A stretch of 64,000 bases of DNA from Phycisphaerae bacterium (GCA_050115495.1 JASFQK010000013.1:1-64000), one strand, 5' to 3'. Positions 1-64,000 are shown, counted from the first letter of the stretch. Notes: generated by a model from the letters alone, not told the origin. A program made the numbers and translations.

Positions 1-74
1 TGCATCGGCGTACTCCTCTGCCCAGCGTGGGCGGCTCGGAACCAATCTTGATCCCGAGAGTACGCCGCCTTTTT

Positions 75-1262
75 TCATCCCGCCATCAACGAAATTCGGT
101 TATAGCTCCAGGTTTCGCCCCAGCCGGCCGCCGCGTCGCAGATGTCCCACAGACCGCTGGTCAGGAGCACATACGACACGGCGCTGGCGATCAGGACCGC
201 TCCCGTCGCTGGCAGGAACCCCTCGGCGCGGGCCGCCGGGAGTTGTTGGCCTCGCCGGCGGGCCATCGCTCGCTTCAGGAGTAGGGCCAGCAGAACGAGG
301 GGCACCAGGGCGCCCGCCCAGCGGAACGATGCTTTCAGGCAGAGGATGACTGTGGCCGTGCGCAGGGGCATGGAACCCTGGGCAACCAACGTCCAGGCCG
401 AACTCCCCAGCGACCAGCCCAGCGTCAGATTGACGGCGGCCGTCCAGATCAGGATGAGGATGGCGCAGACGCGGGCGGATACGAGGCGCAGGTGTGCCCC
501 GACATACACGACGTAGGGGACGACCATGCCCGGCCCGGTTGTCGCCCATGTCAGCAGGGTCGATCCGGCCGCCGCGAACCAGCCGCACAGCAGCAGTTGT
601 GCCGTGAGGATGAGGCCCTCGGGCCACGGCCTTATGACGCCGGGCGCGGTGAAGAATCGCGTCACGGTGGGCACGAACGCCGCCACCGCCAGCAGGGCGA
701 TCAGCAGATAGAAGCGATGCGTCTTCTCTTTCGCCGGCGAAGGCGCCGGCTCGCCGCCTGCTGCGGCGCGGCGGGCCAGTCGACGGTTTCGGCGTCGCAG
801 CGACCAGAAGCCGCCGGCCGACAGGCTGACCAGCGCCCAGACGAGGCTCATCGGCACGTACAGCCAGCAGTAGGTCGGCCGCTTCACGTATTGGAGGCTC
901 GTCGGGCCGGCGTAGGATTCGACGAAGTCGCTCCAGATTGACACCGGGGCGTGTGGGGCGGCTTCCGCAGTGAGGTAGAAGCGTTCGGCGGACCAGTTCC
1001 TCGGCGTCGACCAGTCCGCCTGCGATTCGAGATACAGCTCACCGCCGCTCAGCGTGGCGCGAACCGGCCCGGCACAGGCGGCCATCCGGAGGAAGCCGCT
1101 CGCCAGCCAGAGGCACAGCGTGCAGATGGACAGGGCGCACGACGCCCACCACAGGATGTTCACGAGGAATGCTCGTCGCCTGCGGCCCGGCGGTAGCGCT
1201 GCCGGCAGCGGCGCCTCGACGCGACCGCGCGGCCCGTCGGCGGTGGCATCGCCCCTCGACAT
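75..1262 (-). CDS. Hypothetical multi-pass membrane protein
   Basis: 451-codon ORF with several hydrophobic segments. ATG at 1262 chosen as likely start (ORF is open to 1430). The N-terminal module loosely resembles the membrane protein at 57683-58594. Confidence 0.5.
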   Translation of the reverse strand: MSRGDATADGPRGRVEAPLPAALPPGRRRRAFLVNILWWASCALSICTLCLWLASGFLRMAACAGPVRATLSGGELYLESQADWSTPRNWSAERFYLTAEAAPHAPVSIWSDFVESYAGPTSLQYVKRPTYCWLYVPMSLVWALVSLSAGGFWSLRRRNRRLARRAAAGGEPAPSPAKEKTHRFYLLIALLAVAAFVPTVTRFFTAPGVIRPWPEGLILTAQLLLCGWFAAAGSTLLTWATTGPGMVVPYVVYVGAHLRLVSARVCAILILIWTAAVNLTLGWSLGSSAWTLVAQGSMPLRTATVILCLKASFRWAGALVPLVLLALLLKRAMARRRGQQLPAARAEGFLPATGAVLIASAVSYVLLTSGLWDICDAAAGWGETWSYNRISLMAG

Positions 1263-1469
1263 GCTCAGAGATCCTCCTGAGGATCCTGCCGACCCCACAT
1301 CATCATACGTGATGGTATCCCTGCGGTTCGCGGAGGTGGAAGGTGTAGTCCCGTACTGCTGGTCGCGAAGGCGCGGCAGGAGACAAGAGAGAGACGTAGC
1401 CAGGAACGTCCGGCGGGACGCTCGACCCACCCTCCCTGCGTGTGGGCCGCCGGGGGGGCTGAAATCACC

Positions 1470-2624
1470 TCAGTAGCAGATCTGTTTCTTCAGTAGGGCC
1501 GGCGTGATCTTTAGGTTGGCGAGGATGGTGGCGATGCGGGGGGCGGTGCGGCCGTCGCCGTAGATGCTGCGGCCGCCGCGGTGGGGGTGCATGGCGAGCG
1601 CGCGGCGGAGGGCGCGGCGGATGGCGGGTTGGTCTTCGTTGCATTGCACGATTGCGGGGCCGCCGGGTTCGCGGGTGGCCTGGCGGCCGCCGACGTCGAC
1701 GACCGGCGTGCCGGCCAGCGGGGCCTCGATGAAGCCGCTGGACGAGTTGCCCACCAGCACGTCCGCGGCGAGCAGGGCTCGCAGGTAATCGTCGCGCGGC
1801 AGCGAGCGGATGACCTCGACGGAGCCGTCGCGGTAAGTGCGTTCGTGGCGGCGAATCGCCCGCAGGACGCCGCTGTGTCCGCGGTCGGTGTTCGGGAAGA
1901 AGATCCGGCGGCGCAGGCCGGCGTCGGTGACGGCGTTGAGGATCGCGGTCGTGGCCCGCTCTTCGACGTCGGTGGGTCGGCCGCTGGCGTGGTAGACGAT
2001 GAGGGTGTCGCCGCTACGACCGCGACGGGGCGGCTGCTGCGCGATCAAAGCCCACAGGCGGTCGAGTCCGGGGGCGCCGACCAGATGTACGTTCGCTGGC
2101 CGTTCGCCGAGGCGAATGAGTCGGCGGGCTGCGCGGCGTGTGGCCGCCAGGTGCACGTGGGCGAGTTTGGTGATGGCGTGGCGGAGGCTGTCGTCGAAAT
2201 CGCCGGGAGCGACATCGCCGCCGTGAATGTGAGCCAGGACGCAGCCGCTGGTGACGGCGGCGAGAGCACCGGCCATCGCCTCGATGCGATCGCCGAGGAC
2301 GACCACGACGTCGCTGCGGGCCCGCACGAGGAAGCGGGCGATGCCGGCCACGCCGCGAGCGAGGCCTTCGGCCTGATCGAGCCGCGTGTCAGAGCCCTTC
2401 TGCATGGGTACGCGGGCGTCGATGCGCCAACCGTCGCGGACGAGATCGTCGACGGTGCGGCCGAACGCCGGCAGCAGGTGAATGCCGGTGACGACGGTTT
2501 GCAGGTCGAGCTGTGGATGTTCGTCGATGGCGGTCATCACGGCGTGGAGCAGGCCGTACTCGGCCCGCGTGCCGGTGACGACGGCGATGCGGCGGCGTGC
2601 TGTCCTGCTGCGGCGGGCGCTCAC
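1470..2624 (-). CDS. neuC: UDP-N-acetylglucosamine 2-epimerase (hydrolysing), NeuC family
   Basis: Motifs IAVVTGTRAEYGLL, VLGDRIE, HIHGGD, DDSLRHAITKLAHVH, GNSSSG, YGDG. GTG at 2624 overlaps the neuB stop (GTGA). Confidence 0.92.
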   Translation of the reverse strand: MSARRSRTARRRIAVVTGTRAEYGLLHAVMTAIDEHPQLDLQTVVTGIHLLPAFGRTVDDLVRDGWRIDARVPMQKGSDTRLDQAEGLARGVAGIARFLVRARSDVVVVLGDRIEAMAGALAAVTSGCVLAHIHGGDVAPGDFDDSLRHAITKLAHVHLAATRRAARRLIRLGERPANVHLVGAPGLDRLWALIAQQPPRRGRSGDTLIVYHASGRPTDVEERATTAILNAVTDAGLRRRIFFPNTDRGHSGVLRAIRRHERTYRDGSVEVIRSLPRDDYLRALLAADVLVGNSSSGFIEAPLAGTPVVDVGGRQATREPGGPAIVQCNEDQPAIRRALRRALAMHPHRGGRSIYGDGRTAPRIATILANLKITPALLKKQICY

Positions 2625-3724
2625 GCGATCAGGTCCCAGGTGAGGACGGTGTCGGCGGCCACGTCGGTGCGCAGCGTGCGGCCGACGAGCGAGTGGATGA
2701 GGTCGGGCTGCACGCCGCCGGCGGGACGCTTGATGGTCAGCATGTCGGGGGTGAGCGGCGTGCCGGCGGGGATCGCCCTGGCGGCGACGACGCTCTTGCG
2801 GGCGACGGCGCGGACGTCGGCCTCGATTTCGGTCATGCCCAGTTGCCCGGTGCCGAGCGCCGCCTCGACGGTGCGCACGATGGCGACGTACTCGCTCAGC
2901 TCTGCGGGCGTCAACGACATGGCATGATCGGGGCCGGACGCGCTGCGGTCCAGCGTGAAGTGCTTCTCCAACAGGCACGCGCCGGCGGCGACCGCCCAGC
3001 CGCCCACGTGCGTCGAGAGCGTGTGGTCGCTGAAGCCGGCCGGCACGCTGAACCTGCCGCTCAACTCGGCGACGGCGCGCAGGTTGGCCGCTTCGAGCGG
3101 CGTTGGATAGCAGCTCACACAGTGCAGCAGGATCAGCCGCGAGGCGGTGCCCCAGAAGCGCAGCCGCATGACCGCCGTCCGCAGCTCTTCGAAGGTGGCG
3201 GCACCGGTCGAGACGATCAGCGGCAGGTCGGCCTCGGCGGCGGCTTGCAGCAGCGGCGTGTTGTTGAGGTCGGTCGAGGCGATCTTGATGGCCCGCACGT
3301 CGAGCTGTCGCAGCCGCTCGACGTCGGCGGGGCTGAACGGCGTGGCGAGGAATTCGAGGCCGCGTTGGCGGCAGTGGTCACGCAGCTCGTGGAACGCCGC
3401 GTCGGTCAGTTCGAGGGCGGCGAGCATCTGCTGCTGCGAGGTTTGACCGGTGGCCTGCTGGTAGCCGGCCGTCGCGGCGCCGGCCGTGGCGAGCTCGGCG
3501 GCGTGGAAGACCTGGAACTTGACGGCGTCGGCGCCGGCCTGGGCGGCGACGTCGATCAGGGCGTGAGCTTTGTCGGTGGAGCCGTCGTGGTTGACGCCCG
3601 CCTCGGCGACGATGTACGCCGGCTGACCGGGGGCGATCAGGCGTGAACCGATCCTCGTCTGCCCGTCGGTCCGCTGCTCAGGCGACGGAGGCGGTGACGA
3701 GCCGCTGGAGCAGCACGGCGGCAT
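2621..3724 (-). CDS. neuB: N-acetylneuraminate/nonulosonate synthase, NeuB family with C-terminal SAF domain
   Basis: Motifs IVAEAGVNHDG, GADAVKFQ, KIASTD, LHCVSCYP, GFSDHT, LEKHFTLDR, GPDH, KRPAGG. Start uncertain: the nearest in-frame ATG (3724) overlaps neuA. Confidence 0.92.
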   Translation of the reverse strand: MPPCCSSGSSPPPSPEQRTDGQTRIGSRLIAPGQPAYIVAEAGVNHDGSTDKAHALIDVAAQAGADAVKFQVFHAAELATAGAATAGYQQATGQTSQQQMLAALELTDAAFHELRDHCRQRGLEFLATPFSPADVERLRQLDVRAIKIASTDLNNTPLLQAAAEADLPLIVSTGAATFEELRTAVMRLRFWGTASRLILLHCVSCYPTPLEAANLRAVAELSGRFSVPAGFSDHTLSTHVGGWAVAAGACLLEKHFTLDRSASGPDHAMSLTPAELSEYVAIVRTVEAALGTGQLGMTEIEADVRAVARKSVVAARAIPAGTPLTPDMLTIKRPAGGVQPDLIHSLVGRTLRTDVAADTVLTWDLIA

Positions 3725-4343
3725 AGTGGAAGTCCTCCGCGGTGTCGATGTCCACCCCGCGGGCCGCCGGCATGGGGTAGACCATGGTCCGGGGCGGCCG
3801 GCGGTTCTGCACGTAGTCTTTGTAACCGTGCACGTAAATCGCACCGTTGAGCTTGTAGATCACGTCCGGGCCGCCCAGGGCCTCGAACCGGCCGTCGCGG
3901 CCGACGTGGCCCAGCCAGGAAGACGGGGCCACCGGCGACGCCGACACAACCGCGCACGGAGCATTCTCTTCGTAGAGGGCCACGGCGCCGCGAATGTCCT
4001 CGGCGGTCCGCAGCGGGGAGGTTGGCTGAAGGACCATGACGGCGTCGTAGGTCTCGCCGCGGTCGGCGAGGAAATCGAGAATGTAGCGATTGGAGGGCTG
4101 CGTGGGGGTGTCGTCGCGGGCGAGCTGCACCGGCCGGAGGACCGGGCAGGCCACGCCGTGGTCGGCGGCGACCGCAGCGATGGTCGGACCGTCCGTGTTC
4201 ACGTAAACCGCGGATAGCACGCCACTTGCGAGGGCGGCTTCGCAGGTGTAGGCGATCAGGGGACGTCCGTGAAGATTGGCGAGGTTCTTGTTCGGGAGCC
4301 GTTTCGAACCTGCCCGCGCAGGGATCAGGGCAACTACCGTCAT
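3678..4343 (-). CDS. neuA: Acylneuraminate (CMP-nonulosonate) cytidylyltransferase
   Basis: Motifs ALIPARAGSKRLPNKN, LQPTSPLR, NGAIY, DIDTAEDF. Confidence 0.92.
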   Translation of the reverse strand: MTVVALIPARAGSKRLPNKNLANLHGRPLIAYTCEAALASGVLSAVYVNTDGPTIAAVAADHGVACPVLRPVQLARDDTPTQPSNRYILDFLADRGETYDAVMVLQPTSPLRTAEDIRGAVALYEENAPCAVVSASPVAPSSWLGHVGRDGRFEALGGPDVIYKLNGAIYVHGYKDYVQNRRPPRTMVYPMPAARGVDIDTAEDFHYAAVLLQRLVTASVA

Positions 4344-4382
4344 GGTCTACCTTGTAGCAGTCCGGTCCGAGCTGGGTTGCAC

Positions 4383-5771
4383 CTATCCGTGGGCTGGAGC
4401 CGCCGGCGGCGGCTGCGGAGCCGCGGTGGCCGGAAGCTTCATCCGGGCCGCCTGGCACAGCACGAAAAGCGGTACGAGGCGTCCGAGGAGCATGCCGGCC
4501 ATGATCCAGCTCATGCCGTACTGATATAGATCGACCGGTTGTCGGATTCCGCTGGAGAGGTTCCGGTCGGTGACGGTCTCGGTGAGGCCGCTGGAGAGGT
4601 TCCCGCCGGCGACAATCGAGGTGGCGTCGAGGAGGCTCTCGGCGAGGGCGGGGGCGGATTGGTACGGGGAGGCGGTCTGGGTTTCGATGACGAGTATTCC
4701 GATCGCGATAATCGCGATGAGGGCGGCGAGGAGGATTGTGGTACCGGTTCCGGCGAGTAGGCAGCGGAGGGTAGTGCCGTCGAGCGGGCGTCGGCTGAAC
4801 AGTGCGGCGAGGCCACCCAGCAGGGCCCAGATGAGGAGGGTCCAGGTGAGTCCGCCGCCGGCGGCGCCGCCCAGGGGGCCGACGAACATGAGACCGGCGA
4901 GGGTGAGGCGGGTACCGTCGCTGACATCGCGGCGGGCGAGGGATTCGGTGGGTATGCCGGCGGCGGCCGCGCAGGTCGCCTGCTCCAGGCTGCGAACGAA
5001 GCGGGCGGCGGGGGGCTGGGCGGCCAGAAGCTCGCTTTCCGCCGTCGGCTGGCGTCCGCCGCGGGGTGATTCAAGCAGGAAGATCAGGCCGGCCATGAGG
5101 ACGAGGAACGCCGCATAGCCGCCAACCCAGAGCAGCAGGCGCCAGACGCTGAGATATCGGCGACGGAAGGGCGCCGCGGGCAGGAGCCAGACGGTCCAGC
5201 CGAGGCCGCCGATGAAGGCCATCGTTGCGTAGACCCACATGGCTGAGCGGGGCGGGTGGCCGGGGAGCCAGCCGAGGGAGGCGGTTGCGGACACGGCGCG
5301 GCAGGCGGATCCGCTCCAGCCGTCGGCAGCGGACCAGGCGTCACGGCCGGCGGCGAGGCATTCGAGGCCAGCCACCGCCGGTATGCTGATGGCGACCAGG
5401 GCCAGCAGGAGCAGGGGGACGACCCAGGTGGGCGGCAGGGGGGCGGTCTGCTCGCAGGCGGTGCGTAGGCGGCGGATGGCGGCCAGGCCGGCGGTCACAT
5501 ACAGGAGCGCTCCTGCCACACCCAGGCCCAGCAGCGCCCAGCGTCCCGCCGGCGTGTAGTGCTCTTCGAAGTTCGTGGTCAGCAGACCGGCGCCGCAGAC
5601 GGCGCTGAGGCAGTCGAAGTGCGCCTGCCACGTGCCCAGTTTCGCGAACCATCGCCAGTCACGGTCATCCAGCGAGCGGCACTGGGGGTTGTTGATGAAG
5701 TGAGCGCCGCCTACGACGAGGACGACGACGGCCAGCAGGAACCAGACGTCCGGGCGTTTGAACCAGCTCAT
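4383..5771 (-). CDS. Divergent TrkH/KtrB-like cation transporter membrane subunit
   Basis: Multi-TM protein with pore-loop-like motifs (LSAVCGAGL, ATCAAAAG, MFVGPLGGAAGGGL, DATSIVAGGNLSSGLT) and C-terminal MLLGRLVPL. ATG overlaps the mutS stop (ATGA). Confidence 0.65.
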   Translation of the reverse strand: MSWFKRPDVWFLLAVVVLVVGGAHFINNPQCRSLDDRDWRWFAKLGTWQAHFDCLSAVCGAGLLTTNFEEHYTPAGRWALLGLGVAGALLYVTAGLAAIRRLRTACEQTAPLPPTWVVPLLLLALVAISIPAVAGLECLAAGRDAWSAADGWSGSACRAVSATASLGWLPGHPPRSAMWVYATMAFIGGLGWTVWLLPAAPFRRRYLSVWRLLLWVGGYAAFLVLMAGLIFLLESPRGGRQPTAESELLAAQPPAARFVRSLEQATCAAAAGIPTESLARRDVSDGTRLTLAGLMFVGPLGGAAGGGLTWTLLIWALLGGLAALFSRRPLDGTTLRCLLAGTGTTILLAALIAIIAIGILVIETQTASPYQSAPALAESLLDATSIVAGGNLSSGLTETVTDRNLSSGIRQPVDLYQYGMSWIMAGMLLGRLVPLFVLCQAARMKLPATAAPQPPPAAPAHG

Positions 5772-8446
5772 GGTCCGTTTCTCTCTCGCGCCGCCGGCAG
5801 GTCGAGCAGTTCGCGCCAGCGGCGAATCAGGTCGAGGGCGGCCTCGGGCGCAGGGGCCTCCGGGGGCAGCTCTCGCAGTTGGCGAACGATGATCTCTTCC
5901 GGCTCCTCGAACAGGCGAAGCTGGCGGTGCCGGCGACGCTGGACGGCGGCCAGGGCGGGCCGCTGCGACTCGCGGGAGAAGGTTTTCTCCAGTTCGCTGA
6001 GGACCGCGTTGGCTCGTTCGAGGACGCTGCGGGGCAGGCCGGCGAGCTTGGCCACGTGGAGGCCGTAGCTGCGGTCGGCGCCGCCGGGGACGATGCGGTG
6101 CAGGAAGACGACCTGGTCCTCGTATTCGCGGACGGCAACGTTGAGGTTGAAGACGGGTTCGAGGAGGTCGGCGAGCTCGGTCAGCTCGTGGTAGTGCGTG
6201 GCGAAGAGCGTGCGGCAGCCGCAACGGGTGGCGAGGTGCTCGGTGATGGCCCAGGCGAGGGAGACGCCGTCGAAGGTGCTGGTGCCGCGGCCGACCTCGT
6301 CGAGGATGACGAGGCTGGCGGACGTGGCGTTGTGGAGGATGTTGGCCGTTTCGAGCATCTCGACCATGAAGGTGGACTGGCCGCGGGCGAGCTCGTCGCT
6401 GGCGCCGACGCGGGTGAAGATGCGGTCGATGAGGCCGAGGCGCATTCGTTGCGCGGGCACCCAGCAGCCGCAGTGGGCCAGCAGGGCGAGCAGGGCGACC
6501 TGGCGGATGTAGGTGCTCTTGCCGGCCATGTTGGGGCCGGTGATGAGGGCGAGCGAGCGGCCGCCGGCGGTGAGCTGTGTGTCGTTGACGACGAACGCCG
6601 GCCCGAGGGCAGCGGCGACGACGGGGTGGCGGCCAGCGTCGATTTCGAGGATGGGCTCGCTGACGAACTCGGGGCAGGTGGCGGCCTGCTCGCGGGCGAG
6701 TTCGGCCCAGCCGGCGAGGACGTCGATCTCGGCCAGAGCGCTGGCGGCCCGCTGAAGGGCGGGGATGTGCTCGGCGGTCGCGTCACGCAGGGTGATGAAC
6801 AGGTCGTACTCGAGCTCGTTGGCCCGGGACTCGGCGGAGAGGGCCTCGCTCTCGTAGTGCTTCAGCTCATCGGTGATGTAGCGCTCGGCGTTCTTGACGG
6901 TCTGCTTGCGGACGTAGTCGGGCGGAACGCGGTCGCGGTGGGTGTTGGTGATCTCGATGTAGAAGCCGAAGACCTTGTTGAAGGCGACCTTGAGCGAGGG
7001 GACGCCCGTGCGCTGACTCTCGCGGGCCTGGAAGTCGGCGAGCCACTGCTGGCCCTCGCGGCCGAAGGCCCGTAGGCGGTCGAGCTCGGCGTGGTGGCCG
7101 GCGGCGAAGATGCCGCCCTCGCGGACGGTCGTCGGGGCCTCGGGGGCGAGGGCGGTGCACAGCCCGTTGGCGACGCTGTCCAGGCCGGCAAGCTGCTCGG
7201 CGGCGGCGTCGGCGAGCGGGATGTGCAGCGTGTGCAGTGTGTCGCGGAATGTCGCGAGACGGGCCAGAGCGTCGCCGAGGGCGCGCAGGTCGCGCGGGTT
7301 GATCCGCTGCACGCCGAGGCGGCCGACGATGCGGTCGAGGTCGCTCATCTCGCGCAGAGCGCGGCGGATGGCGGTACGGCCGGCGTCGTCGATGCGGAGG
7401 GCGGCGACGCAATCCTGGCGGGCGCGGATGCGCTCGATGTTGCGGAGCGGATAGCAAAGCCACTCGCGCAGCAGGCGGGCGCCCATCGGGTTGCACGTGC
7501 GATCGACCGTGCCGAGCAGGGCGCCGCTACGGCTGCCGGTGCGGAGCGTGCGCTCGATTTCGAGCGAGCGGAGCGTGGTCGGGTCGAGGACCATGTGCTC
7601 GGCGAGTGACCGCCGGCGCGGCGGGTGAATGTGCTGGGCGGTGAGACGCTGCGTCTCGCGGATGTAGGCGAGCAGGGCGGCGGCGGCCTGGAGCGAGGCG
7701 TCGGTATGCGTGAAACCGAAGCCTTCGAGCGTCGCGGTCTCGAAGTGCTCACGAAGGAGCTGCTCGGCCCGGCGGGTGGTGAAGTCGGCGGCGTTGCGGT
7801 AGGTGACGGCGACGCCGAGCCGTTCGCGCAGGTCGGCTTCGAGCGGGTGCGGGCCGGGGGTGGCGCTTTCGGGGAGCAGGATCTCCGCCGGCGCGAGGCG
7901 GCCGAGCTCGTCGAGCACGCGGTCGGACGGGCAGAGCTGGACGTCGAACTGGCCGGTGGAGAGCTCAAGGCTGGCCAGGCCGACCTCGGCGGGGCCTTCG
8001 TGGACGGCGACGAGGACGTTGCGGCGGGTGCGGTCGAGCAGGGCGTCATCGGTGAGCGTGCCGGGCGTGACGATCCGGACGATCGCCCGGCGGACGACGC
8101 CCTTGGCCTGGCGGGCGTCCTCGATCTGCTCGCTGATGGCGACCTTGAGGCCGGCGGCGACGAGCTTGGCGAGATAACCTTCGAGGGCGTGGTGCGGGAT
8201 GCCGGCCAGCGGCGTACGGCCGCCGTCACGGCTGGTCAGGGCGATGCCGAGGACGCGGGCCCCCAGCTCGGCGTCGTCGTAGAACATTTCGTAGAAGTCG
8301 CCCATGCGGAAGAGGAGGACGGCGTCGCCGGCCTGCTGCTTCTGCTCGTGGTACTGGCGCATGGCGGGCGTGAGCCGCTCGTTGGGCCCGGGGGAGGCGG
8401 ACGAGGAGCGGGTGGCGGAGGTCACGCTGGAGCTGTCAGTACCCAC
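5768..8446 (-). CDS. mutS: DNA mismatch repair protein MutS
   Basis: TPAMRQY, FRMGDFYE, Walker A TGPNMAGKSTY, QSTFMVEM, DEVGRGTST, FATHYHEL, SYGLHVA. Confidence 0.98.
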   Translation of the reverse strand: MGTDSSSVTSATRSSSASPGPNERLTPAMRQYHEQKQQAGDAVLLFRMGDFYEMFYDDAELGARVLGIALTSRDGGRTPLAGIPHHALEGYLAKLVAAGLKVAISEQIEDARQAKGVVRRAIVRIVTPGTLTDDALLDRTRRNVLVAVHEGPAEVGLASLELSTGQFDVQLCPSDRVLDELGRLAPAEILLPESATPGPHPLEADLRERLGVAVTYRNAADFTTRRAEQLLREHFETATLEGFGFTHTDASLQAAAALLAYIRETQRLTAQHIHPPRRRSLAEHMVLDPTTLRSLEIERTLRTGSRSGALLGTVDRTCNPMGARLLREWLCYPLRNIERIRARQDCVAALRIDDAGRTAIRRALREMSDLDRIVGRLGVQRINPRDLRALGDALARLATFRDTLHTLHIPLADAAAEQLAGLDSVANGLCTALAPEAPTTVREGGIFAAGHHAELDRLRAFGREGQQWLADFQARESQRTGVPSLKVAFNKVFGFYIEITNTHRDRVPPDYVRKQTVKNAERYITDELKHYESEALSAESRANELEYDLFITLRDATAEHIPALQRAASALAEIDVLAGWAELAREQAATCPEFVSEPILEIDAGRHPVVAAALGPAFVVNDTQLTAGGRSLALITGPNMAGKSTYIRQVALLALLAHCGCWVPAQRMRLGLIDRIFTRVGASDELARGQSTFMVEMLETANILHNATSASLVILDEVGRGTSTFDGVSLAWAITEHLATRCGCRTLFATHYHELTELADLLEPVFNLNVAVREYEDQVVFLHRIVPGGADRSYGLHVAKLAGLPRSVLERANAVLSELEKTFSRESQRPALAAVQRRRHRQLRLFEEPEEIIVRQLRELPPEAPAPEAALDLIRRWRELLDLPAARERNGP

Positions 8447-8499
8447 AACGAGGAATGTAGCCGACGCACCGGATGGGCGGAAGAGGGAGCCGGCGGGGG

Positions 8500-9696
8500 T
8501 CAGTTGGCGGTGTCGTCGTCCGCGGCAGCGGGCAGCGCGTCATCCTGCTGGCCGCGCAGCTCGTCGATCTTGTCGAGCTGACGTTCCAGCTTGCGGGTCC
8601 GCGTGGTGGTCAGGGTGTCGTACTGGTCGCGGGCCTGTTCGAGGGCCTTGCCCATGCGATCCATCAAGTCCGTGTACTTGCGCCATTCCTTGCTGAAGGC
8701 GCCGAGGAGCTCGAGGATCTGCTGCGAGGTCTGTTCGAGGCGGAACTGCTCGGCCGTTTGGCGGATGACGGCCAGCAGTGCATAGAGCGTCAGCGGCGAG
8801 CAGAGGACGACCTTCTGCGACAGGGCGTCGTCGAGCAGCGTAGCGTCGTGCTCGTGGATGAAGCCATATACCTGCTCGTTGGGGATGAAGACGAGGACGT
8901 AATCGACGGTGCCGGCGGCGGGATCGATGTACTCGCGGCCGGTAACCTCCTTGATGCGGGCCCGGACGTCACGGAGGAAGGCGGTGCGGGCCTGGGCGGC
9001 GGCGGTCTCGTCGGGGGCGTCGAGGCTGCGCAGGTAGTTGGGCAAGGGGAACTTCACGTCCATATTCACCCGGCGGCCCTGCGGCAGTGGGAACGTGAAG
9101 TCGGGCTTGCGGCCGACCTCGTTGGCGGCCTGTTTGACGTAGTTGACGCCCTCGATGAAGCCGGCGAGGCGGAGGACGTCCTCGGCCATGCGCTCGCCCC
9201 ATTGGCCGCGACGCTGCGGGTTGGCCAGGGCCTCGCGGAGCTGGGCGGTCGTGGTCTGGAGGGCGGTCGTCGTGCGGTTGACGTTCTCGATCTTCTGGAC
9301 GAGGGCGCCGTGGGTCTCGCGGCGGTCTTTTTCGAGCGTCTGGAGCGTATTCGTGACCTCGGCGAGGCGGCCGCCGATCTGTTTGACCGTTTCGTCGATG
9401 AGCTTCTGGCGGCTGGCGAGGGCGGTTTCGCCTTCCTTCGTTTGAGCGGAGAGGCGGGTTTCGGCGAGTTGGAGGAATTGCTCGTTGCTGGATTTCAGGG
9501 CTTCCTGGGAGAGGCGGGCGAAGGCGGCCTGGACCTCGGCGACGACGGTTTGGAGGCTCTGAAGGCGGTCGGCGGCGGATTGTTCGAGGAGCTGGCGGGC
9601 GAGGTCGCCGGCGGCGCGGCGGCGGACGAGCTGGATGACCAGCACGAGGCCGGCGCCGATGACAAAACCGATTATGGCTGCGAGGGCTTCGTTCAC
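8500..9696 (-). CDS. rmuC: DNA recombination protein RmuC
   Basis: N-terminal TM plus coiled coil; RGQWGE, KPDF, DVKFP, FIPNE, SPLTL motifs. Confidence 0.92.
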   Translation of the reverse strand: MNEALAAIIGFVIGAGLVLVIQLVRRRAAGDLARQLLEQSAADRLQSLQTVVAEVQAAFARLSQEALKSSNEQFLQLAETRLSAQTKEGETALASRQKLIDETVKQIGGRLAEVTNTLQTLEKDRRETHGALVQKIENVNRTTTALQTTTAQLREALANPQRRGQWGERMAEDVLRLAGFIEGVNYVKQAANEVGRKPDFTFPLPQGRRVNMDVKFPLPNYLRSLDAPDETAAAQARTAFLRDVRARIKEVTGREYIDPAAGTVDYVLVFIPNEQVYGFIHEHDATLLDDALSQKVVLCSPLTLYALLAVIRQTAEQFRLEQTSQQILELLGAFSKEWRKYTDLMDRMGKALEQARDQYDTLTTTRTRKLERQLDKIDELRGQQDDALPAAADDDTAN

Positions 9697-9759
9697 AGGT
9701 TCTCCCGCCGGCGGGCAGTGTACGCGGATGCGGTCGGGCGGGGTAGCGGAGCGGGTCGT

Positions 9760-9851
9760 TCAGTCGTCCCTGACGGGACTAAGAGGGGGAGGGCACGCCG
9801 CGGGTCCCAGCACTGCGTGCTGGGCTACAATCAGCCGTCCCTGACGGGACT
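9760..9851. repeat. REP-like palindromic repeat, family A (copy 1)
   Basis: Two GTCCCTGACGGGAC hairpins flank CCCAGCACTGCGTGCTGGGCTACAATCAGCC. Near-identical element at 19926-20016. Confidence 0.85.
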
Positions 9852-9869
9852 GGGGTGCCGACGGCGGAT

Positions 9870-9900
9870 GACCCGCTCGCTACTGCTCGGGGCTCGGATG
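9870..9900. repeat. REP-like repeat, family B
   Basis: GACCCGCTCGCTACTGCTCGGGGCTCGGATG; related copies at 20043-20223 and 23569-23599. Confidence 0.8.
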
Positions 9901-10010
9901 AATTGGGTGGGTCGCGTCGTGTCGAAAGATGTGGGCGCGCGTGGCTGGGGGCGTACAATCACGGTCTAACCAGAGGGCGCAGTCACGGCCTGACCCGGGA
10001 AGGAGAATTC

Positions 10011-13000
10011 ATGCGCGTTGGCAGTCTCTCTCGATCCGCCGTTTTGTTGGTTCTGGCGATGTTCTTGGGCGGGGCCCACGTGGTTTGGGGGGACGACGTG
10101 GTGTTCGCGCGGCACCTGTCGCTCTCGCCCGACGGGCAGACGCTGGCGTTCACCTGGGCGGGGGATATCTGGACCGTGTCGGCGGAGGGCGGCGTGGCCC
10201 AGCGGCTGACCGTGCATCCGGCGTACGAGAGCCGGCCGGTCTGGTCGCACAGCGGCGAGCAGATCGCGTTCACGTCGCAGCGACACGGGGCGGCCAACGT
10301 CTTCATCATGAATCGCGACGGCACGAACGTGCAGCGGCTGACGTTCGACGATCGCCCGGCGGTCGTGACGGACTGGTCGCTCGACGATCAATACGTGTAC
10401 TTCCACGCTTCCCGCGAGGGGCAGGTATTCTGGGAGGCCAAGGTCTATCGCGTGCCCGTGGCGGGCGGACAGCCCTGGCGGGTGATGGACTGCTTCGCCG
10501 CCGAGGCCCGGCTCGATCCGCAGGGGCGGTACATTGCCTTCGAGCGTGGCGGTTCGAAGTGGTGGCGTCGCGGCTATCACGGCAGTGCCAACCACGATAT
10601 CTGGCTGATGGACGTGCAAACCGGTGCGTTCCGGCAGCTCACTTTCTTCGACGGCACGGATCGCGAGCCGTGCTGGGACCCGAGCGGCGGCTGCCTGTAC
10701 TACCTGTCCGAACAGGGCGGCAACGTGAACGTCTGGTTCGAGGCGCTGGCCGGCGGGGCACCGCTCCAGCTTACCGACCTCGAGGGTGCCGACGTGCGCG
10801 ACCTGACTGTCTCCGGCGACGGCCGCAAGCTGGCGTTCACGTTCTGGGACAAGGTCTACACGATGTCACTGCCCCTGGGCGAATTGGAGGAGATTCAGAT
10901 CACCGCCGGCAGCGACGCCCCGCTCGCGGACATGGAGTGGGAGACGTTTCGCAACAACGCCAGCGAGGCGGAGATTTCGCCGGACGGGGAGGAGATCGTC
11001 CTGGTCGTGCACGGGGAGCTGTTCGTGATCCGGACGGACGACGACAAGCCGACGCGGCGGGTCACCGAGTCGCCGTTCCGCGACCACGACGTGGTGTGGT
11101 CGCCGGACGGGAAGGCGTTGTACTTCGTTTCCGACCGGACGGGGATGGAACACATCTGGCGGGTGTGCTCGGCGGAGGAGTCGGCGAAGGCGCTGGCCGA
11201 CTCGATGCACTTCCGGATCGAGCAGGTGACCGAGGGTGACGAGCCGTGCGTGCATCCGCAGATTTCGCCAGACGGGAAGTCGCTGGCGTACATGCGGCTG
11301 CGCGGGGACCTGGTGGTGCGCGATCTGAAGAGCGGCGAGGAGCATGTGCTGCTGCCGAGCTGGAACATCGGGTCGTTCCGGTGGTCGCCGGACAGCAAGC
11401 AGATGGCGTACGCGGTCCAGGACATCGAGCACAATTCGGATGTGTGGATTGTGCCGGCGGACGGGAGTGCGGCGGCGGTGAACATCTCGCAGCACCCGGA
11501 CGACGACGGCGATCCGCAGTGGTCGAACGACGGGCGGATGCTGGCGTTCCGCTCGGCGCGGCATGGGTTCGATTCGGACCTGTACGTGGCGTTGCTCGCG
11601 CCGGCGCTGGAGGAGCTGTCGAGCGTCGAGCGTGCGGCGTACTTCAAAGAGCAGGCAGGGGCGGTGAAGAAGCTCAAGCCGCTGAAGTCGGCGGTGGCCA
11701 GCGGCAAGATTCGCCTGGCCGGTGAGCCGCCGGCCAGCCAGCCGGCGGAGGAAGCGGAAGAGCCGGCCGAGGGTGAGGAAGAGGCGGCGGCCGAGTCGCA
11801 ACCGGCGGCCGAGTCGCAGCCAGCGGCGGAATCACAACCGGCGGGCGAGCCGTGGTGGCGGAGTCAGCTCCGCCAGGTGCTCAAGCAGTTGCTCGAAGAG
11901 CCCGCCGCACCGGGGGCCGGAAAGGGAAAGAAGGGGGAGGAAGGCAAGGACAAGGACAAGGAGGAAGAGGCCGAGCAGAAGTACCCGGTTGAGCTCGAGA
12001 CCGCGTACCAGCGGATCCGCCGGGTGACGAACCTGCCGGCGGACCAGGGGCAGTTCGCGTTCGCCCCGGACGGCAGCGTGCTGGTCTTCACGTCGGCCCA
12101 CACCGGCAGCACGAAGCTGTACTCCATCAAGTGGGACGGCGGTGGGCTGAAGCAGATCGGTTCGAGCGGTGTCGGCGCGCTGCGCTGGGCACTGACTGGC
12201 GGCAAGCTGTATTACATCCGGGGCGGCGTGTCGAACTCGTGCTCGCCGACCGGCGGCGGGACGAAGTCGTATGGCTTCCGGGCGAAGATGGCCATCGACT
12301 ACACCGCCGAGGCGGCGCAGAAGTTCGACGATGCCGCCCGGGCCCTGGGCTTCAGCTTCTACCATCCGACGCTCAAGGGGCTCGACTGGCCCGCCCTGAC
12401 GGCCCGCTATCGCGACCTCGCGACGCGCACGCGTACCGTCACCGAGTTCAACGAGGTCTTCAGCATGCTGCTCGGTGAGCTGAATGGCTCGCACCTGGGG
12501 ATCATGGGCGGCACGCGCGGTGAGAGGACATCCGAGCGCATTGGCTATCTCGGGTGTGAGTTCGATGCGGCGTTCGCCGGACCGGGGTTGAAGGTGACGG
12601 CGGTTACGCCGCGCGGTCCCGCCGATCGCGAGGAAAGCAAGCTGGTGCCCGGCGACGTGCTGTTGAGCGTGAACGGGACGCCGGTCGGGCCGGCGGACCC
12701 GCTGGATCGGGCCCTGATCGATACGGTCGACGACCTCGTGATCCTGGAGTACCTGCCGTCACCCGACCGCATGAAGGAGGAGGCCACGACGCAGCCGGCG
12801 ACTGCGCCGGCAGACGAGGGTGAGGCGGCCGAGGAGAGCGAGCCTGTCGCGGAGAGCGAGCCGGCCGGCGAGCCGTCGCCGGAGCAGATGGTGATCCGGC
12901 CCATCTCCTTCAGGACGTTCGACCGGCTGCAATACGAGGCGTGGGTGGAGGGGAACCGGCGTTACGTCGAGGAGCACTCCGACGGGCGACTGGGCTATTG

Positions 13001-13574
13001 CCACATCGAGACGATGGCCCAGCCGGACTTCGAGGTCTTCGAGCGGGATCTGTACGCCGCGGCGCACGGCCGTGACGGGTTGATCATCGACGTGCGGAAC
13101 AACGGCGGCGGTTGGACGGCGGACTGGGTGATGGCCGTACTGACCGTGCAGCGGCACGCCTACACGGTGCCGCGCGGTGCGACGGAGCACGGCTACCCGC
13201 AGGATCGGCTGATCTTCTACGCCTGGACAAAGCCGACGACGATGATGTGCAACCAGTACAGCTACTCGAATGCGGAGATCGTCTCGCATGCGTTCAAGAC
13301 GCTGAAGCGCGGGCCGCTGGTGGGCATGACCTCGTTCGGGGCGGTCATCAGTACTGGGGCCTACCGTTTGATTGACGGGACCTACGTGCGCATTCCGGGC
13401 CGGGGCTGGTACACGCCGGACGGAACGGATATGGAGCTGCACGGTGCGGTGCCCGACGTGTTGGTGCCCTGCGGGCCGGCGGATGAGGTGGCCGGGCGGC
13501 GGCCACAGCTCGATGCGGCGATCCAGGCCACGCTCGAAAGCATCGCGGCCGAGGCGGATCAGGCCGAGCCGTAG
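10011..13574 (+). CDS. Tricorn-like S41 family protease (PD40 beta-propellers, PDZ, S41 catalytic domain), exported
   Basis: AGGAG RBS and signal peptide; repeated WSPDG propeller motifs; GELNGSH; PDZ (GDVLLSVNG); DVRNNGGG; SYSNAE; GAVPD. Confidence 0.92.
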   Translation: MRVGSLSRSAVLLVLAMFLGGAHVVWGDDVVFARHLSLSPDGQTLAFTWAGDIWTVSAEGGVAQRLTVHPAYESRPVWSHSGEQIAFTSQRHGAANVFIMNRDGTNVQRLTFDDRPAVVTDWSLDDQYVYFHASREGQVFWEAKVYRVPVAGGQPWRVMDCFAAEARLDPQGRYIAFERGGSKWWRRGYHGSANHDIWLMDVQTGAFRQLTFFDGTDREPCWDPSGGCLYYLSEQGGNVNVWFEALAGGAPLQLTDLEGADVRDLTVSGDGRKLAFTFWDKVYTMSLPLGELEEIQITAGSDAPLADMEWETFRNNASEAEISPDGEEIVLVVHGELFVIRTDDDKPTRRVTESPFRDHDVVWSPDGKALYFVSDRTGMEHIWRVCSAEESAKALADSMHFRIEQVTEGDEPCVHPQISPDGKSLAYMRLRGDLVVRDLKSGEEHVLLPSWNIGSFRWSPDSKQMAYAVQDIEHNSDVWIVPADGSAAAVNISQHPDDDGDPQWSNDGRMLAFRSARHGFDSDLYVALLAPALEELSSVERAAYFKEQAGAVKKLKPLKSAVASGKIRLAGEPPASQPAEEAEEPAEGEEEAAAESQPAAESQPAAESQPAGEPWWRSQLRQVLKQLLEEPAAPGAGKGKKGEEGKDKDKEEEAEQKYPVELETAYQRIRRVTNLPADQGQFAFAPDGSVLVFTSAHTGSTKLYSIKWDGGGLKQIGSSGVGALRWALTGGKLYYIRGGVSNSCSPTGGGTKSYGFRAKMAIDYTAEAAQKFDDAARALGFSFYHPTLKGLDWPALTARYRDLATRTRTVTEFNEVFSMLLGELNGSHLGIMGGTRGERTSERIGYLGCEFDAAFAGPGLKVTAVTPRGPADREESKLVPGDVLLSVNGTPVGPADPLDRALIDTVDDLVILEYLPSPDRMKEEATTQPATAPADEGEAAEESEPVAESEPAGEPSPEQMVIRPISFRTFDRLQYEAWVEGNRRYVEEHSDGRLGYCHIETMAQPDFEVFERDLYAAAHGRDGLIIDVRNNGGGWTADWVMAVLTVQRHAYTVPRGATEHGYPQDRLIFYAWTKPTTMMCNQYSYSNAEIVSHAFKTLKRGPLVGMTSFGAVISTGAYRLIDGTYVRIPGRGWYTPDGTDMELHGAVPDVLVPCGPADEVAGRRPQLDAAIQATLESIAAEADQAEP

Positions 13575-13586
13575 GGGAGAGCGGCG

Positions 13587-14729
13587 ATGGGCGGCGATGG
13601 GACGAGGTGGCCAGGCGGCTATCGGCCGGTGCTGACGCACGTCGTGGCGGCCGTCGTGGGGGCGGCGGTGCTGGGCGGCGTGTATTGGGTGGGGGGGCAG
13701 CGCGTGCGGCCGGTGACGCCGGTGGCGGGGCCGGATCCGCGGACGGCGTTACCCGACGCGTACGCCTGGACGGCCCTGCCGGCGGCGGAGTTTCCCATCC
13801 CGCCGTACGCGGAGCACCTGGCGGGGGTGAAGATCGTGCTGGATCCGGGGCATGGCGGGCGGGGGGATCGGCCGAAGTGGAAGCGCGGACCGACCGGTTT
13901 ACGCGAAGCAGAAGTCAATCTGCGCGTGGCGCAGTTTTTGCGCGAGTTTTTGCTCGCGGTGGGCGCCGAGGTGCACATGACGCGGGAGGCCGACGTCTAC
14001 CTCGCCGCCGACATGTCTGCTGATCTGGCACGCCGGGCGGCGCTGGCGAACGCGCTGCCCGCGGATCTGTTCCTGTCAATTCATCACAACGGCGCGGACG
14101 AGCCGGCGGCGAACTACACGTCGATGTGGTACCACGGGACAGGCGATCACAGCCCGGCGAGCCGGCAGGCGGCGCGGTGGCTGCTGACGGCGTTGAACGA
14201 GCATCTGCGACTCGAGCAGCACCTGCCGTGTCCGCTGATGTCGGACACGGAGATGTACGAGAGCGGGTTCGCCGTGCTGCGCCTGGCCGACGTGCCGGCG
14301 GTACTCGGAGAGTCGTGCTTTCACTCGAACCCGGAGCAGGAAGCGTTGCTGCGCGACCCGGTGTACAACCGGCGGGAGGCGTACGCGTACTTCCTGGGTC
14401 TGGCGCAGTGGGCGCAGGCGGGGCTGCCGCGCGTGCGGCTGGCGACGGCGGGCAGAGTGCGCGGGGGGCAGAAGGTGGAGGTGGTGCTGGAAGACGGGCT
14501 GAGCCGGCGGAGCGGGTGGGGCGGCCGCGTGAGCAAGATCGTGACGAGCACGATCATCGTTCGGCTGAACGGCGAGCCGCTGGGTTGCGAGGCGGATTTG
14601 GCGCGTGGGCGGCTGGTGGTGCGGCTGCCGCGGTGGCTGCGGGCGCCGGCGGAATTGTACGTGGATTTCGAGAATATCTTCGGGCAAAGCGTGCTGCACC
14701 CGGTGCTGACGCTGCCCGTGGGGAACTGA
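13587..14729 (+). CDS. N-acetylmuramoyl-L-alanine amidase (Amidase_3)
   Basis: LDPGHGG, EAEVNL, FLSIHHN, PAVLGE zinc/catalytic motifs; N-terminal TM segment. Confidence 0.9.
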   Translation: MGGDGTRWPGGYRPVLTHVVAAVVGAAVLGGVYWVGGQRVRPVTPVAGPDPRTALPDAYAWTALPAAEFPIPPYAEHLAGVKIVLDPGHGGRGDRPKWKRGPTGLREAEVNLRVAQFLREFLLAVGAEVHMTREADVYLAADMSADLARRAALANALPADLFLSIHHNGADEPAANYTSMWYHGTGDHSPASRQAARWLLTALNEHLRLEQHLPCPLMSDTEMYESGFAVLRLADVPAVLGESCFHSNPEQEALLRDPVYNRREAYAYFLGLAQWAQAGLPRVRLATAGRVRGGQKVEVVLEDGLSRRSGWGGRVSKIVTSTIIVRLNGEPLGCEADLARGRLVVRLPRWLRAPAELYVDFENIFGQSVLHPVLTLPVGN

Positions 14730-14743
14730 GGGGGCCGCGAAAG

Positions 14744-14777
14744 AAAAAAAGGGCCCGTCACACGTTGGTGACGGGCC
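14744..14777 (-). terminator. Rho-independent terminator-like hairpin
   Basis: GGCCCGTCAC/GTGACGGGCC 10-bp stem with adjacent A7 (U-tract on the minus strand). Confidence 0.75.
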
Positions 14778-14804
14778 ACGTAGCGACGAACCAGTAAGCC
14801 GGGT

Positions 14805-14837
14805 GAAGAAGAAGGCCCCGCCGACTGGGCGGGGCCT
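14805..14837 (-). terminator. Rho-independent terminator-like hairpin
   Basis: AGGCCCCGCC/GGCGGGGCCT 10-bp stem followed on the minus strand by TCTTCTTC, just after the 14849 stop. Confidence 0.7.
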
Positions 14838-14848
14838 GATCCGGGAGA

Positions 14849-15310
14849 CTACTTCCAGGTGTAGTTCTGGAACGGACGGGCGTTGACGTTGCCGGTCGTC
14901 GCGATGAGCCAGGTGTTGCCCCGGCCGCGGGTGACGGCCTTGATGCCCGAACCGTACTTCTGCTTCATCCAGCGCTGGCAGGTGGTCGGCGTGGTGTTGG
15001 TCCACTGGTTGCCGAAGTGCCTGGTGAAGTCCTTGTTGGTGAACTTGTAGATGCGGTAGCCGTTGTTGGCGTAGCGGAGCCACTTGTTCGCCTGTGTCGG
15101 CGAGAAGGGGGTCTGCTTGGTGGCGCCAGTGAACTGCGAGTACACGTTGCGGTACGAGCCCATCCGCCACTGGCACTCCTGCCGGGGCTGGTTGAAGGCC
15201 GTCGCCTGGCACGAGTAGTTCGAGGTCTTGCGCTGGGTGGTCGGCCGCTGGTTCTGGACCGTGCGGCTATTGCGATTGTAGGTCTTGCTGTATCGTCTCG
15301 TCATTGGCAT
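14849..15310 (-). CDS. Highly basic, Thr/Asn/Gln-rich hypothetical protein (153 aa)
   Basis: GGAGAG RBS, mostly C/G-ending codons (AAC, ACC, CAG, AAG), and its own terminators. Confidence 0.8.
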   Translation of the reverse strand: MPMTRRYSKTYNRNSRTVQNQRPTTQRKTSNYSCQATAFNQPRQECQWRMGSYRNVYSQFTGATKQTPFSPTQANKWLRYANNGYRIYKFTNKDFTRHFGNQWTNTTPTTCQRWMKQKYGSGIKAVTRGRGNTWLIATTGNVNARPFQNYTWK

Positions 15311-15413
15311 TGCTCTCTCCGATGTGCTTATGGTTCGCCGTGGCTAGCCCCATTAGAAATCGTGGCACACAATAGACGGGTATCGGAACTGACACAGAAG
15401 GAGTTGAGTAAAC

Positions 15414-16460
15414 ATGGACGGGAAATCTCTGCGGAAGGTGGCGGCGGGCGCGCTGGTGGGCGCCGGCCTGCTGCTGGTTATCGCGCTGGCGGGATGCCGA
15501 CCGGCGTCTGAGGGGGCTTCCGCGGCGAAGTCCGTGGTGCTCTACACGTCGGTCGACGAGCGCTTCGCCCGCGAGACGCTCGAGGCCTTCGAGAAGCAGA
15601 CGGGGATCCACGTTGACCTGCTGACGGACTCCGAGGCCGGCAAGACTACCGGGCTGCTGCGGCGCCTGGTCCGCGAGGCGGAGCGGCCGCGCTGCGACGT
15701 CTGGTGGTCGAGCGAGGTCTTCGGGACGATCGAGCTGGCCCGGCAGGGGGTCTTCACGCCGTACCGCAGCCCGGCGGCGGCTGACGTGCCAGCGGCGTGG
15801 AAGGACCCGCAGGACCTGTGGACCGGGGTGGCGGCGCGGGCCCGCGTGCTGGCCTTCCACAGGGGCAAGGTTCGGCGGGAGGAGCTGCCCGGGACGTGGC
15901 TGGAGCTGGGTGAGCCGGCCTGGGCGGCCCGCCTGGCGATCGCCAACCCGGAGTTCGGCACGACCCGGGGACACGTCGCGGCGCTGCTGGCGACCCACGG
16001 TTCGGAGGCCTTCGACAAGTTCCTACAAGGGCTGCACGACGCCGGGGCCCGCATCGCCGACGGCAATGCGCACGCGGTTCGGCTGGTCGCATCGGGCGCC
16101 GCGGACGTGTGCCTGACGGATACGGACGACGTTTGGGTGGCCCAGGGGCGCAGCGAGCCGATCGACCTGGTGTATCCGCGGCTCACGGCGGATGGGCCGA
16201 TTATGTGGATTCCATGCAGTGTGGCGCTGGTTCGCGGTGGGCCGAACGCCGTCGGCGGGCGAAAACTGATCGACTTCCTGGTCAGTGCGGCGGCGGAGCG
16301 GGCCCTGGCCGAGAGCGAGTCGCGGAACGTGCCCGTGCGGCCGGCGCTGCGGGAGGAGCTGGGGATGTCCGGGCCGGCGCCGGAGCCGGTGGACTTCAAC
16401 GCCGTGGCCGACGCCCTGCCGGAAGCGATGCGCAAGGCAGGCGATATATTATTAAAATAG
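15414..16460 (+). CDS. Iron(III)-type ABC transporter substrate-binding lipoprotein (AfuA/FutA-like)
   Basis: Lipobox LAGC; VVLYTS, FEKQTGI, LAIANPEFGT, TDTDD, LIDFLVS motifs; AAGGAG RBS. Confidence 0.85.
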   Translation: MDGKSLRKVAAGALVGAGLLLVIALAGCRPASEGASAAKSVVLYTSVDERFARETLEAFEKQTGIHVDLLTDSEAGKTTGLLRRLVREAERPRCDVWWSSEVFGTIELARQGVFTPYRSPAAADVPAAWKDPQDLWTGVAARARVLAFHRGKVRREELPGTWLELGEPAWAARLAIANPEFGTTRGHVAALLATHGSEAFDKFLQGLHDAGARIADGNAHAVRLVASGAADVCLTDTDDVWVAQGRSEPIDLVYPRLTADGPIMWIPCSVALVRGGPNAVGGRKLIDFLVSAAAERALAESESRNVPVRPALREELGMSGPAPEPVDFNAVADALPEAMRKAGDILLK

Positions 16461-16539
16461 CTGATCGGCCGTGGCGTGTCGGCTGACGGGCCGGTTCCGA
16501 CCGGCGGCGCCGGCGGCTGAACAGGTGGAGGATGGTGCG

Positions 16540-18195
16540 ATGATCAGGCATCGGCGTGGCAAGGCACAGGGCCGGCGGACGAAGAAGCGGAGCCGGTGGC
16601 CGCTGGCTGGCCTGGCCGGGGCGACACTCCTGCTGGCGCTGCCGCTGTTGGCGAGCACGCCGGCGCGAAAGGGCGGGGCGGTGGTCATCCCGATCCGGGG
16701 CGAGATTTCCGACATCATGCGGGATAGCGTCTCGCGGCGGCTGGACCAGGCGAAGGCCGACGGAGCGACGACGGTCATTTTCGAGATGGACACGCTTGGG
16801 GGGCTGGTCACCAGTGCCCTGGATATCTGTCGGCTGATCAAGAACCTGCCCGCGGACGTGCACACGGTGGCCTGGGTCAATGACAAGGCCTACAGCGCCG
16901 GGGCGATGATCTCCGTCTCCTGCCAGCAGATCATCATGAGCAAGGCGTCGTCCATCGGCGACTGCGCGCCGATCATGGTCACGCCGACGGGGGGCCTGGA
17001 GGAAATGGCCCCCACCGAGCGAGCCAAGATGGAGAGCCCCGTACTCCAGGAGTTCCGCGACTCGGCGATTGAGAACGGCTATGACCCTCTGTTGCTGCGG
17101 GCCATGGTCACGGTCGGCGAAGAGGTTTGGTGGGTCGAGAACCCCGAGACCGGCGAGCGACGCTTCGTCACCACGGAGCAGAAGGCCGAGTTGCTCGGCG
17201 AGAAGAAGCTCTTCACGCCGGAGGGCGAGCCGCCCAAGTGGCAACTGGTCGAGAAGTACACGATCCAGCGCTCGGGCGGGGAAGCACGCGAGATCACGGC
17301 CAAACAGCCGGTGGATGCCTCGGGTGAGCTACTGACGGTGTCGCAGTCCGAGGCCGCGGCGTACGGGCTGGCCAGCGGCATCGCCTCGACGCTCGATGAG
17401 GTTGGCGAGCAGCTCGGTCTGCAATCATCGCCGGCCTATCTGGACATCACCGGCTGGGAGCTGTTCGTGATGTGGCTGAACAGTCCGCTGGTGCGTGGCA
17501 TTCTGTTCGCCATCGTGCTGATCGGGGCGTACATCGAGTTCCAGTCGCCGGGGCTGATTCTGCCTGGGGCGACGGCGGCGGTGGCCCTGGTGATTTTCCT
17601 GGCGGCGCCGTTTGCGGCGGGTCTGGCCGACGTGTGGACGTTCGTGCTGCTGGGGCTGGGGCTGATCCTGCTGGCGGCGGAGATCTTCGTGATCCCGGGC
17701 TTCGGGGTCGCGGGGATCCTGGGCATCGCCCTGATCGTGATCGCCCTCATCGGGACGTTCGTCCCCAGCGAGCCGGCACCGGGCGGACCGGATGACGCTC
17801 CGTGGTTCTCCTGGCCATCGCTGCCGGGGACGTGGAACGCCCTGCAACAGGGCATCATCTACCTGTCCGGGAGCATCATCATCGCCTTCATCGGCATCCT
17901 GCTGGTCATCCGCTACCTCCCGCAGACGGCCATCGGGCGGCGTTTGATTCCGCCGAATCCCGAGCACCGCACGCTGACGCTGAACGACCCGCGGCAGGCC
18001 GTGGCCCTGATCGGTGAGGTCGGCATCGTCACCGGCGACCTGCGGCCGGGCGGGCAGGCCCGGTTTGGGCAGGAAATCGTGGACGTGCAGTCCCAGGGCG
18101 AGTATGTTGAAGCCGGCCGGCGCGTGCAGGTTCTCAGACATGAAGGTATGCGCATCGTCGTCCGGCCGCTTCCGGCCGAAGGCGACTCGGCCTGA
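16540..18195 (+). CDS. nfeD: NfeD family membrane-bound ClpP-class serine protease
   Basis: MDTLGG, AYSAGAMI catalytic Ser, TM block (IEFQSPG, EIFVIPGFGVAG), C-terminal OB fold (DLRPGG). Lies upstream of floA. Confidence 0.9.
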   Translation: MIRHRRGKAQGRRTKKRSRWPLAGLAGATLLLALPLLASTPARKGGAVVIPIRGEISDIMRDSVSRRLDQAKADGATTVIFEMDTLGGLVTSALDICRLIKNLPADVHTVAWVNDKAYSAGAMISVSCQQIIMSKASSIGDCAPIMVTPTGGLEEMAPTERAKMESPVLQEFRDSAIENGYDPLLLRAMVTVGEEVWWVENPETGERRFVTTEQKAELLGEKKLFTPEGEPPKWQLVEKYTIQRSGGEAREITAKQPVDASGELLTVSQSEAAAYGLASGIASTLDEVGEQLGLQSSPAYLDITGWELFVMWLNSPLVRGILFAIVLIGAYIEFQSPGLILPGATAAVALVIFLAAPFAAGLADVWTFVLLGLGLILLAAEIFVIPGFGVAGILGIALIVIALIGTFVPSEPAPGGPDDAPWFSWPSLPGTWNALQQGIIYLSGSIIIAFIGILLVIRYLPQTAIGRRLIPPNPEHRTLTLNDPRQAVALIGEVGIVTGDLRPGGQARFGQEIVDVQSQGEYVEAGRRVQVLRHEGMRIVVRPLPAEGDSA

Positions 18196-18228
18196 AACGA
18201 GATCATCTAGCGACTCAAGGGGAGTCCG

Positions 18229-19236
18229 ATGGAAAACTGGTTCTGGATCGTGATGGGCGTCGTCGGGGCGATCATCGCCCTGGTGGTGTTCGTGCTGGGT
18301 ATCAACTTCGGTCGGCTCTACGTTCTGGCCTTGTTCGCCAAGGCCCGGGTGGGCATCGGCGAGCTGATCGGTATGTCGCTGCGCGGCGTGAACAGCAGCG
18401 CCATCGTCAATAGCAAGATCCAGGCATGGAAGGCCGGTCTGACCGACATCAGCACCGAAGACCTGGAGACGCACTTCCTGGCCCGCGGCCGGGTGCCGAA
18501 CGTCGTTCGGGCCCTTATCTCGGCCGAGCGGGCCGAGATCCCGCTGAACTTCCGCACGGCTTGTGCCATCGATCTCGCCGGCCGCGACATCGTTGACGCC
18601 GTGCAAACGAGCGTGAATCCCAAGGTCATCGACTGCCCCAACCCCGCGCAGGGCCGCAGCACGATCGACGCCGTCGCCAAGGACGGCATCCAGCTTAAGG
18701 CCCGGGCCCGCGTCACCGTGCGCACCAACATCCAACGGCTCATCGGCGGGGCTACGGAGGAGACGATCGTCGCCCGTGTCGGCGAGGGCATCGTTTCGGC
18801 CATCGGCTCGGCACAGTCGCACAAGGACGTTCTCGAGAACCCTGACAAGATCTCCAAGGCGGTGCTCAACAAGGGCCTCGATGCCGGTACCGCTTACGAG
18901 ATTCTCTCCATCGATATCGCCGACATCGATGTCGGCGACAACATCGGTGCCCGCTTGCAGGCGGATCAGGCCGAAGCCGACAAGAAGCGCTTCCAGGCCG
19001 AGGCCGAGAAGCGGCGGGCGATGGCCTTGGCCCGCGAGCAGGAGATGGTCGCCCTCGTTCAGGAGAACCGGGCGAAGGTCGTTCTGGCCGAGGCGGAGAT
19101 TCCGCTGGCCATGGCCGAGGCTTTCCGTAGCGGCAACCTGGGCATCATGGACTACTACCGCCTGCGGAACATCCAGGCCGACACGAAGATGCGCGACCAG
19201 ATCGGCGGCGGTGACGCGTCGAATACGAACAAGTAG
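18229..19236 (+). CDS. floA: Flotillin-like protein FloA (YqfA)
   Basis: [64 protein letters not shown]. Confidence 0.96.
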
Positions 19237-19278
19237 CCGGCTTCGCCCCGGCGGACGCGGCGCGTAGCGAGAAATACC

Positions 19279-19866
19279 ATGTGGCCCTTCTTGGCTCAGG
19301 ACAGCCCGTTCGAAGAACTCGGCGGGGCGGCGGTCGTCATCGTTATCGCCATCGCCAGCGCCCTGGGCGGGTTGCTCAAGAAGAAGAAGGAGCAGAAGCA
19401 GACGGAGGAGAGTCGCCCGCCGATTCCGCCCGGTGCCCGGCCGCGGCGGCCCACCGTGTATGGGCCGCGTCCCGCAGGGCCGGCGGGTGGCAGTGCTCCC
19501 GGGGCGCAGGGGACGGAGCGCCGGGTAGGCGAAGACGTTCGCGCGTGGCAGGCGCGCGTGGCCGAGGCGGCCCGGCGAGCAGCTCAGACCCGGCAGCCGG
19601 TGACGGTCCGGCCGCCTGTGGCGCGGCCCGCACCGGTACCGCCGAGGCGGGAAGTGGCGCCGGTAGTGACGCCGACGCCGAAGCCGGTGCCGGCACCGGA
19701 GTTGGAGCCGATTGTCTTCTCGGCGGAGGGGCCAGCGAGGACGGTGAACGCCGTGGGCCGGCGCGTGCGGAGTCTGTTGGCCGAGCGCGAGGCGGTCCGG
19801 GCGGCGTTCGTGATGTCGGAGATCTTCGGGCCGCCATTGGGGTTACGCGACGAGCGGCCGGAGTAG
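19279..19866 (+). CDS. YqfB-like Pro-rich membrane-anchored protein
   Basis: N-terminal TM, Pro-rich linker, C-terminal RAAFVMSEIFGPPLGLR motif typical of the gene after floA. Confidence 0.7.
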   Translation: MWPFLAQDSPFEELGGAAVVIVIAIASALGGLLKKKKEQKQTEESRPPIPPGARPRRPTVYGPRPAGPAGGSAPGAQGTERRVGEDVRAWQARVAEAARRAAQTRQPVTVRPPVARPAPVPPRREVAPVVTPTPKPVPAPELEPIVFSAEGPARTVNAVGRRVRSLLAEREAVRAAFVMSEIFGPPLGLRDERPE

Positions 19867-19925
19867 GTGCGGGGGTTTTCCACGGCGGTTTGAGGGAGCC
19901 GGGGGTGGTGCGCGCGGCGGGGCGC

Positions 19926-20016
19926 TCAGTCGTCCCCGACGGGACTTCGGGTCGGGGGGCGTGTCGGGGTACCAGCACTGCGTACTGGGCTACAATCAGC
20001 CGTCCCTGACGGGACT
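19926..20016. repeat. REP-like palindromic repeat, family A (copy 2)
   Basis: Near-identical to 9760-9851 in its hairpins and central motif. Confidence 0.85.
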
Positions 20017-20042
20017 CAGATGCTGCAACCCGGTCGATCCAT

Positions 20043-20223
20043 CCGAGCCGCGACCGGTAGGGAGCTGGTTGCGGGGTGCGGGGGCGTGTTGGCGGCTGAC
20101 CGCCTCGCTATCGCTCGGGGCTCGGATGGATGGGCTTGTCCGAGCCGCGACTGGTAGGGAGCTGGTTGTGGGGTGCGGGGGCGTTTTCGCGGATAACCGC
20201 CTCGCTGCCGCTCGGGGCTCGGA
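20043..20223. repeat. BIME-like cluster of four family B REP units in alternating orientation
   Basis: CCGAGCCGCGAC(C/T)GGTAGGGAGCTGGTT at 20043 and 20140 alternates with ACCGCCTCGCT..CGCTCGGGGCTCGGA at ~20099 and ~20197. Confidence 0.8.
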
Positions 20224-20404
20224 CAGACTGGGGTCCGAACGGATTGGCGTTCGGGCGGGGGCGGCGGGTTCACTGGGCAGGGGGGGGGGGGGGGGGTAGA
20301 CTGCGACGTTTCGGCCGCCGCTGTCGGTCCGCCATGCGGGTCGCCGGCGGCGAGGCCGGTCATCCGTAGATATTGAACCCTGACAGCCGAGGCTGGGAGC
20401 CGTC

Positions 20405-23400
20405 ATGAGTAGCGGTGGGAGTTACGATCCGCGTGCGGTCGAGAGCGAGATCTACCGGTTCTGGGAGGAGGGCGGTCACTTCCACGCCACGCCCGACCCG
20501 GCGAAGCGGCCGTTCGTCATCGACATCCCCCTGCCCAACGTTACCGGGGCCCTGCACCTCGGCCACGCCCTGAACAACACGCTCCAGGACATCCTCATCC
20601 GCCACAAACGCATGGCCGGCTGGCAGGCGATGTGGATGCCGGGGACCGACCACGCCGGCATCGCCACGCAGGCCGTCGTCGAACGCCGACTCAAGGAAGA
20701 GCAGAACCTCACCCGCCACGAACTCGGCCGCGACGGGCTGGTGAAGAAGATCTGGGAGTGGAAGGAGCAGTACGGCGGGCGGATTCTGCGGCAGCTTCGG
20801 CAGATTGGCTGCTCGTGCGACTGGGAGCGGACGCGGTTCACGCTCGACGACGTCTGCGCGAAGGCGGTCTACGAGGTCTTCTTCCAATGGTTCAAGGCGG
20901 GGTTGATCTATCGCGGACAGCGGCTGGTCAACTGGGACGCCCAGCTCCAGACCGCCGTCTCGGACGATGAGATTTTCCACGAGACGGTGAAGGGGCACCT
21001 GTGGCACTACCGGTATCCGATTCTGACTGTCGAAGAAGCCAGCGGCGGGTCGGGCGGTGTCTCGGAAGAGGTGGCCCGGTCGGCGACCGCTCGCGCCACG
21101 CGCGACGGGGCGAAGCTCGGCGTCGACTATCTGTGCATCGCGACGACGCGGCCGGAGACGATGCTGGGTGATACGGCCCTTGCCGTGCATCCTGACGATA
21201 AACGCTACCGCAAGCTGATCGGCCGGCACGTGCTGTTACCGCTTCAGAACCGACCGATTCCGATCATCGGTGACGACATTCTCGTCGAGATGACGTTCGG
21301 CACCGGCTGCGTGAAGGTGACACCGGGGCACGACCCGAACGACTATGAGTTCGGCCTGCGGCACAAGGTGCCGATGATCAACATCCTCACGCCGGACGGA
21401 CGGATCAACGAGAACGGTGGGGCCTATCGGGGGCTCGAACGCTACGCCGCCCGGCAGAAGGTCGTCGAGGACCTCCAGCAGCTTGGCCTCGTCGAGCAGA
21501 TCGAGGACTACGAGACGGAGATCGGGCACAGCGACCGCTCGAAGACGCCGATCGAGCCGATGCTCTCCGAGCAGTGGTTCGTGAACATGGGCGATCTCGC
21601 CGAACGGGCGATGGAAGCCGTCCGCGACGGCCGTGTGCAGTTCTTCCCGCAGCGCTACGAGAAGACGTACCTCGATTGGCTCGGTGAGAAGCGCGACTGG
21701 TGCATCAGCCGGCAGCTTTGGTGGGGGCATCGGATACCCGTCTGGACGAAGCGCGACTCTGCACTGCACTTCGATGACTTAGACAAGCAAATCCCCGAAA
21801 TGGAGACAACGAAGAGCCGGTCGACGATCACCGTTCGTGGAGTCGAACTCCCGGCGCAGGAGAGGCGCGAGGGCCCCCATACTCTGATTACTTCCGTGTG
21901 CGTTCTGCCCTGGATGACGGATGCAATCGAGGCTCTCGAAACGGCTGGGTACGAACAGGACCCCGACGTCCTCGACACGTGGTTCAGCTCCGCGTTGTGG
22001 CCGTTCAGCACGTTGCGCTGGCCCGATGTCGAGGGCAACGCGGACCTCGAGTACTTCCATCCCACGAGCGTGCTCATCACCGCCCGCGAGATCATCACGC
22101 TGTGGGTCGCCCGTATGGTCATGAACGGCCTGTACTTCACCGGCCGCGTGCCGTTCCAGCACGTCCACATCCACCCCAACATCCAGGACGGCCAGGGCCG
22201 GCGGATGAGCAAGTCGGCCGGCAACGGCGTCGATCCGGTGGACATCATCGAGCAGTACGGCACCGACGCCCTGCGTTTCACGATGGCCCAGATGGACACC
22301 GAGACGCAGGACGCCCGCCTGCCCGTCGCGTACCTCTGCCCGCATTGCGGCCACCTGACGCCGCAAGCGACGGTCGTTCCGCAGGGCAAGGTCCCGGCGC
22401 AGGTGCACGAGGCGAAGTGCACCGGCTGCCATAAGCCGTTCGCGACGGTCTGGGCCCCGGAGGAGAAGAAGCAGCGGCTCGGCGTGGCCATCGACACGTC
22501 GGACCGCTTCGAGATGGGGCGCAATTTCTGCAACAAGATCTGGCAGGCCGCGACCGGCTTCGTGATTCCGAACCTCGCTGGCGCGGAACCGCGACCGCTG
22601 ACGGCGAAGGACCTGGAGCTGGAGGACCTGTGGATCCTATCGCGGCTGTCGGCGTGCATCGCCGAGTGCGACCGCCGACTGGCCCGGTATCAGCTCAGCG
22701 ACGTGGCGGCGACGCTGTACGGGTTCTTCTGGAACGAGCTGTGCGACTGGTACCTGGAGCTGGTCAAGACGCGGCTGTTCGGGCGGAACGACGCTGGCGA
22801 GGTCGTGCAGCACACGGACGCGTCGGCGGGCGTCGCCCGGCAGGTGTTGGCGTGGGTGCTCGACCAGTCGCTCCGGCTGCTGCATCCGGTGCTGCCGTTC
22901 GTTACCGAGGCCGTCTGGCGGCAGCTTAACGAGGCGGCTCCGCGTCGTGGCGTGACCGAGCTCATCGACGGTGAGCCGGCGCTCATCGCCGCCGCGTGGC
23001 CGGATGCGAACGCCTGGCGGCGTGATCCGGCGATCGAGGAAGAGCTCGAAGCGCTTCAGAACGTCATCAAGGGCTTGCGCGACACGCTGGCCTGGATCAA
23101 CAGCACGCGGGCGGCGGCGAAGACGCCGGCGATCGGCAAGCTGCCGCGGGCGGTCATTCGGGCCAGTGCGTCGCTCGCCGCCGGCTTGCAGCAGCAAGCG
23201 GCGGTGATCGGTCGGTTGGGCCGGTGCGTCGAGTTGGAGATCGGGGCGGACGTGGCCAAGCCGGCGGAGTCGGCGACGAAGGTCTTCGCCGGCGTCGAGG
23301 TGTATGTGCCGATCGCCGGTTTGGCGGATCTGGAGGCCGAGCGGCAGCGGTTGGGTAAGCAGCGGGACGAGTTGCAGGGCCACATTCAGCGGCTGGAGGC

Positions 23401-23530
23401 CAAGCTGGCCAACGAGGGCTTCGTGGCGAAGGCCCCGCCGGCGGTCGTGCAGCGCGAGCGTGAGCGGCTGGCCGAATTATGCGAGAAATTGGCGGCCGTC
23501 GATCGCAATCTGGCGGAGGTTGGCACGTAA
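20405..23530 (+). CDS. valS: Valine--tRNA ligase
   Basis: PNVTGALHLGH, GTDHAGIATQ, DWCISRQLWWGHRIP, DVLDTWFSS, RMSKS, CDWYLE, KLANEGFVAKAP. Confidence 0.98.
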   Translation: MSSGGSYDPRAVESEIYRFWEEGGHFHATPDPAKRPFVIDIPLPNVTGALHLGHALNNTLQDILIRHKRMAGWQAMWMPGTDHAGIATQAVVERRLKEEQNLTRHELGRDGLVKKIWEWKEQYGGRILRQLRQIGCSCDWERTRFTLDDVCAKAVYEVFFQWFKAGLIYRGQRLVNWDAQLQTAVSDDEIFHETVKGHLWHYRYPILTVEEASGGSGGVSEEVARSATARATRDGAKLGVDYLCIATTRPETMLGDTALAVHPDDKRYRKLIGRHVLLPLQNRPIPIIGDDILVEMTFGTGCVKVTPGHDPNDYEFGLRHKVPMINILTPDGRINENGGAYRGLERYAARQKVVEDLQQLGLVEQIEDYETEIGHSDRSKTPIEPMLSEQWFVNMGDLAERAMEAVRDGRVQFFPQRYEKTYLDWLGEKRDWCISRQLWWGHRIPVWTKRDSALHFDDLDKQIPEMETTKSRSTITVRGVELPAQERREGPHTLITSVCVLPWMTDAIEALETAGYEQDPDVLDTWFSSALWPFSTLRWPDVEGNADLEYFHPTSVLITAREIITLWVARMVMNGLYFTGRVPFQHVHIHPNIQDGQGRRMSKSAGNGVDPVDIIEQYGTDALRFTMAQMDTETQDARLPVAYLCPHCGHLTPQATVVPQGKVPAQVHEAKCTGCHKPFATVWAPEEKKQRLGVAIDTSDRFEMGRNFCNKIWQAATGFVIPNLAGAEPRPLTAKDLELEDLWILSRLSACIAECDRRLARYQLSDVAATLYGFFWNELCDWYLELVKTRLFGRNDAGEVVQHTDASAGVARQVLAWVLDQSLRLLHPVLPFVTEAVWRQLNEAAPRRGVTELIDGEPALIAAAWPDANAWRRDPAIEEELEALQNVIKGLRDTLAWINSTRAAAKTPAIGKLPRAVIRASASLAAGLQQQAAVIGRLGRCVELEIGADVAKPAESATKVFAGVEVYVPIAGLADLEAERQRLGKQRDELQGHIQRLEAKLANEGFVAKAPPAVVQRERERLAELCEKLAAVDRNLAEVGT

Positions 23531-23568
23531 TGGCAGTCGGCCGGCCGTGGGCAGGCGTGGGTGCAGAT

Positions 23569-23599
23569 GACCCGCTCGCTGCCGCTCGGGGCTCGGATG
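23569..23599. repeat. REP-like repeat, family B
   Basis: GACCCGCTCGCTGCCGCTCGGGGCTCGGATG, nearly identical to 9870-9900. Confidence 0.8.
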
Positions 23600-23782
23600 G
23601 GCGCAGCGGGACCGGAGTCGGGGGTGTGGTGGTTTCATAGATGGCGGCTTGTGACCCCGCTGGCCGGGTTTCGGCGAGGTTGGGCCGCCGGTCCCGGGGC
23701 CGGCGCTTGCCATTGCCGCCCAGGGTGGTAAAATGACCTGTCTATTGAGCGATCGCGTCGCCGGCGGGCGGCGTGGCACCAT

Positions 23783-23857
<75 letters not shown>

Positions 23858-24024
23858 TTCGACGAGCCCCCCTCTATAGAGATAGCAGAACCGCTTCCGT
23901 TATTCCACCAGGGCATGCACAGCTCGATCACCAGCGCCGCCGGCCGAGTCTCCCGCGCAGTGATTGCACTCCAAGCTCTCGCGCTGTAGTTCGGACGATT
24001 ACAGCGCCGGATGGTCTAATCCTT

Positions 24025-27000
24025 CTATGGTTGCGAGCCGGTAAACGCTTGCTGGAAGCTGGCGAAGTCAGCTAGGTCAACGTCTTGATCGGCATCGAGC
24101 TTCGCCGCGTCACAGCCGTCGGGTGGCGCGAGGTCCGGGCCGCTCATGCACCCGGTGAAAGCACTGAAGTCATCGATGTCCACATCGCCATCGCCGTCCA
24201 GGTCGCCCGGCAGAGTCACTGATGTGACGATCACGCTGTTGGCGTTGCAGGTGACATCGAATTGCCCCGGTCCGGTCACTGTGTCGAAGGTACCGGACAC
24301 AGCACCGGCGGTCAGGATCACGTAGCTCTGTCCTAGCTCCCACTCATACCCGTCGATCAGACTGATATCGAGCGTACCGCTGAGGTTGGCCGTGCCGGTC
24401 ACGACCAGTTGATCGTGCTCAGCGCCCGGTGTGACGCCTCCGATCTCGATCTCGAGCGTGCTTTCGGTCTGCGGAGTGTAGTCGCCGTCAATGGTCAGTA
24501 CGCCGGCACTGTTGCCCGGGACAACCATGCCGTTCGTCGTGACCGTTAGGTCGCTGGCCAGCGTACCTGTACCGGTCAGCGTACCGCCACCGCTGAAGAG
24601 CACGGTGTTGGGGATAGTCACTCCCGCGGGGATCGCGAGCACGCGGTAGCCTCCGTACAGCGTGATGGGCCCGGTGCCGCAGGCGGTGTCGTTGTCCGCA
24701 ACCAAGGTCCCCACATCTACGTGTGTGCCACCGTCATAGGTGTTGTTCCCCCCCAAGGTCAGCATGCCTTCCCCCGCCTTGCGGAAGACACCGCCGGCGC
24801 CAGTGATCAGTCCGGCGAACTCCGCCTGGTCGTCGACAAGCAATCTGACTTCCTTGTCTTGCAGATCGAGCTGCCCCTCTCCCGAGAGTGAGGCGATCGT
24901 AAAGCAGTAGTCAACGGCGACGCGGAACATGGCTCCGGAGGCGATGGCCAGATCGGGCGGGGCCCCGGGGGCGTCCCCGCCGAACTCCATCGTGCCAGCC
25001 TGTACGTCCAGATCGCCGGTGTAGCCGGTTCCATTTGCGACGGACAGGGCCAGCGTGCCGGCTCCGGTCTTGGTGAGATCTCCCTCGCCGTTGAGGTCAC
25101 CGCTGATGGCCAGCGCATGGGCCGGCTCGACCACTTCGATCGTCCCGCCGCCGGCGTACAGCGCCAGACTCCGGCTTGTGTTGGCGAAGTCGGTGCCGGT
25201 AACCTGGAGCGTTCCACCGTCAAAGGCGAGGCCGCCATAGGCGGCGCCGAGCTGGTCGTCGGCCGAGGCGGTCAGAACCCCGTTCACGAAGTGTGTGCCG
25301 CCGGTATGGGTGTTCGCCACACTGAGCGTCACCGTTCCGCTGCCGTCCTTGCCGAACGCGCCGTCGCCTGAGACGGGCATGTTGAACGCGAACGTCTCAT
25401 CGCCGCCGCCGACGCGCAACGCGGCCCAGTTGTCGAGCGTCACCTGCCCCCCACCGTCCAATAGGCCAACCGTCTCCTGAACGCCGTCGATCATGAAGGT
25501 GGCGCCGGACTCGACCTCCACGTGGCCGCTGTCCGGCAGACGCTCGTTCGCGTTGGCCACGCAGAGCGTGCCGCTCTCGACGTAGGTCCTGCCGGCGTGG
25601 TCACACTGACCGGTCAGCGTCAGCACGCCGGAGCCCCGCTTCCAGACTTCGCCGTTGCCGGCGAAGCCGCCGCCGAACGTGGTGTCTTCGTTGTCGTTGC
25701 CCAGGCCGACGATGTAGCCGTTGGTGTCCAGTTGCCCGTTGCAGCTCAGTCCGCCGAAGTTCTGATCGCTGTCGATGCGGAGCGTGGTCCAGAGGCACAT
25801 GTCGGTGTCCAGGCCGAGTGATTGCTCGTTGCTGGCGACCAGCATGCCGGAGTTGACCGCAATGAAGCTTAGCTCGCTGTTGTCGCCGCTGAGGGTGAGC
25901 GTGCCCGAGCCGATCTTCGTCACGCTACCGCTGAGCGTACCCTCGAAGGTCGACGTTGCATCGCCGCCGCCGACGAGCAGCCAGCCGTTGCTGGTCGTCG
26001 CGTTGCCCTGCCCGGTCAGGGCGCCGATCGTCTCATTGATGCCGTCGACCAGGAAGGTACTCTCGGCGTCCACGTTGACTTCGCCGGTGTCGGCCAGGCG
26101 TTCGTCTGCGCCGGTGACCTGTACGGTGCCGGCGTCGATGAACGTTCCGCCGGTGTAGGTGTTGGCCCCGGCGAGCGTCAGCGTGCCGGCGCCCTTCTTT
26201 TCCACTTGGCCGCCGCCGCTGATTTCCCCGTCGAAGATCGAGTCTTCTCCGTCGTTGCCCAGACCGATCGCGTAGCCGTTTGTGTCAATCTGACCATCCC
26301 CCGCCAAGCCGCCCCAGCCCACGGCATCTTCGAGCAGCAGCGTTGCTCCGGAAGCAACGTCCACATCTGTGTAGTCGCCCAGGCTGTCGTTGACGCCGGC
26401 GGTCAGGGAACCTTCGTTCACGTGGATCGTGCCGGCATACGCGCTGTTGTCGCCGGTCAGTGACAACGTGCCCGGTCCGGCCTTGGTCAGGTCCCCGCTG
26501 CCGGTGAGGTCCTGAGTCACCGTGAAGGTATGGCTTGGCTCGACAATGTCGAAGCCGCCGCCGTTCGCTTCCCATACAATCGGCAAGGTCGTGCTGCCGA
26601 AGGTCGTCCCGGTGATCTGAAGCATCCCGCCGTCGAACGTCAGCGGCCCGGCCGTGCCGTAGCGGTCGCCGAGGTGTGTTTGGTCGGAGACGCTGAGTCT
26701 GCCACCGAGGAGCACGGTTCCGCCGGTGTAATCGTTGCTGGCATTGCTGAATGTCAGCGTACCGCCGCCGGACTTGACTATAGAACCCCCGGGGTCCAAC
26801 TCGTCCACGTAGCCGGTAAACTCCGTCGTTTGCCCGCCGGCCCCAACCGTGATCTGAATTCCATGGTATAGGCATAAACGGCCGTTGCCGGCCAAGCCCC
26901 CAAACGTCTCGCCGGTGATGAAGAACTGGGCGACGCCTCCCCAAAACAGCAGTGTAGCGTCATCCGTAAGGATATCGGATGCTTCGAAGCTGAGATGACC

Positions 27001-27465
27001 ATAGTTGACGATGACGTTACCGGACACCGTGCTGTCCCTAGCTAGAATCAGGTTCCCGCCGCCGAGCTTGATGAACCCGTCGTCAGTGTTGAGGGGCACG
27101 ATCACGGTTGTGGTCGTTTCCGCCGTGATGGCGGGCGTTCCGCTCGGCGCGGATAGCGTGAGTGTGCCGCCGGGGCTACCTGCCCGGAGAGACCACCGCT
27201 GGCCGCTGCCCCCGCCGACGGAGAACTCGAGGTGGCCGATCGTCCGGTCGCCATTGAGGTAGACCGTTCTGAGCGCACTGATGTCGAGCGTGAAGTAGGC
27301 CGTATGGCCGGCCCCGTCGGCGATGATGCCGTCAACCCAGTTGCTGGGGTCGTCCCAGTCGCCGTCGGCGTCCACGGCCCACCAGCCGTCATCTGCAACC
27401 GCCGTGCCGTTCACCGTCAAACAAATCAAGGTTAGGGCGAATCCCGAGATGTGAAAGAGACGCAT
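24025..27465 (-). CDS. Exported beta-helix protein with autotransporter-associated (PATR) repeats and a C-terminal dockerin-like domain
   Basis: Signal peptide; many K.G.GTLTL.G.NTYTGGT repeats; PGNSAGVLTI..HDQLVVTG module; C-terminal GDLDGDGDVDIDDF...DADQDVDLADF. No beta-barrel. Confidence 0.88.
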   Translation of the reverse strand: MRLFHISGFALTLICLTVNGTAVADDGWWAVDADGDWDDPSNWVDGIIADGAGHTAYFTLDISALRTVYLNGDRTIGHLEFSVGGGSGQRWSLRAGSPGGTLTLSAPSGTPAITAETTTTVIVPLNTDDGFIKLGGGNLILARDSTVSGNVIVNYGHLSFEASDILTDDATLLFWGGVAQFFITGETFGGLAGNGRLCLYHGIQITVGAGGQTTEFTGYVDELDPGGSIVKSGGGTLTFSNASNDYTGGTVLLGGRLSVSDQTHLGDRYGTAGPLTFDGGMLQITGTTFGSTTLPIVWEANGGGFDIVEPSHTFTVTQDLTGSGDLTKAGPGTLSLTGDNSAYAGTIHVNEGSLTAGVNDSLGDYTDVDVASGATLLLEDAVGWGGLAGDGQIDTNGYAIGLGNDGEDSIFDGEISGGGQVEKKGAGTLTLAGANTYTGGTFIDAGTVQVTGADERLADTGEVNVDAESTFLVDGINETIGALTGQGNATTSNGWLLVGGGDATSTFEGTLSGSVTKIGSGTLTLSGDNSELSFIAVNSGMLVASNEQSLGLDTDMCLWTTLRIDSDQNFGGLSCNGQLDTNGYIVGLGNDNEDTTFGGGFAGNGEVWKRGSGVLTLTGQCDHAGRTYVESGTLCVANANERLPDSGHVEVESGATFMIDGVQETVGLLDGGGQVTLDNWAALRVGGGDETFAFNMPVSGDGAFGKDGSGTVTLSVANTHTGGTHFVNGVLTASADDQLGAAYGGLAFDGGTLQVTGTDFANTSRSLALYAGGGTIEVVEPAHALAISGDLNGEGDLTKTGAGTLALSVANGTGYTGDLDVQAGTMEFGGDAPGAPPDLAIASGAMFRVAVDYCFTIASLSGEGQLDLQDKEVRLLVDDQAEFAGLITGAGGVFRKAGEGMLTLGGNNTYDGGTHVDVGTLVADNDTACGTGPITLYGGYRVLAIPAGVTIPNTVLFSGGGTLTGTGTLASDLTVTTNGMVVPGNSAGVLTIDGDYTPQTESTLEIEIGGVTPGAEHDQLVVTGTANLSGTLDISLIDGYEWELGQSYVILTAGAVSGTFDTVTGPGQFDVTCNANSVIVTSVTLPGDLDGDGDVDIDDFSAFTGCMSGPDLAPPDGCDAAKLDADQDVDLADFASFQQAFTGSQP

Positions 27466-28013
27466 GGAACCCTCTCCTCTCCAAAGTGCAGACCGTACCG
27501 TGATTCAAAATCGACGATCGGCCGCGGCGGCAGAACAGCACAAACAGCCAAATTACCCTCATTGTAGCAAAACGGGTCCGCGTTTCCAAGACGCAACCCG
27601 TCTTCGCTACGAGGCCTTCCACCCAATAATCTGGCGTCAGAGGGATCGCGACCAGCGTCCTACCGCCAGCCGGTCGGGAGGCCGAGTGCGTGGCCACGCA
27701 CGCTACCGCTGGCGGTCTGTTGCCGCGTTGTGCAGCCGACGGCATCGCGCGGTGATTCACTGACATACAACAAGCAGCGCCTCGACAGCCACGCCGGACA
27801 GGCCGAAGGCACCCGCTACGAAAAGTTCTAGCCGTGTCCAGTCACCCCGATTTTCGCCCTGCGGGCGAAATAAGAATAGAGCAGGAGAGAGGAATAAGTA
27901 GAAAGTAGAACCGCGACGGCCACGCTCGATTATTGAGCGTCGTTCGCCGCGGACGACGCCTCTCCTGCGGCCTCCTCTCTACTTTCCACTCACTGATCTG
28001 GGGGAAGCGCAGG

Positions 28014-28182
28014 ATGCCGTTCGCATTCGAAAAACTCATCGTCTATCAAAAGGCCGTGGACTTCGCTGACCGGGTTCTTGACGTCACCGAGGGATTCCCG
28101 CACGGCTACGGCTTCCTTGCCGACCAGTTGAACCGCGCATCGGTTTCGATCGCCGCCAATCTCGCCGAAAGGCAACGGTCGG
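28014..28182 (+). pseudogene. Truncated, frameshifted four-helix-bundle (23S rRNA IVP family) protein
   Basis: MPFAFEKLIVYQKA...LADQLNRASVSIAANLAE. An extra A at 28168-28170 disrupts the expected AEGNGR, and similarity ends soon after. Confidence 0.75.
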
Positions 28183-28228
28183 CCAGCACAGGGTGCTTGC
28201 GCGTGTTCCCTCGCGATTGTAGCCGTCT

Positions 28229-28879
28229 TCACTCCGTGTGCGTGTCTTCCCGAACCGCGTCGGGTGTGGCTCGTGGCAGGTAGATGCAGAGGATGCTGTC
28301 TGCACTTTCCGCGTATGCTCCGTCGGCTATCGGCTCGCCACGGTAGCCGCTCTCGCGGTTGGGTTTGCACGGCAGTATCACGTTGCTCGTGAGCCAGACC
28401 GTTTTGTGGCCGGGTGCTGAGGCGACGATCACGGCGTCGTACGTGTGGTAGAGGCAGGGGCCCAGCACCGCCGGCAGCGGGAACCAAACCTGGACCCACG
28501 AGCACTTCGTCCGTGGTGTCGCCTCGAATTCGCCTTCGCCGATGCGATCCGCCGGCCATGTCTCGCAACGGCCGCGGCGGTCGATGTCGAGCACTCTCCG
28601 GAAACCATCCGGCGAGTCGGCCACGCTCCAGCAGCCCGCCGGCTCAAACCAGTTGTGCTGTTCGTGCAGAAAGATCGACACGTTCGCGTTCGGCAGTGGC
28701 TGCCGCGTGTCGTACGCTCGGACGCTGATTCGGCAAAGCCGCTCGCGCGGGAACGTCGTCGCGTAAGGAACGTGTACCAGCCCACATCCGCACGTGAGCA
28801 GGCACAGAACGGCGTAACCGATGACACCCGCGCACCGGGACAGGCTGATGCGGCGGACTTGCCTGCCTAACAGGGTCAT
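28229..28879 (-). CDS. Hypothetical lipoprotein
   Basis: Basic N-terminus, hydrophobic stretch and LTCGC lipobox-like motif; start uncertain. Confidence 0.5.
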   Translation of the reverse strand: MTLLGRQVRRISLSRCAGVIGYAVLCLLTCGCGLVHVPYATTFPRERLCRISVRAYDTRQPLPNANVSIFLHEQHNWFEPAGCWSVADSPDGFRRVLDIDRRGRCETWPADRIGEGEFEATPRTKCSWVQVWFPLPAVLGPCLYHTYDAVIVASAPGHKTVWLTSNVILPCKPNRESGYRGEPIADGAYAESADSILCIYLPRATPDAVREDTHTE

Positions 28880-29016
28880 GTTTGCTCCCCACATTTCGGA
28901 CGCGCGTGTCATGCGGCCTCGCCCCGTGCCATATGCACGCAGTACATGGTACCGCTCTGCGCCAGCGACGACTACAGCCAACTGAGTCTTGCCGCGGCGT
29001 TGGCCGGTCGGCGGCG

Positions 29017-29538
29017 TTACGGCACCGGTCGGTCGAGCACGTACAAGCCGAAGACGCGGTCGTCGCAGGTGACGTTGCCCGTGCAACGCATGCCGACCTT
29101 CTCCGCCACGCGCCGGGAGGCCGGGTTGTCGGAAGAGACGAGCGAGATGAGACGGTCGAGGCCGAGTGCGTTGAAGGCGTGGTCGCGAATGGCGAGTGCC
29201 GCCTCGGTAGCGATGCCGCGGCCCCACCAGGCCGAGGCGATCTGATACGTCAGCTCAACGTAATCACCGGTGTCGAGCACCTGCCGCCGCAGGCCGCAGC
29301 GTCCGATGATCTCGTCGGTTTCCCGCCAGATCGTGGCCCAGATGCCGAAGCCGTCGGCGCGGTACGCGCGGGCGATGTAGGCGGCGAGACGGGTACGTTC
29401 CGCCGGGACGGAGTTGTCGGCGGGGGCGGGCATGTCGCGCATCATTTGCGCGTCGGCATTCAGGCGGCACATCGCCGGCGCATCGGCTGGTGTGAACTCG
29501 CGAAGGCGTAAGCGAGGTGTTTCGGCGATTGTGTGCAT
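29017..29538 (-). CDS. GNAT acetyltransferase, RimJ/RimL family
   Basis: ETPRLRLREFT, IGRCGL, WWGRGIATEAA, NPASRRVAEKVGM. Confidence 0.9.
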   Translation of the reverse strand: MHTIAETPRLRLREFTPADAPAMCRLNADAQMMRDMPAPADNSVPAERTRLAAYIARAYRADGFGIWATIWRETDEIIGRCGLRRQVLDTGDYVELTYQIASAWWGRGIATEAALAIRDHAFNALGLDRLISLVSSDNPASRRVAEKVGMRCTGNVTCDDRVFGLYVLDRPVP

Positions 29539-29589
29539 AGCGCTCCCTTGATCAATCCGGCATGTGGCGCGACGGAGACTGAGTTGTGA

Positions 29590-31098
29590 TTATGGCGGGC
29601 ACCGTACGTGCAGGTCTACCTCCGGGAAGCGCGCGAAGCGCTCGGCCGGGTCGGTCGTGCCTCGTTCCCCCAGGTGGTGGTCGAGAAACGCCAGCACGCA
29701 CTGGTTGACGATCGTCTGGCAGCGTTGGTTAGAGATCGTGCCCGCCGGAGCGGCCAGTCGAAAGATGCTCGTGCGCGGATAGAGACAGATATCGGAGTAG
29801 CTGAGGTGGCCCGTGCCCGCAATGACGGCCAGGTACGCCGGTCCTTCAGCATGCTCGAACAGCGGCAGGTTGGGCGTCGGGTTCACGGCCCCGGCGTTGT
29901 CGTGGTGGAAGAATAGGAACGGTACCGACAGCGGTCGGTCGAGCGCATCGCCCATCTGCAACCCGTCGAAGTTGATCCCTACCTTGCAGCGCGGATCGTC
30001 GAGGCAGGCTTGCCCGGTCGCCGCACCGCCGAACGAATGGCCCATTACGCCAACGCGGTCCAGGTTGAGCCGTCCGCTGAAGCGTCCGCTGCCGCGGTTG
30101 CAGCGCTCCAGTTCGTCGAGCACGGCCCGGATATCCGCCACCCAGATGTGCAGGCTCTCCACCGCGTGCGGACGCTGGTGCATCAGCTCGCGGATCAGCT
30201 CCTCCAGCCGCGCTGTGTCGCGCGTCATCGTCAATTGCCGCTCGATGTCGTAGGCCTCACGCCGCTCCACGCCGCGTTTTGCGAACTCTGCGTTGTGCGG
30301 ATCGAAGGACTGCACGGTCCCATCGTCGCGCACGATGTACGGCGTTTCGAAGGCATGCCCGATGCTGACGGCGACGTAACCGTGACTGGCCAGCTCTTCC
30401 ATCAGGGCAGTGCTTTGCGAGAGCGTGCCCCAATACGCATGGTTGAACACCACGACCGGGAAGGGGGCGTCCGTCTCCAGCACGGGGGCGCCGCGGTAGG
30501 CGTGCGTTCGCACGCGTCCCAGGTGAGCGAACAGGAACGATGGGAAGGGCGTGAAGCGCGTCAGGGCCCCGGAGACCTCCGCGGCGTTCTCCATGTAAGC
30601 CGCCGGCACACTGCCGGCGATCGGGTCGGCGGGATACCAGATCCGAGCCGCGATTTCCCGGAAGTCGTCGGGGGCCGGCGTAAACGTCTCGGGGCGATCC
30701 CGGCACACGATGAACAGGTCGGTCACACCAATCCGGTACGGCCCCGTGGGCTGCGGCAGATGGAGATGCGGGAACAGCGTCGGTACGGCGGCCGCCACGA
30801 CGACGGCCAGCAGCCATGCGCATCCGCACAGGAGCCGCCGCCAGAGCTTGGTCGGCACGGCTTTCTGCGCGGTCGTGGACCGCTTTCGTAGCGAACCCCA
30901 CAACGTCGTCAGGGTCAGCAGGCCCACCAGGGTATACGTCGGCACCATCGGCCAGCGATCGCGCTCGATGGCGAGATGGGCGCCGAGAACGAGCAAAGCC
31001 ACCACAACGGCGGCGCGACGCCAGCCTCCCGACTTGGCCAGAGGTACGAACCAGGTGACCGAGACGAGCGCCAGGAGGACGATTAGCAGGGATTCCAT
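29590..31098 (-). CDS. Membrane-anchored alpha/beta hydrolase (PAF-acetylhydrolase-like)
   Basis: N-terminal TMs; LPQPTGPYRIG, IWYPA, EELASHGY, nucleophile GHSFGG, GTGHLSYSD. Confidence 0.88.
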   Translation of the reverse strand: MESLLIVLLALVSVTWFVPLAKSGGWRRAAVVVALLVLGAHLAIERDRWPMVPTYTLVGLLTLTTLWGSLRKRSTTAQKAVPTKLWRRLLCGCAWLLAVVVAAAVPTLFPHLHLPQPTGPYRIGVTDLFIVCRDRPETFTPAPDDFREIAARIWYPADPIAGSVPAAYMENAAEVSGALTRFTPFPSFLFAHLGRVRTHAYRGAPVLETDAPFPVVVFNHAYWGTLSQSTALMEELASHGYVAVSIGHAFETPYIVRDDGTVQSFDPHNAEFAKRGVERREAYDIERQLTMTRDTARLEELIRELMHQRPHAVESLHIWVADIRAVLDELERCNRGSGRFSGRLNLDRVGVMGHSFGGAATGQACLDDPRCKVGINFDGLQMGDALDRPLSVPFLFFHHDNAGAVNPTPNLPLFEHAEGPAYLAVIAGTGHLSYSDICLYPRTSIFRLAAPAGTISNQRCQTIVNQCVLAFLDHHLGERGTTDPAERFARFPEVDLHVRCPP

Positions 31099-31311
31099 GG
31101 GTCTCAACGCGACACCCACCTTCATCGAAGCGCCGGGCGACGAGCGGGACGCTCCGGCAACGGACTCGGGACGTGCGCGACCAGGATCGCGAACACGAGC
31201 GTCGTCTCTCGGCGACGCCGGTTCGACGCATGCGCCTTTGTTCAGGATGACCAAGACGAGGACAGGCGCCTATTACAGTTCGTGGCGGGGTTTGGAACGG
31301 CTGCGTTGCCG

Positions 31312-31635
31312 TCAGGCGATCGCCGAGAGCAGCGCTGAGAGTGTCTTGAGGTAGGCTTCGAGGGCGGTGCGGCCGGTTTTCGTGAGCATCAGCGTGGTCT
31401 TTGGGCGGGCGTCCTCGAAGCTCTTCTTGATGGTGATGTAACCCGCCTCCTCCAGCTTCCGCAGATGCGAGGAGAGGTTGCCGCCGGTCATGCCCGTCTG
31501 GCTCTGGAGAAAGACGAAGTCTGCCTGCTGGACGACCGCCAGACAGGCCACGACACTGAGCCGCGCGGGCTCGTGCAGGACTTTGTCGAGCGACGCGATG
31601 TCTCGCGCGTTGACCTCGGTGGCACGCCGGCGCAT
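31312..31635 (-). CDS. Winged-helix transcriptional regulator (MarR/ArsR-like)
   Basis: LDKVLHEPARL, TGGNLSSHLRKLEEAGYI, LTKTGR. Start overlaps the stop of the upstream membrane gene. Confidence 0.9.
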   Translation of the reverse strand: MRRRATEVNARDIASLDKVLHEPARLSVVACLAVVQQADFVFLQSQTGMTGGNLSSHLRKLEEAGYITIKKSFEDARPKTTLMLTKTGRTALEAYLKTLSALLSAIA

Positions 31636-32234
31636 CAGCCCTCCGCTTCGCTTGGTAACCGGGGGAATTCACGCAGGAACGTGACGAGCATAATCACGCC
31701 CCAGGCCGCGACCGCCGCTCCGCCGGCCACAAGGCCCCACCACGGCTCCATCTCGGCGGTGGCGAGCGCGAGCCCGACGGCGGCGAAGAGGATGCCGTAG
31801 ACGAGGAATCGCCACAGACCCAACGCCGCGGCACACGACAGCGACATGGCGGCGAGAATCGTGACCGGGATCGCCGGCGCGAACCACGTCGCCAGCGGTG
31901 AATCCGTCCGCTTGAGCCACACGCGCGTCACCAGGTTCCCGCCGACGACGAGCCCGAGAGAGAGAATCGCGATGAGGCCGTGCCTTAACTGATGCAGTCT
32001 CCGGGCGGAGAATACGACCGAGCCCAGGCGTGGCTCCGTGATCCGGTGCCGCGCACTCTGCCATACGATGATGCCGACAATCGGCATGGCCAGCATGGGG
32101 ATCAGCACGCCGCAGGACCACCCGACGCCGATGAGGACGATCGTCGTCCCGGCCACGATGTCCAGCAGTCCATCCTGCCAGAAGGCGCGGAAGATGCGTT
32201 TCTCTGTTGCGGCGAGGTTCGGTCCTCTGAACAT
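31635..32234 (-). CDS. Hypothetical membrane protein
   Basis: QDGLLDI and RITEPRLGSV motifs, ~6 TM segments, AGGAGG RBS. Confidence 0.75.
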   Translation of the reverse strand: MFRGPNLAATEKRIFRAFWQDGLLDIVAGTTIVLIGVGWSCGVLIPMLAMPIVGIIVWQSARHRITEPRLGSVVFSARRLHQLRHGLIAILSLGLVVGGNLVTRVWLKRTDSPLATWFAPAIPVTILAAMSLSCAAALGLWRFLVYGILFAAVGLALATAEMEPWWGLVAGGAAVAAWGVIMLVTFLREFPRLPSEAEG

Positions 32235-32447
32235 GACCACCTCCTGCACCTGCCGGCCGAGCCTTCTCCGTCTCAGTCGGAGCCGCTGCGGCAGGTGTGC
32301 GTCGCAGGTTAGTCTGTGTCGCAAATATATCATCGGTGCAAACCGGCGTCAACTTGTTTCTTCTGTGGGATTCTGTATCCGTTACGGGCCCGGTTGCTGC
32401 GGGGGTGGCGGGGCGTCGGCGACGAGGTTTCGGATCGGGCCGGCGGC

Positions 32448-33311
32448 CTATTGCCAACAGCGGGCGTGGTCGGCGGCGAATTGCTCGAAGCGATTCGCCG
32501 GTCGGCTGAGAAGCTGTGCGGCGTCCGCGCTAACCGGCTCGCAGGCGCCCATGCGCACGAGGCGATACATCGCCAGGAGCCGCTCGATGTGGCGGTCGGT
32601 GAAGCCCGCCGAGCGGAGCACGTTACGCGTCGTGTCATCGTCGATCGGCAGGTATTGGACGTCGTGCCCGATCGCGCGGGTGATGGCGGCGGCCACCTCG
32701 TGATAGTCGATCGCCTCGGGGCCGGTCAGCGTGTAGGAGCGGTTCTGGTGCGATGGCGCGTCGAGCAGCACACGGGCGGCGACGGCGGCGACGTCCCGGG
32801 CGTCGATGAACGAGAGCCGGGCGTCCGCCGCGGGCAGGGCAATACGACGGGCGTCTCGTATGGCCTGGCACAGCGAGCCGGTGGAGTGGACCTGCATGAA
32901 GAAGTTCGGGCGGAGGTGGGTAAACGGAATTCCCGACGTCTCGATCAACAGCTCGACCTTGCGCAGCGAGAAATCGGGCCGCTCCGGCGTGCCCATCGCC
33001 GAGAGGTGCACGACGTGCTGCACACCCGCGGATCGCATGGCCTCGATGAAGGGACCGGCGAACTTGTCGGCGTCGTCGTCCCCGGGAAGCGAGATCATGA
33101 AAACGCGGTCGATGCCGTCGAGTGCGCCAGCGGAGCTCTCCGGTCGTTCGAGGTCGAATTCGACCCAATGCGCCGCGGTACCGACGATGTCCATGGCCCG
33201 CCGCGGATCACGCGTGGCGCCGCGCACGGCGACATCGTGCACGCTCAGTTCGCCCAATAGCAGACGGCCAACTGTCCCGGTCGCACCCAGCACGAGTGTT
33301 CTGTTCGTCAC
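32448..33311 (-). CDS. NmrA-like NAD(P)-binding protein (atypical SDR)
   Basis: LVLGATGTVG, LRPNFFMQ, FIDARDVA, LTGPEA. Confidence 0.9.
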   Translation of the reverse strand: MTNRTLVLGATGTVGRLLLGELSVHDVAVRGATRDPRRAMDIVGTAAHWVEFDLERPESSAGALDGIDRVFMISLPGDDDADKFAGPFIEAMRSAGVQHVVHLSAMGTPERPDFSLRKVELLIETSGIPFTHLRPNFFMQVHSTGSLCQAIRDARRIALPAADARLSFIDARDVAAVAARVLLDAPSHQNRSYTLTGPEAIDYHEVAAAITRAIGHDVQYLPIDDDTTRNVLRSAGFTDRHIERLLAMYRLVRMGACEPVSADAAQLLSRPANRFEQFAADHARCWQ

Positions 33312-33333
33312 GTCCGTTCCTCTCGCAAGGCGT

Positions 33334-33957
33334 CTAGTCGGCGGACGCCTCGAACACCGCCCGCAGTCCGGTCAGGTGATACCGAGTGAGCATCGCCAGC
33401 GCTTCGCGAATGTCCCGCTCGCGTCTGAACTTCAGGAGGATCGCCGACGCCGCCCGAATGAAATTGCGGTACGTCAGGTCGAGGCACACGCGGTGCGCCC
33501 GGGTGAGCACCAACTCCGGTGAGACTGAACGGAAATGCTCCAGCGCCAGTGACTTTAGCAGGCTGACCACCTTCTCCGGCACATCCGCCAGCGGGCTACC
33601 CGCGACACCGCTGGTCAGGATGATCATGCGCAGCCGATTGCGGGCGGAGAAGTCGAGCAACTCGGCGGAGATGCGCTGGTATGCCGCGCCCGCCGGCAAC
33701 GAGCGGATGTCGTCCACACCGTCCAGGGCGCGGACCTTCCTCGTCATCAGGTCGAACAGCTCGCGCACGAACGAATCCGGCACCACTTCGGCGAGCAGGT
33801 CTTCCTTGCTCCGAAAGTACCGATAGAGATTGCCGGTCGCGATGCCCGCCTCTGCCGCGATTTCAGCGATCGTGGCCTTCTGGTAGCCATGCCGGGCAAA
33901 CAGCCGGAGGGCGGCGGCGACGATTCGCTCGCGGATCTCATCCTTCAGCCGCTGCAC
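33334..33957 (-). CDS. TetR/AcrR family transcriptional regulator
   Basis: RERIVAAALRLFARHGY..TIAEIAAEAGIATGNLYRYFRSKEDL. Confidence 0.92.
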   Translation of the reverse strand: MQRLKDEIRERIVAAALRLFARHGYQKATIAEIAAEAGIATGNLYRYFRSKEDLLAEVVPDSFVRELFDLMTRKVRALDGVDDIRSLPAGAAYQRISAELLDFSARNRLRMIILTSGVAGSPLADVPEKVVSLLKSLALEHFRSVSPELVLTRAHRVCLDLTYRNFIRAASAILLKFRRERDIREALAMLTRYHLTGLRAVFEASAD

Positions 33958-33984
33958 CGCCGAGTTCCTCCGCCCCGCTCAATA

Positions 33985-34001
33985 GCGAATTTATCATTCA
34001 C
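33985..34001. promoter_or_regulatory. Candidate TetR operator
   Basis: Imperfect palindrome GCGAAT-N5-ATTCAC in the AT-rich tract just upstream of the TetR gene. Confidence 0.45.
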
Positions 34002-34164
34002 TTTTGGAGACGATATCGCCTGCGGGCCGGGTCGTCAAGGGATTTCCCCTTCCGACGGGGCCCGGCCCGCGTCGCCTCGACCGCGCTTACCCGGCTGAAC
34101 TCGATCGAAATCGCCCTGTTGATTCTCGCGGCCTACTTCCACGATCAGGGCACGATTGTAGGCG

Positions 34165-34338
34165 CGTCGCTGATCCCGCTGACCGAGCCGGAGGTCCGGC
34201 GACTGCTGTTGACGATCATCTGGCCGCGGCTGACGAACATCGAACGGGCGCTTGTGTGGAGCGACTGGCGCCGCCACCACCAAGCTCTCGCCCGCGCAGC
34301 CCACTATCGCAGAAGAACCGATGCGCAGCTGTAGTACT
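34165..34338 (+). mobile_element. IS701-family transposase 3' remnant
   Basis: LIPLTEPEVRRLL...WSDWRRHHQALARAAHYRRR resembles IS701-family C-terminal tails, ending in CTGTAGTA. The rest of the element is absent. Confidence 0.65.
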
Positions 34339-34352
34339 CGGCGCGATCCGGT

Positions 34353-36151
34353 CTACGGCGCGAGTACGCGATACAGCTCGAAGGGCGCGGAGCCGTCCGT
34401 CTGGAGCGGCGAGCGGGCGACCGGCAGGAACCAGCCGGGGTGCAACTCCTGCAATTGCGCGAACGCGTTGGCGTATGGCAGCCGGTCGAGGGTGCGCAGC
34501 GGCACGACGTGCGTCGCGCCACTCTCACGCAGGAAGTCGAGCAGCCGGGCGCGCGTGAACAGCTCGATCGTGCGAAACCTGCCCGCCCACTCGCCGCGCC
34601 CACAGGCCCAGACTGGGCGCTCCGGGCCGTACGACGTGCGAATCTGCGTCGCGCCGTCAGTCGGCAACTGCGGCACGCACTTGCGACCCGTGCGCAGGTA
34701 CAGATACGAGTAGTGCGCGTTGCTGACGATGGCGTCGGGCGGCGTGTGGTCGCGGAGCAGCGCGACGATCGCCTCCTGCTGCGCGATCATGTGCTCGAAC
34801 TTGCGCTTGACGTCGCGGGCGCCGAGCGTGAACGGGCCGAGCGCAAGCAGTGCGAGCCCGGCGCCGACGAACGTTGTGAGTACGCGCGCGGTCGCGTGCC
34901 CCTCGCGCCGGCCGAAGCGCGCGAGGCGCGGGGCGTCGCCGGCTGAGCGGTGCTTCGGCCAACCGCCGAGCAGCGTCGCCAGTGCGACGTACAGACCCGC
35001 CAGCAGCCAACCGAATAGCAGCGGCGCCAGCACGACGAGGAACCGCAGCGGTTCGAACGGCCACGGCAGGATCAGCGCCAGATAGGCGGCGGCGTACAGA
35101 TGCGCGGCGGCGCCGCCGCGGCGCCAGGTGACGAGCGTGCCGAGCAGCATCACGCCGGCGATGAGCCCCGCCGGGACCAGCACGAGCGCTGTGCCGACCG
35201 GGACACGCTGCAACAGGCCGACGAGGGCGCCCTCGTTGACCGGCACGAGGATCAGCGCCAAGCTGAGCAGCAGATCGGGCGCGTTGACCCACGCAACCCA
35301 CAGGTGCGTCGTCCACGACGCGAGCCACGCCGAGTAATCCAGGTCATAGACGAGGGCGGCGTTCAGCGGATTGCACGCGTTGCGGGCCGCGGCCCACGTA
35401 CGCCAGGCCTGCCAGCCCGCGGCAGCGCACAGGAATCCGCCCAGGGCCGCCAACGTCAGGCCCCAGCGTCGCTTCAGGAGCAGCGCGAGCAGCAGCCCTC
35501 CGACGAGCGCGATCGCGACCGAGCGTGTGAGTACGGCGCCGCCCAGCAGCAAGGCCAGCAGGGCGATGTGCCACAGGCCGGTGCGACAGACCCGCGGCGC
35601 GGGGGCGTCGGGCTTCGCGGCGGACCGTGGCGCGGCACTCTGCGCGGCCAGCCACAGCGCGGGCATTGAGAGCGCCACGTACAGCGGCTCGGACATCGCC
35701 GTGCCGAGCACGCCGAGCGTCGCGAACGAGACGAAGCCCAGGACCACAGCCAGCAGGGCGAGCGGGCGCGGGAGGCGCCACGCGTCGCGCATCAGCCGGT
35801 ATGCGAACCAGGAACCGACGGTCCAGAGCGTGACGTTCAGCCAGCGCACGAGCACGATGTTCTGCGGGAAGCGCGCGTCGGCGCGCCAGATCAGCGATAG
35901 CAGGGCCGGATAGAGAACCGGGTACTTCGTCTGGTGCGGTTCGGCGGGAAACTGCATCAGGCGGTAGCCGTGGCGGCGAGGGCCCGGCCGGTCACCAGGT
36001 ACGCCGTGTCGTCCATCCACAGGCCCGCGATGCGCGGCGCCGCGTGTAGCAGCGCGCCGACGCCGACCGCCACGAGCGCGAGCATCGCCAGCGCGGTCCA
36101 ATCCGGCCGCGGGGCGGGCGAGGGAGGGATGTTACCTGGCGTGCTCGACAA
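34353..36151 (-). pseudogene. GT-C-like (ArnT/PMT-type) membrane glycosyltransferase, frameshifted near 35970
   Basis: N-terminus ...WMDDTAYLVTGRALAA is in one frame (35957-36151); HGYRL...TKYPVLYPALL, MSEPLY, RSVAIAL, PLRFLV follow in another frame. Confidence 0.7.
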
Positions 36152-36235
36152 TGCGGGAGTCCACGTCGCGTCGCCCAGACTGGCCGCCGCGGATCACGCG
36201 GGCATCATAGCGGCGCGGCCGCGGGCCAACAGGAA

Positions 36236-36264
36236 ACCCCGGCGGCCTTGCGGCCGCCGGGGGT
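36236..36264 (-). terminator. Terminator hairpin after PEP-CTERM gene 1 (duplicate at 37572-37600)
   Basis: CCCCGGCGGCC-GCAA-GGCCGCCGGGG followed by TTTCCTGTT on the minus strand. Confidence 0.75.
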
Positions 36265-36295
36265 GTTTGGGCAAAGCGATACCAAGGCGATGAAA

Positions 36296-37048
36296 CTACC
36301 GACGGCGAATCAGCAGCCCCGCCATGCCGAGCAGCAGGAGGCTGCCCGGTTCGGGCGTCACGCCGATGGCAAATGAGAGCATGTTGTACGTCGCCGTCGA
36401 GAACGAGTACCAGCCCGGGCCGTTCGGGAACACGGTGGAGTCCGTGCCACTCCAGTACCATTCGTCGCGGTCGCTGGAGCCGATGTTCGGGGGATAGCGG
36501 GTCAGCGCGCCGACTCCGACCGCATTCCCCTCGTAGGCCGTGATCTGCTCGGTCACGAAGAGGTGGTCGTGGCCCGTGAGGTCGATCGTGAAGGCCTGGT
36601 CGATGTCGCTTAACGTGACGCGAGCGGTGTGGCCGCCCAAAACCGCCCCCGTGGTCGCCAGGCTGAAGCCGCCAATGTAGTCGCGGTTGTTGTAATCGTA
36701 GAAGTTGATATCGAAGGTGCAGTTGGCGATGACCTGGTTAAACATGGGGGAGGGGTTGCAGACGAAGAAGCTGAACGAGCGCAGCACACCCGTCCCTTCG
36801 GTCCGCACTTCGTCGCCCCAAAGGGACGTCACATCGTACGAGTTGACCGAGGCCACAGGCACGCCGTCGTCGCCGGTCATATTGTTGTTGTCGTAGATCC
36901 ACACGGGGTCGGCGCGCGTCCCATCGCCGGCGGCGAGCGACACATTCCACTCGTCCACGTTGTCGTACGACGGCGACAAGACGTCGCCGAACGCGAGCGC
37001 CGGCAGCATCAGTGCGGCGACTGCCAGAATCCCAGTGATCCTTCTCAT
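36296..37048 (-). CDS. PEP-CTERM sorting-domain exported protein (paralog 1)
   Basis: Signal peptide; C-terminal TPEPGSLLLLGMAGLLIRRR; GAGGAG RBS. Confidence 0.9.
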   Translation of the reverse strand: MRRITGILAVAALMLPALAFGDVLSPSYDNVDEWNVSLAAGDGTRADPVWIYDNNNMTGDDGVPVASVNSYDVTSLWGDEVRTEGTGVLRSFSFFVCNPSPMFNQVIANCTFDINFYDYNNRDYIGGFSLATTGAVLGGHTARVTLSDIDQAFTIDLTGHDHLFVTEQITAYEGNAVGVGALTRYPPNIGSSDRDEWYWSGTDSTVFPNGPGWYSFSTATYNMLSFAIGVTPEPGSLLLLGMAGLLIRRR

Positions 37049-37189
37049 CTTCGTCCTCCTCTACTCCTTAGAAGACGTGCGCACGGGTCAAAGTGCAGGA
37101 ACGCTCTGCATTCGGCTCTGAACCACTGCCTCGCACGTACCTACCTACTCGGCGCGCGGCCGACGGCCGCACTGCGCGAACCGAATCTC

Positions 37190-37218
37190 AGCATAGCAGC
37201 GGGCGCATTACTTGTCAA
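37190..37218 (-). promoter_or_regulatory. Sigma70-type promoter for PEP-CTERM paralog 1
   Basis: TTGACA-N17-TATGCT on the minus strand. Confidence 0.75.
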
Positions 37219-37272
37219 TATAATTCTCATTGAGCGTTGAAAGAGCATTTGCTTCTGCCTTGTTGAGAGTCT

Positions 37273-37338
37273 CGCAGGGAAAAGGGGACATTCAACGTTT
37301 TTGCTGAAGACAAAGTAGGATGTCCTCATTTCTTTGCG
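37273..37338. repeat. Imperfect inverted repeat (REP/MITE-like) at the duplication junction
   Basis: CGCAGGGAAAAGGGGACATTCAAC ... GTAGGATGTCCTCATTTCTTTGCG. Confidence 0.65.
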
Positions 37339-38614
37339 GTGTCGTCCATCCACAGGCCCGCGATGCGCGGCGCTGCGTGCAGCAGCGTGCCGACGCAAAC
37401 CGCCACGAGCGCGAGTATCGCCAGCGCGGTCCAAGCCGGCCGCGGGGCGGGCTAGGGGGTGATGTTACCTGGCGTGCTCGACAATGCGGGAGTCCACGTC
37501 GCGTCGCCCAGACTGGCCGCCGCCGGGGATCACGCGGGTATCATAGCGGCGCGGCCGCGGGCCAACAGGAAACCCCGGCGGCCTTGCGGCCGCCGGGGGT
37601 GTGTGGGCAAAGCGCACAGTAAGGCGATGAAACTACCGACGGCGAATCAGCAGACCCGCCATGCCGAGCAGCAGGAGGCTGCCCGGCTCGGGCGTCACGC
37701 CGATGGCAAACCCGAGCATGTTGTACGTTGCCGTCGAGAACGAGTACCAGCCCGGGCCGTCCGGGAACACGGTGGAGTCCGTGCCACTCCAGTACCACTC
37801 GTCCCGGTCGCTGGAGCCGATGTTCGGGGGATAGAAGGTCAGCGCGGCGACTCCGGCCGGATTATTCCCCTCGTAGGACGTGATCTGCCAAGTCACGAAG
37901 AGGTGATCGTGGGACGTGAGGTCGACCGTGAAGGTCTGGTCGATGTCGCTGATCGTGGCGCGACCGGCTTGGCCGCCCAAAATCGCCCACCCGGTCTCCT
38001 GGCTGAAGCCGCCAATGTAGTCACGGCTGTCGTAATCGTAGAAGTTAATTTCGAAGGTCGGGTTGGCGATGACTTGGTTGAGTTGGGGGGAGGGGTTGCC
38101 GATGTGGAAGCTGAACGAGCGCAGCACACCCGTCCCTTCGGTCCACACTTCGTCGCCCCAAAGGGACTTCACGTCGTACGACGCAATCGTACCCATCCAC
38201 GAGCCGCTGCTGCCGCAGGAATTGTTGTTGTCGTAGATCCACGCGGGCTCGGCGCGCGTCCCGCCGCCGGAAGCGGCCGACACATTCCACTCTTCGAACG
38301 TGTCGAGGTCGTACGACAGCGTCGCGACGTCGCCGAACGCGAGCGCCGGCAGCATCAGTGCGGCGACTGCCAGAATCCCAGTGATCCTTCTCATCTTCAT
38401 CCTCCTCTACTCCTTAGAAGACGTGCGCACGGGTCAAAGTGCAGGAACGCTCTGCATTCGGCTCTGAACCACTGCCTTGCACGTCCCTACCTACTCGGCA
38501 CGCGGCCGACGGCCGCGCCGCACAAGCCGAATTTCAGCATAGCAGCGTGCGCATTGCTCGTCAAGATAATTCTCATTGAGCTTTGAAAGATCATTTACTC
38601 TTGCTTTGTTGAGC
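37339..38614. repeat. Tandem segmental duplication, copy 2
   Basis: Matches 36006-37268. Confidence 0.9.
37633..38400 (-). CDS. PEP-CTERM sorting-domain exported protein (paralog 2)
   Basis: Signal peptide and TPEPGSLLLLGMAGLLIRRR tail identical to paralog 1. Confidence 0.9.
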   Translation of the reverse strand: MKMRRITGILAVAALMLPALAFGDVATLSYDLDTFEEWNVSAASGGGTRAEPAWIYDNNNSCGSSGSWMGTIASYDVKSLWGDEVWTEGTGVLRSFSFHIGNPSPQLNQVIANPTFEINFYDYDSRDYIGGFSQETGWAILGGQAGRATISDIDQTFTVDLTSHDHLFVTWQITSYEGNNPAGVAALTFYPPNIGSSDRDEWYWSGTDSTVFPDGPGWYSFSTATYNMLGFAIGVTPEPGSLLLLGMAGLLIRRR

Positions 38615-38628
38615 GCCCCGGTTATATT
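38536..38628. promoter_or_regulatory. Back-to-back divergent promoters with candidate operator (module 1)
   Basis: Minus strand TTGACG(38564-38559)-N17-TATGCT(38541-38536). Plus strand TTGCTT(38601)-N16-TATATT(38623-38628), then 7 nt to ATG 38636. Imperfect palindrome TGAGCTTT-G-AAAGATCA at 38577-38593. Confidence 0.7.
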
Positions 38629-38635
38629 GGAATGG

Positions 38636-39877
38636 ATGCGTCGATTTGTAGACAGGCCGAGTTTGGCGGTTGGTGCGTCGCCAAGCATCGAAAAAACGAT
38701 TAGTCTCGTCGGCAAGAGGCTCACGGGGGCTATTCGCGCGGTGCTTGACGCCATCCCCGGCTACCCGTGCGGTCCACAGGAGTTGGCACGCACCCTCGGC
38801 ATCAACAAAGACCTATCCGGGCGTGCGCTGAATGCGTCTGATAAAAAAGACCCTCTTGCCGCCTTGCATCAGATGCCCGGACCAGCACCGCTTCGACAGC
38901 TCCTGAACGCCGCTCTGCGGAAAGGGGTCGCCAAGAGACTGATCGATGAGGCGGCGGAGGCGGTGCGACAATTCGATCTGCTGATTCGGCAACAGGCTGG
39001 CGACCGCGTGTCGCTCGATGGCATTATCAGCACATGGCTACCCGGCGCCCGCGAAAGATTCGAGATGTTCAACAAACAAGCCGTCCACCGCGGGATGGGG
39101 CAACTCAAGGGGGTGATGGCCGACGTGACGATCCAGACCGCGCTGCTGTACCCAGCGGCCGATGGCGAGCGTGTGGACGGCGTCTGGATTGCCGGCTCTG
39201 TGGGATTGCGGCGGATTCGCCCGACGGTGGTCGTGCATTACTGCTCGCATCGCCTGGCGCCGGACGCCCCTCGGGATTGCCCGCTCACCCTTGACGGCGA
39301 GCCGGTGGTTGGGCTTCGCGGACTGCTGCTTGAAGAATTCTGCTCATCCCCTCTTCCGGTCTTCGACGCGCGTCACCAAGGCACTGCTGTGCATTACACC
39401 TTGGCTGGCGACGCGGTGGGACCGGCTTCCGCGGTCGACCTGCTCTTTGCCGAATTGACGCTTGGCTGCATGCCGCGTTATCGGGATGCTGGCCAACTGA
39501 AGAAACACGGAGCATCGGCCGAAATCACGACCCCCACCAAGACGCTCATCTTTGACGCGTTCCTACACGAGCAGGTATATCCGGGATTGCAGCCCGAACT
39601 CGTGCTCTACGACACGGCGGTCAACGGCCTCGCCGACTTGAATGACCCGACCAGAGATATCGACCGCCTCGATGTGAACGAGACCGTCGAATCGCTGGGC
39701 TGGGGCGCGGCGATGTTTCGCGTCCCGGAGGTTGGCGACTACGTCGAAATCCTCCGTCACATTTTCGGCAGGATCGGCCGGGACGATCGTGAGTTCCGCG
39801 GCTACCGTTGTAAGGTGCAGTACCCTATCTATGGTTCGCAGCTCTGCATGGCTTTCACACCACCAGAAAAACCCTGA
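38636..39877 (+). CDS. Uncharacterised putative transcriptional regulator (N-terminal HTH-like), paralog of 52535-53797
   Basis: GPQELARTLGINKDLSGR HTH-like segment; alignable by eye with 52535-53797 at both ends. Confidence 0.75.
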   Translation: MRRFVDRPSLAVGASPSIEKTISLVGKRLTGAIRAVLDAIPGYPCGPQELARTLGINKDLSGRALNASDKKDPLAALHQMPGPAPLRQLLNAALRKGVAKRLIDEAAEAVRQFDLLIRQQAGDRVSLDGIISTWLPGARERFEMFNKQAVHRGMGQLKGVMADVTIQTALLYPAADGERVDGVWIAGSVGLRRIRPTVVVHYCSHRLAPDAPRDCPLTLDGEPVVGLRGLLLEEFCSSPLPVFDARHQGTAVHYTLAGDAVGPASAVDLLFAELTLGCMPRYRDAGQLKKHGASAEITTPTKTLIFDAFLHEQVYPGLQPELVLYDTAVNGLADLNDPTRDIDRLDVNETVESLGWGAAMFRVPEVGDYVEILRHIFGRIGRDDREFRGYRCKVQYPIYGSQLCMAFTPPEKP

Positions 39878-40077
39878 ACTCGACTCTCGCCTGTATTGCG
39901 TGAACCGATCGCCGCTCAACTACGCTGTGCCCCGCAAGCTGATGGGCACTCACCGCGCCTTTGTGCTTTGGGTGACTCCACGCTCACGAAATGGCTGTTC
40001 AGCGCGCCAGCAAACGCGGCGGGTGGAGCGAGGTCGTACCCGCCGCGTTGTGTTGCTGGTGATGTGATGGGCGGGCG

Positions 40078-41358
40078 TCAGGCCCGCATCGCGCCTCCGC
40101 CAATTCGGTCGAGCGGGAAGGGCGGTGAGGCCAGGGCCCGCACGGCCAGGGACATGAGCACCGCCTCGTTGTCGTCGCCGGCGATGCGGTTGGTCCGCAC
40201 GGCGCCGCACTGCTCGCAGCGGTGCACCAGGGTCCAATCGCCGCCGGGACGGGCCCAGATGGCGATGGGTTCCATCGCGCCGCCGCAACCGGCCGCCCGA
40301 TCGCCGGGACGAACGTCGAGGTGGACGCTCCAGAGGCATAGCGGGCAGTGATTGCGCTGCCGCGTGCCCTGGGCGTCGTAGGGGACGGGGGCGCCGCAGC
40401 GGACGCAGGCGAAGCCGCTGCCCGCGGGGGCTTCGGACGCCAAACGCTCTCCCGCGTCGCCGCCACGCCGCCGGTCATCACCCTTCGCCGCGAGCCGCAA
40501 GTAGCTCTGATATCGGCGGGGGTCGATGGTGCCGTCGGCGACGGCTGCCTTCACGGCACACCCTTTCTCGTGCGTGTGCGTGCAGTCGGCGCGGAAGCGG
40601 CAGCGGTCGAGCAGGGGGCGCATCTCGACGAAGCCGGCGGCGATGTCCCGCGCCGCCGACTCGGCGAGGCCGAACTCGCGAATGCCCGGCGTGTCGATGA
40701 GGAGGCCGCCTTCCGGCCAGGCGGTGGCGACGACCTCCGTCGTCGTGTGCCGGCCCTTGTGCGTGCGGCCGCTGATCGTCTGCGTACGCCGGGCGGTCTC
40801 GCCCGTCAGCAGGTTGGCCAGGGTGGTTTTGCCGACGCCGGACTTGCCGACGAGGACGCACGTTCGGCCGGCGAGCTGCGTTCGCAAGGCTGCGACGCTG
40901 TCGGGGTCATCCATGGCAACCAGTGCGACCGGATAGTCCAGACGCTCATAGAGTGCCGCATCACGGCGAATGGCAGCAGCAGCGGGCAGATCGGCCTTCG
41001 TCAGGCAGATCAGTGCCGGGATACCTTCCGCCTCGGCGGTGACGAGGTAACGGTCGACCAATGGCCATTTCGGCTTCGGGTCGGCGACGGCCGTCACGAT
41101 CACGAGGCGGTCGACGTTCGCCGCCAGGACCTGCTCGCCCGGCCGCGGGCCGGCGGCGCGGCGGCGCAGGGCGTTACGCCGTTGCTGTATTGCCTGCACG
41201 ACGCCGGTGTCGTCGGCGACGGCGGACAAAGCAACGAGATCGCCGACGACAGGCTGCTGCTCGGCGTGGCGCAGGCTGCCGGCCGGCGTGCAACGCAGCA
41301 CGGTGCCGGCGGCCGTGACGTCCAGATGTTCGCGCAGGCGTCGAACGACGACGCCCAT
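40078..41358 (-). CDS. rsgA: RsgA-family GTPase fused to a C-terminal RNHCP domain
   Basis: VVGD, AANVD, TKAD, GKSGVGKTT, GRHTT, DTPGIR, CRFRADCTHTHEKGCAV; then FACVRCG...QRNHCPLCLWSVHLDVRPGDRAAGCGGAMEP. ATG 41358 assumed (TGATG overlap with upstream ORF). Confidence 0.88.
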   Translation of the reverse strand: MGVVVRRLREHLDVTAAGTVLRCTPAGSLRHAEQQPVVGDLVALSAVADDTGVVQAIQQRRNALRRRAAGPRPGEQVLAANVDRLVIVTAVADPKPKWPLVDRYLVTAEAEGIPALICLTKADLPAAAAIRRDAALYERLDYPVALVAMDDPDSVAALRTQLAGRTCVLVGKSGVGKTTLANLLTGETARRTQTISGRTHKGRHTTTEVVATAWPEGGLLIDTPGIREFGLAESAARDIAAGFVEMRPLLDRCRFRADCTHTHEKGCAVKAAVADGTIDPRRYQSYLRLAAKGDDRRRGGDAGERLASEAPAGSGFACVRCGAPVPYDAQGTRQRNHCPLCLWSVHLDVRPGDRAAGCGGAMEPIAIWARPGGDWTLVHRCEQCGAVRTNRIAGDDNEAVLMSLAVRALASPPFPLDRIGGGAMRA

Positions 41359-41756
41359 CAACGTATCGGAAGGCGACGGCCGCCCGGCCGCCGCGGTAAC
41401 TTCATCAAAACCCACGGGAATACTCCGTAATGGCAATTCGTGCCGTTTCGGTCTCGATCGTTCAGACAGATCACAAAGCGCAGGCCACGAGCCACACGGG
41501 TCACTTTGGTTGACATCCAGTACTCCTGTTTTCGGGGGCTATGGCGCGGCGTTCGCCGCACCGGTTGGGACAAACCGCCGCCGGCGCGTCAAAACGCCGC
41601 GCCGCGGCAACGAGATCCGATAACGTTGTGATCAGGGGGATCAGTGCGCACAGCCACGGAGGGCAATGGAACGACGCGCGCGAGACAACTCAGCGCTGTC
41701 TGGGGCGGTCGTGCGGCCGTGCGAGTGTCTTAGGCAATGGTCAACATCAGTCAGTT

Positions 41757-41785
41757 ACTCTACAGAACCCCCGTTGCGGATGCAA
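41757..41785 (-). promoter_or_regulatory. Sigma70-type promoter upstream of rsgA-RNHCP
   Basis: TTGCAT-N17-TAGAGT on the minus strand. Confidence 0.55.
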
Positions 41786-41905
41786 GGCTGAATTCGCCGC
41801 CGGCGCACGCCGTCCCGTGCCGCATGATCACGGTTCGTGTGGGTGCCGATCGAATGACGGCGAGTCGCCGAACGCCGCTTCGTGAGCGTTGATTGACGCG
41901 GGCAG

Positions 41906-43423
41906 TTACGCGGCACGCCGGAGTCGAAGACCCTTCGGCACGACGATTCGGTCGATGAGCTCGAAGAACCCTTGCACCAGCAGGGCGAGAATCGCCGCCG
42001 GGATGGCGCCCTGCATGATCACGCCGTAGTCGTTGAGGCGGATGCCGGTGAAGATCGGTTCGCCGAAGCCGCCGGCGCCGATGAAGCCACCGAGCGTGGC
42101 GAAGCCGACATTGATGACGGCTGCCGTCTTGACCCCCGCCAGGATCATCCGCGAGGCGAGTGGCAGCTCGATCCGCCACAGCCGCACCCAGGGGCCCAGC
42201 CCGAGCGCGACGGCCGATTCCTGCAACTGCGGCGAGATGCTGCGGAGGCCGGTAAGCGTGTTCCGGACGATCGGCAGCAGGGAGTAGAGGAAGAGCGCTA
42301 CGACCGCCTGCGGATAGCCGAGCTCGTCGGAGAAATAGCTCACCGGGCGGATCAGGAGCACGAGCAGGGCGATGGCGGGGATGGTCTGGATGATGCCGAC
42401 GACGCCGAGGATCGGTTGGGCGAGTTGTGCCTTACGGGCGCCGATGACGCCGAGCGGAATCGCTACGAGCATCGCGGCGGCTAACGACACGGCCACCATG
42501 TTCAGGTGCTCCAGGGCATAGCGGATGATGTCCCGGGAGAGGCTCCGCTCGCGAACGGCGGAATGGATGCCCCGCGCCGTGGCCAGGAACTCCGCGGCGA
42601 CGCGGCCTTCGTCGGCTCCGTCGAGCTCGACGCGCGCGTTCATGTTCATCATCGCCGTCTCGTCGATCGTGCCCTCCAGGGCGTGGAGTGCGGCGATGAG
42701 TTGCGGCGCACGCTGGGCCAGCTCGTCGCGGTACACGTATACGGCGTGATATTGCGGGAAATGCTCGAGGTCGTCTTCGAGCCGCCGCAGATCGAGGCTG
42801 CGGATCTTCGCGTCGGTGGCGTACAGGTCGGTGACCTGAATCACGCCCTTGTCGATGGCCTCGTAGGCGAGGGCGTGCTCCAGGCCGCGGACGTCCTGCT
42901 GCGGCAGTTGATAGCGTTGGGCGAGTGCGTCCCAGCCATCCGCACGCTTCATGAACTCGTTGCTGAAACGCAGGATGAGGTCGGGATGATCGCGCAAGTC
43001 GCTGATGCGGCGGATGCCCATGTCGGCGGCCACGTCTTCCTTCATCCCGATGACGTACGTGTTGTTGAAGCCGAGCGGTTCGGTCATCTGCAGACCGGAC
43101 TCGGCCAGCTTCGCACGCAGGGCGGCCACGCCGCGGACACCCTGGCCGGCGAAGATCTCTTCGCTCATCGTGCCCGTGTACTCGGGATAGATGTCGATCT
43201 GTCCGGCCAGCAACGCTTCCCAGAGCAGCCGCGTGCCGCCCAGGCCCTCGACGTGCTCGGCCGTGAGTCCCTCACTGTCCGCCAGATGCGCGACGATCTC
43301 CGCCAGGATGACGGATTCGGTGAAGGCCTTCGAGCCGACGCGCACCGCCTGGGCCTGATCCGCGCTGGCCGGGGCCAGCAGTCTCAAGACGACCAGCAGC
43401 AGAATGCAGCGTGGCCCGTTCAA
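41906..43423 (-). CDS. Glycine betaine/osmoprotectant ABC transporter, fused substrate-binding and permease subunit
   Basis: VGSKAFTES, YPEYTGT, GFNNTY, IQTIPAIAL, YSLLPIVRNT, EAA-like ESAVALGL, IGAGGFG. Confidence 0.9.
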   Translation of the reverse strand: MNGPRCILLLVVLRLLAPASADQAQAVRVGSKAFTESVILAEIVAHLADSEGLTAEHVEGLGGTRLLWEALLAGQIDIYPEYTGTMSEEIFAGQGVRGVAALRAKLAESGLQMTEPLGFNNTYVIGMKEDVAADMGIRRISDLRDHPDLILRFSNEFMKRADGWDALAQRYQLPQQDVRGLEHALAYEAIDKGVIQVTDLYATDAKIRSLDLRRLEDDLEHFPQYHAVYVYRDELAQRAPQLIAALHALEGTIDETAMMNMNARVELDGADEGRVAAEFLATARGIHSAVRERSLSRDIIRYALEHLNMVAVSLAAAMLVAIPLGVIGARKAQLAQPILGVVGIIQTIPAIALLVLLIRPVSYFSDELGYPQAVVALFLYSLLPIVRNTLTGLRSISPQLQESAVALGLGPWVRLWRIELPLASRMILAGVKTAAVINVGFATLGGFIGAGGFGEPIFTGIRLNDYGVIMQGAIPAAILALLVQGFFELIDRIVVPKGLRLRRAA

Positions 43424-44172
43424 TGGATGGCCTCCGACGAGGATTCCAGCGGGCTGCGCTGGGCGTTGACGAACTCGGTGACGAATGCGTTGGCGGGCGA
43501 ATCGAGCAGCTCGCGGAAGGAACCGAGCTGGATGATCCGGCCTGCGCGCATCAGGACGATCGTGTCGCCGAAGTAGCCGGCCTCACCGAGATCGTGCGTG
43601 ACCATGACGACCGTCTTGCCCAGGGCGCGGAAGATGGAGCGCAGCTCCGCCTGGAGCCTGCTGCGGATCATGGGGTCAAGTGCCCCGAGCGGTTCGTCCA
43701 TCAGCAGCACGTCCGGGTCGAGCATGAGTGCCCGCATGAGGCTGACCCGTTGGCGTTGACCACCGGAGAGCTGGGCCGGGTAGCGATCGAGTCCGTCCGC
43801 GGGGAAGTGCGTCAGCTCGATGAGTTCGTTCAGTCGCTGCGTGATGCGTTCGGCGTTCCACCCCAGGTGGCGGGCGACGAGGGCCGCATTGCCGCGCGCG
43901 GTTAGATGAGGGAACAGGCCGCCATCCTGGATTACGTACCCCATCCGGCGGCGCAGCAGCATGGCATTGCTCGGCGTGAGTGCCTCGTCCTCAAAGAGGA
44001 TGTGGCCGGTGTCGGGGCGGATGAGTCCGATCATCAGACGCAGCAACGTGGACTTGCCGCAGCCGCTCGGGCCGATGAGGACGGTGGTCCGGCCCGCTTC
44101 GATCGTCAGGTCGAGCGGGTGCAGCGCTGCCACCGCGCCGAAGCGTTTCGAGATGTCGTGTAGTTCGAACAC
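43420..44172 (-). CDS. Osmoprotectant ABC transporter ATP-binding subunit
   Basis: GPSGCGKST, GYVIQDGGLFPH, LSGGQRQR, DEPLGALDP. Confidence 0.93.
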   Translation of the reverse strand: MFELHDISKRFGAVAALHPLDLTIEAGRTTVLIGPSGCGKSTLLRLMIGLIRPDTGHILFEDEALTPSNAMLLRRRMGYVIQDGGLFPHLTARGNAALVARHLGWNAERITQRLNELIELTHFPADGLDRYPAQLSGGQRQRVSLMRALMLDPDVLLMDEPLGALDPMIRSRLQAELRSIFRALGKTVVMVTHDLGEAGYFGDTIVLMRAGRIIQLGSFRELLDSPANAFVTEFVNAQRSPLESSSEAIH

Positions 44173-44245
44173 GTTTCATCCGGGCGCGGGCGAGGATGTG
44201 CGGTGCACGACTGCGGGGCGCAGGCGTCGCCGCCTCCGGGCCGCG

Positions 44246-44560
44246 CTAGTCGTCGACGTCGTCCTCTGCGTCGAGGTCGTCGTCGGGCTCGTCGAGCTCG
44301 CCGCTTTCGACCGCCTCGATCATCTCAACGAGCCACTCCAGGTCGCCCGCCTCCATGTCCAGCTCGACGCGTAGCACGACGAGTTCGTCCTCCTCGCTGG
44401 CGGCGGTCGCCAGGTCCCATTCGTGGCGCCCGTAGACGACCTCCTCGTCGTGGGTGGCCGCGTCAATGGCGATGACGACGTCCGCCTCCGCGAGCAGCTC
44501 GCGGCATTCACGCCCGCGCAGTTCGTCGATCGAGATCGTCGCTCCGTCGAAGTTACTCAC
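44246..44560 (-). CDS. Small, very acidic hypothetical protein
   Basis: 104 aa, Asp/Glu-rich, GC3-rich codons. Confidence 0.55.
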   Translation of the reverse strand: MSNFDGATISIDELRGRECRELLAEADVVIAIDAATHDEEVVYGRHEWDLATAASEEDELVVLRVELDMEAGDLEWLVEMIEAVESGELDEPDDDLDAEDDVDD

Positions 44561-45022
44561 CTTGCGTCACCTTCCGCCGGGCCGCCGAATGCCTGATACC
44601 CAACCGGCTTCGGTCCGTCGCCCTGCTCGTTCACTACTGGGTGGCGACGGCGTTGTCCTCGGCGGCCGGCGGCCCCGTCACCACGCCCCCGACCCCATGG
44701 ATTTAGATTGAACTCAAACTATATGATAGGTCGCCCGAACGTGCAAACGGAGGGTGGATGCGACGGCATGAACATAACATGTTTATGGGTATGCGGTTGT
44801 GCGTGTGTGTCTGTTTCGGCCGGTGCCGCGTTTTCAATTGTGACGAATCTTGCGGCGGGACGTGCGGGCTGTGTGGGGCGCTGATCGTGCGTTCGTTGGG
44901 GGGCGCGCCGCACCGGCTCGCCGGCGGGCCGGTTCACGTCCCGCGGGCGGTCACGGTGTGATCTTGCAGTGGCGGCCGCGGGCTGCGGCAACGAGCCGGC
45001 TGGTCCAGCGAGACCCGCGTGG

Positions 45023-46054
45023 CTACCGCCGCACTTGCCTGACGGCCAGCCCGAGGCTCGTGGTCAGCAGGAGGAGCGAGCCGGGCTCCGGTACGCGGGC
45101 GACGCGGAAGCCGGAGTCCATCGAGTCGTGCGTCGGCCTGCCGTAGTCGAACCGGCAGCCGGCGTTCATGAAGTCGTTGATCACGTCGATGTAGGATCCG
45201 CCGCGCAGGCCGCGAACCGTGCCCTGGGTGCCGGTAAACACGGCCTCGTTCCATTCCCACACGTTGCCGCCCTGGTCGAACGTCCCGTAGCAACCCCCGG
45301 ACAGCGAGAAGAAACCGACTTCCGTCCGCCAGTAGGGGGCCCCGATGGTGTGATCGCCGTCGTAGTAGTTGGCCGTATTGCCTGTGTCGCCTTCCGGGTT
45401 CCCGTTGTTCGGCGTCGTGTCCGAGCCGGTGGGGTAGTTGTAGTAGTGGCCCGTCACGCCGTCGTTGTAGTGATAGGCGGCCTTGTACCACTCATCCTCG
45501 GACGGGATGGCCCACGTCGCGTTCGGCTTGCGCACGACGGCCAGCAGGGCGGCCCGCGTCACCGCCCCGTTCAGGAAGTACGAGCCGTCCTCGGTTGTCG
45601 TCAGGTCCTGAACGCCGCTCGGCTGGCCGTTGTGCAGCCAGTTTACGAAACGGGCCGCGTCGCCCCAGTTGGTGTAGTTAACCGGGCGATTGGCCCACTC
45701 CGCGGCGACCGAGTACGTGAAGCTGCCCGACGAGCCGCTGCGCTGAATCCGGCAGCCGAACGAGTCGCTGAACATGGCGGTGTTGTACAGACCGTACGTG
45801 TCCGTGCGGGCCACGGCGTTGAGAAACTCCGTGTACTGCCCGGCGGTGACCTCGTACTTGCCGATGGCGTAGACGTAATCTACCGCGCCGCAGACGCGGT
45901 CGGGACCGTAGCCGCCCGGTGCGCTGGCCCCGGAGATCTCGCCGACGTTGCCGGGATTACCGATCGTCACGGTTTGGATGTCCACCGCGTGCGCGACGGA
46001 GGCGATGACCAATAGCACGGCGACCTGCGCTACGAACTTCCTTACTCCGCTCAT
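45023..46054 (-). CDS. FGE-sulfatase (SUMF1-like) domain exported protein with PEP-CTERM tail
   Basis: IGKYEVTAGQY, RPVNY, PSEDEWYKAAY, GTFDQGGNVWEW, RGGSY, GFRVARVPEP. Confidence 0.9.
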   Translation of the reverse strand: MSGVRKFVAQVAVLLVIASVAHAVDIQTVTIGNPGNVGEISGASAPGGYGPDRVCGAVDYVYAIGKYEVTAGQYTEFLNAVARTDTYGLYNTAMFSDSFGCRIQRSGSSGSFTYSVAAEWANRPVNYTNWGDAARFVNWLHNGQPSGVQDLTTTEDGSYFLNGAVTRAALLAVVRKPNATWAIPSEDEWYKAAYHYNDGVTGHYYNYPTGSDTTPNNGNPEGDTGNTANYYDGDHTIGAPYWRTEVGFFSLSGGCYGTFDQGGNVWEWNEAVFTGTQGTVRGLRGGSYIDVINDFMNAGCRFDYGRPTHDSMDSGFRVARVPEPGSLLLLTTSLGLAVRQVRR

Positions 46055-46239
46055 CGTGTGTTCTCCAACTGCAAAGGTGCTGACCCCGGGCCAATGAGCA
46101 GTGGCCGGCTTTCCCGGCGCGCGCTCCTGCGCCGTTCACTTCGAATTGGGGCGGCAGAATCGCTCACGGAAGGCGTGAAATCAGGGATGATTCACGCGTG
46201 TTTTCGGGGATGGTGGCAGGGGGGCATACGCCGCGGTCG

Positions 46240-49128
46240 TCACTGAGCCTCGCCGGGTAGGCGGTCGCGCCACTCGGTGGCGTCGGCGGGTTTGCCCCAG
46301 GTCTCATAAAAAGCGGCGATGCGGCGGATGGCGCGCAGTGTCGTGTCACTGGTCTTGCCGTGACGGGCCTGGATGGCAGGCAGTGCGTCCAGGAACATGC
46401 GCTCCGCCTCGTCGAAGCGCTCCTGGGCGAGCAGGTACTCGCCGCGAAGGCTCATGAGACAGCCGGGGCAGGGGCCTTTCTGTCCGTCAGCCTGTTGCCG
46501 CTCGGCGATGTCGATGGCCTGCTGGAATAACGCCGCCGCTTCGGGCGCGTGCCCTTGCTGCTGCCGACAACGGGCCAGGGCGACCGTGGGTCCGATCAAC
46601 TGCACGTCGCTGTCGCCGTACGCCTGTCGGTGGGCGGCGAGCACCTGGCGGATCATCTCTTCCTGTTCGCCCATCCGCCCCTGCTGCCAGAGCACGTTGA
46701 GCAGCAGGTACATGCACTCCAGCGAATCCTCGTGCAGGTCGCCCAGTTCGCGGCGCAGGACGGGGAGGGCCTCGTGCAGCAGTTTTTCCGCTTCGGCGGT
46801 CTTGCCCAGCGTCGCCAGCGGCCTGGCCAAGCCCGCCATGCACCGGCACGTGTAGCGATGGTTCCTGCCGTGCAGACGCTCCAGCCCGGCCAGCGCGTCG
46901 CGGTAGATCTGCTCCGCGTCGGACCAGTGACCTTCGGCGGCGAGCGCCCACGCCACGTTCTCCATCGACTCCAGCGTTTCCGGATGATCGCGTCCCAGCA
47001 GGCGTCGCCGGACTTCGACAGCCTTCGTGATCAGCGGCATGGCTTCGGCCGTTCGCTGCTCGTGGAGGTGCAGGACGCCCAGAATGTGCATCGACTCCGC
47101 CGTGTAGACGCTTTCTTCGCCGTACACGCGCATGCTCGTGCGCAGCGCCTCCTCGCTGAGCGCGCGGGCCTCGTCCAGGTGGTCGAGGCGTTGCAGCAGC
47201 CAGGACAGCGCGTTCAGCGCCACCAGCGTCTTGGGATGCTCGTCGCCGTAGAGCCGGCGGAAGCTATCGAGTGCCTGTCGGCAGTATGGCTCCGCGGCCT
47301 GCCAGCGCCCGCCGGATTGCAGCGTCCACGCCAGATAGGCCATCGCGTTGACCGTGTGGGCGTGGTCCGGACCGAGGGCTTGCTGGCCGAGCGACATGGC
47401 CTCGCGCAGCAGCGGCTCCGCCTCCGACAGCTTGCTGTCGTACATCAGGGCTTTGCCCAGGCTGTTCATGGAGGCGATCGTGTCGGCGTGCGCGTCCCCG
47501 AGCGTTGCGCGACGCAGATCGACCGCGGTCGCCAGGAGTGGCTGCGCCTTGCCGAAGAGGCCCAGGTTTGTGTAGACGCGGCCGACGATGTCCAGGAGCC
47601 GGGCCTGGATCTCGGGCTGTTCCTTCAGGTTGCGCTGGATGTTCTCGGCGGCGGCGTCCAGCATCTCGCGCGCTGTTCCGCCGGAGCCGTCCGTTTGCAG
47701 GGGATCCGCCGCTTCGAGCAGGGCGGTGAGGATCTGGGCGACCTCGGCTGCGGTCTGCGCCTCTGCCTGGGCGAGCCGCTCCGCTTTCTGAGCGCGGACG
47801 GTGTTGGCCTCGGCGGTTTGGCGTTCGTGCTGGGCGTGGGCGCGGAGCACGTCCGCCTGAGCGTACAAGACGCTCATCCAGATGCCGAAAGCCAGCAGGA
47901 TGCCCAGCACCACCGCGGCCGAGGCGAACGCCGCCTTGTGGCGTTTCGCCAGCTTGCGTAGTTGATATGTCAGTCCGGGCGGACCGGCCGTCACGGGCTC
48001 GTCGCGCAGGTATCGTTGGACGTCCTCGGATAAGGCCACGGCGGCGTCGTACCGCCGATCGCGGTCCTTCTCCAGCGCCTTCATGACGATCCAGTCCAGG
48101 TCGCCGCGCAGCGTCCTGGCCAGACTGCCGGGTTCGATCCGCCGGGCGCGGGCTACGCGGGCGAGCGTGTCGCCGAGGCCACCGACGCGACGCGACGGCG
48201 TCGGCGGTTCGCGCTCGCGCACGACGCGCTGCATCTCGGCGTACGACGTGTCGCGCAGCGCCTGCGTGTCGAAGGGCGTGACGCCGGCCAGTAGCTCGTA
48301 CAGCAGCACGCCGAGCGAGTAGATGTCACTGCGCGTGTCGACGTCCAGTTCGCCCATGCTCACCTGTTCGGGGCTGACGTACTCCGGCGTGCCCACGAAT
48401 TGGCGGAAACCTGTTTGCAGGGTCTTTTCGGTCAGCGATTCGTGCATCGCCTTGGCGATGCCGAAGTCGATCACCTTGGGCGCGGGCACGCCGTCGCGTA
48501 GCGTGACCAGGACGTTGGACGGCTTGATGTCGCGGTGGATGACGCCCTTCTGGTGGGCGTGGTGCACCGCTTGGCACACTTGGACGAAGAGCGCCGCCCG
48601 CTCGCGAATGGTCGCCCAGTGCTCGTCGCAGTATTCGGTGATCGGAGCGCCGCGGACCAGCTCCATCACGAAGTAGGGCCGGCCGCCTTCCGTCGCGCCG
48701 GCGTCGAGCACGCTGGCGATGTGGGGATGCTCCATCATCGCCAGGGCCTGCCGCTCGGCTTCGAAGCGGGCGATGACCTGCCGGGTGTCCATGCCCAGCT
48801 TCACGATTTTCAGGGCGACCGTTCGCCGGACGGGCCGCTCCTGCTGCGCCATGTAGACTGCCCCGAAGCCGCCCTCACCCAGCAGCTCGAGCAGCTTGTA
48901 CGGGCCGATCGACTGGCCGATCAGCTCGTTGTCGCTGCGGTCCAGCTCTTCGACCGCGTGGAGCGAGGCGATCGTGTGGCTGTCCAGGTGGGCCAGCAGC
49001 GAGTCGACCTCCGCCCGGACGTCCGACTCATCGCAGGCGGCGTCGAGGAAGGCCGGACGCTCGTCGGGCGGCAGAACGGCCGCCTCGTGAAAGAGCTCCT
49101 CTACCTTTCTCTGGAGTGCCGCGTTCAT
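46240..49128 (-). CDS. Membrane Ser/Thr protein kinase with C-terminal TPR repeats
   Basis: LGEGGFGAVY, VALK, HRDIKPSN, DFGIAK, GTPEYVSPE; TM segment; kinesin-light-chain-like TPRs (LGxDHPxT). Confidence 0.93.
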   Translation of the reverse strand: MNAALQRKVEELFHEAAVLPPDERPAFLDAACDESDVRAEVDSLLAHLDSHTIASLHAVEELDRSDNELIGQSIGPYKLLELLGEGGFGAVYMAQQERPVRRTVALKIVKLGMDTRQVIARFEAERQALAMMEHPHIASVLDAGATEGGRPYFVMELVRGAPITEYCDEHWATIRERAALFVQVCQAVHHAHQKGVIHRDIKPSNVLVTLRDGVPAPKVIDFGIAKAMHESLTEKTLQTGFRQFVGTPEYVSPEQVSMGELDVDTRSDIYSLGVLLYELLAGVTPFDTQALRDTSYAEMQRVVREREPPTPSRRVGGLGDTLARVARARRIEPGSLARTLRGDLDWIVMKALEKDRDRRYDAAVALSEDVQRYLRDEPVTAGPPGLTYQLRKLAKRHKAAFASAAVVLGILLAFGIWMSVLYAQADVLRAHAQHERQTAEANTVRAQKAERLAQAEAQTAAEVAQILTALLEAADPLQTDGSGGTAREMLDAAAENIQRNLKEQPEIQARLLDIVGRVYTNLGLFGKAQPLLATAVDLRRATLGDAHADTIASMNSLGKALMYDSKLSEAEPLLREAMSLGQQALGPDHAHTVNAMAYLAWTLQSGGRWQAAEPYCRQALDSFRRLYGDEHPKTLVALNALSWLLQRLDHLDEARALSEEALRTSMRVYGEESVYTAESMHILGVLHLHEQRTAEAMPLITKAVEVRRRLLGRDHPETLESMENVAWALAAEGHWSDAEQIYRDALAGLERLHGRNHRYTCRCMAGLARPLATLGKTAEAEKLLHEALPVLRRELGDLHEDSLECMYLLLNVLWQQGRMGEQEEMIRQVLAAHRQAYGDSDVQLIGPTVALARCRQQQGHAPEAAALFQQAIDIAERQQADGQKGPCPGCLMSLRGEYLLAQERFDEAERMFLDALPAIQARHGKTSDTTLRAIRRIAAFYETWGKPADATEWRDRLPGEAQ

Positions 49129-49253
49129 GTGCGTGCCTCGGAATCGTTGCTTCGGCCGAGCCACCACCCAATTCGAAATCGGCGGCTCATTTCGCTCACG
49201 GTGCTGGCGTCTGAATCCGTCGGTCCGGCGAAGCGGCAGTACGCCGCGCGTGT

Positions 49254-49847
49254 TCAGGCCGAGTCGCCTCCGGCGAGTTCGCGCTCCAGCCAGGTGCGGA
49301 TGAACCGCCACTCGCGTCCCACCGTCGCCACCGAGATGCCGAGCGCCTCCGCGGTCTCCGCCGTCGTCATCCGGGCGAAGTAGCGCAGGTTGATGATTTG
49401 CCCTTTGCGCGGGTCCTCGCGTTCGAGTCGGCGAATCGCCTCGTCGATGGCCAGGACCTCGCGCGAAGGTGCGTCGGCCGCCGGCTCGTTCAGCTCGTTG
49501 TCGAGGCGTCGCAGGCCGCCGCCCTCCTTCAGAGAGGACTTGTGCCGCGCCTGCTCCACGAGGATGTGCCGCATCGCCCGGGCGGCGGCGGCGAAGAAAT
49601 GGGCACGATCGCCCCAGCCCGGGTCCTCGCGACCCACGAGACGCATGTAAGCCTCGTGAACCAGGGCCGTGGCCTGTAGCGTCTGGCCCGGCGGGAGCTT
49701 CCGCAGCCGCGCCTGGGCCAGTTGTCTCAACTCATCGTACACGAGTGGCAGCAGGTCCCGCGCGGCTTCGCGACCGCCGGCGAAGTCGCGGAGAATCTGT
49801 GTGACTGGATTGGTATCGTTGTCTGGCAAGTGCTGCCGCCGGTGCAT
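49254..49847 (-). CDS. ECF sigma factor, TIGR02999 type
   Basis: LLPLVYDELRQLA, TLQATALVHEAYMRL, HFFAAAARAMRHIL, LRYFA...ATVGREW; directly upstream of the Ser/Thr kinase. Confidence 0.92.
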   Translation of the reverse strand: MHRRQHLPDNDTNPVTQILRDFAGGREAARDLLPLVYDELRQLAQARLRKLPPGQTLQATALVHEAYMRLVGREDPGWGDRAHFFAAAARAMRHILVEQARHKSSLKEGGGLRRLDNELNEPAADAPSREVLAIDEAIRRLEREDPRKGQIINLRYFARMTTAETAEALGISVATVGREWRFIRTWLERELAGGDSA

Positions 49848-50080
49848 CCTCTCCGGCGCCGCGCCGGCGAGCCCGCCGCACGGCCCCGGCGCATGATTTG
49901 CGCCTCGTATCCTGCCGTCGACTCGATCCTATCGTGGCAGCCCGGCGGGCACAATCGCGGTTGTCGGGTCGGCGCTCAGCGTCGGTCGGCAGTTGCGGCG
50001 GCGGGCCGACTCGATCTCTCGAAGTCAACAGCCGGCCGACCAACTGACGACCGCATCCGCGTGCGCGCCGTCGCCCCGCA

Positions 50081-51001
50081 TCAAGGATCGCAGGCGAATC
50101 GGAACGCGTCGTCCAGGTCGGGCGGCAATACCAGCGTCTGAAAAGAACGATCGCGCGCGTCCTCGCAGAGGGCGGCGCGCCGTACGGCGTTATTCACGAA
50201 CTCAGCCGCGTACTCGGCGTTGAAGACCGGCTTCCCGGCGTCGATGAACGGTTGCAGGGCGTCGCATTCGTCGTACTCGTGGCACTGTTCGTTCACGCAG
50301 AAGTCGAAATACGCGACCAGCTCCGGAACCTGGTCGACGTCATTCTTGAGGCCGACACTGAGCCCGCGGGCGTGCGCCTCGTTGGCCAGGAAGCGGTTGA
50401 AGTCGAGCTGGTCTGCCGGTGTCAGAGCAAAGCCGCTGTCGTTGTCATAGGCATCGACATTGTCGGGCTCGACGCCGTCGCAACCGCGCTGCACCGCCAG
50501 ATCGAGCCTCGCCTGCATGATCCGCCGGACGTTCGCGGAGCGGATGTCGAGCCAGCGCTCGTCCACGTAGTCCTCGAGCGTGTTACCCAGCTCTGCCGCC
50601 AGGAACTCGTCGGCGTCCGGGCGGAAGTCCTCGAACGTGCCGGCGGAGAAGTAGCAGATCACCCGGCGACCCTGGGCGTGCAGCTCTTCGATGGGTTCCG
50701 GGGACGAATCGAACAGGTCGATGTCGTACACGTCGACGTCGTAAGTCGTGTTGATCCGGCCGTCGGCGTCAGTCTGGAGCTGCCACTGCCACGTCGTGTC
50801 CACGCCGGGCTGATACCATTCGCCCTGTGCGGGCGGCGGCGTGTTCGTATCGCCGGAGGAATCCCCCGCGCCATCGTCCGGCCCGTCGGCTGCCGGCGGG
50901 CAGCCAAACAACACACTGGCCAAACCAACCAGCACGAGCAGCAGCACGCTGCGTGCGTTGGGCAAACCTCTGTTCTGAGGATTTCGTGAGAGCATCGGCA
51001 T
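50081..51001 (-). CDS. Endo-alpha-1,4-polygalactosaminidase (GH114) lipoprotein
   Basis: Lipobox LFGC; WQWQL, DIDLFD, ICYFSAG, CDGVEPDN, GLKND, NEQC, FNAEY. Start uncertain. Confidence 0.88.
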   Translation of the reverse strand: MPMLSRNPQNRGLPNARSVLLLVLVGLASVLFGCPPAADGPDDGAGDSSGDTNTPPPAQGEWYQPGVDTTWQWQLQTDADGRINTTYDVDVYDIDLFDSSPEPIEELHAQGRRVICYFSAGTFEDFRPDADEFLAAELGNTLEDYVDERWLDIRSANVRRIMQARLDLAVQRGCDGVEPDNVDAYDNDSGFALTPADQLDFNRFLANEAHARGLSVGLKNDVDQVPELVAYFDFCVNEQCHEYDECDALQPFIDAGKPVFNAEYAAEFVNNAVRRAALCEDARDRSFQTLVLPPDLDDAFRFACDP

Positions 51002-51179
51002 GAGACCAGCGATTCTGACAGCTCTGCCTGCTATTCTACGCATCCCCCGCAGGCAGAACGAGCACGCATTCGCGCGGTCAACGGACCGTCCCCGTGCCGG
51101 GGTGTGCTGCTGGACGGCGGCCCGGAAGACGCTACGCTGAGGTTTGCTGGATACTTCAGTTATCCGGGAGCGTGCAGCC

Positions 51180-51656
51180 ATGATCGACTTCAAACCGGAT
51201 ACCAGTGCTCCGCCGCCGGGCTTGAGGACGTTGGCGCAGCTCGAAGAGGATCTCGGGCTCATGCTGCCGGAGGAGTACGTCGCGCTGCTCCGGCAATCGA
51301 ACGGCGGCGTGCCCGTGTGTGGCTGTTTTGAGTGCGACGGGCAGGAGCGATTGGTCGAGCGGTTCCTGTGCATACTGGATACGCCGGAAGAGGACGAGGC
51401 GCACGGCCCGTATGACGTGAGCGTGGTCTGGTCGCAGGTCGGCGAGCGACTCGTGGACGATCCCGCCCTGGTCGGCACGAACGTGTTGCCCATCGCCGCG
51501 TTGTCCGCGGGCGACCTCGTCTGCCTGGACTTCCGCGAAGATCCTGCCACGCCGGCGGTGGTCGTCTGGGATCACGAACAGAGCGCGGAGCTGCATCCGC
51601 GCCTCGTGCGCGTGGCGGATTCGCTGCTGGATTTCCTGCGGATGCTGCGTCCTTGA
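51180..51656 (+). CDS. SMI1/KNR4 (SUKH) family protein
   Basis: LEEDLGLMLPEEYVALLRQSNGG; PIAALSAGDLVCLDFR; VVVWDHE; VADSLLDFL. Confidence 0.85.
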   Translation: MIDFKPDTSAPPPGLRTLAQLEEDLGLMLPEEYVALLRQSNGGVPVCGCFECDGQERLVERFLCILDTPEEDEAHGPYDVSVVWSQVGERLVDDPALVGTNVLPIAALSAGDLVCLDFREDPATPAVVVWDHEQSAELHPRLVRVADSLLDFLRMLRP

Positions 51657-51703
51657 ACCGCTTCGATCGCGAGTAGGTTCAGGATGCTCCCGAGGAGCGG
51701 CGT

Positions 51704-52468
51704 ATGACCGACGTTCAGATTATCGACACGGACGCCGCGACCGTCGGCGAGCACGCGTTCTGCGGCTTCAAGGATCCCAGGAGCGAAGGGCACAAGCGAA
51801 AGACCGCCTGGCTGAAGCAGCGCTTCACCGAGGGATTGAGATTCAAGGTGTTGCAGGTCGACGGCGTCGACGCCGGCATGATCGAGTACGCTCCCGGCGA
51901 GCACACCTGGCGGCCGATCGAGGCGGTGGGCTACCTGGTCATCCACTGCATCATGATCAACCGGAAGGAGTACAAGGGGCACGGCTACGGCCTGCGGCTC
52001 GTGGAAGAGTGCGTGAGCGACGCCCGGCGGGCCGGCAAGCACGGCGTTGCGGTCGTGACCAGCAGGGGCACGTGGATGGCGAGTCCGGAGGTCTTTCTGC
52101 GCAACGGCTTCAAGTGCGTGGACACCGCGCCGCCCTCGTTCGAGCTGCTGGCCAGGAAGTTGCGCAAGGCGCCGTCGCCGACGTTCCGGACGGGGTGGGA
52201 GGACACGCTGCGACAGTGCGGCTCGGGGCTCACGATCATCACGTCTGACCAGTGTCCGTGCATCGCCAAGGCGATCGGCGATATTCGGCAGGCCTGCCGG
52301 ACGCTACGGATTCGCCCGAAGGTCGTGGAGCTGACGACAGGTGAAGAGGCCCGCGCCGCACCGTCGGCCTACGGCATCTTCAACGTGATCTACAAGGGCC
52401 GCGTCGTGGCCGACCATCCGATCAGCAGCACGCGCTTCCTGAACATCATGCGGGGACTGCGGAAGTAG
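51704..52468 (+). CDS. GNAT-family protein with C-terminal YoaP-like domain
   Basis: KTAWLKQRFTEGL, IEYAPGE, IHCIMI..YKGHGYG, SDQCP, ARAAPS. Confidence 0.8.
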   Translation: MTDVQIIDTDAATVGEHAFCGFKDPRSEGHKRKTAWLKQRFTEGLRFKVLQVDGVDAGMIEYAPGEHTWRPIEAVGYLVIHCIMINRKEYKGHGYGLRLVEECVSDARRAGKHGVAVVTSRGTWMASPEVFLRNGFKCVDTAPPSFELLARKLRKAPSPTFRTGWEDTLRQCGSGLTIITSDQCPCIAKAIGDIRQACRTLRIRPKVVELTTGEEARAAPSAYGIFNVIYKGRVVADHPISSTRFLNIMRGLRK

Positions 52469-52534
52469 TCCGGTGATGCCACGGCACCGGGGGGTACTCC
52501 GTGAGACTTCGCGGCCGCGGGCCGTTGTGGAGGG

Positions 52535-53797
52535 TCACTCGCTGGGTTGATCGTCGCCGGGCAGACGTCCATCTGCATCTGTTGGGGCCGGTCGCAGGCG
52601 ATTGCTCATGCGCACTTCGCTCTGGATGATCGGGTATTCCATGCGGAAGCGGTAGACGTCGAAGCGTTGCGGCTCCCAGCCCAGACGCTCGAACACATAG
52701 GACACCATGTCCGCGTAGCGCGGCACCTCGGGCGTGTGCAGCGCATCAGTCGCCTTGCCCATGTACTGCACGGTGTCCGTAAGCGGCAGGCGAATGGAGG
52801 AGTTGTACGGTCCGGAGGCGAAGTTGCTGTAGATGACGAGCTCCGGCTCCAGACGCCCATACAGTTCTTCGTGGACGAACTGGTCGAAGATGAGCAGCTC
52901 AGACGCGGTACCCACCTGGGCCACGTAGCTCGCGCTGCTGTCTGTCTCACAGCAGTAATAGGAACCGCCGCGCCGAACGATCTCGCCCGTGATGCACGTG
53001 ACGGCTCCGGTCTTGCCGGCGCGACCCGGCGACAGCGTCCACTGCAATGACTCTGCCACGTGGCTGTATTCGAGCTTCGGACGCGGTTGACTCATGAAGA
53101 GCTTCGCCGCCACATCGTCCGGGTTTTCCACGTCGTACAGCGGCTCGAACGGGGCATCGGACGGCACAACCCCCGAGTCGGTGCGGCAGCGGGCCAGACC
53201 GAGCGGCCAACGCACGTCGGGCCGGAGACGTTGCACGCCGACGAGTCCCCGCATTGCGGCGTGATCCACCCGCCCGGGGGTCTTCGAGAAGTTGACGAAC
53301 GAGGCTCGCAACTGCGCCTCGGCCGACACGCCCCAGATGTAGCTGTTCGCCTCGTACGCGAGCCGGCGGTGGGCCAGGTCCATCTCCGCGCGACCCTCGT
53401 CTGAGTGGGCGGCCAGCATCCGGTCGAGCCGTCTGCGACTGCCGGCGTGGATGCGGACCAGGTTGTCATAGTCGGCGAGGGCGGCGGCCGCCGTCTCGGT
53501 AAGGGCCACGGGAACGCCTTGCTTCTTCGCGGCCCGCAGGAAGATCCGCACGCCGCCGGTACCGGGGATGTAGCGGGCGGCGTCGAACGGGTTGGGGTAG
53601 CGGATGACGTTGAAGATTCGCCAACTGAGCCCCTTATCGATCTTAAGCGTGTGCTGGAGCTCGGACGCCCGCGTAATGGACTGGGGCAGGGCCGCGATAA
53701 TCTCGGTGAATGTCCGCCGAATGCGTCCGACGGCGTCGACCGTGTGCTCATCGAACGGCGGGGGTGAGTCCTTCTTCTCGGGGGTCTCCGTCTTCAT
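52535..53797 (-). CDS. Uncharacterised putative transcriptional regulator (N-terminal HTH-like), paralog of 38636-39877
   Basis: RASELQHTLKIDKGLSWRI HTH-like segment; shared C-terminal PEV..Y.....F.R.G.....F..YR....YPI motif. Confidence 0.75.
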   Translation of the reverse strand: MKTETPEKKDSPPPFDEHTVDAVGRIRRTFTEIIAALPQSITRASELQHTLKIDKGLSWRIFNVIRYPNPFDAARYIPGTGGVRIFLRAAKKQGVPVALTETAAAALADYDNLVRIHAGSRRRLDRMLAAHSDEGRAEMDLAHRRLAYEANSYIWGVSAEAQLRASFVNFSKTPGRVDHAAMRGLVGVQRLRPDVRWPLGLARCRTDSGVVPSDAPFEPLYDVENPDDVAAKLFMSQPRPKLEYSHVAESLQWTLSPGRAGKTGAVTCITGEIVRRGGSYYCCETDSSASYVAQVGTASELLIFDQFVHEELYGRLEPELVIYSNFASGPYNSSIRLPLTDTVQYMGKATDALHTPEVPRYADMVSYVFERLGWEPQRFDVYRFRMEYPIIQSEVRMSNRLRPAPTDADGRLPGDDQPSE

Positions 53798-53804
53798 GGT
53801 TGCG

Positions 53805-53881
53805 ACTCTAATCGGTTCTGAGGGAAATATCAAGTGAAGTTTTTAAAAACTATTGACAAGCACTTCCCCAAAAACTATCGT
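53805..53881. promoter_or_regulatory. Back-to-back divergent promoters with perfect palindromic operator candidate (module 2)
   Basis: Minus strand TTGATA(53833-53828)-N17-TAGAGT(53810-53805), then 7 nt to ATG 53797. Plus strand TTGACA(53853)-N17-TATCGT(53876). Perfect palindrome AGTTTTTAAAAACT at 53838-53851. Confidence 0.75.
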
Positions 53882-54286
53882 GAACCTGACGTCGATGGCC
53901 ATGAGCAACGCTTTCGGCCGTTGACTGCTGCGATCGAGAGGAGTTGTCCGTGTTGTGTTTGCCTGCGAGCACGCCCGTTTTCCGCCGCTCGAACCGGTTC
54001 ACTGTCGCCGGCGAGAGCAGTCCGGCGGCGCGGACGACGGGTGGGTGCCTGGCGCGATGCAGCAACGCCGGGCCGCGGCAGGCATGCCTGGCAACCGGGG
54101 ACAGACCGAACGGAGACGTCATGGTGTGAGGTTGGTTCCGGGGGGCGAGGGGAGTGAGGAGAAGGAAGCGGATTACCCGGCATCAACAGGAATCAGCGGA
54201 GTGTAGGGAGGCGCCGTCTGCAAGCGGTTTGCAGTAGTCCACAAACGAAGAGGTAGGTTGTTACTTCGGTAGGAGGAGACGTTTCA

Positions 54287-55414
54287 ATGACTTCGAACCT
54301 TCAGAGAATCAGTTGCGTGTTGACGACCGTCGCGGTGCTGACGTTCACCGGTGCGGCATTCGGCGGTTGGACGTTCATCGACCTTGGTAGCCTCGACGGA
54401 CGGGGGTGCCTCGGTGTCGACGTGAACAACGCCGGCCAGGTGACCGGCTACTCCACGTACGAAGGGGGAGGGGACTTCGACTATCACCCGTTCATCTGGG
54501 AGAACGGCAGCATGATCGATCTCGGCACGATCGGTGATGCGTACCTGGCGCAGCCCACGGCCATCAGTGAGGCCGGGCAGGTAGCGGGTTGGTCCAAGAT
54601 CCAGCCTTACCCGGATAACCACGCGTTTTTCTGGGAAAACGGAACCATGACCGATCTGGGAACGTTGGGCGGCAGCCAGACCTGGGGCGAGGGCGTCAAC
54701 AGCGCCGGCCATGTGGTCGGGTACCAGAGCACGCCGGGTTGTGCCTTCCTGTGGGATGGGACGACGATGCAGGACCTGAACAGCTCGTCCAACCCCGACT
54801 GGCAGCTCACGGGCGCCCTCGACATCAATGATTCGGAGCAAATCGTAGGCCAGGGCAACATCGATGGTTCCACCAGGGCCTTTCTGTACGACGCCGGCGT
54901 GATCACCAATCTGGGCGTCCTGGGCACTGGGGATAACAGCTCGGCGAACGCCATTTCCGAGTCCGGAATCATCGTGGGCCGCTCGACGAACGGGGAGACG
55001 TACCGGCCGGGGCCGGGGCCCATGACGCGTCCGGTCAACCATGGTTTCCTGTGGCAGGACGGCGTCATGACCGACCTGGGTACGCTCGGCGGGATTCTGA
55101 GCGAGGCGTTCGACGTGAACGCATCCGGCCAGGTGGTCGGCAAGGCGAACTACACTGAGGGAGACTTCCACCACCACCACGCCTTTCTGTGGGACGACGG
55201 CGTCATGATCGACCTCAATGACCTGCTCCCGGCCGGCAGCGAATGGGAACTGAGGGAGGCCACGGGCATCAACGATCTCGGGTACATCGTTGGGTGGGGG
55301 ATGGTGAACGGGGTGGAGCGTGGGTTCATCCTCGTTCCCGAGCCCAGCACGCTGACCTGTCTGCTCGGCCTGGGCGCACTCCTGTTCGCTCGCGGACGGC
55401 GGAACGCGTCCTAG
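54287..55414 (+). CDS. HAF-repeat exported protein with PEP-CTERM tail
   Basis: AGGAGG RBS; signal peptide; repeats HAFxW..G.MTDLGTLGG..A..IN..GQVVG; VPEP-TM-RR tail. Confidence 0.9.
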   Translation: MTSNLQRISCVLTTVAVLTFTGAAFGGWTFIDLGSLDGRGCLGVDVNNAGQVTGYSTYEGGGDFDYHPFIWENGSMIDLGTIGDAYLAQPTAISEAGQVAGWSKIQPYPDNHAFFWENGTMTDLGTLGGSQTWGEGVNSAGHVVGYQSTPGCAFLWDGTTMQDLNSSSNPDWQLTGALDINDSEQIVGQGNIDGSTRAFLYDAGVITNLGVLGTGDNSSANAISESGIIVGRSTNGETYRPGPGPMTRPVNHGFLWQDGVMTDLGTLGGILSEAFDVNASGQVVGKANYTEGDFHHHHAFLWDDGVMIDLNDLLPAGSEWELREATGINDLGYIVGWGMVNGVERGFILVPEPSTLTCLLGLGALLFARGRRNAS

Positions 55415-55479
55415 CCGCTTTGGATCTGGAGTGGGGATGTTGTGACCCTGATACCCTCTCGCCGTGATGACGGCGAAGG

Positions 55480-56544
55480 ATGGAGAAAACGATGCGATCT
55501 CTGAGTCTTCTGGCAGCGATCATGATGGCGCTGAGCGCGCCGGCGCTCGCTTCGGTGTCCTATACCATCACCGACCTGGGTACGCTGACGTCGGTCCCGT
55601 ACAGCAATGCACGCACCTTGAACGAGAACGGGCAAGTCGGTGGCTACTCGGCGGGGGCCGACCACTACTCGCGGGCCTTTTTCTGGGAAGACGGCGTGAT
55701 GACCGATCTGGGACTCTTCTCGGCCCAGGCTTCGTTCGCCTGGGACATGAACAGCTCCGGTCAGATGGCTATCAGGACAGTCGGCCCGGACTCCGCCTGG
55801 GTGTGGGACAACGGTAGCGTCACTTACATCTCGCCGCTGCCGGGCGGATCGTCCAATGAAGCGTACGGTATCAACGATGCCGGCCAGGTCGCGGGTCGAT
55901 CGGCGACGAGCGTTGGCCAGCGGGCGTTCCTGTGGGACGACGGCTCCTTGTGGAGCCTCGGTACCCTCGGCGGGAACTACAGTTCCGCCCATGACATCAA
56001 TAACGCCGGCCAGGTGGCTGGTACGTCTGCCAACGCGAGCGGAGTATGGCATGCCTTCCTTTGGGACGACGGCGTGATGACCGACCTGGGTACGCTCGGC
56101 GGCCCAAGTAGCGCCGGGATCGCCATGAACGACGCCGGCCACGTCGTGGGCCGGTCGTGGCTGCCCGAAGGTGGACCCTACCGGGCGTTCCTGTACCGGG
56201 ACGGAGCGATGGCCAACCTGGGCTCGCTCGGCGGAGAGTTCGCCGATGCCCTGGGAATCAACAACCTGGATCAGGTCGTCGGCCACTCCTTGTTGGCCGG
56301 TGGCGCCCAACGCGCCTTCATCTGGGATGACGGCGTGATGACCGACCTGAATGACCTGCTCGTGGACGGCGGCGCGTGGGAACTGACGGAGGCCGCCGAC
56401 ATCAACGATGCGGGCCAGATCGTCGGTGTGGGGTACATCAACGGGGACGAACACGCCTTCCTGCTGACCCCTGTTCCCGAACCGGCGACGCTCAGCCTGC
56501 TGAGCCTCGGCGCCCTGGCGCTGCTCCGCCGGCGACGCGCCTGA
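55480..56544 (+). CDS. HAF-repeat exported protein with PEP-CTERM tail
   Basis: Signal peptide; HAF repeats; PVPEPATLSLLSLGALALLRRRR. Confidence 0.9.
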   Translation: MEKTMRSLSLLAAIMMALSAPALASVSYTITDLGTLTSVPYSNARTLNENGQVGGYSAGADHYSRAFFWEDGVMTDLGLFSAQASFAWDMNSSGQMAIRTVGPDSAWVWDNGSVTYISPLPGGSSNEAYGINDAGQVAGRSATSVGQRAFLWDDGSLWSLGTLGGNYSSAHDINNAGQVAGTSANASGVWHAFLWDDGVMTDLGTLGGPSSAGIAMNDAGHVVGRSWLPEGGPYRAFLYRDGAMANLGSLGGEFADALGINNLDQVVGHSLLAGGAQRAFIWDDGVMTDLNDLLVDGGAWELTEAADINDAGQIVGVGYINGDEHAFLLTPVPEPATLSLLSLGALALLRRRRA

Positions 56545-56574
56545 TTCTTGAACGCGTGTTTGTGACCTCCTCAA

Positions 56575-56610
56575 CGAAAGGCCCTTCGGCGAAAGCCGGA
56601 GGGCCTTTCG
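56575..56610 (+). terminator. Long hairpin terminator
   Basis: CGAAAGGCCCTTCGGC-GAAA-GCCGGAGGGCCTTTCG directly after the HAF/PEP-CTERM pair. Confidence 0.75.
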
Positions 56611-56762
56611 CGTTACAAAACGCGGTCAGGCAATCGGTTTCGGCTCCGTGCGTTCTTCGGGCTGCCAAGAGCGTCAGTCGAATACGCACCGCTCTGCACG
56701 TTGGTCGGCATGAATGACCGCCATCGCGCACCAGTCATTCCAGGCTGCGATATACTCCCATC

Positions 56763-57686
56763 ATGGACATTCTCAACGCCATCGGAAACACGTCGATCGT
56801 GCGGCTTCGCCGGGTCGTGCCGGCGGATTGTGCGGACGTCCTCGTCAAGCTCGAATGGGAGAACCCCACGGGCAGCATGAAGGACCGCATGGCCAACGCC
56901 GTGATCTCCCGGGCTGAGCAGGACGGCCGGCTCCGGCCCGGCGACACGGTCGTCGAGTACACCGGCGGCAGCACGGGGGCGTCACTCGCCCTGGTCTGTG
57001 CGGCGAAGGGCTACCGCCTGCACATCGTCAGCTCCGACGCGTTCAGCCGGGAGAAGCTCGACCACATGGCGGCACTCGGGGCGGAGCTGACGCTCGTGCC
57101 CAGCGAGGGCGGCCGCACGACGAAGAAGCTCATCCTGGACATGATCGAAACCGCCCGCGGGATCAGTCGGGAGCCGCACACCTACTGGACCGACCAGCTC
57201 AACAACCACGACAGCATTGCCGGCTACCACGGGCTGGGCGAAGAGATCTGGGGCCAGACGAACGGGGCGGTGGACGCGTTCGCGCACTGCGTCGGGACGG
57301 CGGCCTCGTCGCGCGGCGTGGCGACGGCGTTGAAGCAGCACCGGCCGGATATCCGCTGCGTCGCGGTCGAGCCCGCCGAGTCGGCCGTACTTTCCGGCGG
57401 TCAGCCCGGGCCGCACAAGATCGAAGGCGTCGGCATCGGCTACACGCCGCCGCTGTGGGACCCGTCGGTGATGGACGAGATCCTGCCGGTCGGCACGGAC
57501 GAGGCGAAGGAGATGGCCCGGCGGCTGGCCCGCGAGGAGGGCCTCTTCGCCGGCACGTCGTCCGGCGCGAACGTCATCGCGGCAATCCAGTTGGCCAAAC
57601 GGCTCGGCCCCGGCCGCACCGTCGTCACGCTACTGGCCGACTCGGGCCTGAAATACGTGAGCACGGATGTGTACCGCCGGCGCTAG
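56763..57686 (+). CDS. PLP-dependent cysteine synthase family protein
   Basis: [56 protein letters not shown]. Canonical motifs are altered (TGGSTG for TSGNTG; GTAAS for GTGGT), so the substrate may differ from CysK. Confidence 0.85.
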
Positions 57687-58594
57687 CGTTCGTCGGGCGG
57701 CGAGGACGGCTCGGGACCTGCGGTCCGCACTGCCTTGCCGCATTCCGGGCATCGCCCGCTGACGTTGCCGGTCAGGTCGTAGCCGCACTCCGGGCACCGC
57801 CCGGGTTCGCGGTGCGGCCAATACGCCGCCCACCAGAGCAGGGCGGTCGGCAGGCCGACGAGCAGCAATGGCAGCCAGAGGGGAATGCGCGACCACGGAC
57901 TCGGCAGCGGGTCCCTGCGGATACTCCAGTTCGGCCACCAATCGGGGTTCCAGTAGACTCCGGTCGAGAATAGTGGTGTCCCAGCCTTGGCAAACAACGG
58001 CGCGTGCTGTTTGCCGATGCCGTGGCAACCTACTACGCCAGACCCGACGACGACCGTCCGCGTCTGGCCCTGCACGACAAGTGACCACGGCAATGAGGCC
58101 AGAATCACGAGCACAATGGCGACACTGATCGCCGTCAGGCCCAGCCTGATTCCTCGTCCCATCCCGTGCCTGCTGCTGCGCCGAATCCACCGCGTGAAAC
58201 CGGCGAGGACCTTCCAAACGCCCCGTCGATCCTTGAACCAGAGCACAGCGCCCGGGATTCCGCAGAGGGTGAACGGCATCCAGAGTGGGATGCGCGCATA
58301 GTCGTAGTAAGCATAGCCTTCCCAATCGAACGACCCGCCGAAGCGCCAATACCAGGTGTGCTTCGAGACACGCCACCCAGGGGGCTTGCCGTAATGCCCC
58401 TTGCCGTGCTCCCAGATCGCCGATGGCCACCAGAACGAGACCGAGCCCAGACTCAGCGAGACCTCGTAGCGTTGCGCCGGGCTGACCCACGTGATCTCGC
58501 GACCGGAACTGGCGATGAACGCCGCGACGAGCAGAACGCACGCCGCCGTACAAAGCCACTTCGCCGTCTTTCGTATACGGGTTCCCCACACCAT
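57683..58594 (-). CDS. Membrane protein with C-terminal zinc ribbon and internal duplication
   Basis: Two RIPLW.P TM modules; [20 protein letters not shown]. Confidence 0.7.
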
Positions 58595-58685
58595 GCCCGC
58601 ATTCTAGCACATGAGCCGGTCTTGCCGCGACAGTGAATTGCAGACACTGCCCCGGCCCGACCGGCCACGCGCAGGCCGGATTGGG

Positions 58686-58967
58686 TTACGTCTGGTCTGG
58701 CGGGGCGGGACCCTGCGACTTGTAGAGCATCTCCACCACGTCACCGACGGTCCGGACTTCTTGCGCTTCGACATCCGGGACCGCCAGGTCGAAAGCATCC
58801 TCCACTTCCATTATGAACTCGACCACATCGAGGCTGTCGTAGTTCAGGTCGGCCAGAAAGGACGTCTGTTCGGTGATCATCGCCGGATCGGCGTTGACCT
58901 GGGCCGCGGCGAGCTCGCGCACCTTCTCGAAGATCTCCGGCCAGGATTTCGGCGCCGGCATGGTCAT
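58686..58967 (-). CDS. Acyl carrier protein
   Basis: DLNYDSLDVVEFIMEVEDAF phosphopantetheine motif; AAGGAG RBS. Confidence 0.88.
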   Translation of the reverse strand: MTMPAPKSWPEIFEKVRELAAAQVNADPAMITEQTSFLADLNYDSLDVVEFIMEVEDAFDLAVPDVEAQEVRTVGDVVEMLYKSQGPAPPDQT

Positions 58968-58974
58968 ACTCCTT

Positions 58975-59346
58975 CTACGGCACGCGGCCGGTGTCGGTTG
59001 CGGCTTCGGCGGTGCGGAGGGCGACCACCAGCTTGCGGACGGTCCGGAAGTCCGGCTCGGTCTTGCCGCGTTCGATGCGGTTTAACGTTTCCGTGCGGAT
59101 GCCGGCGCGGTCCGCCAACGCCGCTTGCGTCAGGCCAGCCGCCCGTCGGCGTTGGCGAATCCGCTCCGCCAGGGGCACACCCTCTTCCTCAAGCGCTGCC
59201 AATGGGCCGGTCGCGCCGGCCGATCGGCCGCCGCCGACGACGCCGGCCCGCTTGCCCAGCGTGACGAGCTGCGCCTCGCGCAGAATCGCGTAGGCCACGC
59301 CACCGAGCACCACTACGGCGTAATCCAGGCGTTTCGTCTTCGCCAT
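58975..59346 (-). CDS. XRE-family HTH regulator / antitoxin-like protein
   Basis: IRQRRRAAGLTQAALADRAGIRTETLNRIERGKTEP; GGAGG RBS before ATG 59346. Confidence 0.85.
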   Translation of the reverse strand: MAKTKRLDYAVVVLGGVAYAILREAQLVTLGKRAGVVGGGRSAGATGPLAALEEEGVPLAERIRQRRRAAGLTQAALADRAGIRTETLNRIERGKTEPDFRTVRKLVVALRTAEAATDTGRVP

Positions 59347-59396
59347 GAGCACCTCCATGGGAAGTATGGCGGGGCATGTATCAAAAATCAAGTTTA

Positions 59397-59412
59397 ATGA
59401 TCTATAAATCAT
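59397..59412. promoter_or_regulatory. Candidate XRE operator
   Basis: ATGATCTATAAATCAT near-palindrome in an AT-rich tract next to a minus-strand TTGATT-N17-CATACT promoter. Confidence 0.5.
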
Positions 59413-59530
59413 ATTTGAGCATCAAGCGGCGTGCGGTCGGCGACACGAATCAGCCGCTTCGTCATCCACCGCCGGCGGTCTAGAATATGGGCAGAGCTGG
59501 ACAAGCGCGGCAGCGAGGGAGGTTTCGGCC

Positions 59531-61816
59531 GTGTCGAGATCAGTATTCGTTCGCGGGGGGGTACTTGGCCTGTTCATGTGGTGCGGTCTGTCGGGTGCGG
59601 TCGCCCAGATGCCGGCGACGACGTTCGTGCGGCAGGTCGAGGACACCCGCCGGCTGAGCGACGCGGAGGCCCTCGACAAGCTTGAAGCGCTGCTCACGCC
59701 CGACCTCGCCGAGGCGCAGCGGCAGCAGTGCTACCAAGAGATCGCGGCCCGCCTGGGGAAGTTCGATCCGCCCGTGCCGAACGCCGCCGAGAAGAAGATG
59801 CTCGAGCAGGCGCGGGCCGGCAGCGACTACACGGACGAAGTGCTGCTCGGTCGCTACGCCATCGTGCTCGCCGGCCGGGAGTACGCCGACGAGGCCCGCC
59901 GGTGCGGCTTCATGACGCAGCTCGACATGTCGTACATCGTCCTGCGCGACACGTTCTCCCTCGACCCGGTTGGGAAGCGCGGGCACCGCTACGTGATCTG
60001 GTTTCCGCGGAACAAGCCGCGCGGCTTCACGACCAACGGCGGGTCGCTGCACGTGTGGGTCGGCCAGGCCGAGGCCGAGCGCCCCGACGGCCTGCTACGC
60101 TACGTGCACGAGTTCGGCCACTCGTTCGTCTGGGACTTCATGGGTAACCCGATTTTCGCCGGCGGGTTCACGGAGGGCTGGTGCGACTTCTGCAAGCTGA
60201 TCGCCGCCGAGCGGCTGGCGGTGCTCGGCGAGCCGTTCGCCGAGGCCGGACCGAAGCTGCGCGCGTCGTTTCGCCGGGCGGGACGGGAGGAGTACCTGCG
60301 GACACGACTGCCGATTGAGGAGATCATCGACTATGCTCCGTCGATGTCACTCCTCGTGGAGTTGCTCGAAACGACACGCTCGGGGAACGGGACCCTCGAT
60401 TGGAGCCCATTCAATCGCATGCTGGCGGATCTGGCGGCGGACTCGATCAAACGGCCGCCGCATTGCATGTGGCCGGCGTGGCATGCCGCCCTGTACCTGC
60501 AGTACTTCGATCGGGACGACGTGCTGCCCATCCTGCGTGAGTATCGCTATCCGCCGGAGGCGCTGGCCCCGCTGACGCCGGACGCGGCCACGGCGCTGGC
60601 CGACGGGGGCGAGGTCGTCCGCGAGTGGCGCGTGCTCGGGCCCATCCCGGATCCGGCGGAGGGACGCCTGCGGGACGATCCCCTGGACGTGGCGAATTTC
60701 GAGGTGCGCGACGCGTACGAGATCGACGGGCACACGTATCGCTGGCGGACGGTCACCGCCAACAAGCAGGGCGTCGTCGAGCTCGGCAAACTCGAAGGTG
60801 CCCGCGAGTCGTGCCGCTTCTGCCTGGTGGCCGATCTGCCCGTCGAGCGTCCGACACCCGCCGCGTTCTACATCGGCAGCGACGATGACGCCGCGGTGTG
60901 GCTCGACGGCACGCTGCTGTACACGTTCAGCGGCAACCGCGGCACGAAGCCGCGTGATCCGGACCGGGCGTGCGGTCTGATGCGTGCGGGCAAGATCGTT
61001 GCTCTCGTGGCCAACCGCGGCGGCGCGACCGGCTTCCACTTGCGCGTGGACACCGACTCGCCGTACACACGCATCTATCCCGGCTTGTTGCACGACGGCG
61101 ATCAGGCGTGCCGGCTGGGGCTCGTCGAGTACCTGGCCTCGCGGATCTTCGACGGCGACTGCGCGACGGCACTGCTGCTGGAGGCGCTGGGCGACGCCGA
61201 CCCGCGGGTGCGAGCCCGCGCTGCGTGGGGACTCGGCGGCCGGCGGAACGACGCTGAGGTCGTCAAAGGCTTGCTCAGCGCCTGGTCCACAGAGAACGAC
61301 GCCGATGTGGCGGAAGCCATGGGCGACGCCCTGTCCGAGCTGCTGTTTCAGCCATTGCGTTCGGCCAGCGCGGCCCGGCGCTGGTGGAACAGCAACGAGA
61401 AGGACTGGGTGCCGGCGTTCCACGTCGAGTGCGAGCGGGCGGTACCGCTCGGCGACCGCATCGGCGGGTTCTACGGGAATCAGGATGGCGCTTACGGCGG
61501 CCAGACGATCGACCGCGGCTGGGGCTCAGGGCGGGAAGACGAGCTGCGTGTACGCCTGTACGCGCCCGCTGACGGTCGGCGCCGGCTGGTTATTCGCTAC
61601 CGGGCGAACAAGGACTGCCACCTGCGCGTTCGCGTCCAGCGCGGGCCGGAGACCGTGTTTGACCGGGCGAAGGTCGAATTGTCGGCGACGTCGAAGGACG
61701 ACTGGAGCCGCGCCTACATCGAGCTGACGCAGCTCAAAGCGGGCTGGTACACCGTGATCCTCTCCGATCCGAGCGGCCAACCGCTGCTGGACGTGATCGG
61801 CTGGGCGGCGCGATGA
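59531..61816 (+). CDS. Exported multidomain protein: HExxH metallopeptidase-like, PA14-like, HEAT repeats, CBM-like C-terminus
   Basis: Signal peptide; YVHEFGHS...FTEGWC; GSDDDAAVWLDG; LGDADPRVRARAAWGLG; beta-rich C-terminus. Confidence 0.65.
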   Translation: MSRSVFVRGGVLGLFMWCGLSGAVAQMPATTFVRQVEDTRRLSDAEALDKLEALLTPDLAEAQRQQCYQEIAARLGKFDPPVPNAAEKKMLEQARAGSDYTDEVLLGRYAIVLAGREYADEARRCGFMTQLDMSYIVLRDTFSLDPVGKRGHRYVIWFPRNKPRGFTTNGGSLHVWVGQAEAERPDGLLRYVHEFGHSFVWDFMGNPIFAGGFTEGWCDFCKLIAAERLAVLGEPFAEAGPKLRASFRRAGREEYLRTRLPIEEIIDYAPSMSLLVELLETTRSGNGTLDWSPFNRMLADLAADSIKRPPHCMWPAWHAALYLQYFDRDDVLPILREYRYPPEALAPLTPDAATALADGGEVVREWRVLGPIPDPAEGRLRDDPLDVANFEVRDAYEIDGHTYRWRTVTANKQGVVELGKLEGARESCRFCLVADLPVERPTPAAFYIGSDDDAAVWLDGTLLYTFSGNRGTKPRDPDRACGLMRAGKIVALVANRGGATGFHLRVDTDSPYTRIYPGLLHDGDQACRLGLVEYLASRIFDGDCATALLLEALGDADPRVRARAAWGLGGRRNDAEVVKGLLSAWSTENDADVAEAMGDALSELLFQPLRSASAARRWWNSNEKDWVPAFHVECERAVPLGDRIGGFYGNQDGAYGGQTIDRGWGSGREDELRVRLYAPADGRRRLVIRYRANKDCHLRVRVQRGPETVFDRAKVELSATSKDDWSRAYIELTQLKAGWYTVILSDPSGQPLLDVIGWAAR

Positions 61817-61832
61817 GCAGCGCCGCGGCAGG

Positions 61833-62537
61833 CTACGGGCTCATGTGGAACTTGCCATCCTGGGCGAGGAAGTGTGTGATAACGCCGGTGTCGGTGGCGC
61901 CGCGGCACCAGTAACGGGCGGGCAGGGGCATGTGGCCGCCGATGTACTGGAACTTCGGCGAGTCGGGATCGGGCCCGACGCTCCAGATGGCGTAGCGCAC
62001 GGGCGTTTCCAGCGGGTCGGTCCAGTACCGCCCCTCGTCGCCGGCGCAATCGGGGAAATCCTGCGGGACCCACAAGTTGGCTCCGTGCGGCGGTTCGAGC
62101 AGCGTGGTCTCGTTGACGATGGCCGCGCCAGGGGCGCGATACTTGTACGTCTGCCGCGGCTGAAAGACATCGTACATCTGCACGACGTCGATGAACGACT
62201 CTTCGCCCGTGGGGCCGGCGACCAGCGACCGTTGCCCGGGCAGGTAATGCTGCTGGGCGAGCTCCACGGGCATGTCGTACGCATTCCGCATGCTGCACGA
62301 GAAGCGTGACGGCGGCAGATGATCGGCGTTGTTGTGGAGGTAGAGCTCGAGGCCGAGGTCGATGTTGCGCAGGTCCGCGTGGGCCTTGACACGCCGCGCC
62401 GCCACGCGGGCCGAGCGCAGAGTGGGCAGCAGGATCGCCAGCAGCACGACGATGATGGCGATCACGACGAGCAGCTCGACGAGCGTGAAGGCTCGCGGGC
62501 GGCGCGGCGCGTGTTTCTCAAGGCTTCCGGCGGACAT
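61833..62537 (-). CDS. Prepilin-type N-terminal cleavage/methylation domain protein
   Basis: [27 protein letters not shown]-terminal YAIWSVGPD. Confidence 0.88.
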
Positions 62538-62555
62538 GTCGGCGGACCTCGTCCG

Positions 62556-63713
62556 TTAGCTCCCCTGCAAGCTGCGGATGAACGGCGTGATGTCGAAGTT
62601 GTCGACGACGCCGTCCCCGTTCACGTCCGCGCAGCGGTAGCAACCGTCGGGATAGACGTTCGCGAACTCCGTCTCATCGTGGCCGACGGCGTAGATGAAC
62701 GGACTGATGTCGAAGTTGTTCGGCGTGCCGTCGCCGTTGATGTCGCCGCGCAGGGCGAGCGGCGGGTCGAAGTCGGCCGCGTTCATCGCCATCAGGTAGT
62801 AGCCGCCGATGCCGGTCCAGGCGGCCTGGTTCAGGATGCCGACGACGCTGAACGTGCCGAGCGGCGGGCAGGTCTGGTCGAAGCTCGGGTTGAACCCGAG
62901 GTGGATGGTCAGTGAGCGGCCGGTGCCGTCGACGAGCAGAAGGTCGGTGTCCGTGCCCCAACCCTGCGTTTCGTCGAGCCAGACGCCGCTGATCTCGATA
63001 CGCGTGGACTGGTAGCGCTCGCCGCCGGTCTGACGCGTCACGTCGAAGTAGAACGCACCGGTCTCATCTTCGAGATCGGCGAGCGTGATCGCGGCCGGTT
63101 CGGGCAGGCCGAAGCCGCGCTGTAGGCAGACGATCTCGAAATCGTGGGCGTTGCCCAGTTCGCCGGTTTCCGGATCGCGGTCGTTGATGTGCTGCTCGTT
63201 GACGTTCATCTTGCCCTGGTAGTTCATGCCGGCTCGGGCCCGGATCTCGATGAGATCGCCGGCGCGGGGCTCGAAGCCGTCCGGGTAGCCGGCGTGGTTG
63301 ATGCGGTCGAGCTCGGCGAGCCATTCGGCGTCGGTGTAGCTGCCGGCCGGGTCGTTGATCCAGGGGATGTTGCCGTAGTTCTGGCCCATCCAGCAGGAGG
63401 TACCGCCGAAGTCGCCGTCGTCGTAGGTCTCGTTGGGGTCGTCCCAGGCCTGGACGAAGATCTCCCACTGGCCGCCGAGGTACCACTCGACGTAGTACTG
63501 GAAGTCGGGGGCGGGATCGAGCCAGTCCTCGTAGTTGTTCAGGACGATGCCGCGCAGCCGCACGGGGAAGTCGGCGCTGGGATAGGCGCTGCTGCCGTCC
63601 GCGTTGACGGCCTGGTAGTCGCTGTGCCGGATGAGGTCGACGGTTGGCCAGTCCTCGCCGACGGCGGAGAAGGTGACAAGACCGATGCCTAGGGTCACAA
63701 TGAGCTTGCGCAT
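62556..63713 (-). CDS. Exported protein with C-terminal dockerin-like domain
   Basis: AGGAG RBS; signal peptide; GDINGDGTPNNFDISPF...ADVNGDGVVDNFDITPF. Confidence 0.85.
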   Translation of the reverse strand: MRKLIVTLGIGLVTFSAVGEDWPTVDLIRHSDYQAVNADGSSAYPSADFPVRLRGIVLNNYEDWLDPAPDFQYYVEWYLGGQWEIFVQAWDDPNETYDDGDFGGTSCWMGQNYGNIPWINDPAGSYTDAEWLAELDRINHAGYPDGFEPRAGDLIEIRARAGMNYQGKMNVNEQHINDRDPETGELGNAHDFEIVCLQRGFGLPEPAAITLADLEDETGAFYFDVTRQTGGERYQSTRIEISGVWLDETQGWGTDTDLLLVDGTGRSLTIHLGFNPSFDQTCPPLGTFSVVGILNQAAWTGIGGYYLMAMNAADFDPPLALRGDINGDGTPNNFDISPFIYAVGHDETEFANVYPDGCYRCADVNGDGVVDNFDITPFIRSLQGS

Positions 63714-64000
63714 GTTCCACTCCTGTTAACACGAACGTGAAATTCGTAACACCACAAGGCGATGATAGCGGGGCAGGGGGTGACGGGCAATCGCCCTTCG
63801 GCGAAGGGTGCCGGCCGCCGGCGGGGCAGGGGGGTCAGTGCAGCCGGGCGCCGGTCGAGCTCATGGCCAGTTCGGCGTGGAGCACGCCGCGCTGCTGGCG
63901 GAGCCGGTCAGTTAGGCCGCGGATGCGCGGGGCGGCGCCGCGGGCCATGATCATCTCGGCGCAGAGCTCGTGGGTCAGGTGCACGTGCGTCGTGGCCAGG

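Follow-up and report, generated by a model that had tools for sequence, protein, structure and literature searches.

The window (the whole stretch of DNA that was analysed, 64,000 nucleotides) carries two genes for related putative regulators, A and B, each transcribed away from a tandem pair of genes for predicted PEP-CTERM surface proteins, hereafter the cargo. The features of the two loci are as follows.

Locus A
36237..36262, - strand: intrinsic terminator-like hairpin, duplicate
36296..37048, - strand: PEP-CTERM protein, 250 aa, recent duplicate of 37633-38400
37190..37218, - strand: second cargo promoter, TTGACA-17-TATGCT
37219..37250, no strand: duplicated box array before the second cargo promoter, with no adjoining regulator gene
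37573..37598, - strand: intrinsic terminator-like hairpin
37633..38400, - strand: PEP-CTERM protein, 255 aa, unknown domain, strong SD
38536..38564, - strand: cargo promoter, TTGACG-17-TATGCT
38565..38596, no strand: box array A, with a proximal box GAGAATTATC against the cargo -35 and an imperfect palindrome (38576-38596) one turn upstream
38601..38628, + strand: weak sigma70-like promoter of A, TTGCTT-16-TATATT; the -10 at 38623-38628 ends 7 nt 5' of the ATG; predicted leaderless
38636..39877, + strand: putative regulator A, 413 aa; modelled as a helical N-domain with an HTH-like motif (aa 47-69), dimer helices (aa 119-158) and a beta-sandwich (aa 160-407)
38774..38842, + strand: coding stretch of A's predicted helix-turn-helix, with a recognition helix of the xKDLSSR clade

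Locus B
52535..53797, - strand: putative regulator B, 420 aa, paralog of A (28% identity)
53805..53833, - strand: promoter of B, TTGATA-17-TAGAGT; the -10 (53810-53805) ends 7 nt 5' of the ATG; predicted leaderless
53838..53851, no strand: perfect 14-bp palindrome AGTTTTTAAAAACT between both -35 boxes
53853..53881, + strand: cargo promoter, TTGACA-17-TATCGT, followed by a ~400-nt leader
54287..55414, + strand: HAF-repeat PEP-CTERM protein, 375 aa
55480..56544, + strand: HAF-repeat PEP-CTERM protein, 354 aa, 38% identical to the product of 54287..55414

Much of this layout had been read from the DNA in a preliminary description, and its local claims held up well. At both A and B the -10 element (TATATT and TAGAGT) has the 7-nt spacing to the ATG that it reported, with no RBS or SD-like word, and both genes are divergent from a TTGAC(A/G)-N17 cargo promoter; a third such promoter lies at 37218-37190. 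A's own -35 (TTGCTT, 16-nt spacer) is weak and was missed by a consensus scan. The palindrome described between the -35 boxes is perfect at B, where it sits 1 and 4 nt from them, and imperfect at A. PEP-CTERM tails, claimed for all four cargo proteins, were recovered as well: two pass the Pfam cut-off and two fall just under it, and because the product of 37633-38400, under the Pfam cut-off, passes that of TIGR02595, three of the four exceed a curated cut-off and the fourth is just below. The cargo proteins of A and B are unrelated to each other, also as described, and HAF repeats were confirmed in the B pair.

The cargo pair at A is a recent whole-unit duplication (92% column identity), with promoter, boxes and terminator in each copy. 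The pair at B consists of 38%-identical paralogs behind a single detected promoter, and 55480..56544 is probably co-transcribed with 54287..55414. The ~400-nt leader of the B cargo showed no more structure than shuffled sequences (z -0.01) and had no Rfam match. Near-identical contigs from one metatranscriptome covered 37624-38484, which comprises the cargo gene and part of its leader. Regulator A lay outside the contigs of that metatranscriptome, a gap that proves nothing, and contigs cannot reveal start sites.

A family of paralogs beside exported-protein genes

Proteins A and B share 112/402 identities (28%; E 1e-46 by BLAST), and all four motif pairs that had been quoted as a sign of paralogy are matched up in the alignment. 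The preliminary description counted two independent copies; in fact A and B are 2 of 57 full-length paralogs in the source genome, with pairwise identities of ~25-35%. Its view that the family is undescribed was borne out: no family scored above cut-off in Pfam (57 paralogs), NCBIfam (9), PHROGs (8) or PADLOC (8), and the open-access main texts that were searched contained no description of it. ESM Atlas returned 30 matches with no Pfam family in common, most commonly from Planctomycetota. Clustering at 50% identity gave 1,991 representatives (E up to 1e-30), and members were present in at least 32 of 401 genomes of the phylum, a lower bound because only four candidates per genome were scored. 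A metagenome scan gave one short locus. Longer or fused forms were absent among proteins of 777-2215 aa, which is weak evidence, and three relatives with 20-46 PEP-CTERM matches each had no family members. A and B are members of an unnamed Planctomycetota protein family. In the source genome this family outnumbers TetR, XRE, ArsR-type and PadR hits together (57 versus 41), and counts of regulators in these bacteria would therefore miss a major class.

Among the 56 paralogs having a called upstream gene, that neighbour is divergent in 47, and in 39 it is a divergent gene with a PEP-CTERM (29) or dockerin (10) tail, as against 65/3925 other genes; a same-strand PEP-CTERM gene lies downstream in 9/56. 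Checking homologues across Planctomycetota, as the preliminary description had suggested, also revealed a non-random context, with 115/132 divergent and 95/132 facing a PEP (54), dockerin/EF (20) or unnamed-tail (21) gene. Of the foreign genes, 74/138 came from a scan that targeted one clade and are for that reason not independent; the phylum-wide subset taken alone gives 24/41. All PEP and dockerin assignments are those of our own gene caller and patterns. The unnamed tail is a third C-terminal, anchor-like type among the partner proteins of foreign homologues. The proposed link to surface proteins therefore stands as a pairing with exported-protein genes bearing any of three anchor types and is not specific to PEP-CTERM; the tandem PEP-CTERM pair seen at A and B is no rule (10/29 PEP-partnered loci). 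Cargo families switch within regulator clades. Viewed in reverse, a family gene is the upstream neighbour of only 37/140 PEP-CTERM and 10/137 dockerin genes, and the genome has one exosortase over cut-off.

The leaderless sequence signature was found in 30/57 paralogs, compared with a background of 204/3528 and with 7/41 known regulators; on this basis, roughly one paralog in two is predicted to be made at a low level from a leaderless mRNA. Strong sigma70-like cargo promoters occur at 40/47 divergent loci versus 288/1088 control divergent genes; their -35 elements are near consensus (TTGACN in 27/40, a 17-nt spacer in 29/40), with a bias towards looking strong because they were picked by consensus score. 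The distance from the regulator ATG to the cargo -35 is variable (55-109 nt, one at 194). Most downstream PEP genes lack a strong promoter of their own and are therefore probably operon members. The sigma54/PrsK-PrsR link raised in the preliminary description did not survive: the best PrsK and PrsR scores in this genome (92% complete) were 105 against a cut-off of 300 and 394 against 503 bits, respectively, and 0/39 cargo upstream regions had a sigma54 -24/-12 motif (shuffles 0.4). We rejected sigma54/PrsKR control on these two grounds.

Predicted architecture of the proteins

The AlphaFold model of A (pLDDT 93.8) begins with a domain of six helices that runs on into the dimer helices. Within it, helices 47-54 and 58-69 are joined by a 3-residue turn in HTH geometry (pLDDT ~98). 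The family conserves L50, L54, G55, I56 and L60 in an HTH-type pattern, and 52/57 paralogs have a net positive charge over residues 18-70. Among the best matches in a PDB profile search was an IclR HTH on this segment (E 0.27-0.32), and 5/57 proteins had sub-cut-off matches to named HTH Pfam families there. By fold, the highest-scoring DNA-binding match of the N-domain was that of ChiS (Z 7.1, rmsd 2.9 over 92 aligned); the HigA (2ICT), RodZ (2WUS), BldD (2EWT) and XRE (3F6W) domains followed at Z 4.9-5.6, and unrelated helical bundles scored alike (Z 7.3 and 6.9). Foldseek found nothing for the N-domain at E <=0.001 and one match for the whole model. The earlier identification as an HTH regulator thus keeps an HTH-shaped basic N-terminus, a predicted dimer and operator-like DNA in its favour, against a weak fold match equalled by helical bundles.

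The cited passages of Klancher et al. (2021; PMC8092284) describe the ChiS domain (PDB 7KPO) as a cryptic HTH overlooked by sequence searches, C-terminal and proteobacterial, with a beta-sheet between helices 2 and 3. The family resembles it as its best DNA-binding fold match and in a predicted HTH that escapes sequence searches, but differs from ChiS as described there in a 3-residue turn without strands and an N-terminal position. The likeness to XRE/Cro-C1 proteins is weak and confined to the HTH, with PF01381 above cut-off in 0/57 and no family member among the genome's 26 HTH_3 hits. The profile likeness to IclR (5TJJ; E ~0.3) is also weak: PF09339 is sub-cut-off in 4/57 (13-14 bits versus 22), and none match the IclR C-domain. 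Compared with both XRE and IclR, the N-domain here is longer, has six helices and continues into dimer helices.

Homodimer prediction scored 0.65, with 0.03 for the best control, and contacts agreed by at least 91% between runs at pLDDT of at least 85; in our benchmark, 0.65 was attained by 20/30 solved homodimers and 1/23 single chains. The predicted homodimer forms through helices 119-158 and the beta-sandwich. No clear membrane helix was seen (maximum 19-residue hydropathy 1.76; 5/57 above 1.6), and the proteins are predicted to be soluble cytoplasmic dimers.

The C-domain (~150-410) is modelled as a beta-sandwich. It shares its fold with the ribophorin I (Ost1) luminal domain (Z 10.9, rmsd 3.4, 181 aligned), BDI_1141 (3KD4; Z 10.5) and M1 aminopeptidase N-terminal domains (Z 8-8.8), at 3-9% identity. 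The likeness to ribophorin I and M1 aminopeptidases extends to one beta-sandwich; the family differs from them in having no family match, no clear membrane helix and a fusion to an HTH-like domain, and none of the 57 proteins matched a peptidase or ribophorin Pfam family. The C-domain had no named ESM Atlas match and resembled no known effector-binding domain, and GAF, PAS and other familiar effector folds were absent among the Foldseek matches listed. The large "sensor" domain of the preliminary description is modelled as a C-terminal beta-sandwich unlike known ligand-binding domains.

A phased box array at the partner promoters

Partner promoters carry two to three palindromic boxes of ~10 bp (RAAWWTTY-like, period 10-11 bp), a candidate operator that abuts the partner's sigma70 -35 and ends at its first base. 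Perfect palindromes with 7-bp arms occurred at 11/40 loci, compared with 0.44 in shuffles (maximum 3), 22/591 control promoters and 0 of 16 AT-matched control promoters. The zone is AT-rich (62% versus 33% in control promoters). On leave-one-out scoring, 39/40 loci beat shuffled versions of themselves (mean z 2.0). Of the genes that follow the genome's 16 top-scoring held-out sites, 7 belong to the family and 4 encode PEP-CTERM proteins; the motif is rare outside family loci. The box score peaked at -10, -21 and -32 relative to the -35, the last peak untrained; across 80 promoters, the spacer, the -10 and the sequence downstream were free of peaks. A matrix built from other genomes recovered -10/-20/-31 in the source genome. 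At 22 loci the array keeps phase with the cargo promoter and not with the regulator's own, and at seven non-divergent loci it keeps phase with the regulator's own -35.

Box sequence differed between two sister clades. GAGAA/TTCTC boxes were present in 10/10 loci of the xKDLSSR-helix clade (others 11/47) and GAAAC/GTTTC boxes in 21/23 loci of the DKVLASR clade (others 4/47), and we infer from these sequences that the recognition helix sets the box variant read. Covariation of helix and box gave a partial r of 0.17 over all pairs, a value confounded by ancestry, with the helix window ranking 6th of 198; among distant pairs there was none (r 0.01, p 0.39). A comparison of own with separate cargo promoters for a shared private site (15 pairs) gave p 0.10 and one clear case. 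At the level of sequence, what is new here is the phased palindromic boxes abutting the partner -35 and the tracking of the predicted recognition helix by box sequence in two sister clades.

Activation, repression and other readings

We consider it likely that these proteins are cognate DNA-binding regulators of their neighbours. If so, activation is narrowly favoured over repression, and the full reading, that A, B and their paralogs are dedicated dimeric DNA-binding activators, each turning on a neighbouring predicted surface-protein gene, has about an even chance of being right. One dimer would lie across two boxes, from ~-55 to -36 relative to the start site, where contact with the alpha subunit or sigma region 4 would be possible; any third box could hold an additional subunit or dimer. 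Which box variant is read would depend on the recognition helix, so that duplication and then divergence could yield many semi-private switches. The variable beta-sandwich may gate activity through a cytoplasmic ligand or partner, and where a regulator heads an operon, the array against its own -35 would give positive feedback. The cited passages of PMC13494017 place class II activators at -49 to -35 and class I activators at -100 to -50, windows that the box array fits, and find repression strongest from the spacer.

The same proteins could instead be repressors on cognate boxes, with dimers blocking alpha and sigma region 4 at a strong cargo promoter until a ligand of the beta-sandwich releases them, and with operon-type loci under negative autoregulation; we regard this as possible though distinctly less probable. 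Consistent with it, the cargo has near-consensus promoters, strong SD sequences and terminators, the layout is divergent and predicted to be leaderless, as in cI and TetR, and the B palindrome lies close against both -35 boxes. In the cited passages of PMC13494017, near-consensus elements are tied to repressed, not class II-activated, promoters, and the window for steric repression, -60 to +10, also spans the array. The box signal, however, is absent from the spacer, the -10 and downstream, and its fixed phase to the -35 suggests a contact with polymerase of set geometry, a requirement that steric blocking would not impose. This reading is the nearest to the lambda/tetR picture drawn in the preliminary description. 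We do not favour that analogy, since the whole array is located upstream of the partner -35 and is phased to the partner's promoter, not the regulator's own.

A further, unlikely reading takes the phased A/T array for a feature of promoters in general (an UP element or intrinsic bend) or for the site of one global factor, with the 57 proteins regulating elsewhere or only weakly here. The array does lie in the AT-rich UP-element zone, its consensus is family-wide despite the divergence of the paralogs, distant pairs show no covariation and the private-site comparison reached only p 0.10; but palindromes far exceed same-composition shuffles and are missing from AT-matched controls, the motif seldom occurs elsewhere than at family loci, and box sequence differs between sister clades. 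Least probable of all are non-regulators, cytoplasmic chaperones or export/modification adaptors acting on the neighbouring surface protein through a ribophorin-I-like beta-sandwich, for although the best C-domain matches and the weak HTH match point that way, identity to those matches is 3-9%, the genes are divergent and not co-transcribed in 47/56 cases, the cargo belongs to unrelated families that switch within regulator clades, and this reading would leave unexplained the clade-linked palindromes, the leaderless signature and the basic N-terminus with its HTH pattern.

The activator reading can be extended, speculatively and with little expectation that the whole is correct, to a bank of ~57 near-orthogonal, self-reinforcing switches, each with its own box variant, that would set surface display and create heritable cell-to-cell variation without DNA rearrangement; the beta-sandwich would then represent a novel type of sensor, whose ligands might be peptides set free on surface-protein export or anchoring.

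TetR/tetA, lambda cI at PRM/PR and LysR-type proteins are one-component HTH regulators divergent from their targets, and cI and TetR typically combine a leaderless mRNA with this divergent layout. The family resembles them in its N-terminal HTH-like domain, large C-domain, predicted dimer, divergent sigma70 promoters, operator-like DNA between the -35 boxes and a leaderless start predicted for many members. It differs in having no match to their Pfam models above cut-off, a beta-sandwich C-domain, a phased array wholly upstream of the -35 and targets that are almost all exported. Lambda cI is made from a leaderless mRNA whose promoter is back-to-back with that of the target; here a sequence signature predicting a leaderless start is present in 30/57 paralogs, including A and B. 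The C-terminal S24 self-cleavage domain of cI has no Pfam match in the 57 proteins at E 0.1.

For PEP-CTERM genes, the cited passages of Haft et al. (2006; PMC1569441) describe global two-component control of single-gene units with long upstream regions by PrsK/PrsR/sigma54 in Proteobacteria, and anticipate further regulators and motifs outside that class. Single-gene PEP-CTERM units with long upstream regions and an exosortase are common to both settings, whereas many local putative regulators at sigma70-type promoters here contrast with the one global system and sigma54 promoters described there. Outside Proteobacteria, regulation of PEP-CTERM genes is not known to have been explained, and the family is a concrete candidate for the missing surface-protein regulator in Planctomycetota. 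Predicted sites, a predicted recognition code and Fontivita pretiosa as a cultured host make the question open to direct test, and many paralog/box pairs could become orthogonal switches. The pairing also flags the third anchor-like C-terminal domain, which is uncatalogued.

A paralog family paired with exported-protein genes

The preliminary description had placed two distant, regulator-like paralogs in this window, each back-to-back with a tandem pair of PEP-CTERM genes, and both open reading frames are present there.

38636–39877 (+), regulator-like gene A, 413 aa
37633–38400 (−), PEP-CTERM partner gene of the A pair
36296–37048 (−), PEP-CTERM partner gene of the A pair
52535–53797 (−), paralog B, 420 aa
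54287–55414 (+), PEP-CTERM partner gene of the B pair
55480–56544 (+), PEP-CTERM partner gene of the B pair

A and B align over 402 columns with 28% identity (E 1e-46), and each motif pair quoted for them falls in register. The promoter elements were likewise recovered: the -10 of A (TATATT) and that of B (TAGAGT) end 7 nt 5' of the respective ATG, the divergent cargo promoters read TTGACG-17-TATGCT at the A locus and TTGACA-17-TATCGT at the B locus, and palindromes lie between the paired -35 boxes at both loci. The -35 of A itself is weak and absent from the consensus-scan list. All four partner genes carry PEP-CTERM tails, and HAF repeats characterize the B pair, whose proteins are unrelated to those encoded by the A pair, as had been claimed, but the tandem arrangement, though real at both window loci, occurs in only 10 of the 29 PEP-partnered loci of this genome. 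The first HAF gene is preceded by a leader of ~400 nt (53888–54286) that folds no better than shuffled sequence and has no Rfam match; long upstream regions of similar kind are common to many cargo genes of the family.

Six-frame searching of the genome (5.97 Mb, 92% complete) with a profile found 57 full-length paralogs and one fragment. None of the 57 has a Pfam match above cut-off, and NCBIfam, PHROGs and PADLOC returned nothing for the subsets scanned. The closest named homologues are from Phycisphaerae MAGs, with 78% in L117, a locus of another genome, which points to a Phycisphaerae host. Homologues occur in 21 of 24 genomes from the same taxonomic family (1–11 matches each), a phylum-wide sample of 401 genomes has them in at least 32, and representatives at 50% identity number 3,197, with 1,991 of them at E up to 1e-30. 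All except four of 79 loci from a species-genome scan are labelled as Planctomycetota-type, the exceptions being two 'uncultured bacterium', one Actinomycetes and one Pseudohongiellaceae; the Actinomycetes-labelled locus (L119) may be mis-binned, because its promoter region is similar to that of a Phycisphaerales locus (L121). Searches of the main text of open-access papers returned no account of the family.

By our own gene caller and tail patterns, 56 paralogs have an upstream neighbor, which is divergent in 47 cases. That neighbor bears a PEP-CTERM (29) or dockerin (10) tail in 39 of 56 cases, versus a background of 65/3925, and 9 of 56 paralogs have a same-strand PEP-CTERM gene downstream. 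From other genomes, 140 loci yielded 142 family genes with a match covering the N-terminal region, of which 132 remained once 4 duplicates and 6 genes lacking an upstream neighbor had been excluded. Among these, 115 are divergent from the upstream gene and 95 face a tailed gene (PEP-CTERM, 54; dockerin/EF-hand, 20; an unnamed beta tail of ~100 residues, 21), with 24/41 in the phylum-wide subset alone; 74 of 138 foreign genes were obtained by a scan targeting A's clade, so they do not count as independent. The passenger domains are diverse (HAF, NHL/SGL, FG-GAP, BNR, FGE-fold, unknown). Since the cargo bears three tail types, the family is linked to exported proteins irrespective of anchor. The pairing is not obligatory for exported-protein genes: a family gene lies directly upstream of only 37/140 PEP and 10/137 dockerin genes, and three relatives (96–97% complete, 20–46 PEP-CTERM hits) are without a family member.

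Several further features of these loci were noted. Family genes cluster on three contigs of this genome (C53, 35 kb long, has six; C29 and C55 have three apiece), interspersed with PEP-CTERM and dockerin genes, which suggests local duplication islands. Four homologues (L164, L168, L172 and L175), possibly one orthologous group, are divergent from an IspD-like gene and not from an exported-protein gene. The unnamed beta-rich C-terminal tail is common to 21 exported proteins of another Planctomycetota lineage, ends roughly Q-x-W-x-x-D...SNG, and is located on the gene divergent from the family homologue. It has no Pfam or NCBIfam match in the proteins scanned and, standing in place of PEP-CTERM or dockerin, may serve as a third type of anchor.

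Loci with the unnamed tail: L057, L059–L061, L064–L069, L071–L073, L077, L082, L085, L089, L090, L094, L161, L188

In this genome, which has an exosortase, 142 genes by pattern have a dockerin-like tail with an NFDISPF-type ending (for example, 62556–63713 in the window); the single window example scanned gave a sub-cut-off match to NCBIfam GC-dockerin.

Predicted protein architecture

AlphaFold2 modeling with a 150-row alignment (pLDDT 93.8) yielded eight helices at residues 18–158 and a beta-sandwich at 160–407. Helices 47–54 and 58–69 have the spacing and pattern of a helix-turn-helix (HTH), position 59 of the predicted recognition helix is among the most variable sites of that helix, residues 18–70 are net positive in 52/57 paralogs, and the C-domain is net negative. 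Other lines of support for an N-terminal HTH agree but are weak: an IclR HTH is among the top PDB profile matches (E about 0.3), HTH Pfam matches fall below cut-off in 5/57 paralogs, and fold comparison of the N-domain returned the ChiS DNA-binding domain (Z 7.1) and XRE-type domains (Z 4.9–5.6), with unrelated bundles equally high. Fold matches of the C-domain are ribophorin I (Z 10.9, rmsd 3.4, 181 aligned), BDI_1141 (Z 10.5) and M1 aminopeptidase N-terminal domains (Z ~8), all at 3–9% identity; they define the type of fold but not what it binds. Dimerization of two identical chains is predicted through helices 119–158 and the sandwich, with a score of 0.65 compared with 0.03 in the best control (contact agreement at least 91%, pLDDT at least 85), a mark reached by 20/30 solved homodimers and 1/23 single chains.

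On the features tested, the family belongs to none of XRE, IclR, ChiS, cI or PrsKR. The sheet insertion described for ChiS (PMC8092284) is absent from our N-domain model. The likeness to one-component regulators is that the regulator would work beside its target. According to Haft et al. 2006 (PMC1569441), the sigma54 motif for PEP-CTERM genes is found only in Proteobacteria, and further regulators and motifs were still to be discovered. We conclude that the original observation is real and that the genes represent a new family of putative regulators, in which two domains are combined in a way not reported before and for which a code of sites is predicted.

A phased box array at cargo promoters

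A strong sigma70-like cargo promoter is present at 40/47 divergent loci, compared with 288/1088 controls, and a periodic pattern lies upstream of its -35.

38565–38596, boxes at the A locus
37219–37250, boxes at the duplicate A cargo unit
53838–53851, palindrome at the B locus

Perfect palindromes with 7-bp arms occur at 11/40 loci (shuffles, 0.44; control promoters, 22/591; AT-matched controls, 0/16). By leave-one-out scoring, 39/40 loci exceed their own shuffles (mean z 2.0), and the best 16 of 783 held-out promoter-like sites include those preceding 7 family and 4 PEP-CTERM genes, the duplicate at 37218 among them. Across 80 promoters, a quasi-palindrome of ~10 bp forms the repeated unit. 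Its score peaks at -10, -21 and -32, counted from the first T of the -35 (the -32 peak was untrained), and neither the spacer nor the downstream region shows a peak. A matrix derived exclusively from other genomes recovered this phasing in the present genome. At 7 non-divergent loci the boxes are also in phase with the -35 of the regulator itself; at 22 divergent loci they are not.

Box sequence tracks regulator clade although cargo varies inside clades. GAGAA/TTCTC boxes occur at 10/10 loci with the predicted recognition helix xKDLSSR, which defines A's clade, and at 11/47 others; GAAAC/GTTTC boxes occur at 21/23 loci of the sister clade (DKVLASR) and 4/47 others. Ancestry accounts for much of this covariation, which disappears among distant pairs (p 0.39); a test for a private site common to a regulator's own promoter and a separate cargo promoter gave p 0.10.

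The A-pair cargo is a recent tandem duplication (36200–37290 versus 37540–38610) of a whole PEP-CTERM unit comprising boxes, promoter, leader, gene and terminator. The leaders are nearly identical, and the passenger domain differs chiefly in a few patches towards its N-terminus and middle. Because the likeness starts ~45 nt 5' of the -35, the second copy has the same boxes without an adjoining regulator, as expected if the boxes are part of the cargo promoter, although so recent a duplication could have carried them along passively.

The neighboring regulator quite probably binds the array. Whether it would then activate the cargo gene we rate, overall, at about even chances. Position favors activation: the class II and class I activator windows given in PMC13494017 cover the array sites, and the strongest repression is reported there from the spacer. 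We commit to this reading on account of the fixed phasing relative to the -35 and the absence of boxes overlapping the core promoter. The main rival, that the same proteins act at the array as repressors, draws on the near-consensus cargo -35 and on a repression window that, in the same paper, also takes in the array sites; we consider it less likely than activation.

The regulators had also been described as leaderless. We defined the signature as TANNNT ending 5–8 nt 5' of an in-frame ATG or GTG. It is present in 30/57 paralogs, with an SD-like word instead in 10/57, and spacings of leaderless type are exactly 6–7 nt in 31/47; controls gave 204/3528 genes, 99/1029 divergent genes and 7/41 TetR, XRE, ArsR-type and PadR genes, and family genes of other genomes 34/138. 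The family thus tends strongly towards the signature without being uniform in it, and leaderless mRNA is a prediction.

Other features of the window

The fifth PEP-CTERM gene of the window (45023–46054, −) encodes an FGE-sulfatase fold and has no adjoining family gene and no listed sigma70 promoter. Upstream of it are a Ser/Thr kinase-TPR gene (46240–49311) and an ECF sigma gene (49254–49847), a neighborhood that could represent a second route of surface-protein control. An RsgA GTPase with a fused C-terminal RNHCP domain is encoded at 40078–41436 (−). Between the A and B loci, 50081–52468 holds a GH114 hydrolase (−), a SUKH/SMI1-KNR4 protein and a GNAT-YoaP protein (+). An Acido-Lenti-1 RNA match lies at 9806–9851 and a tRNA at 23783–23857.
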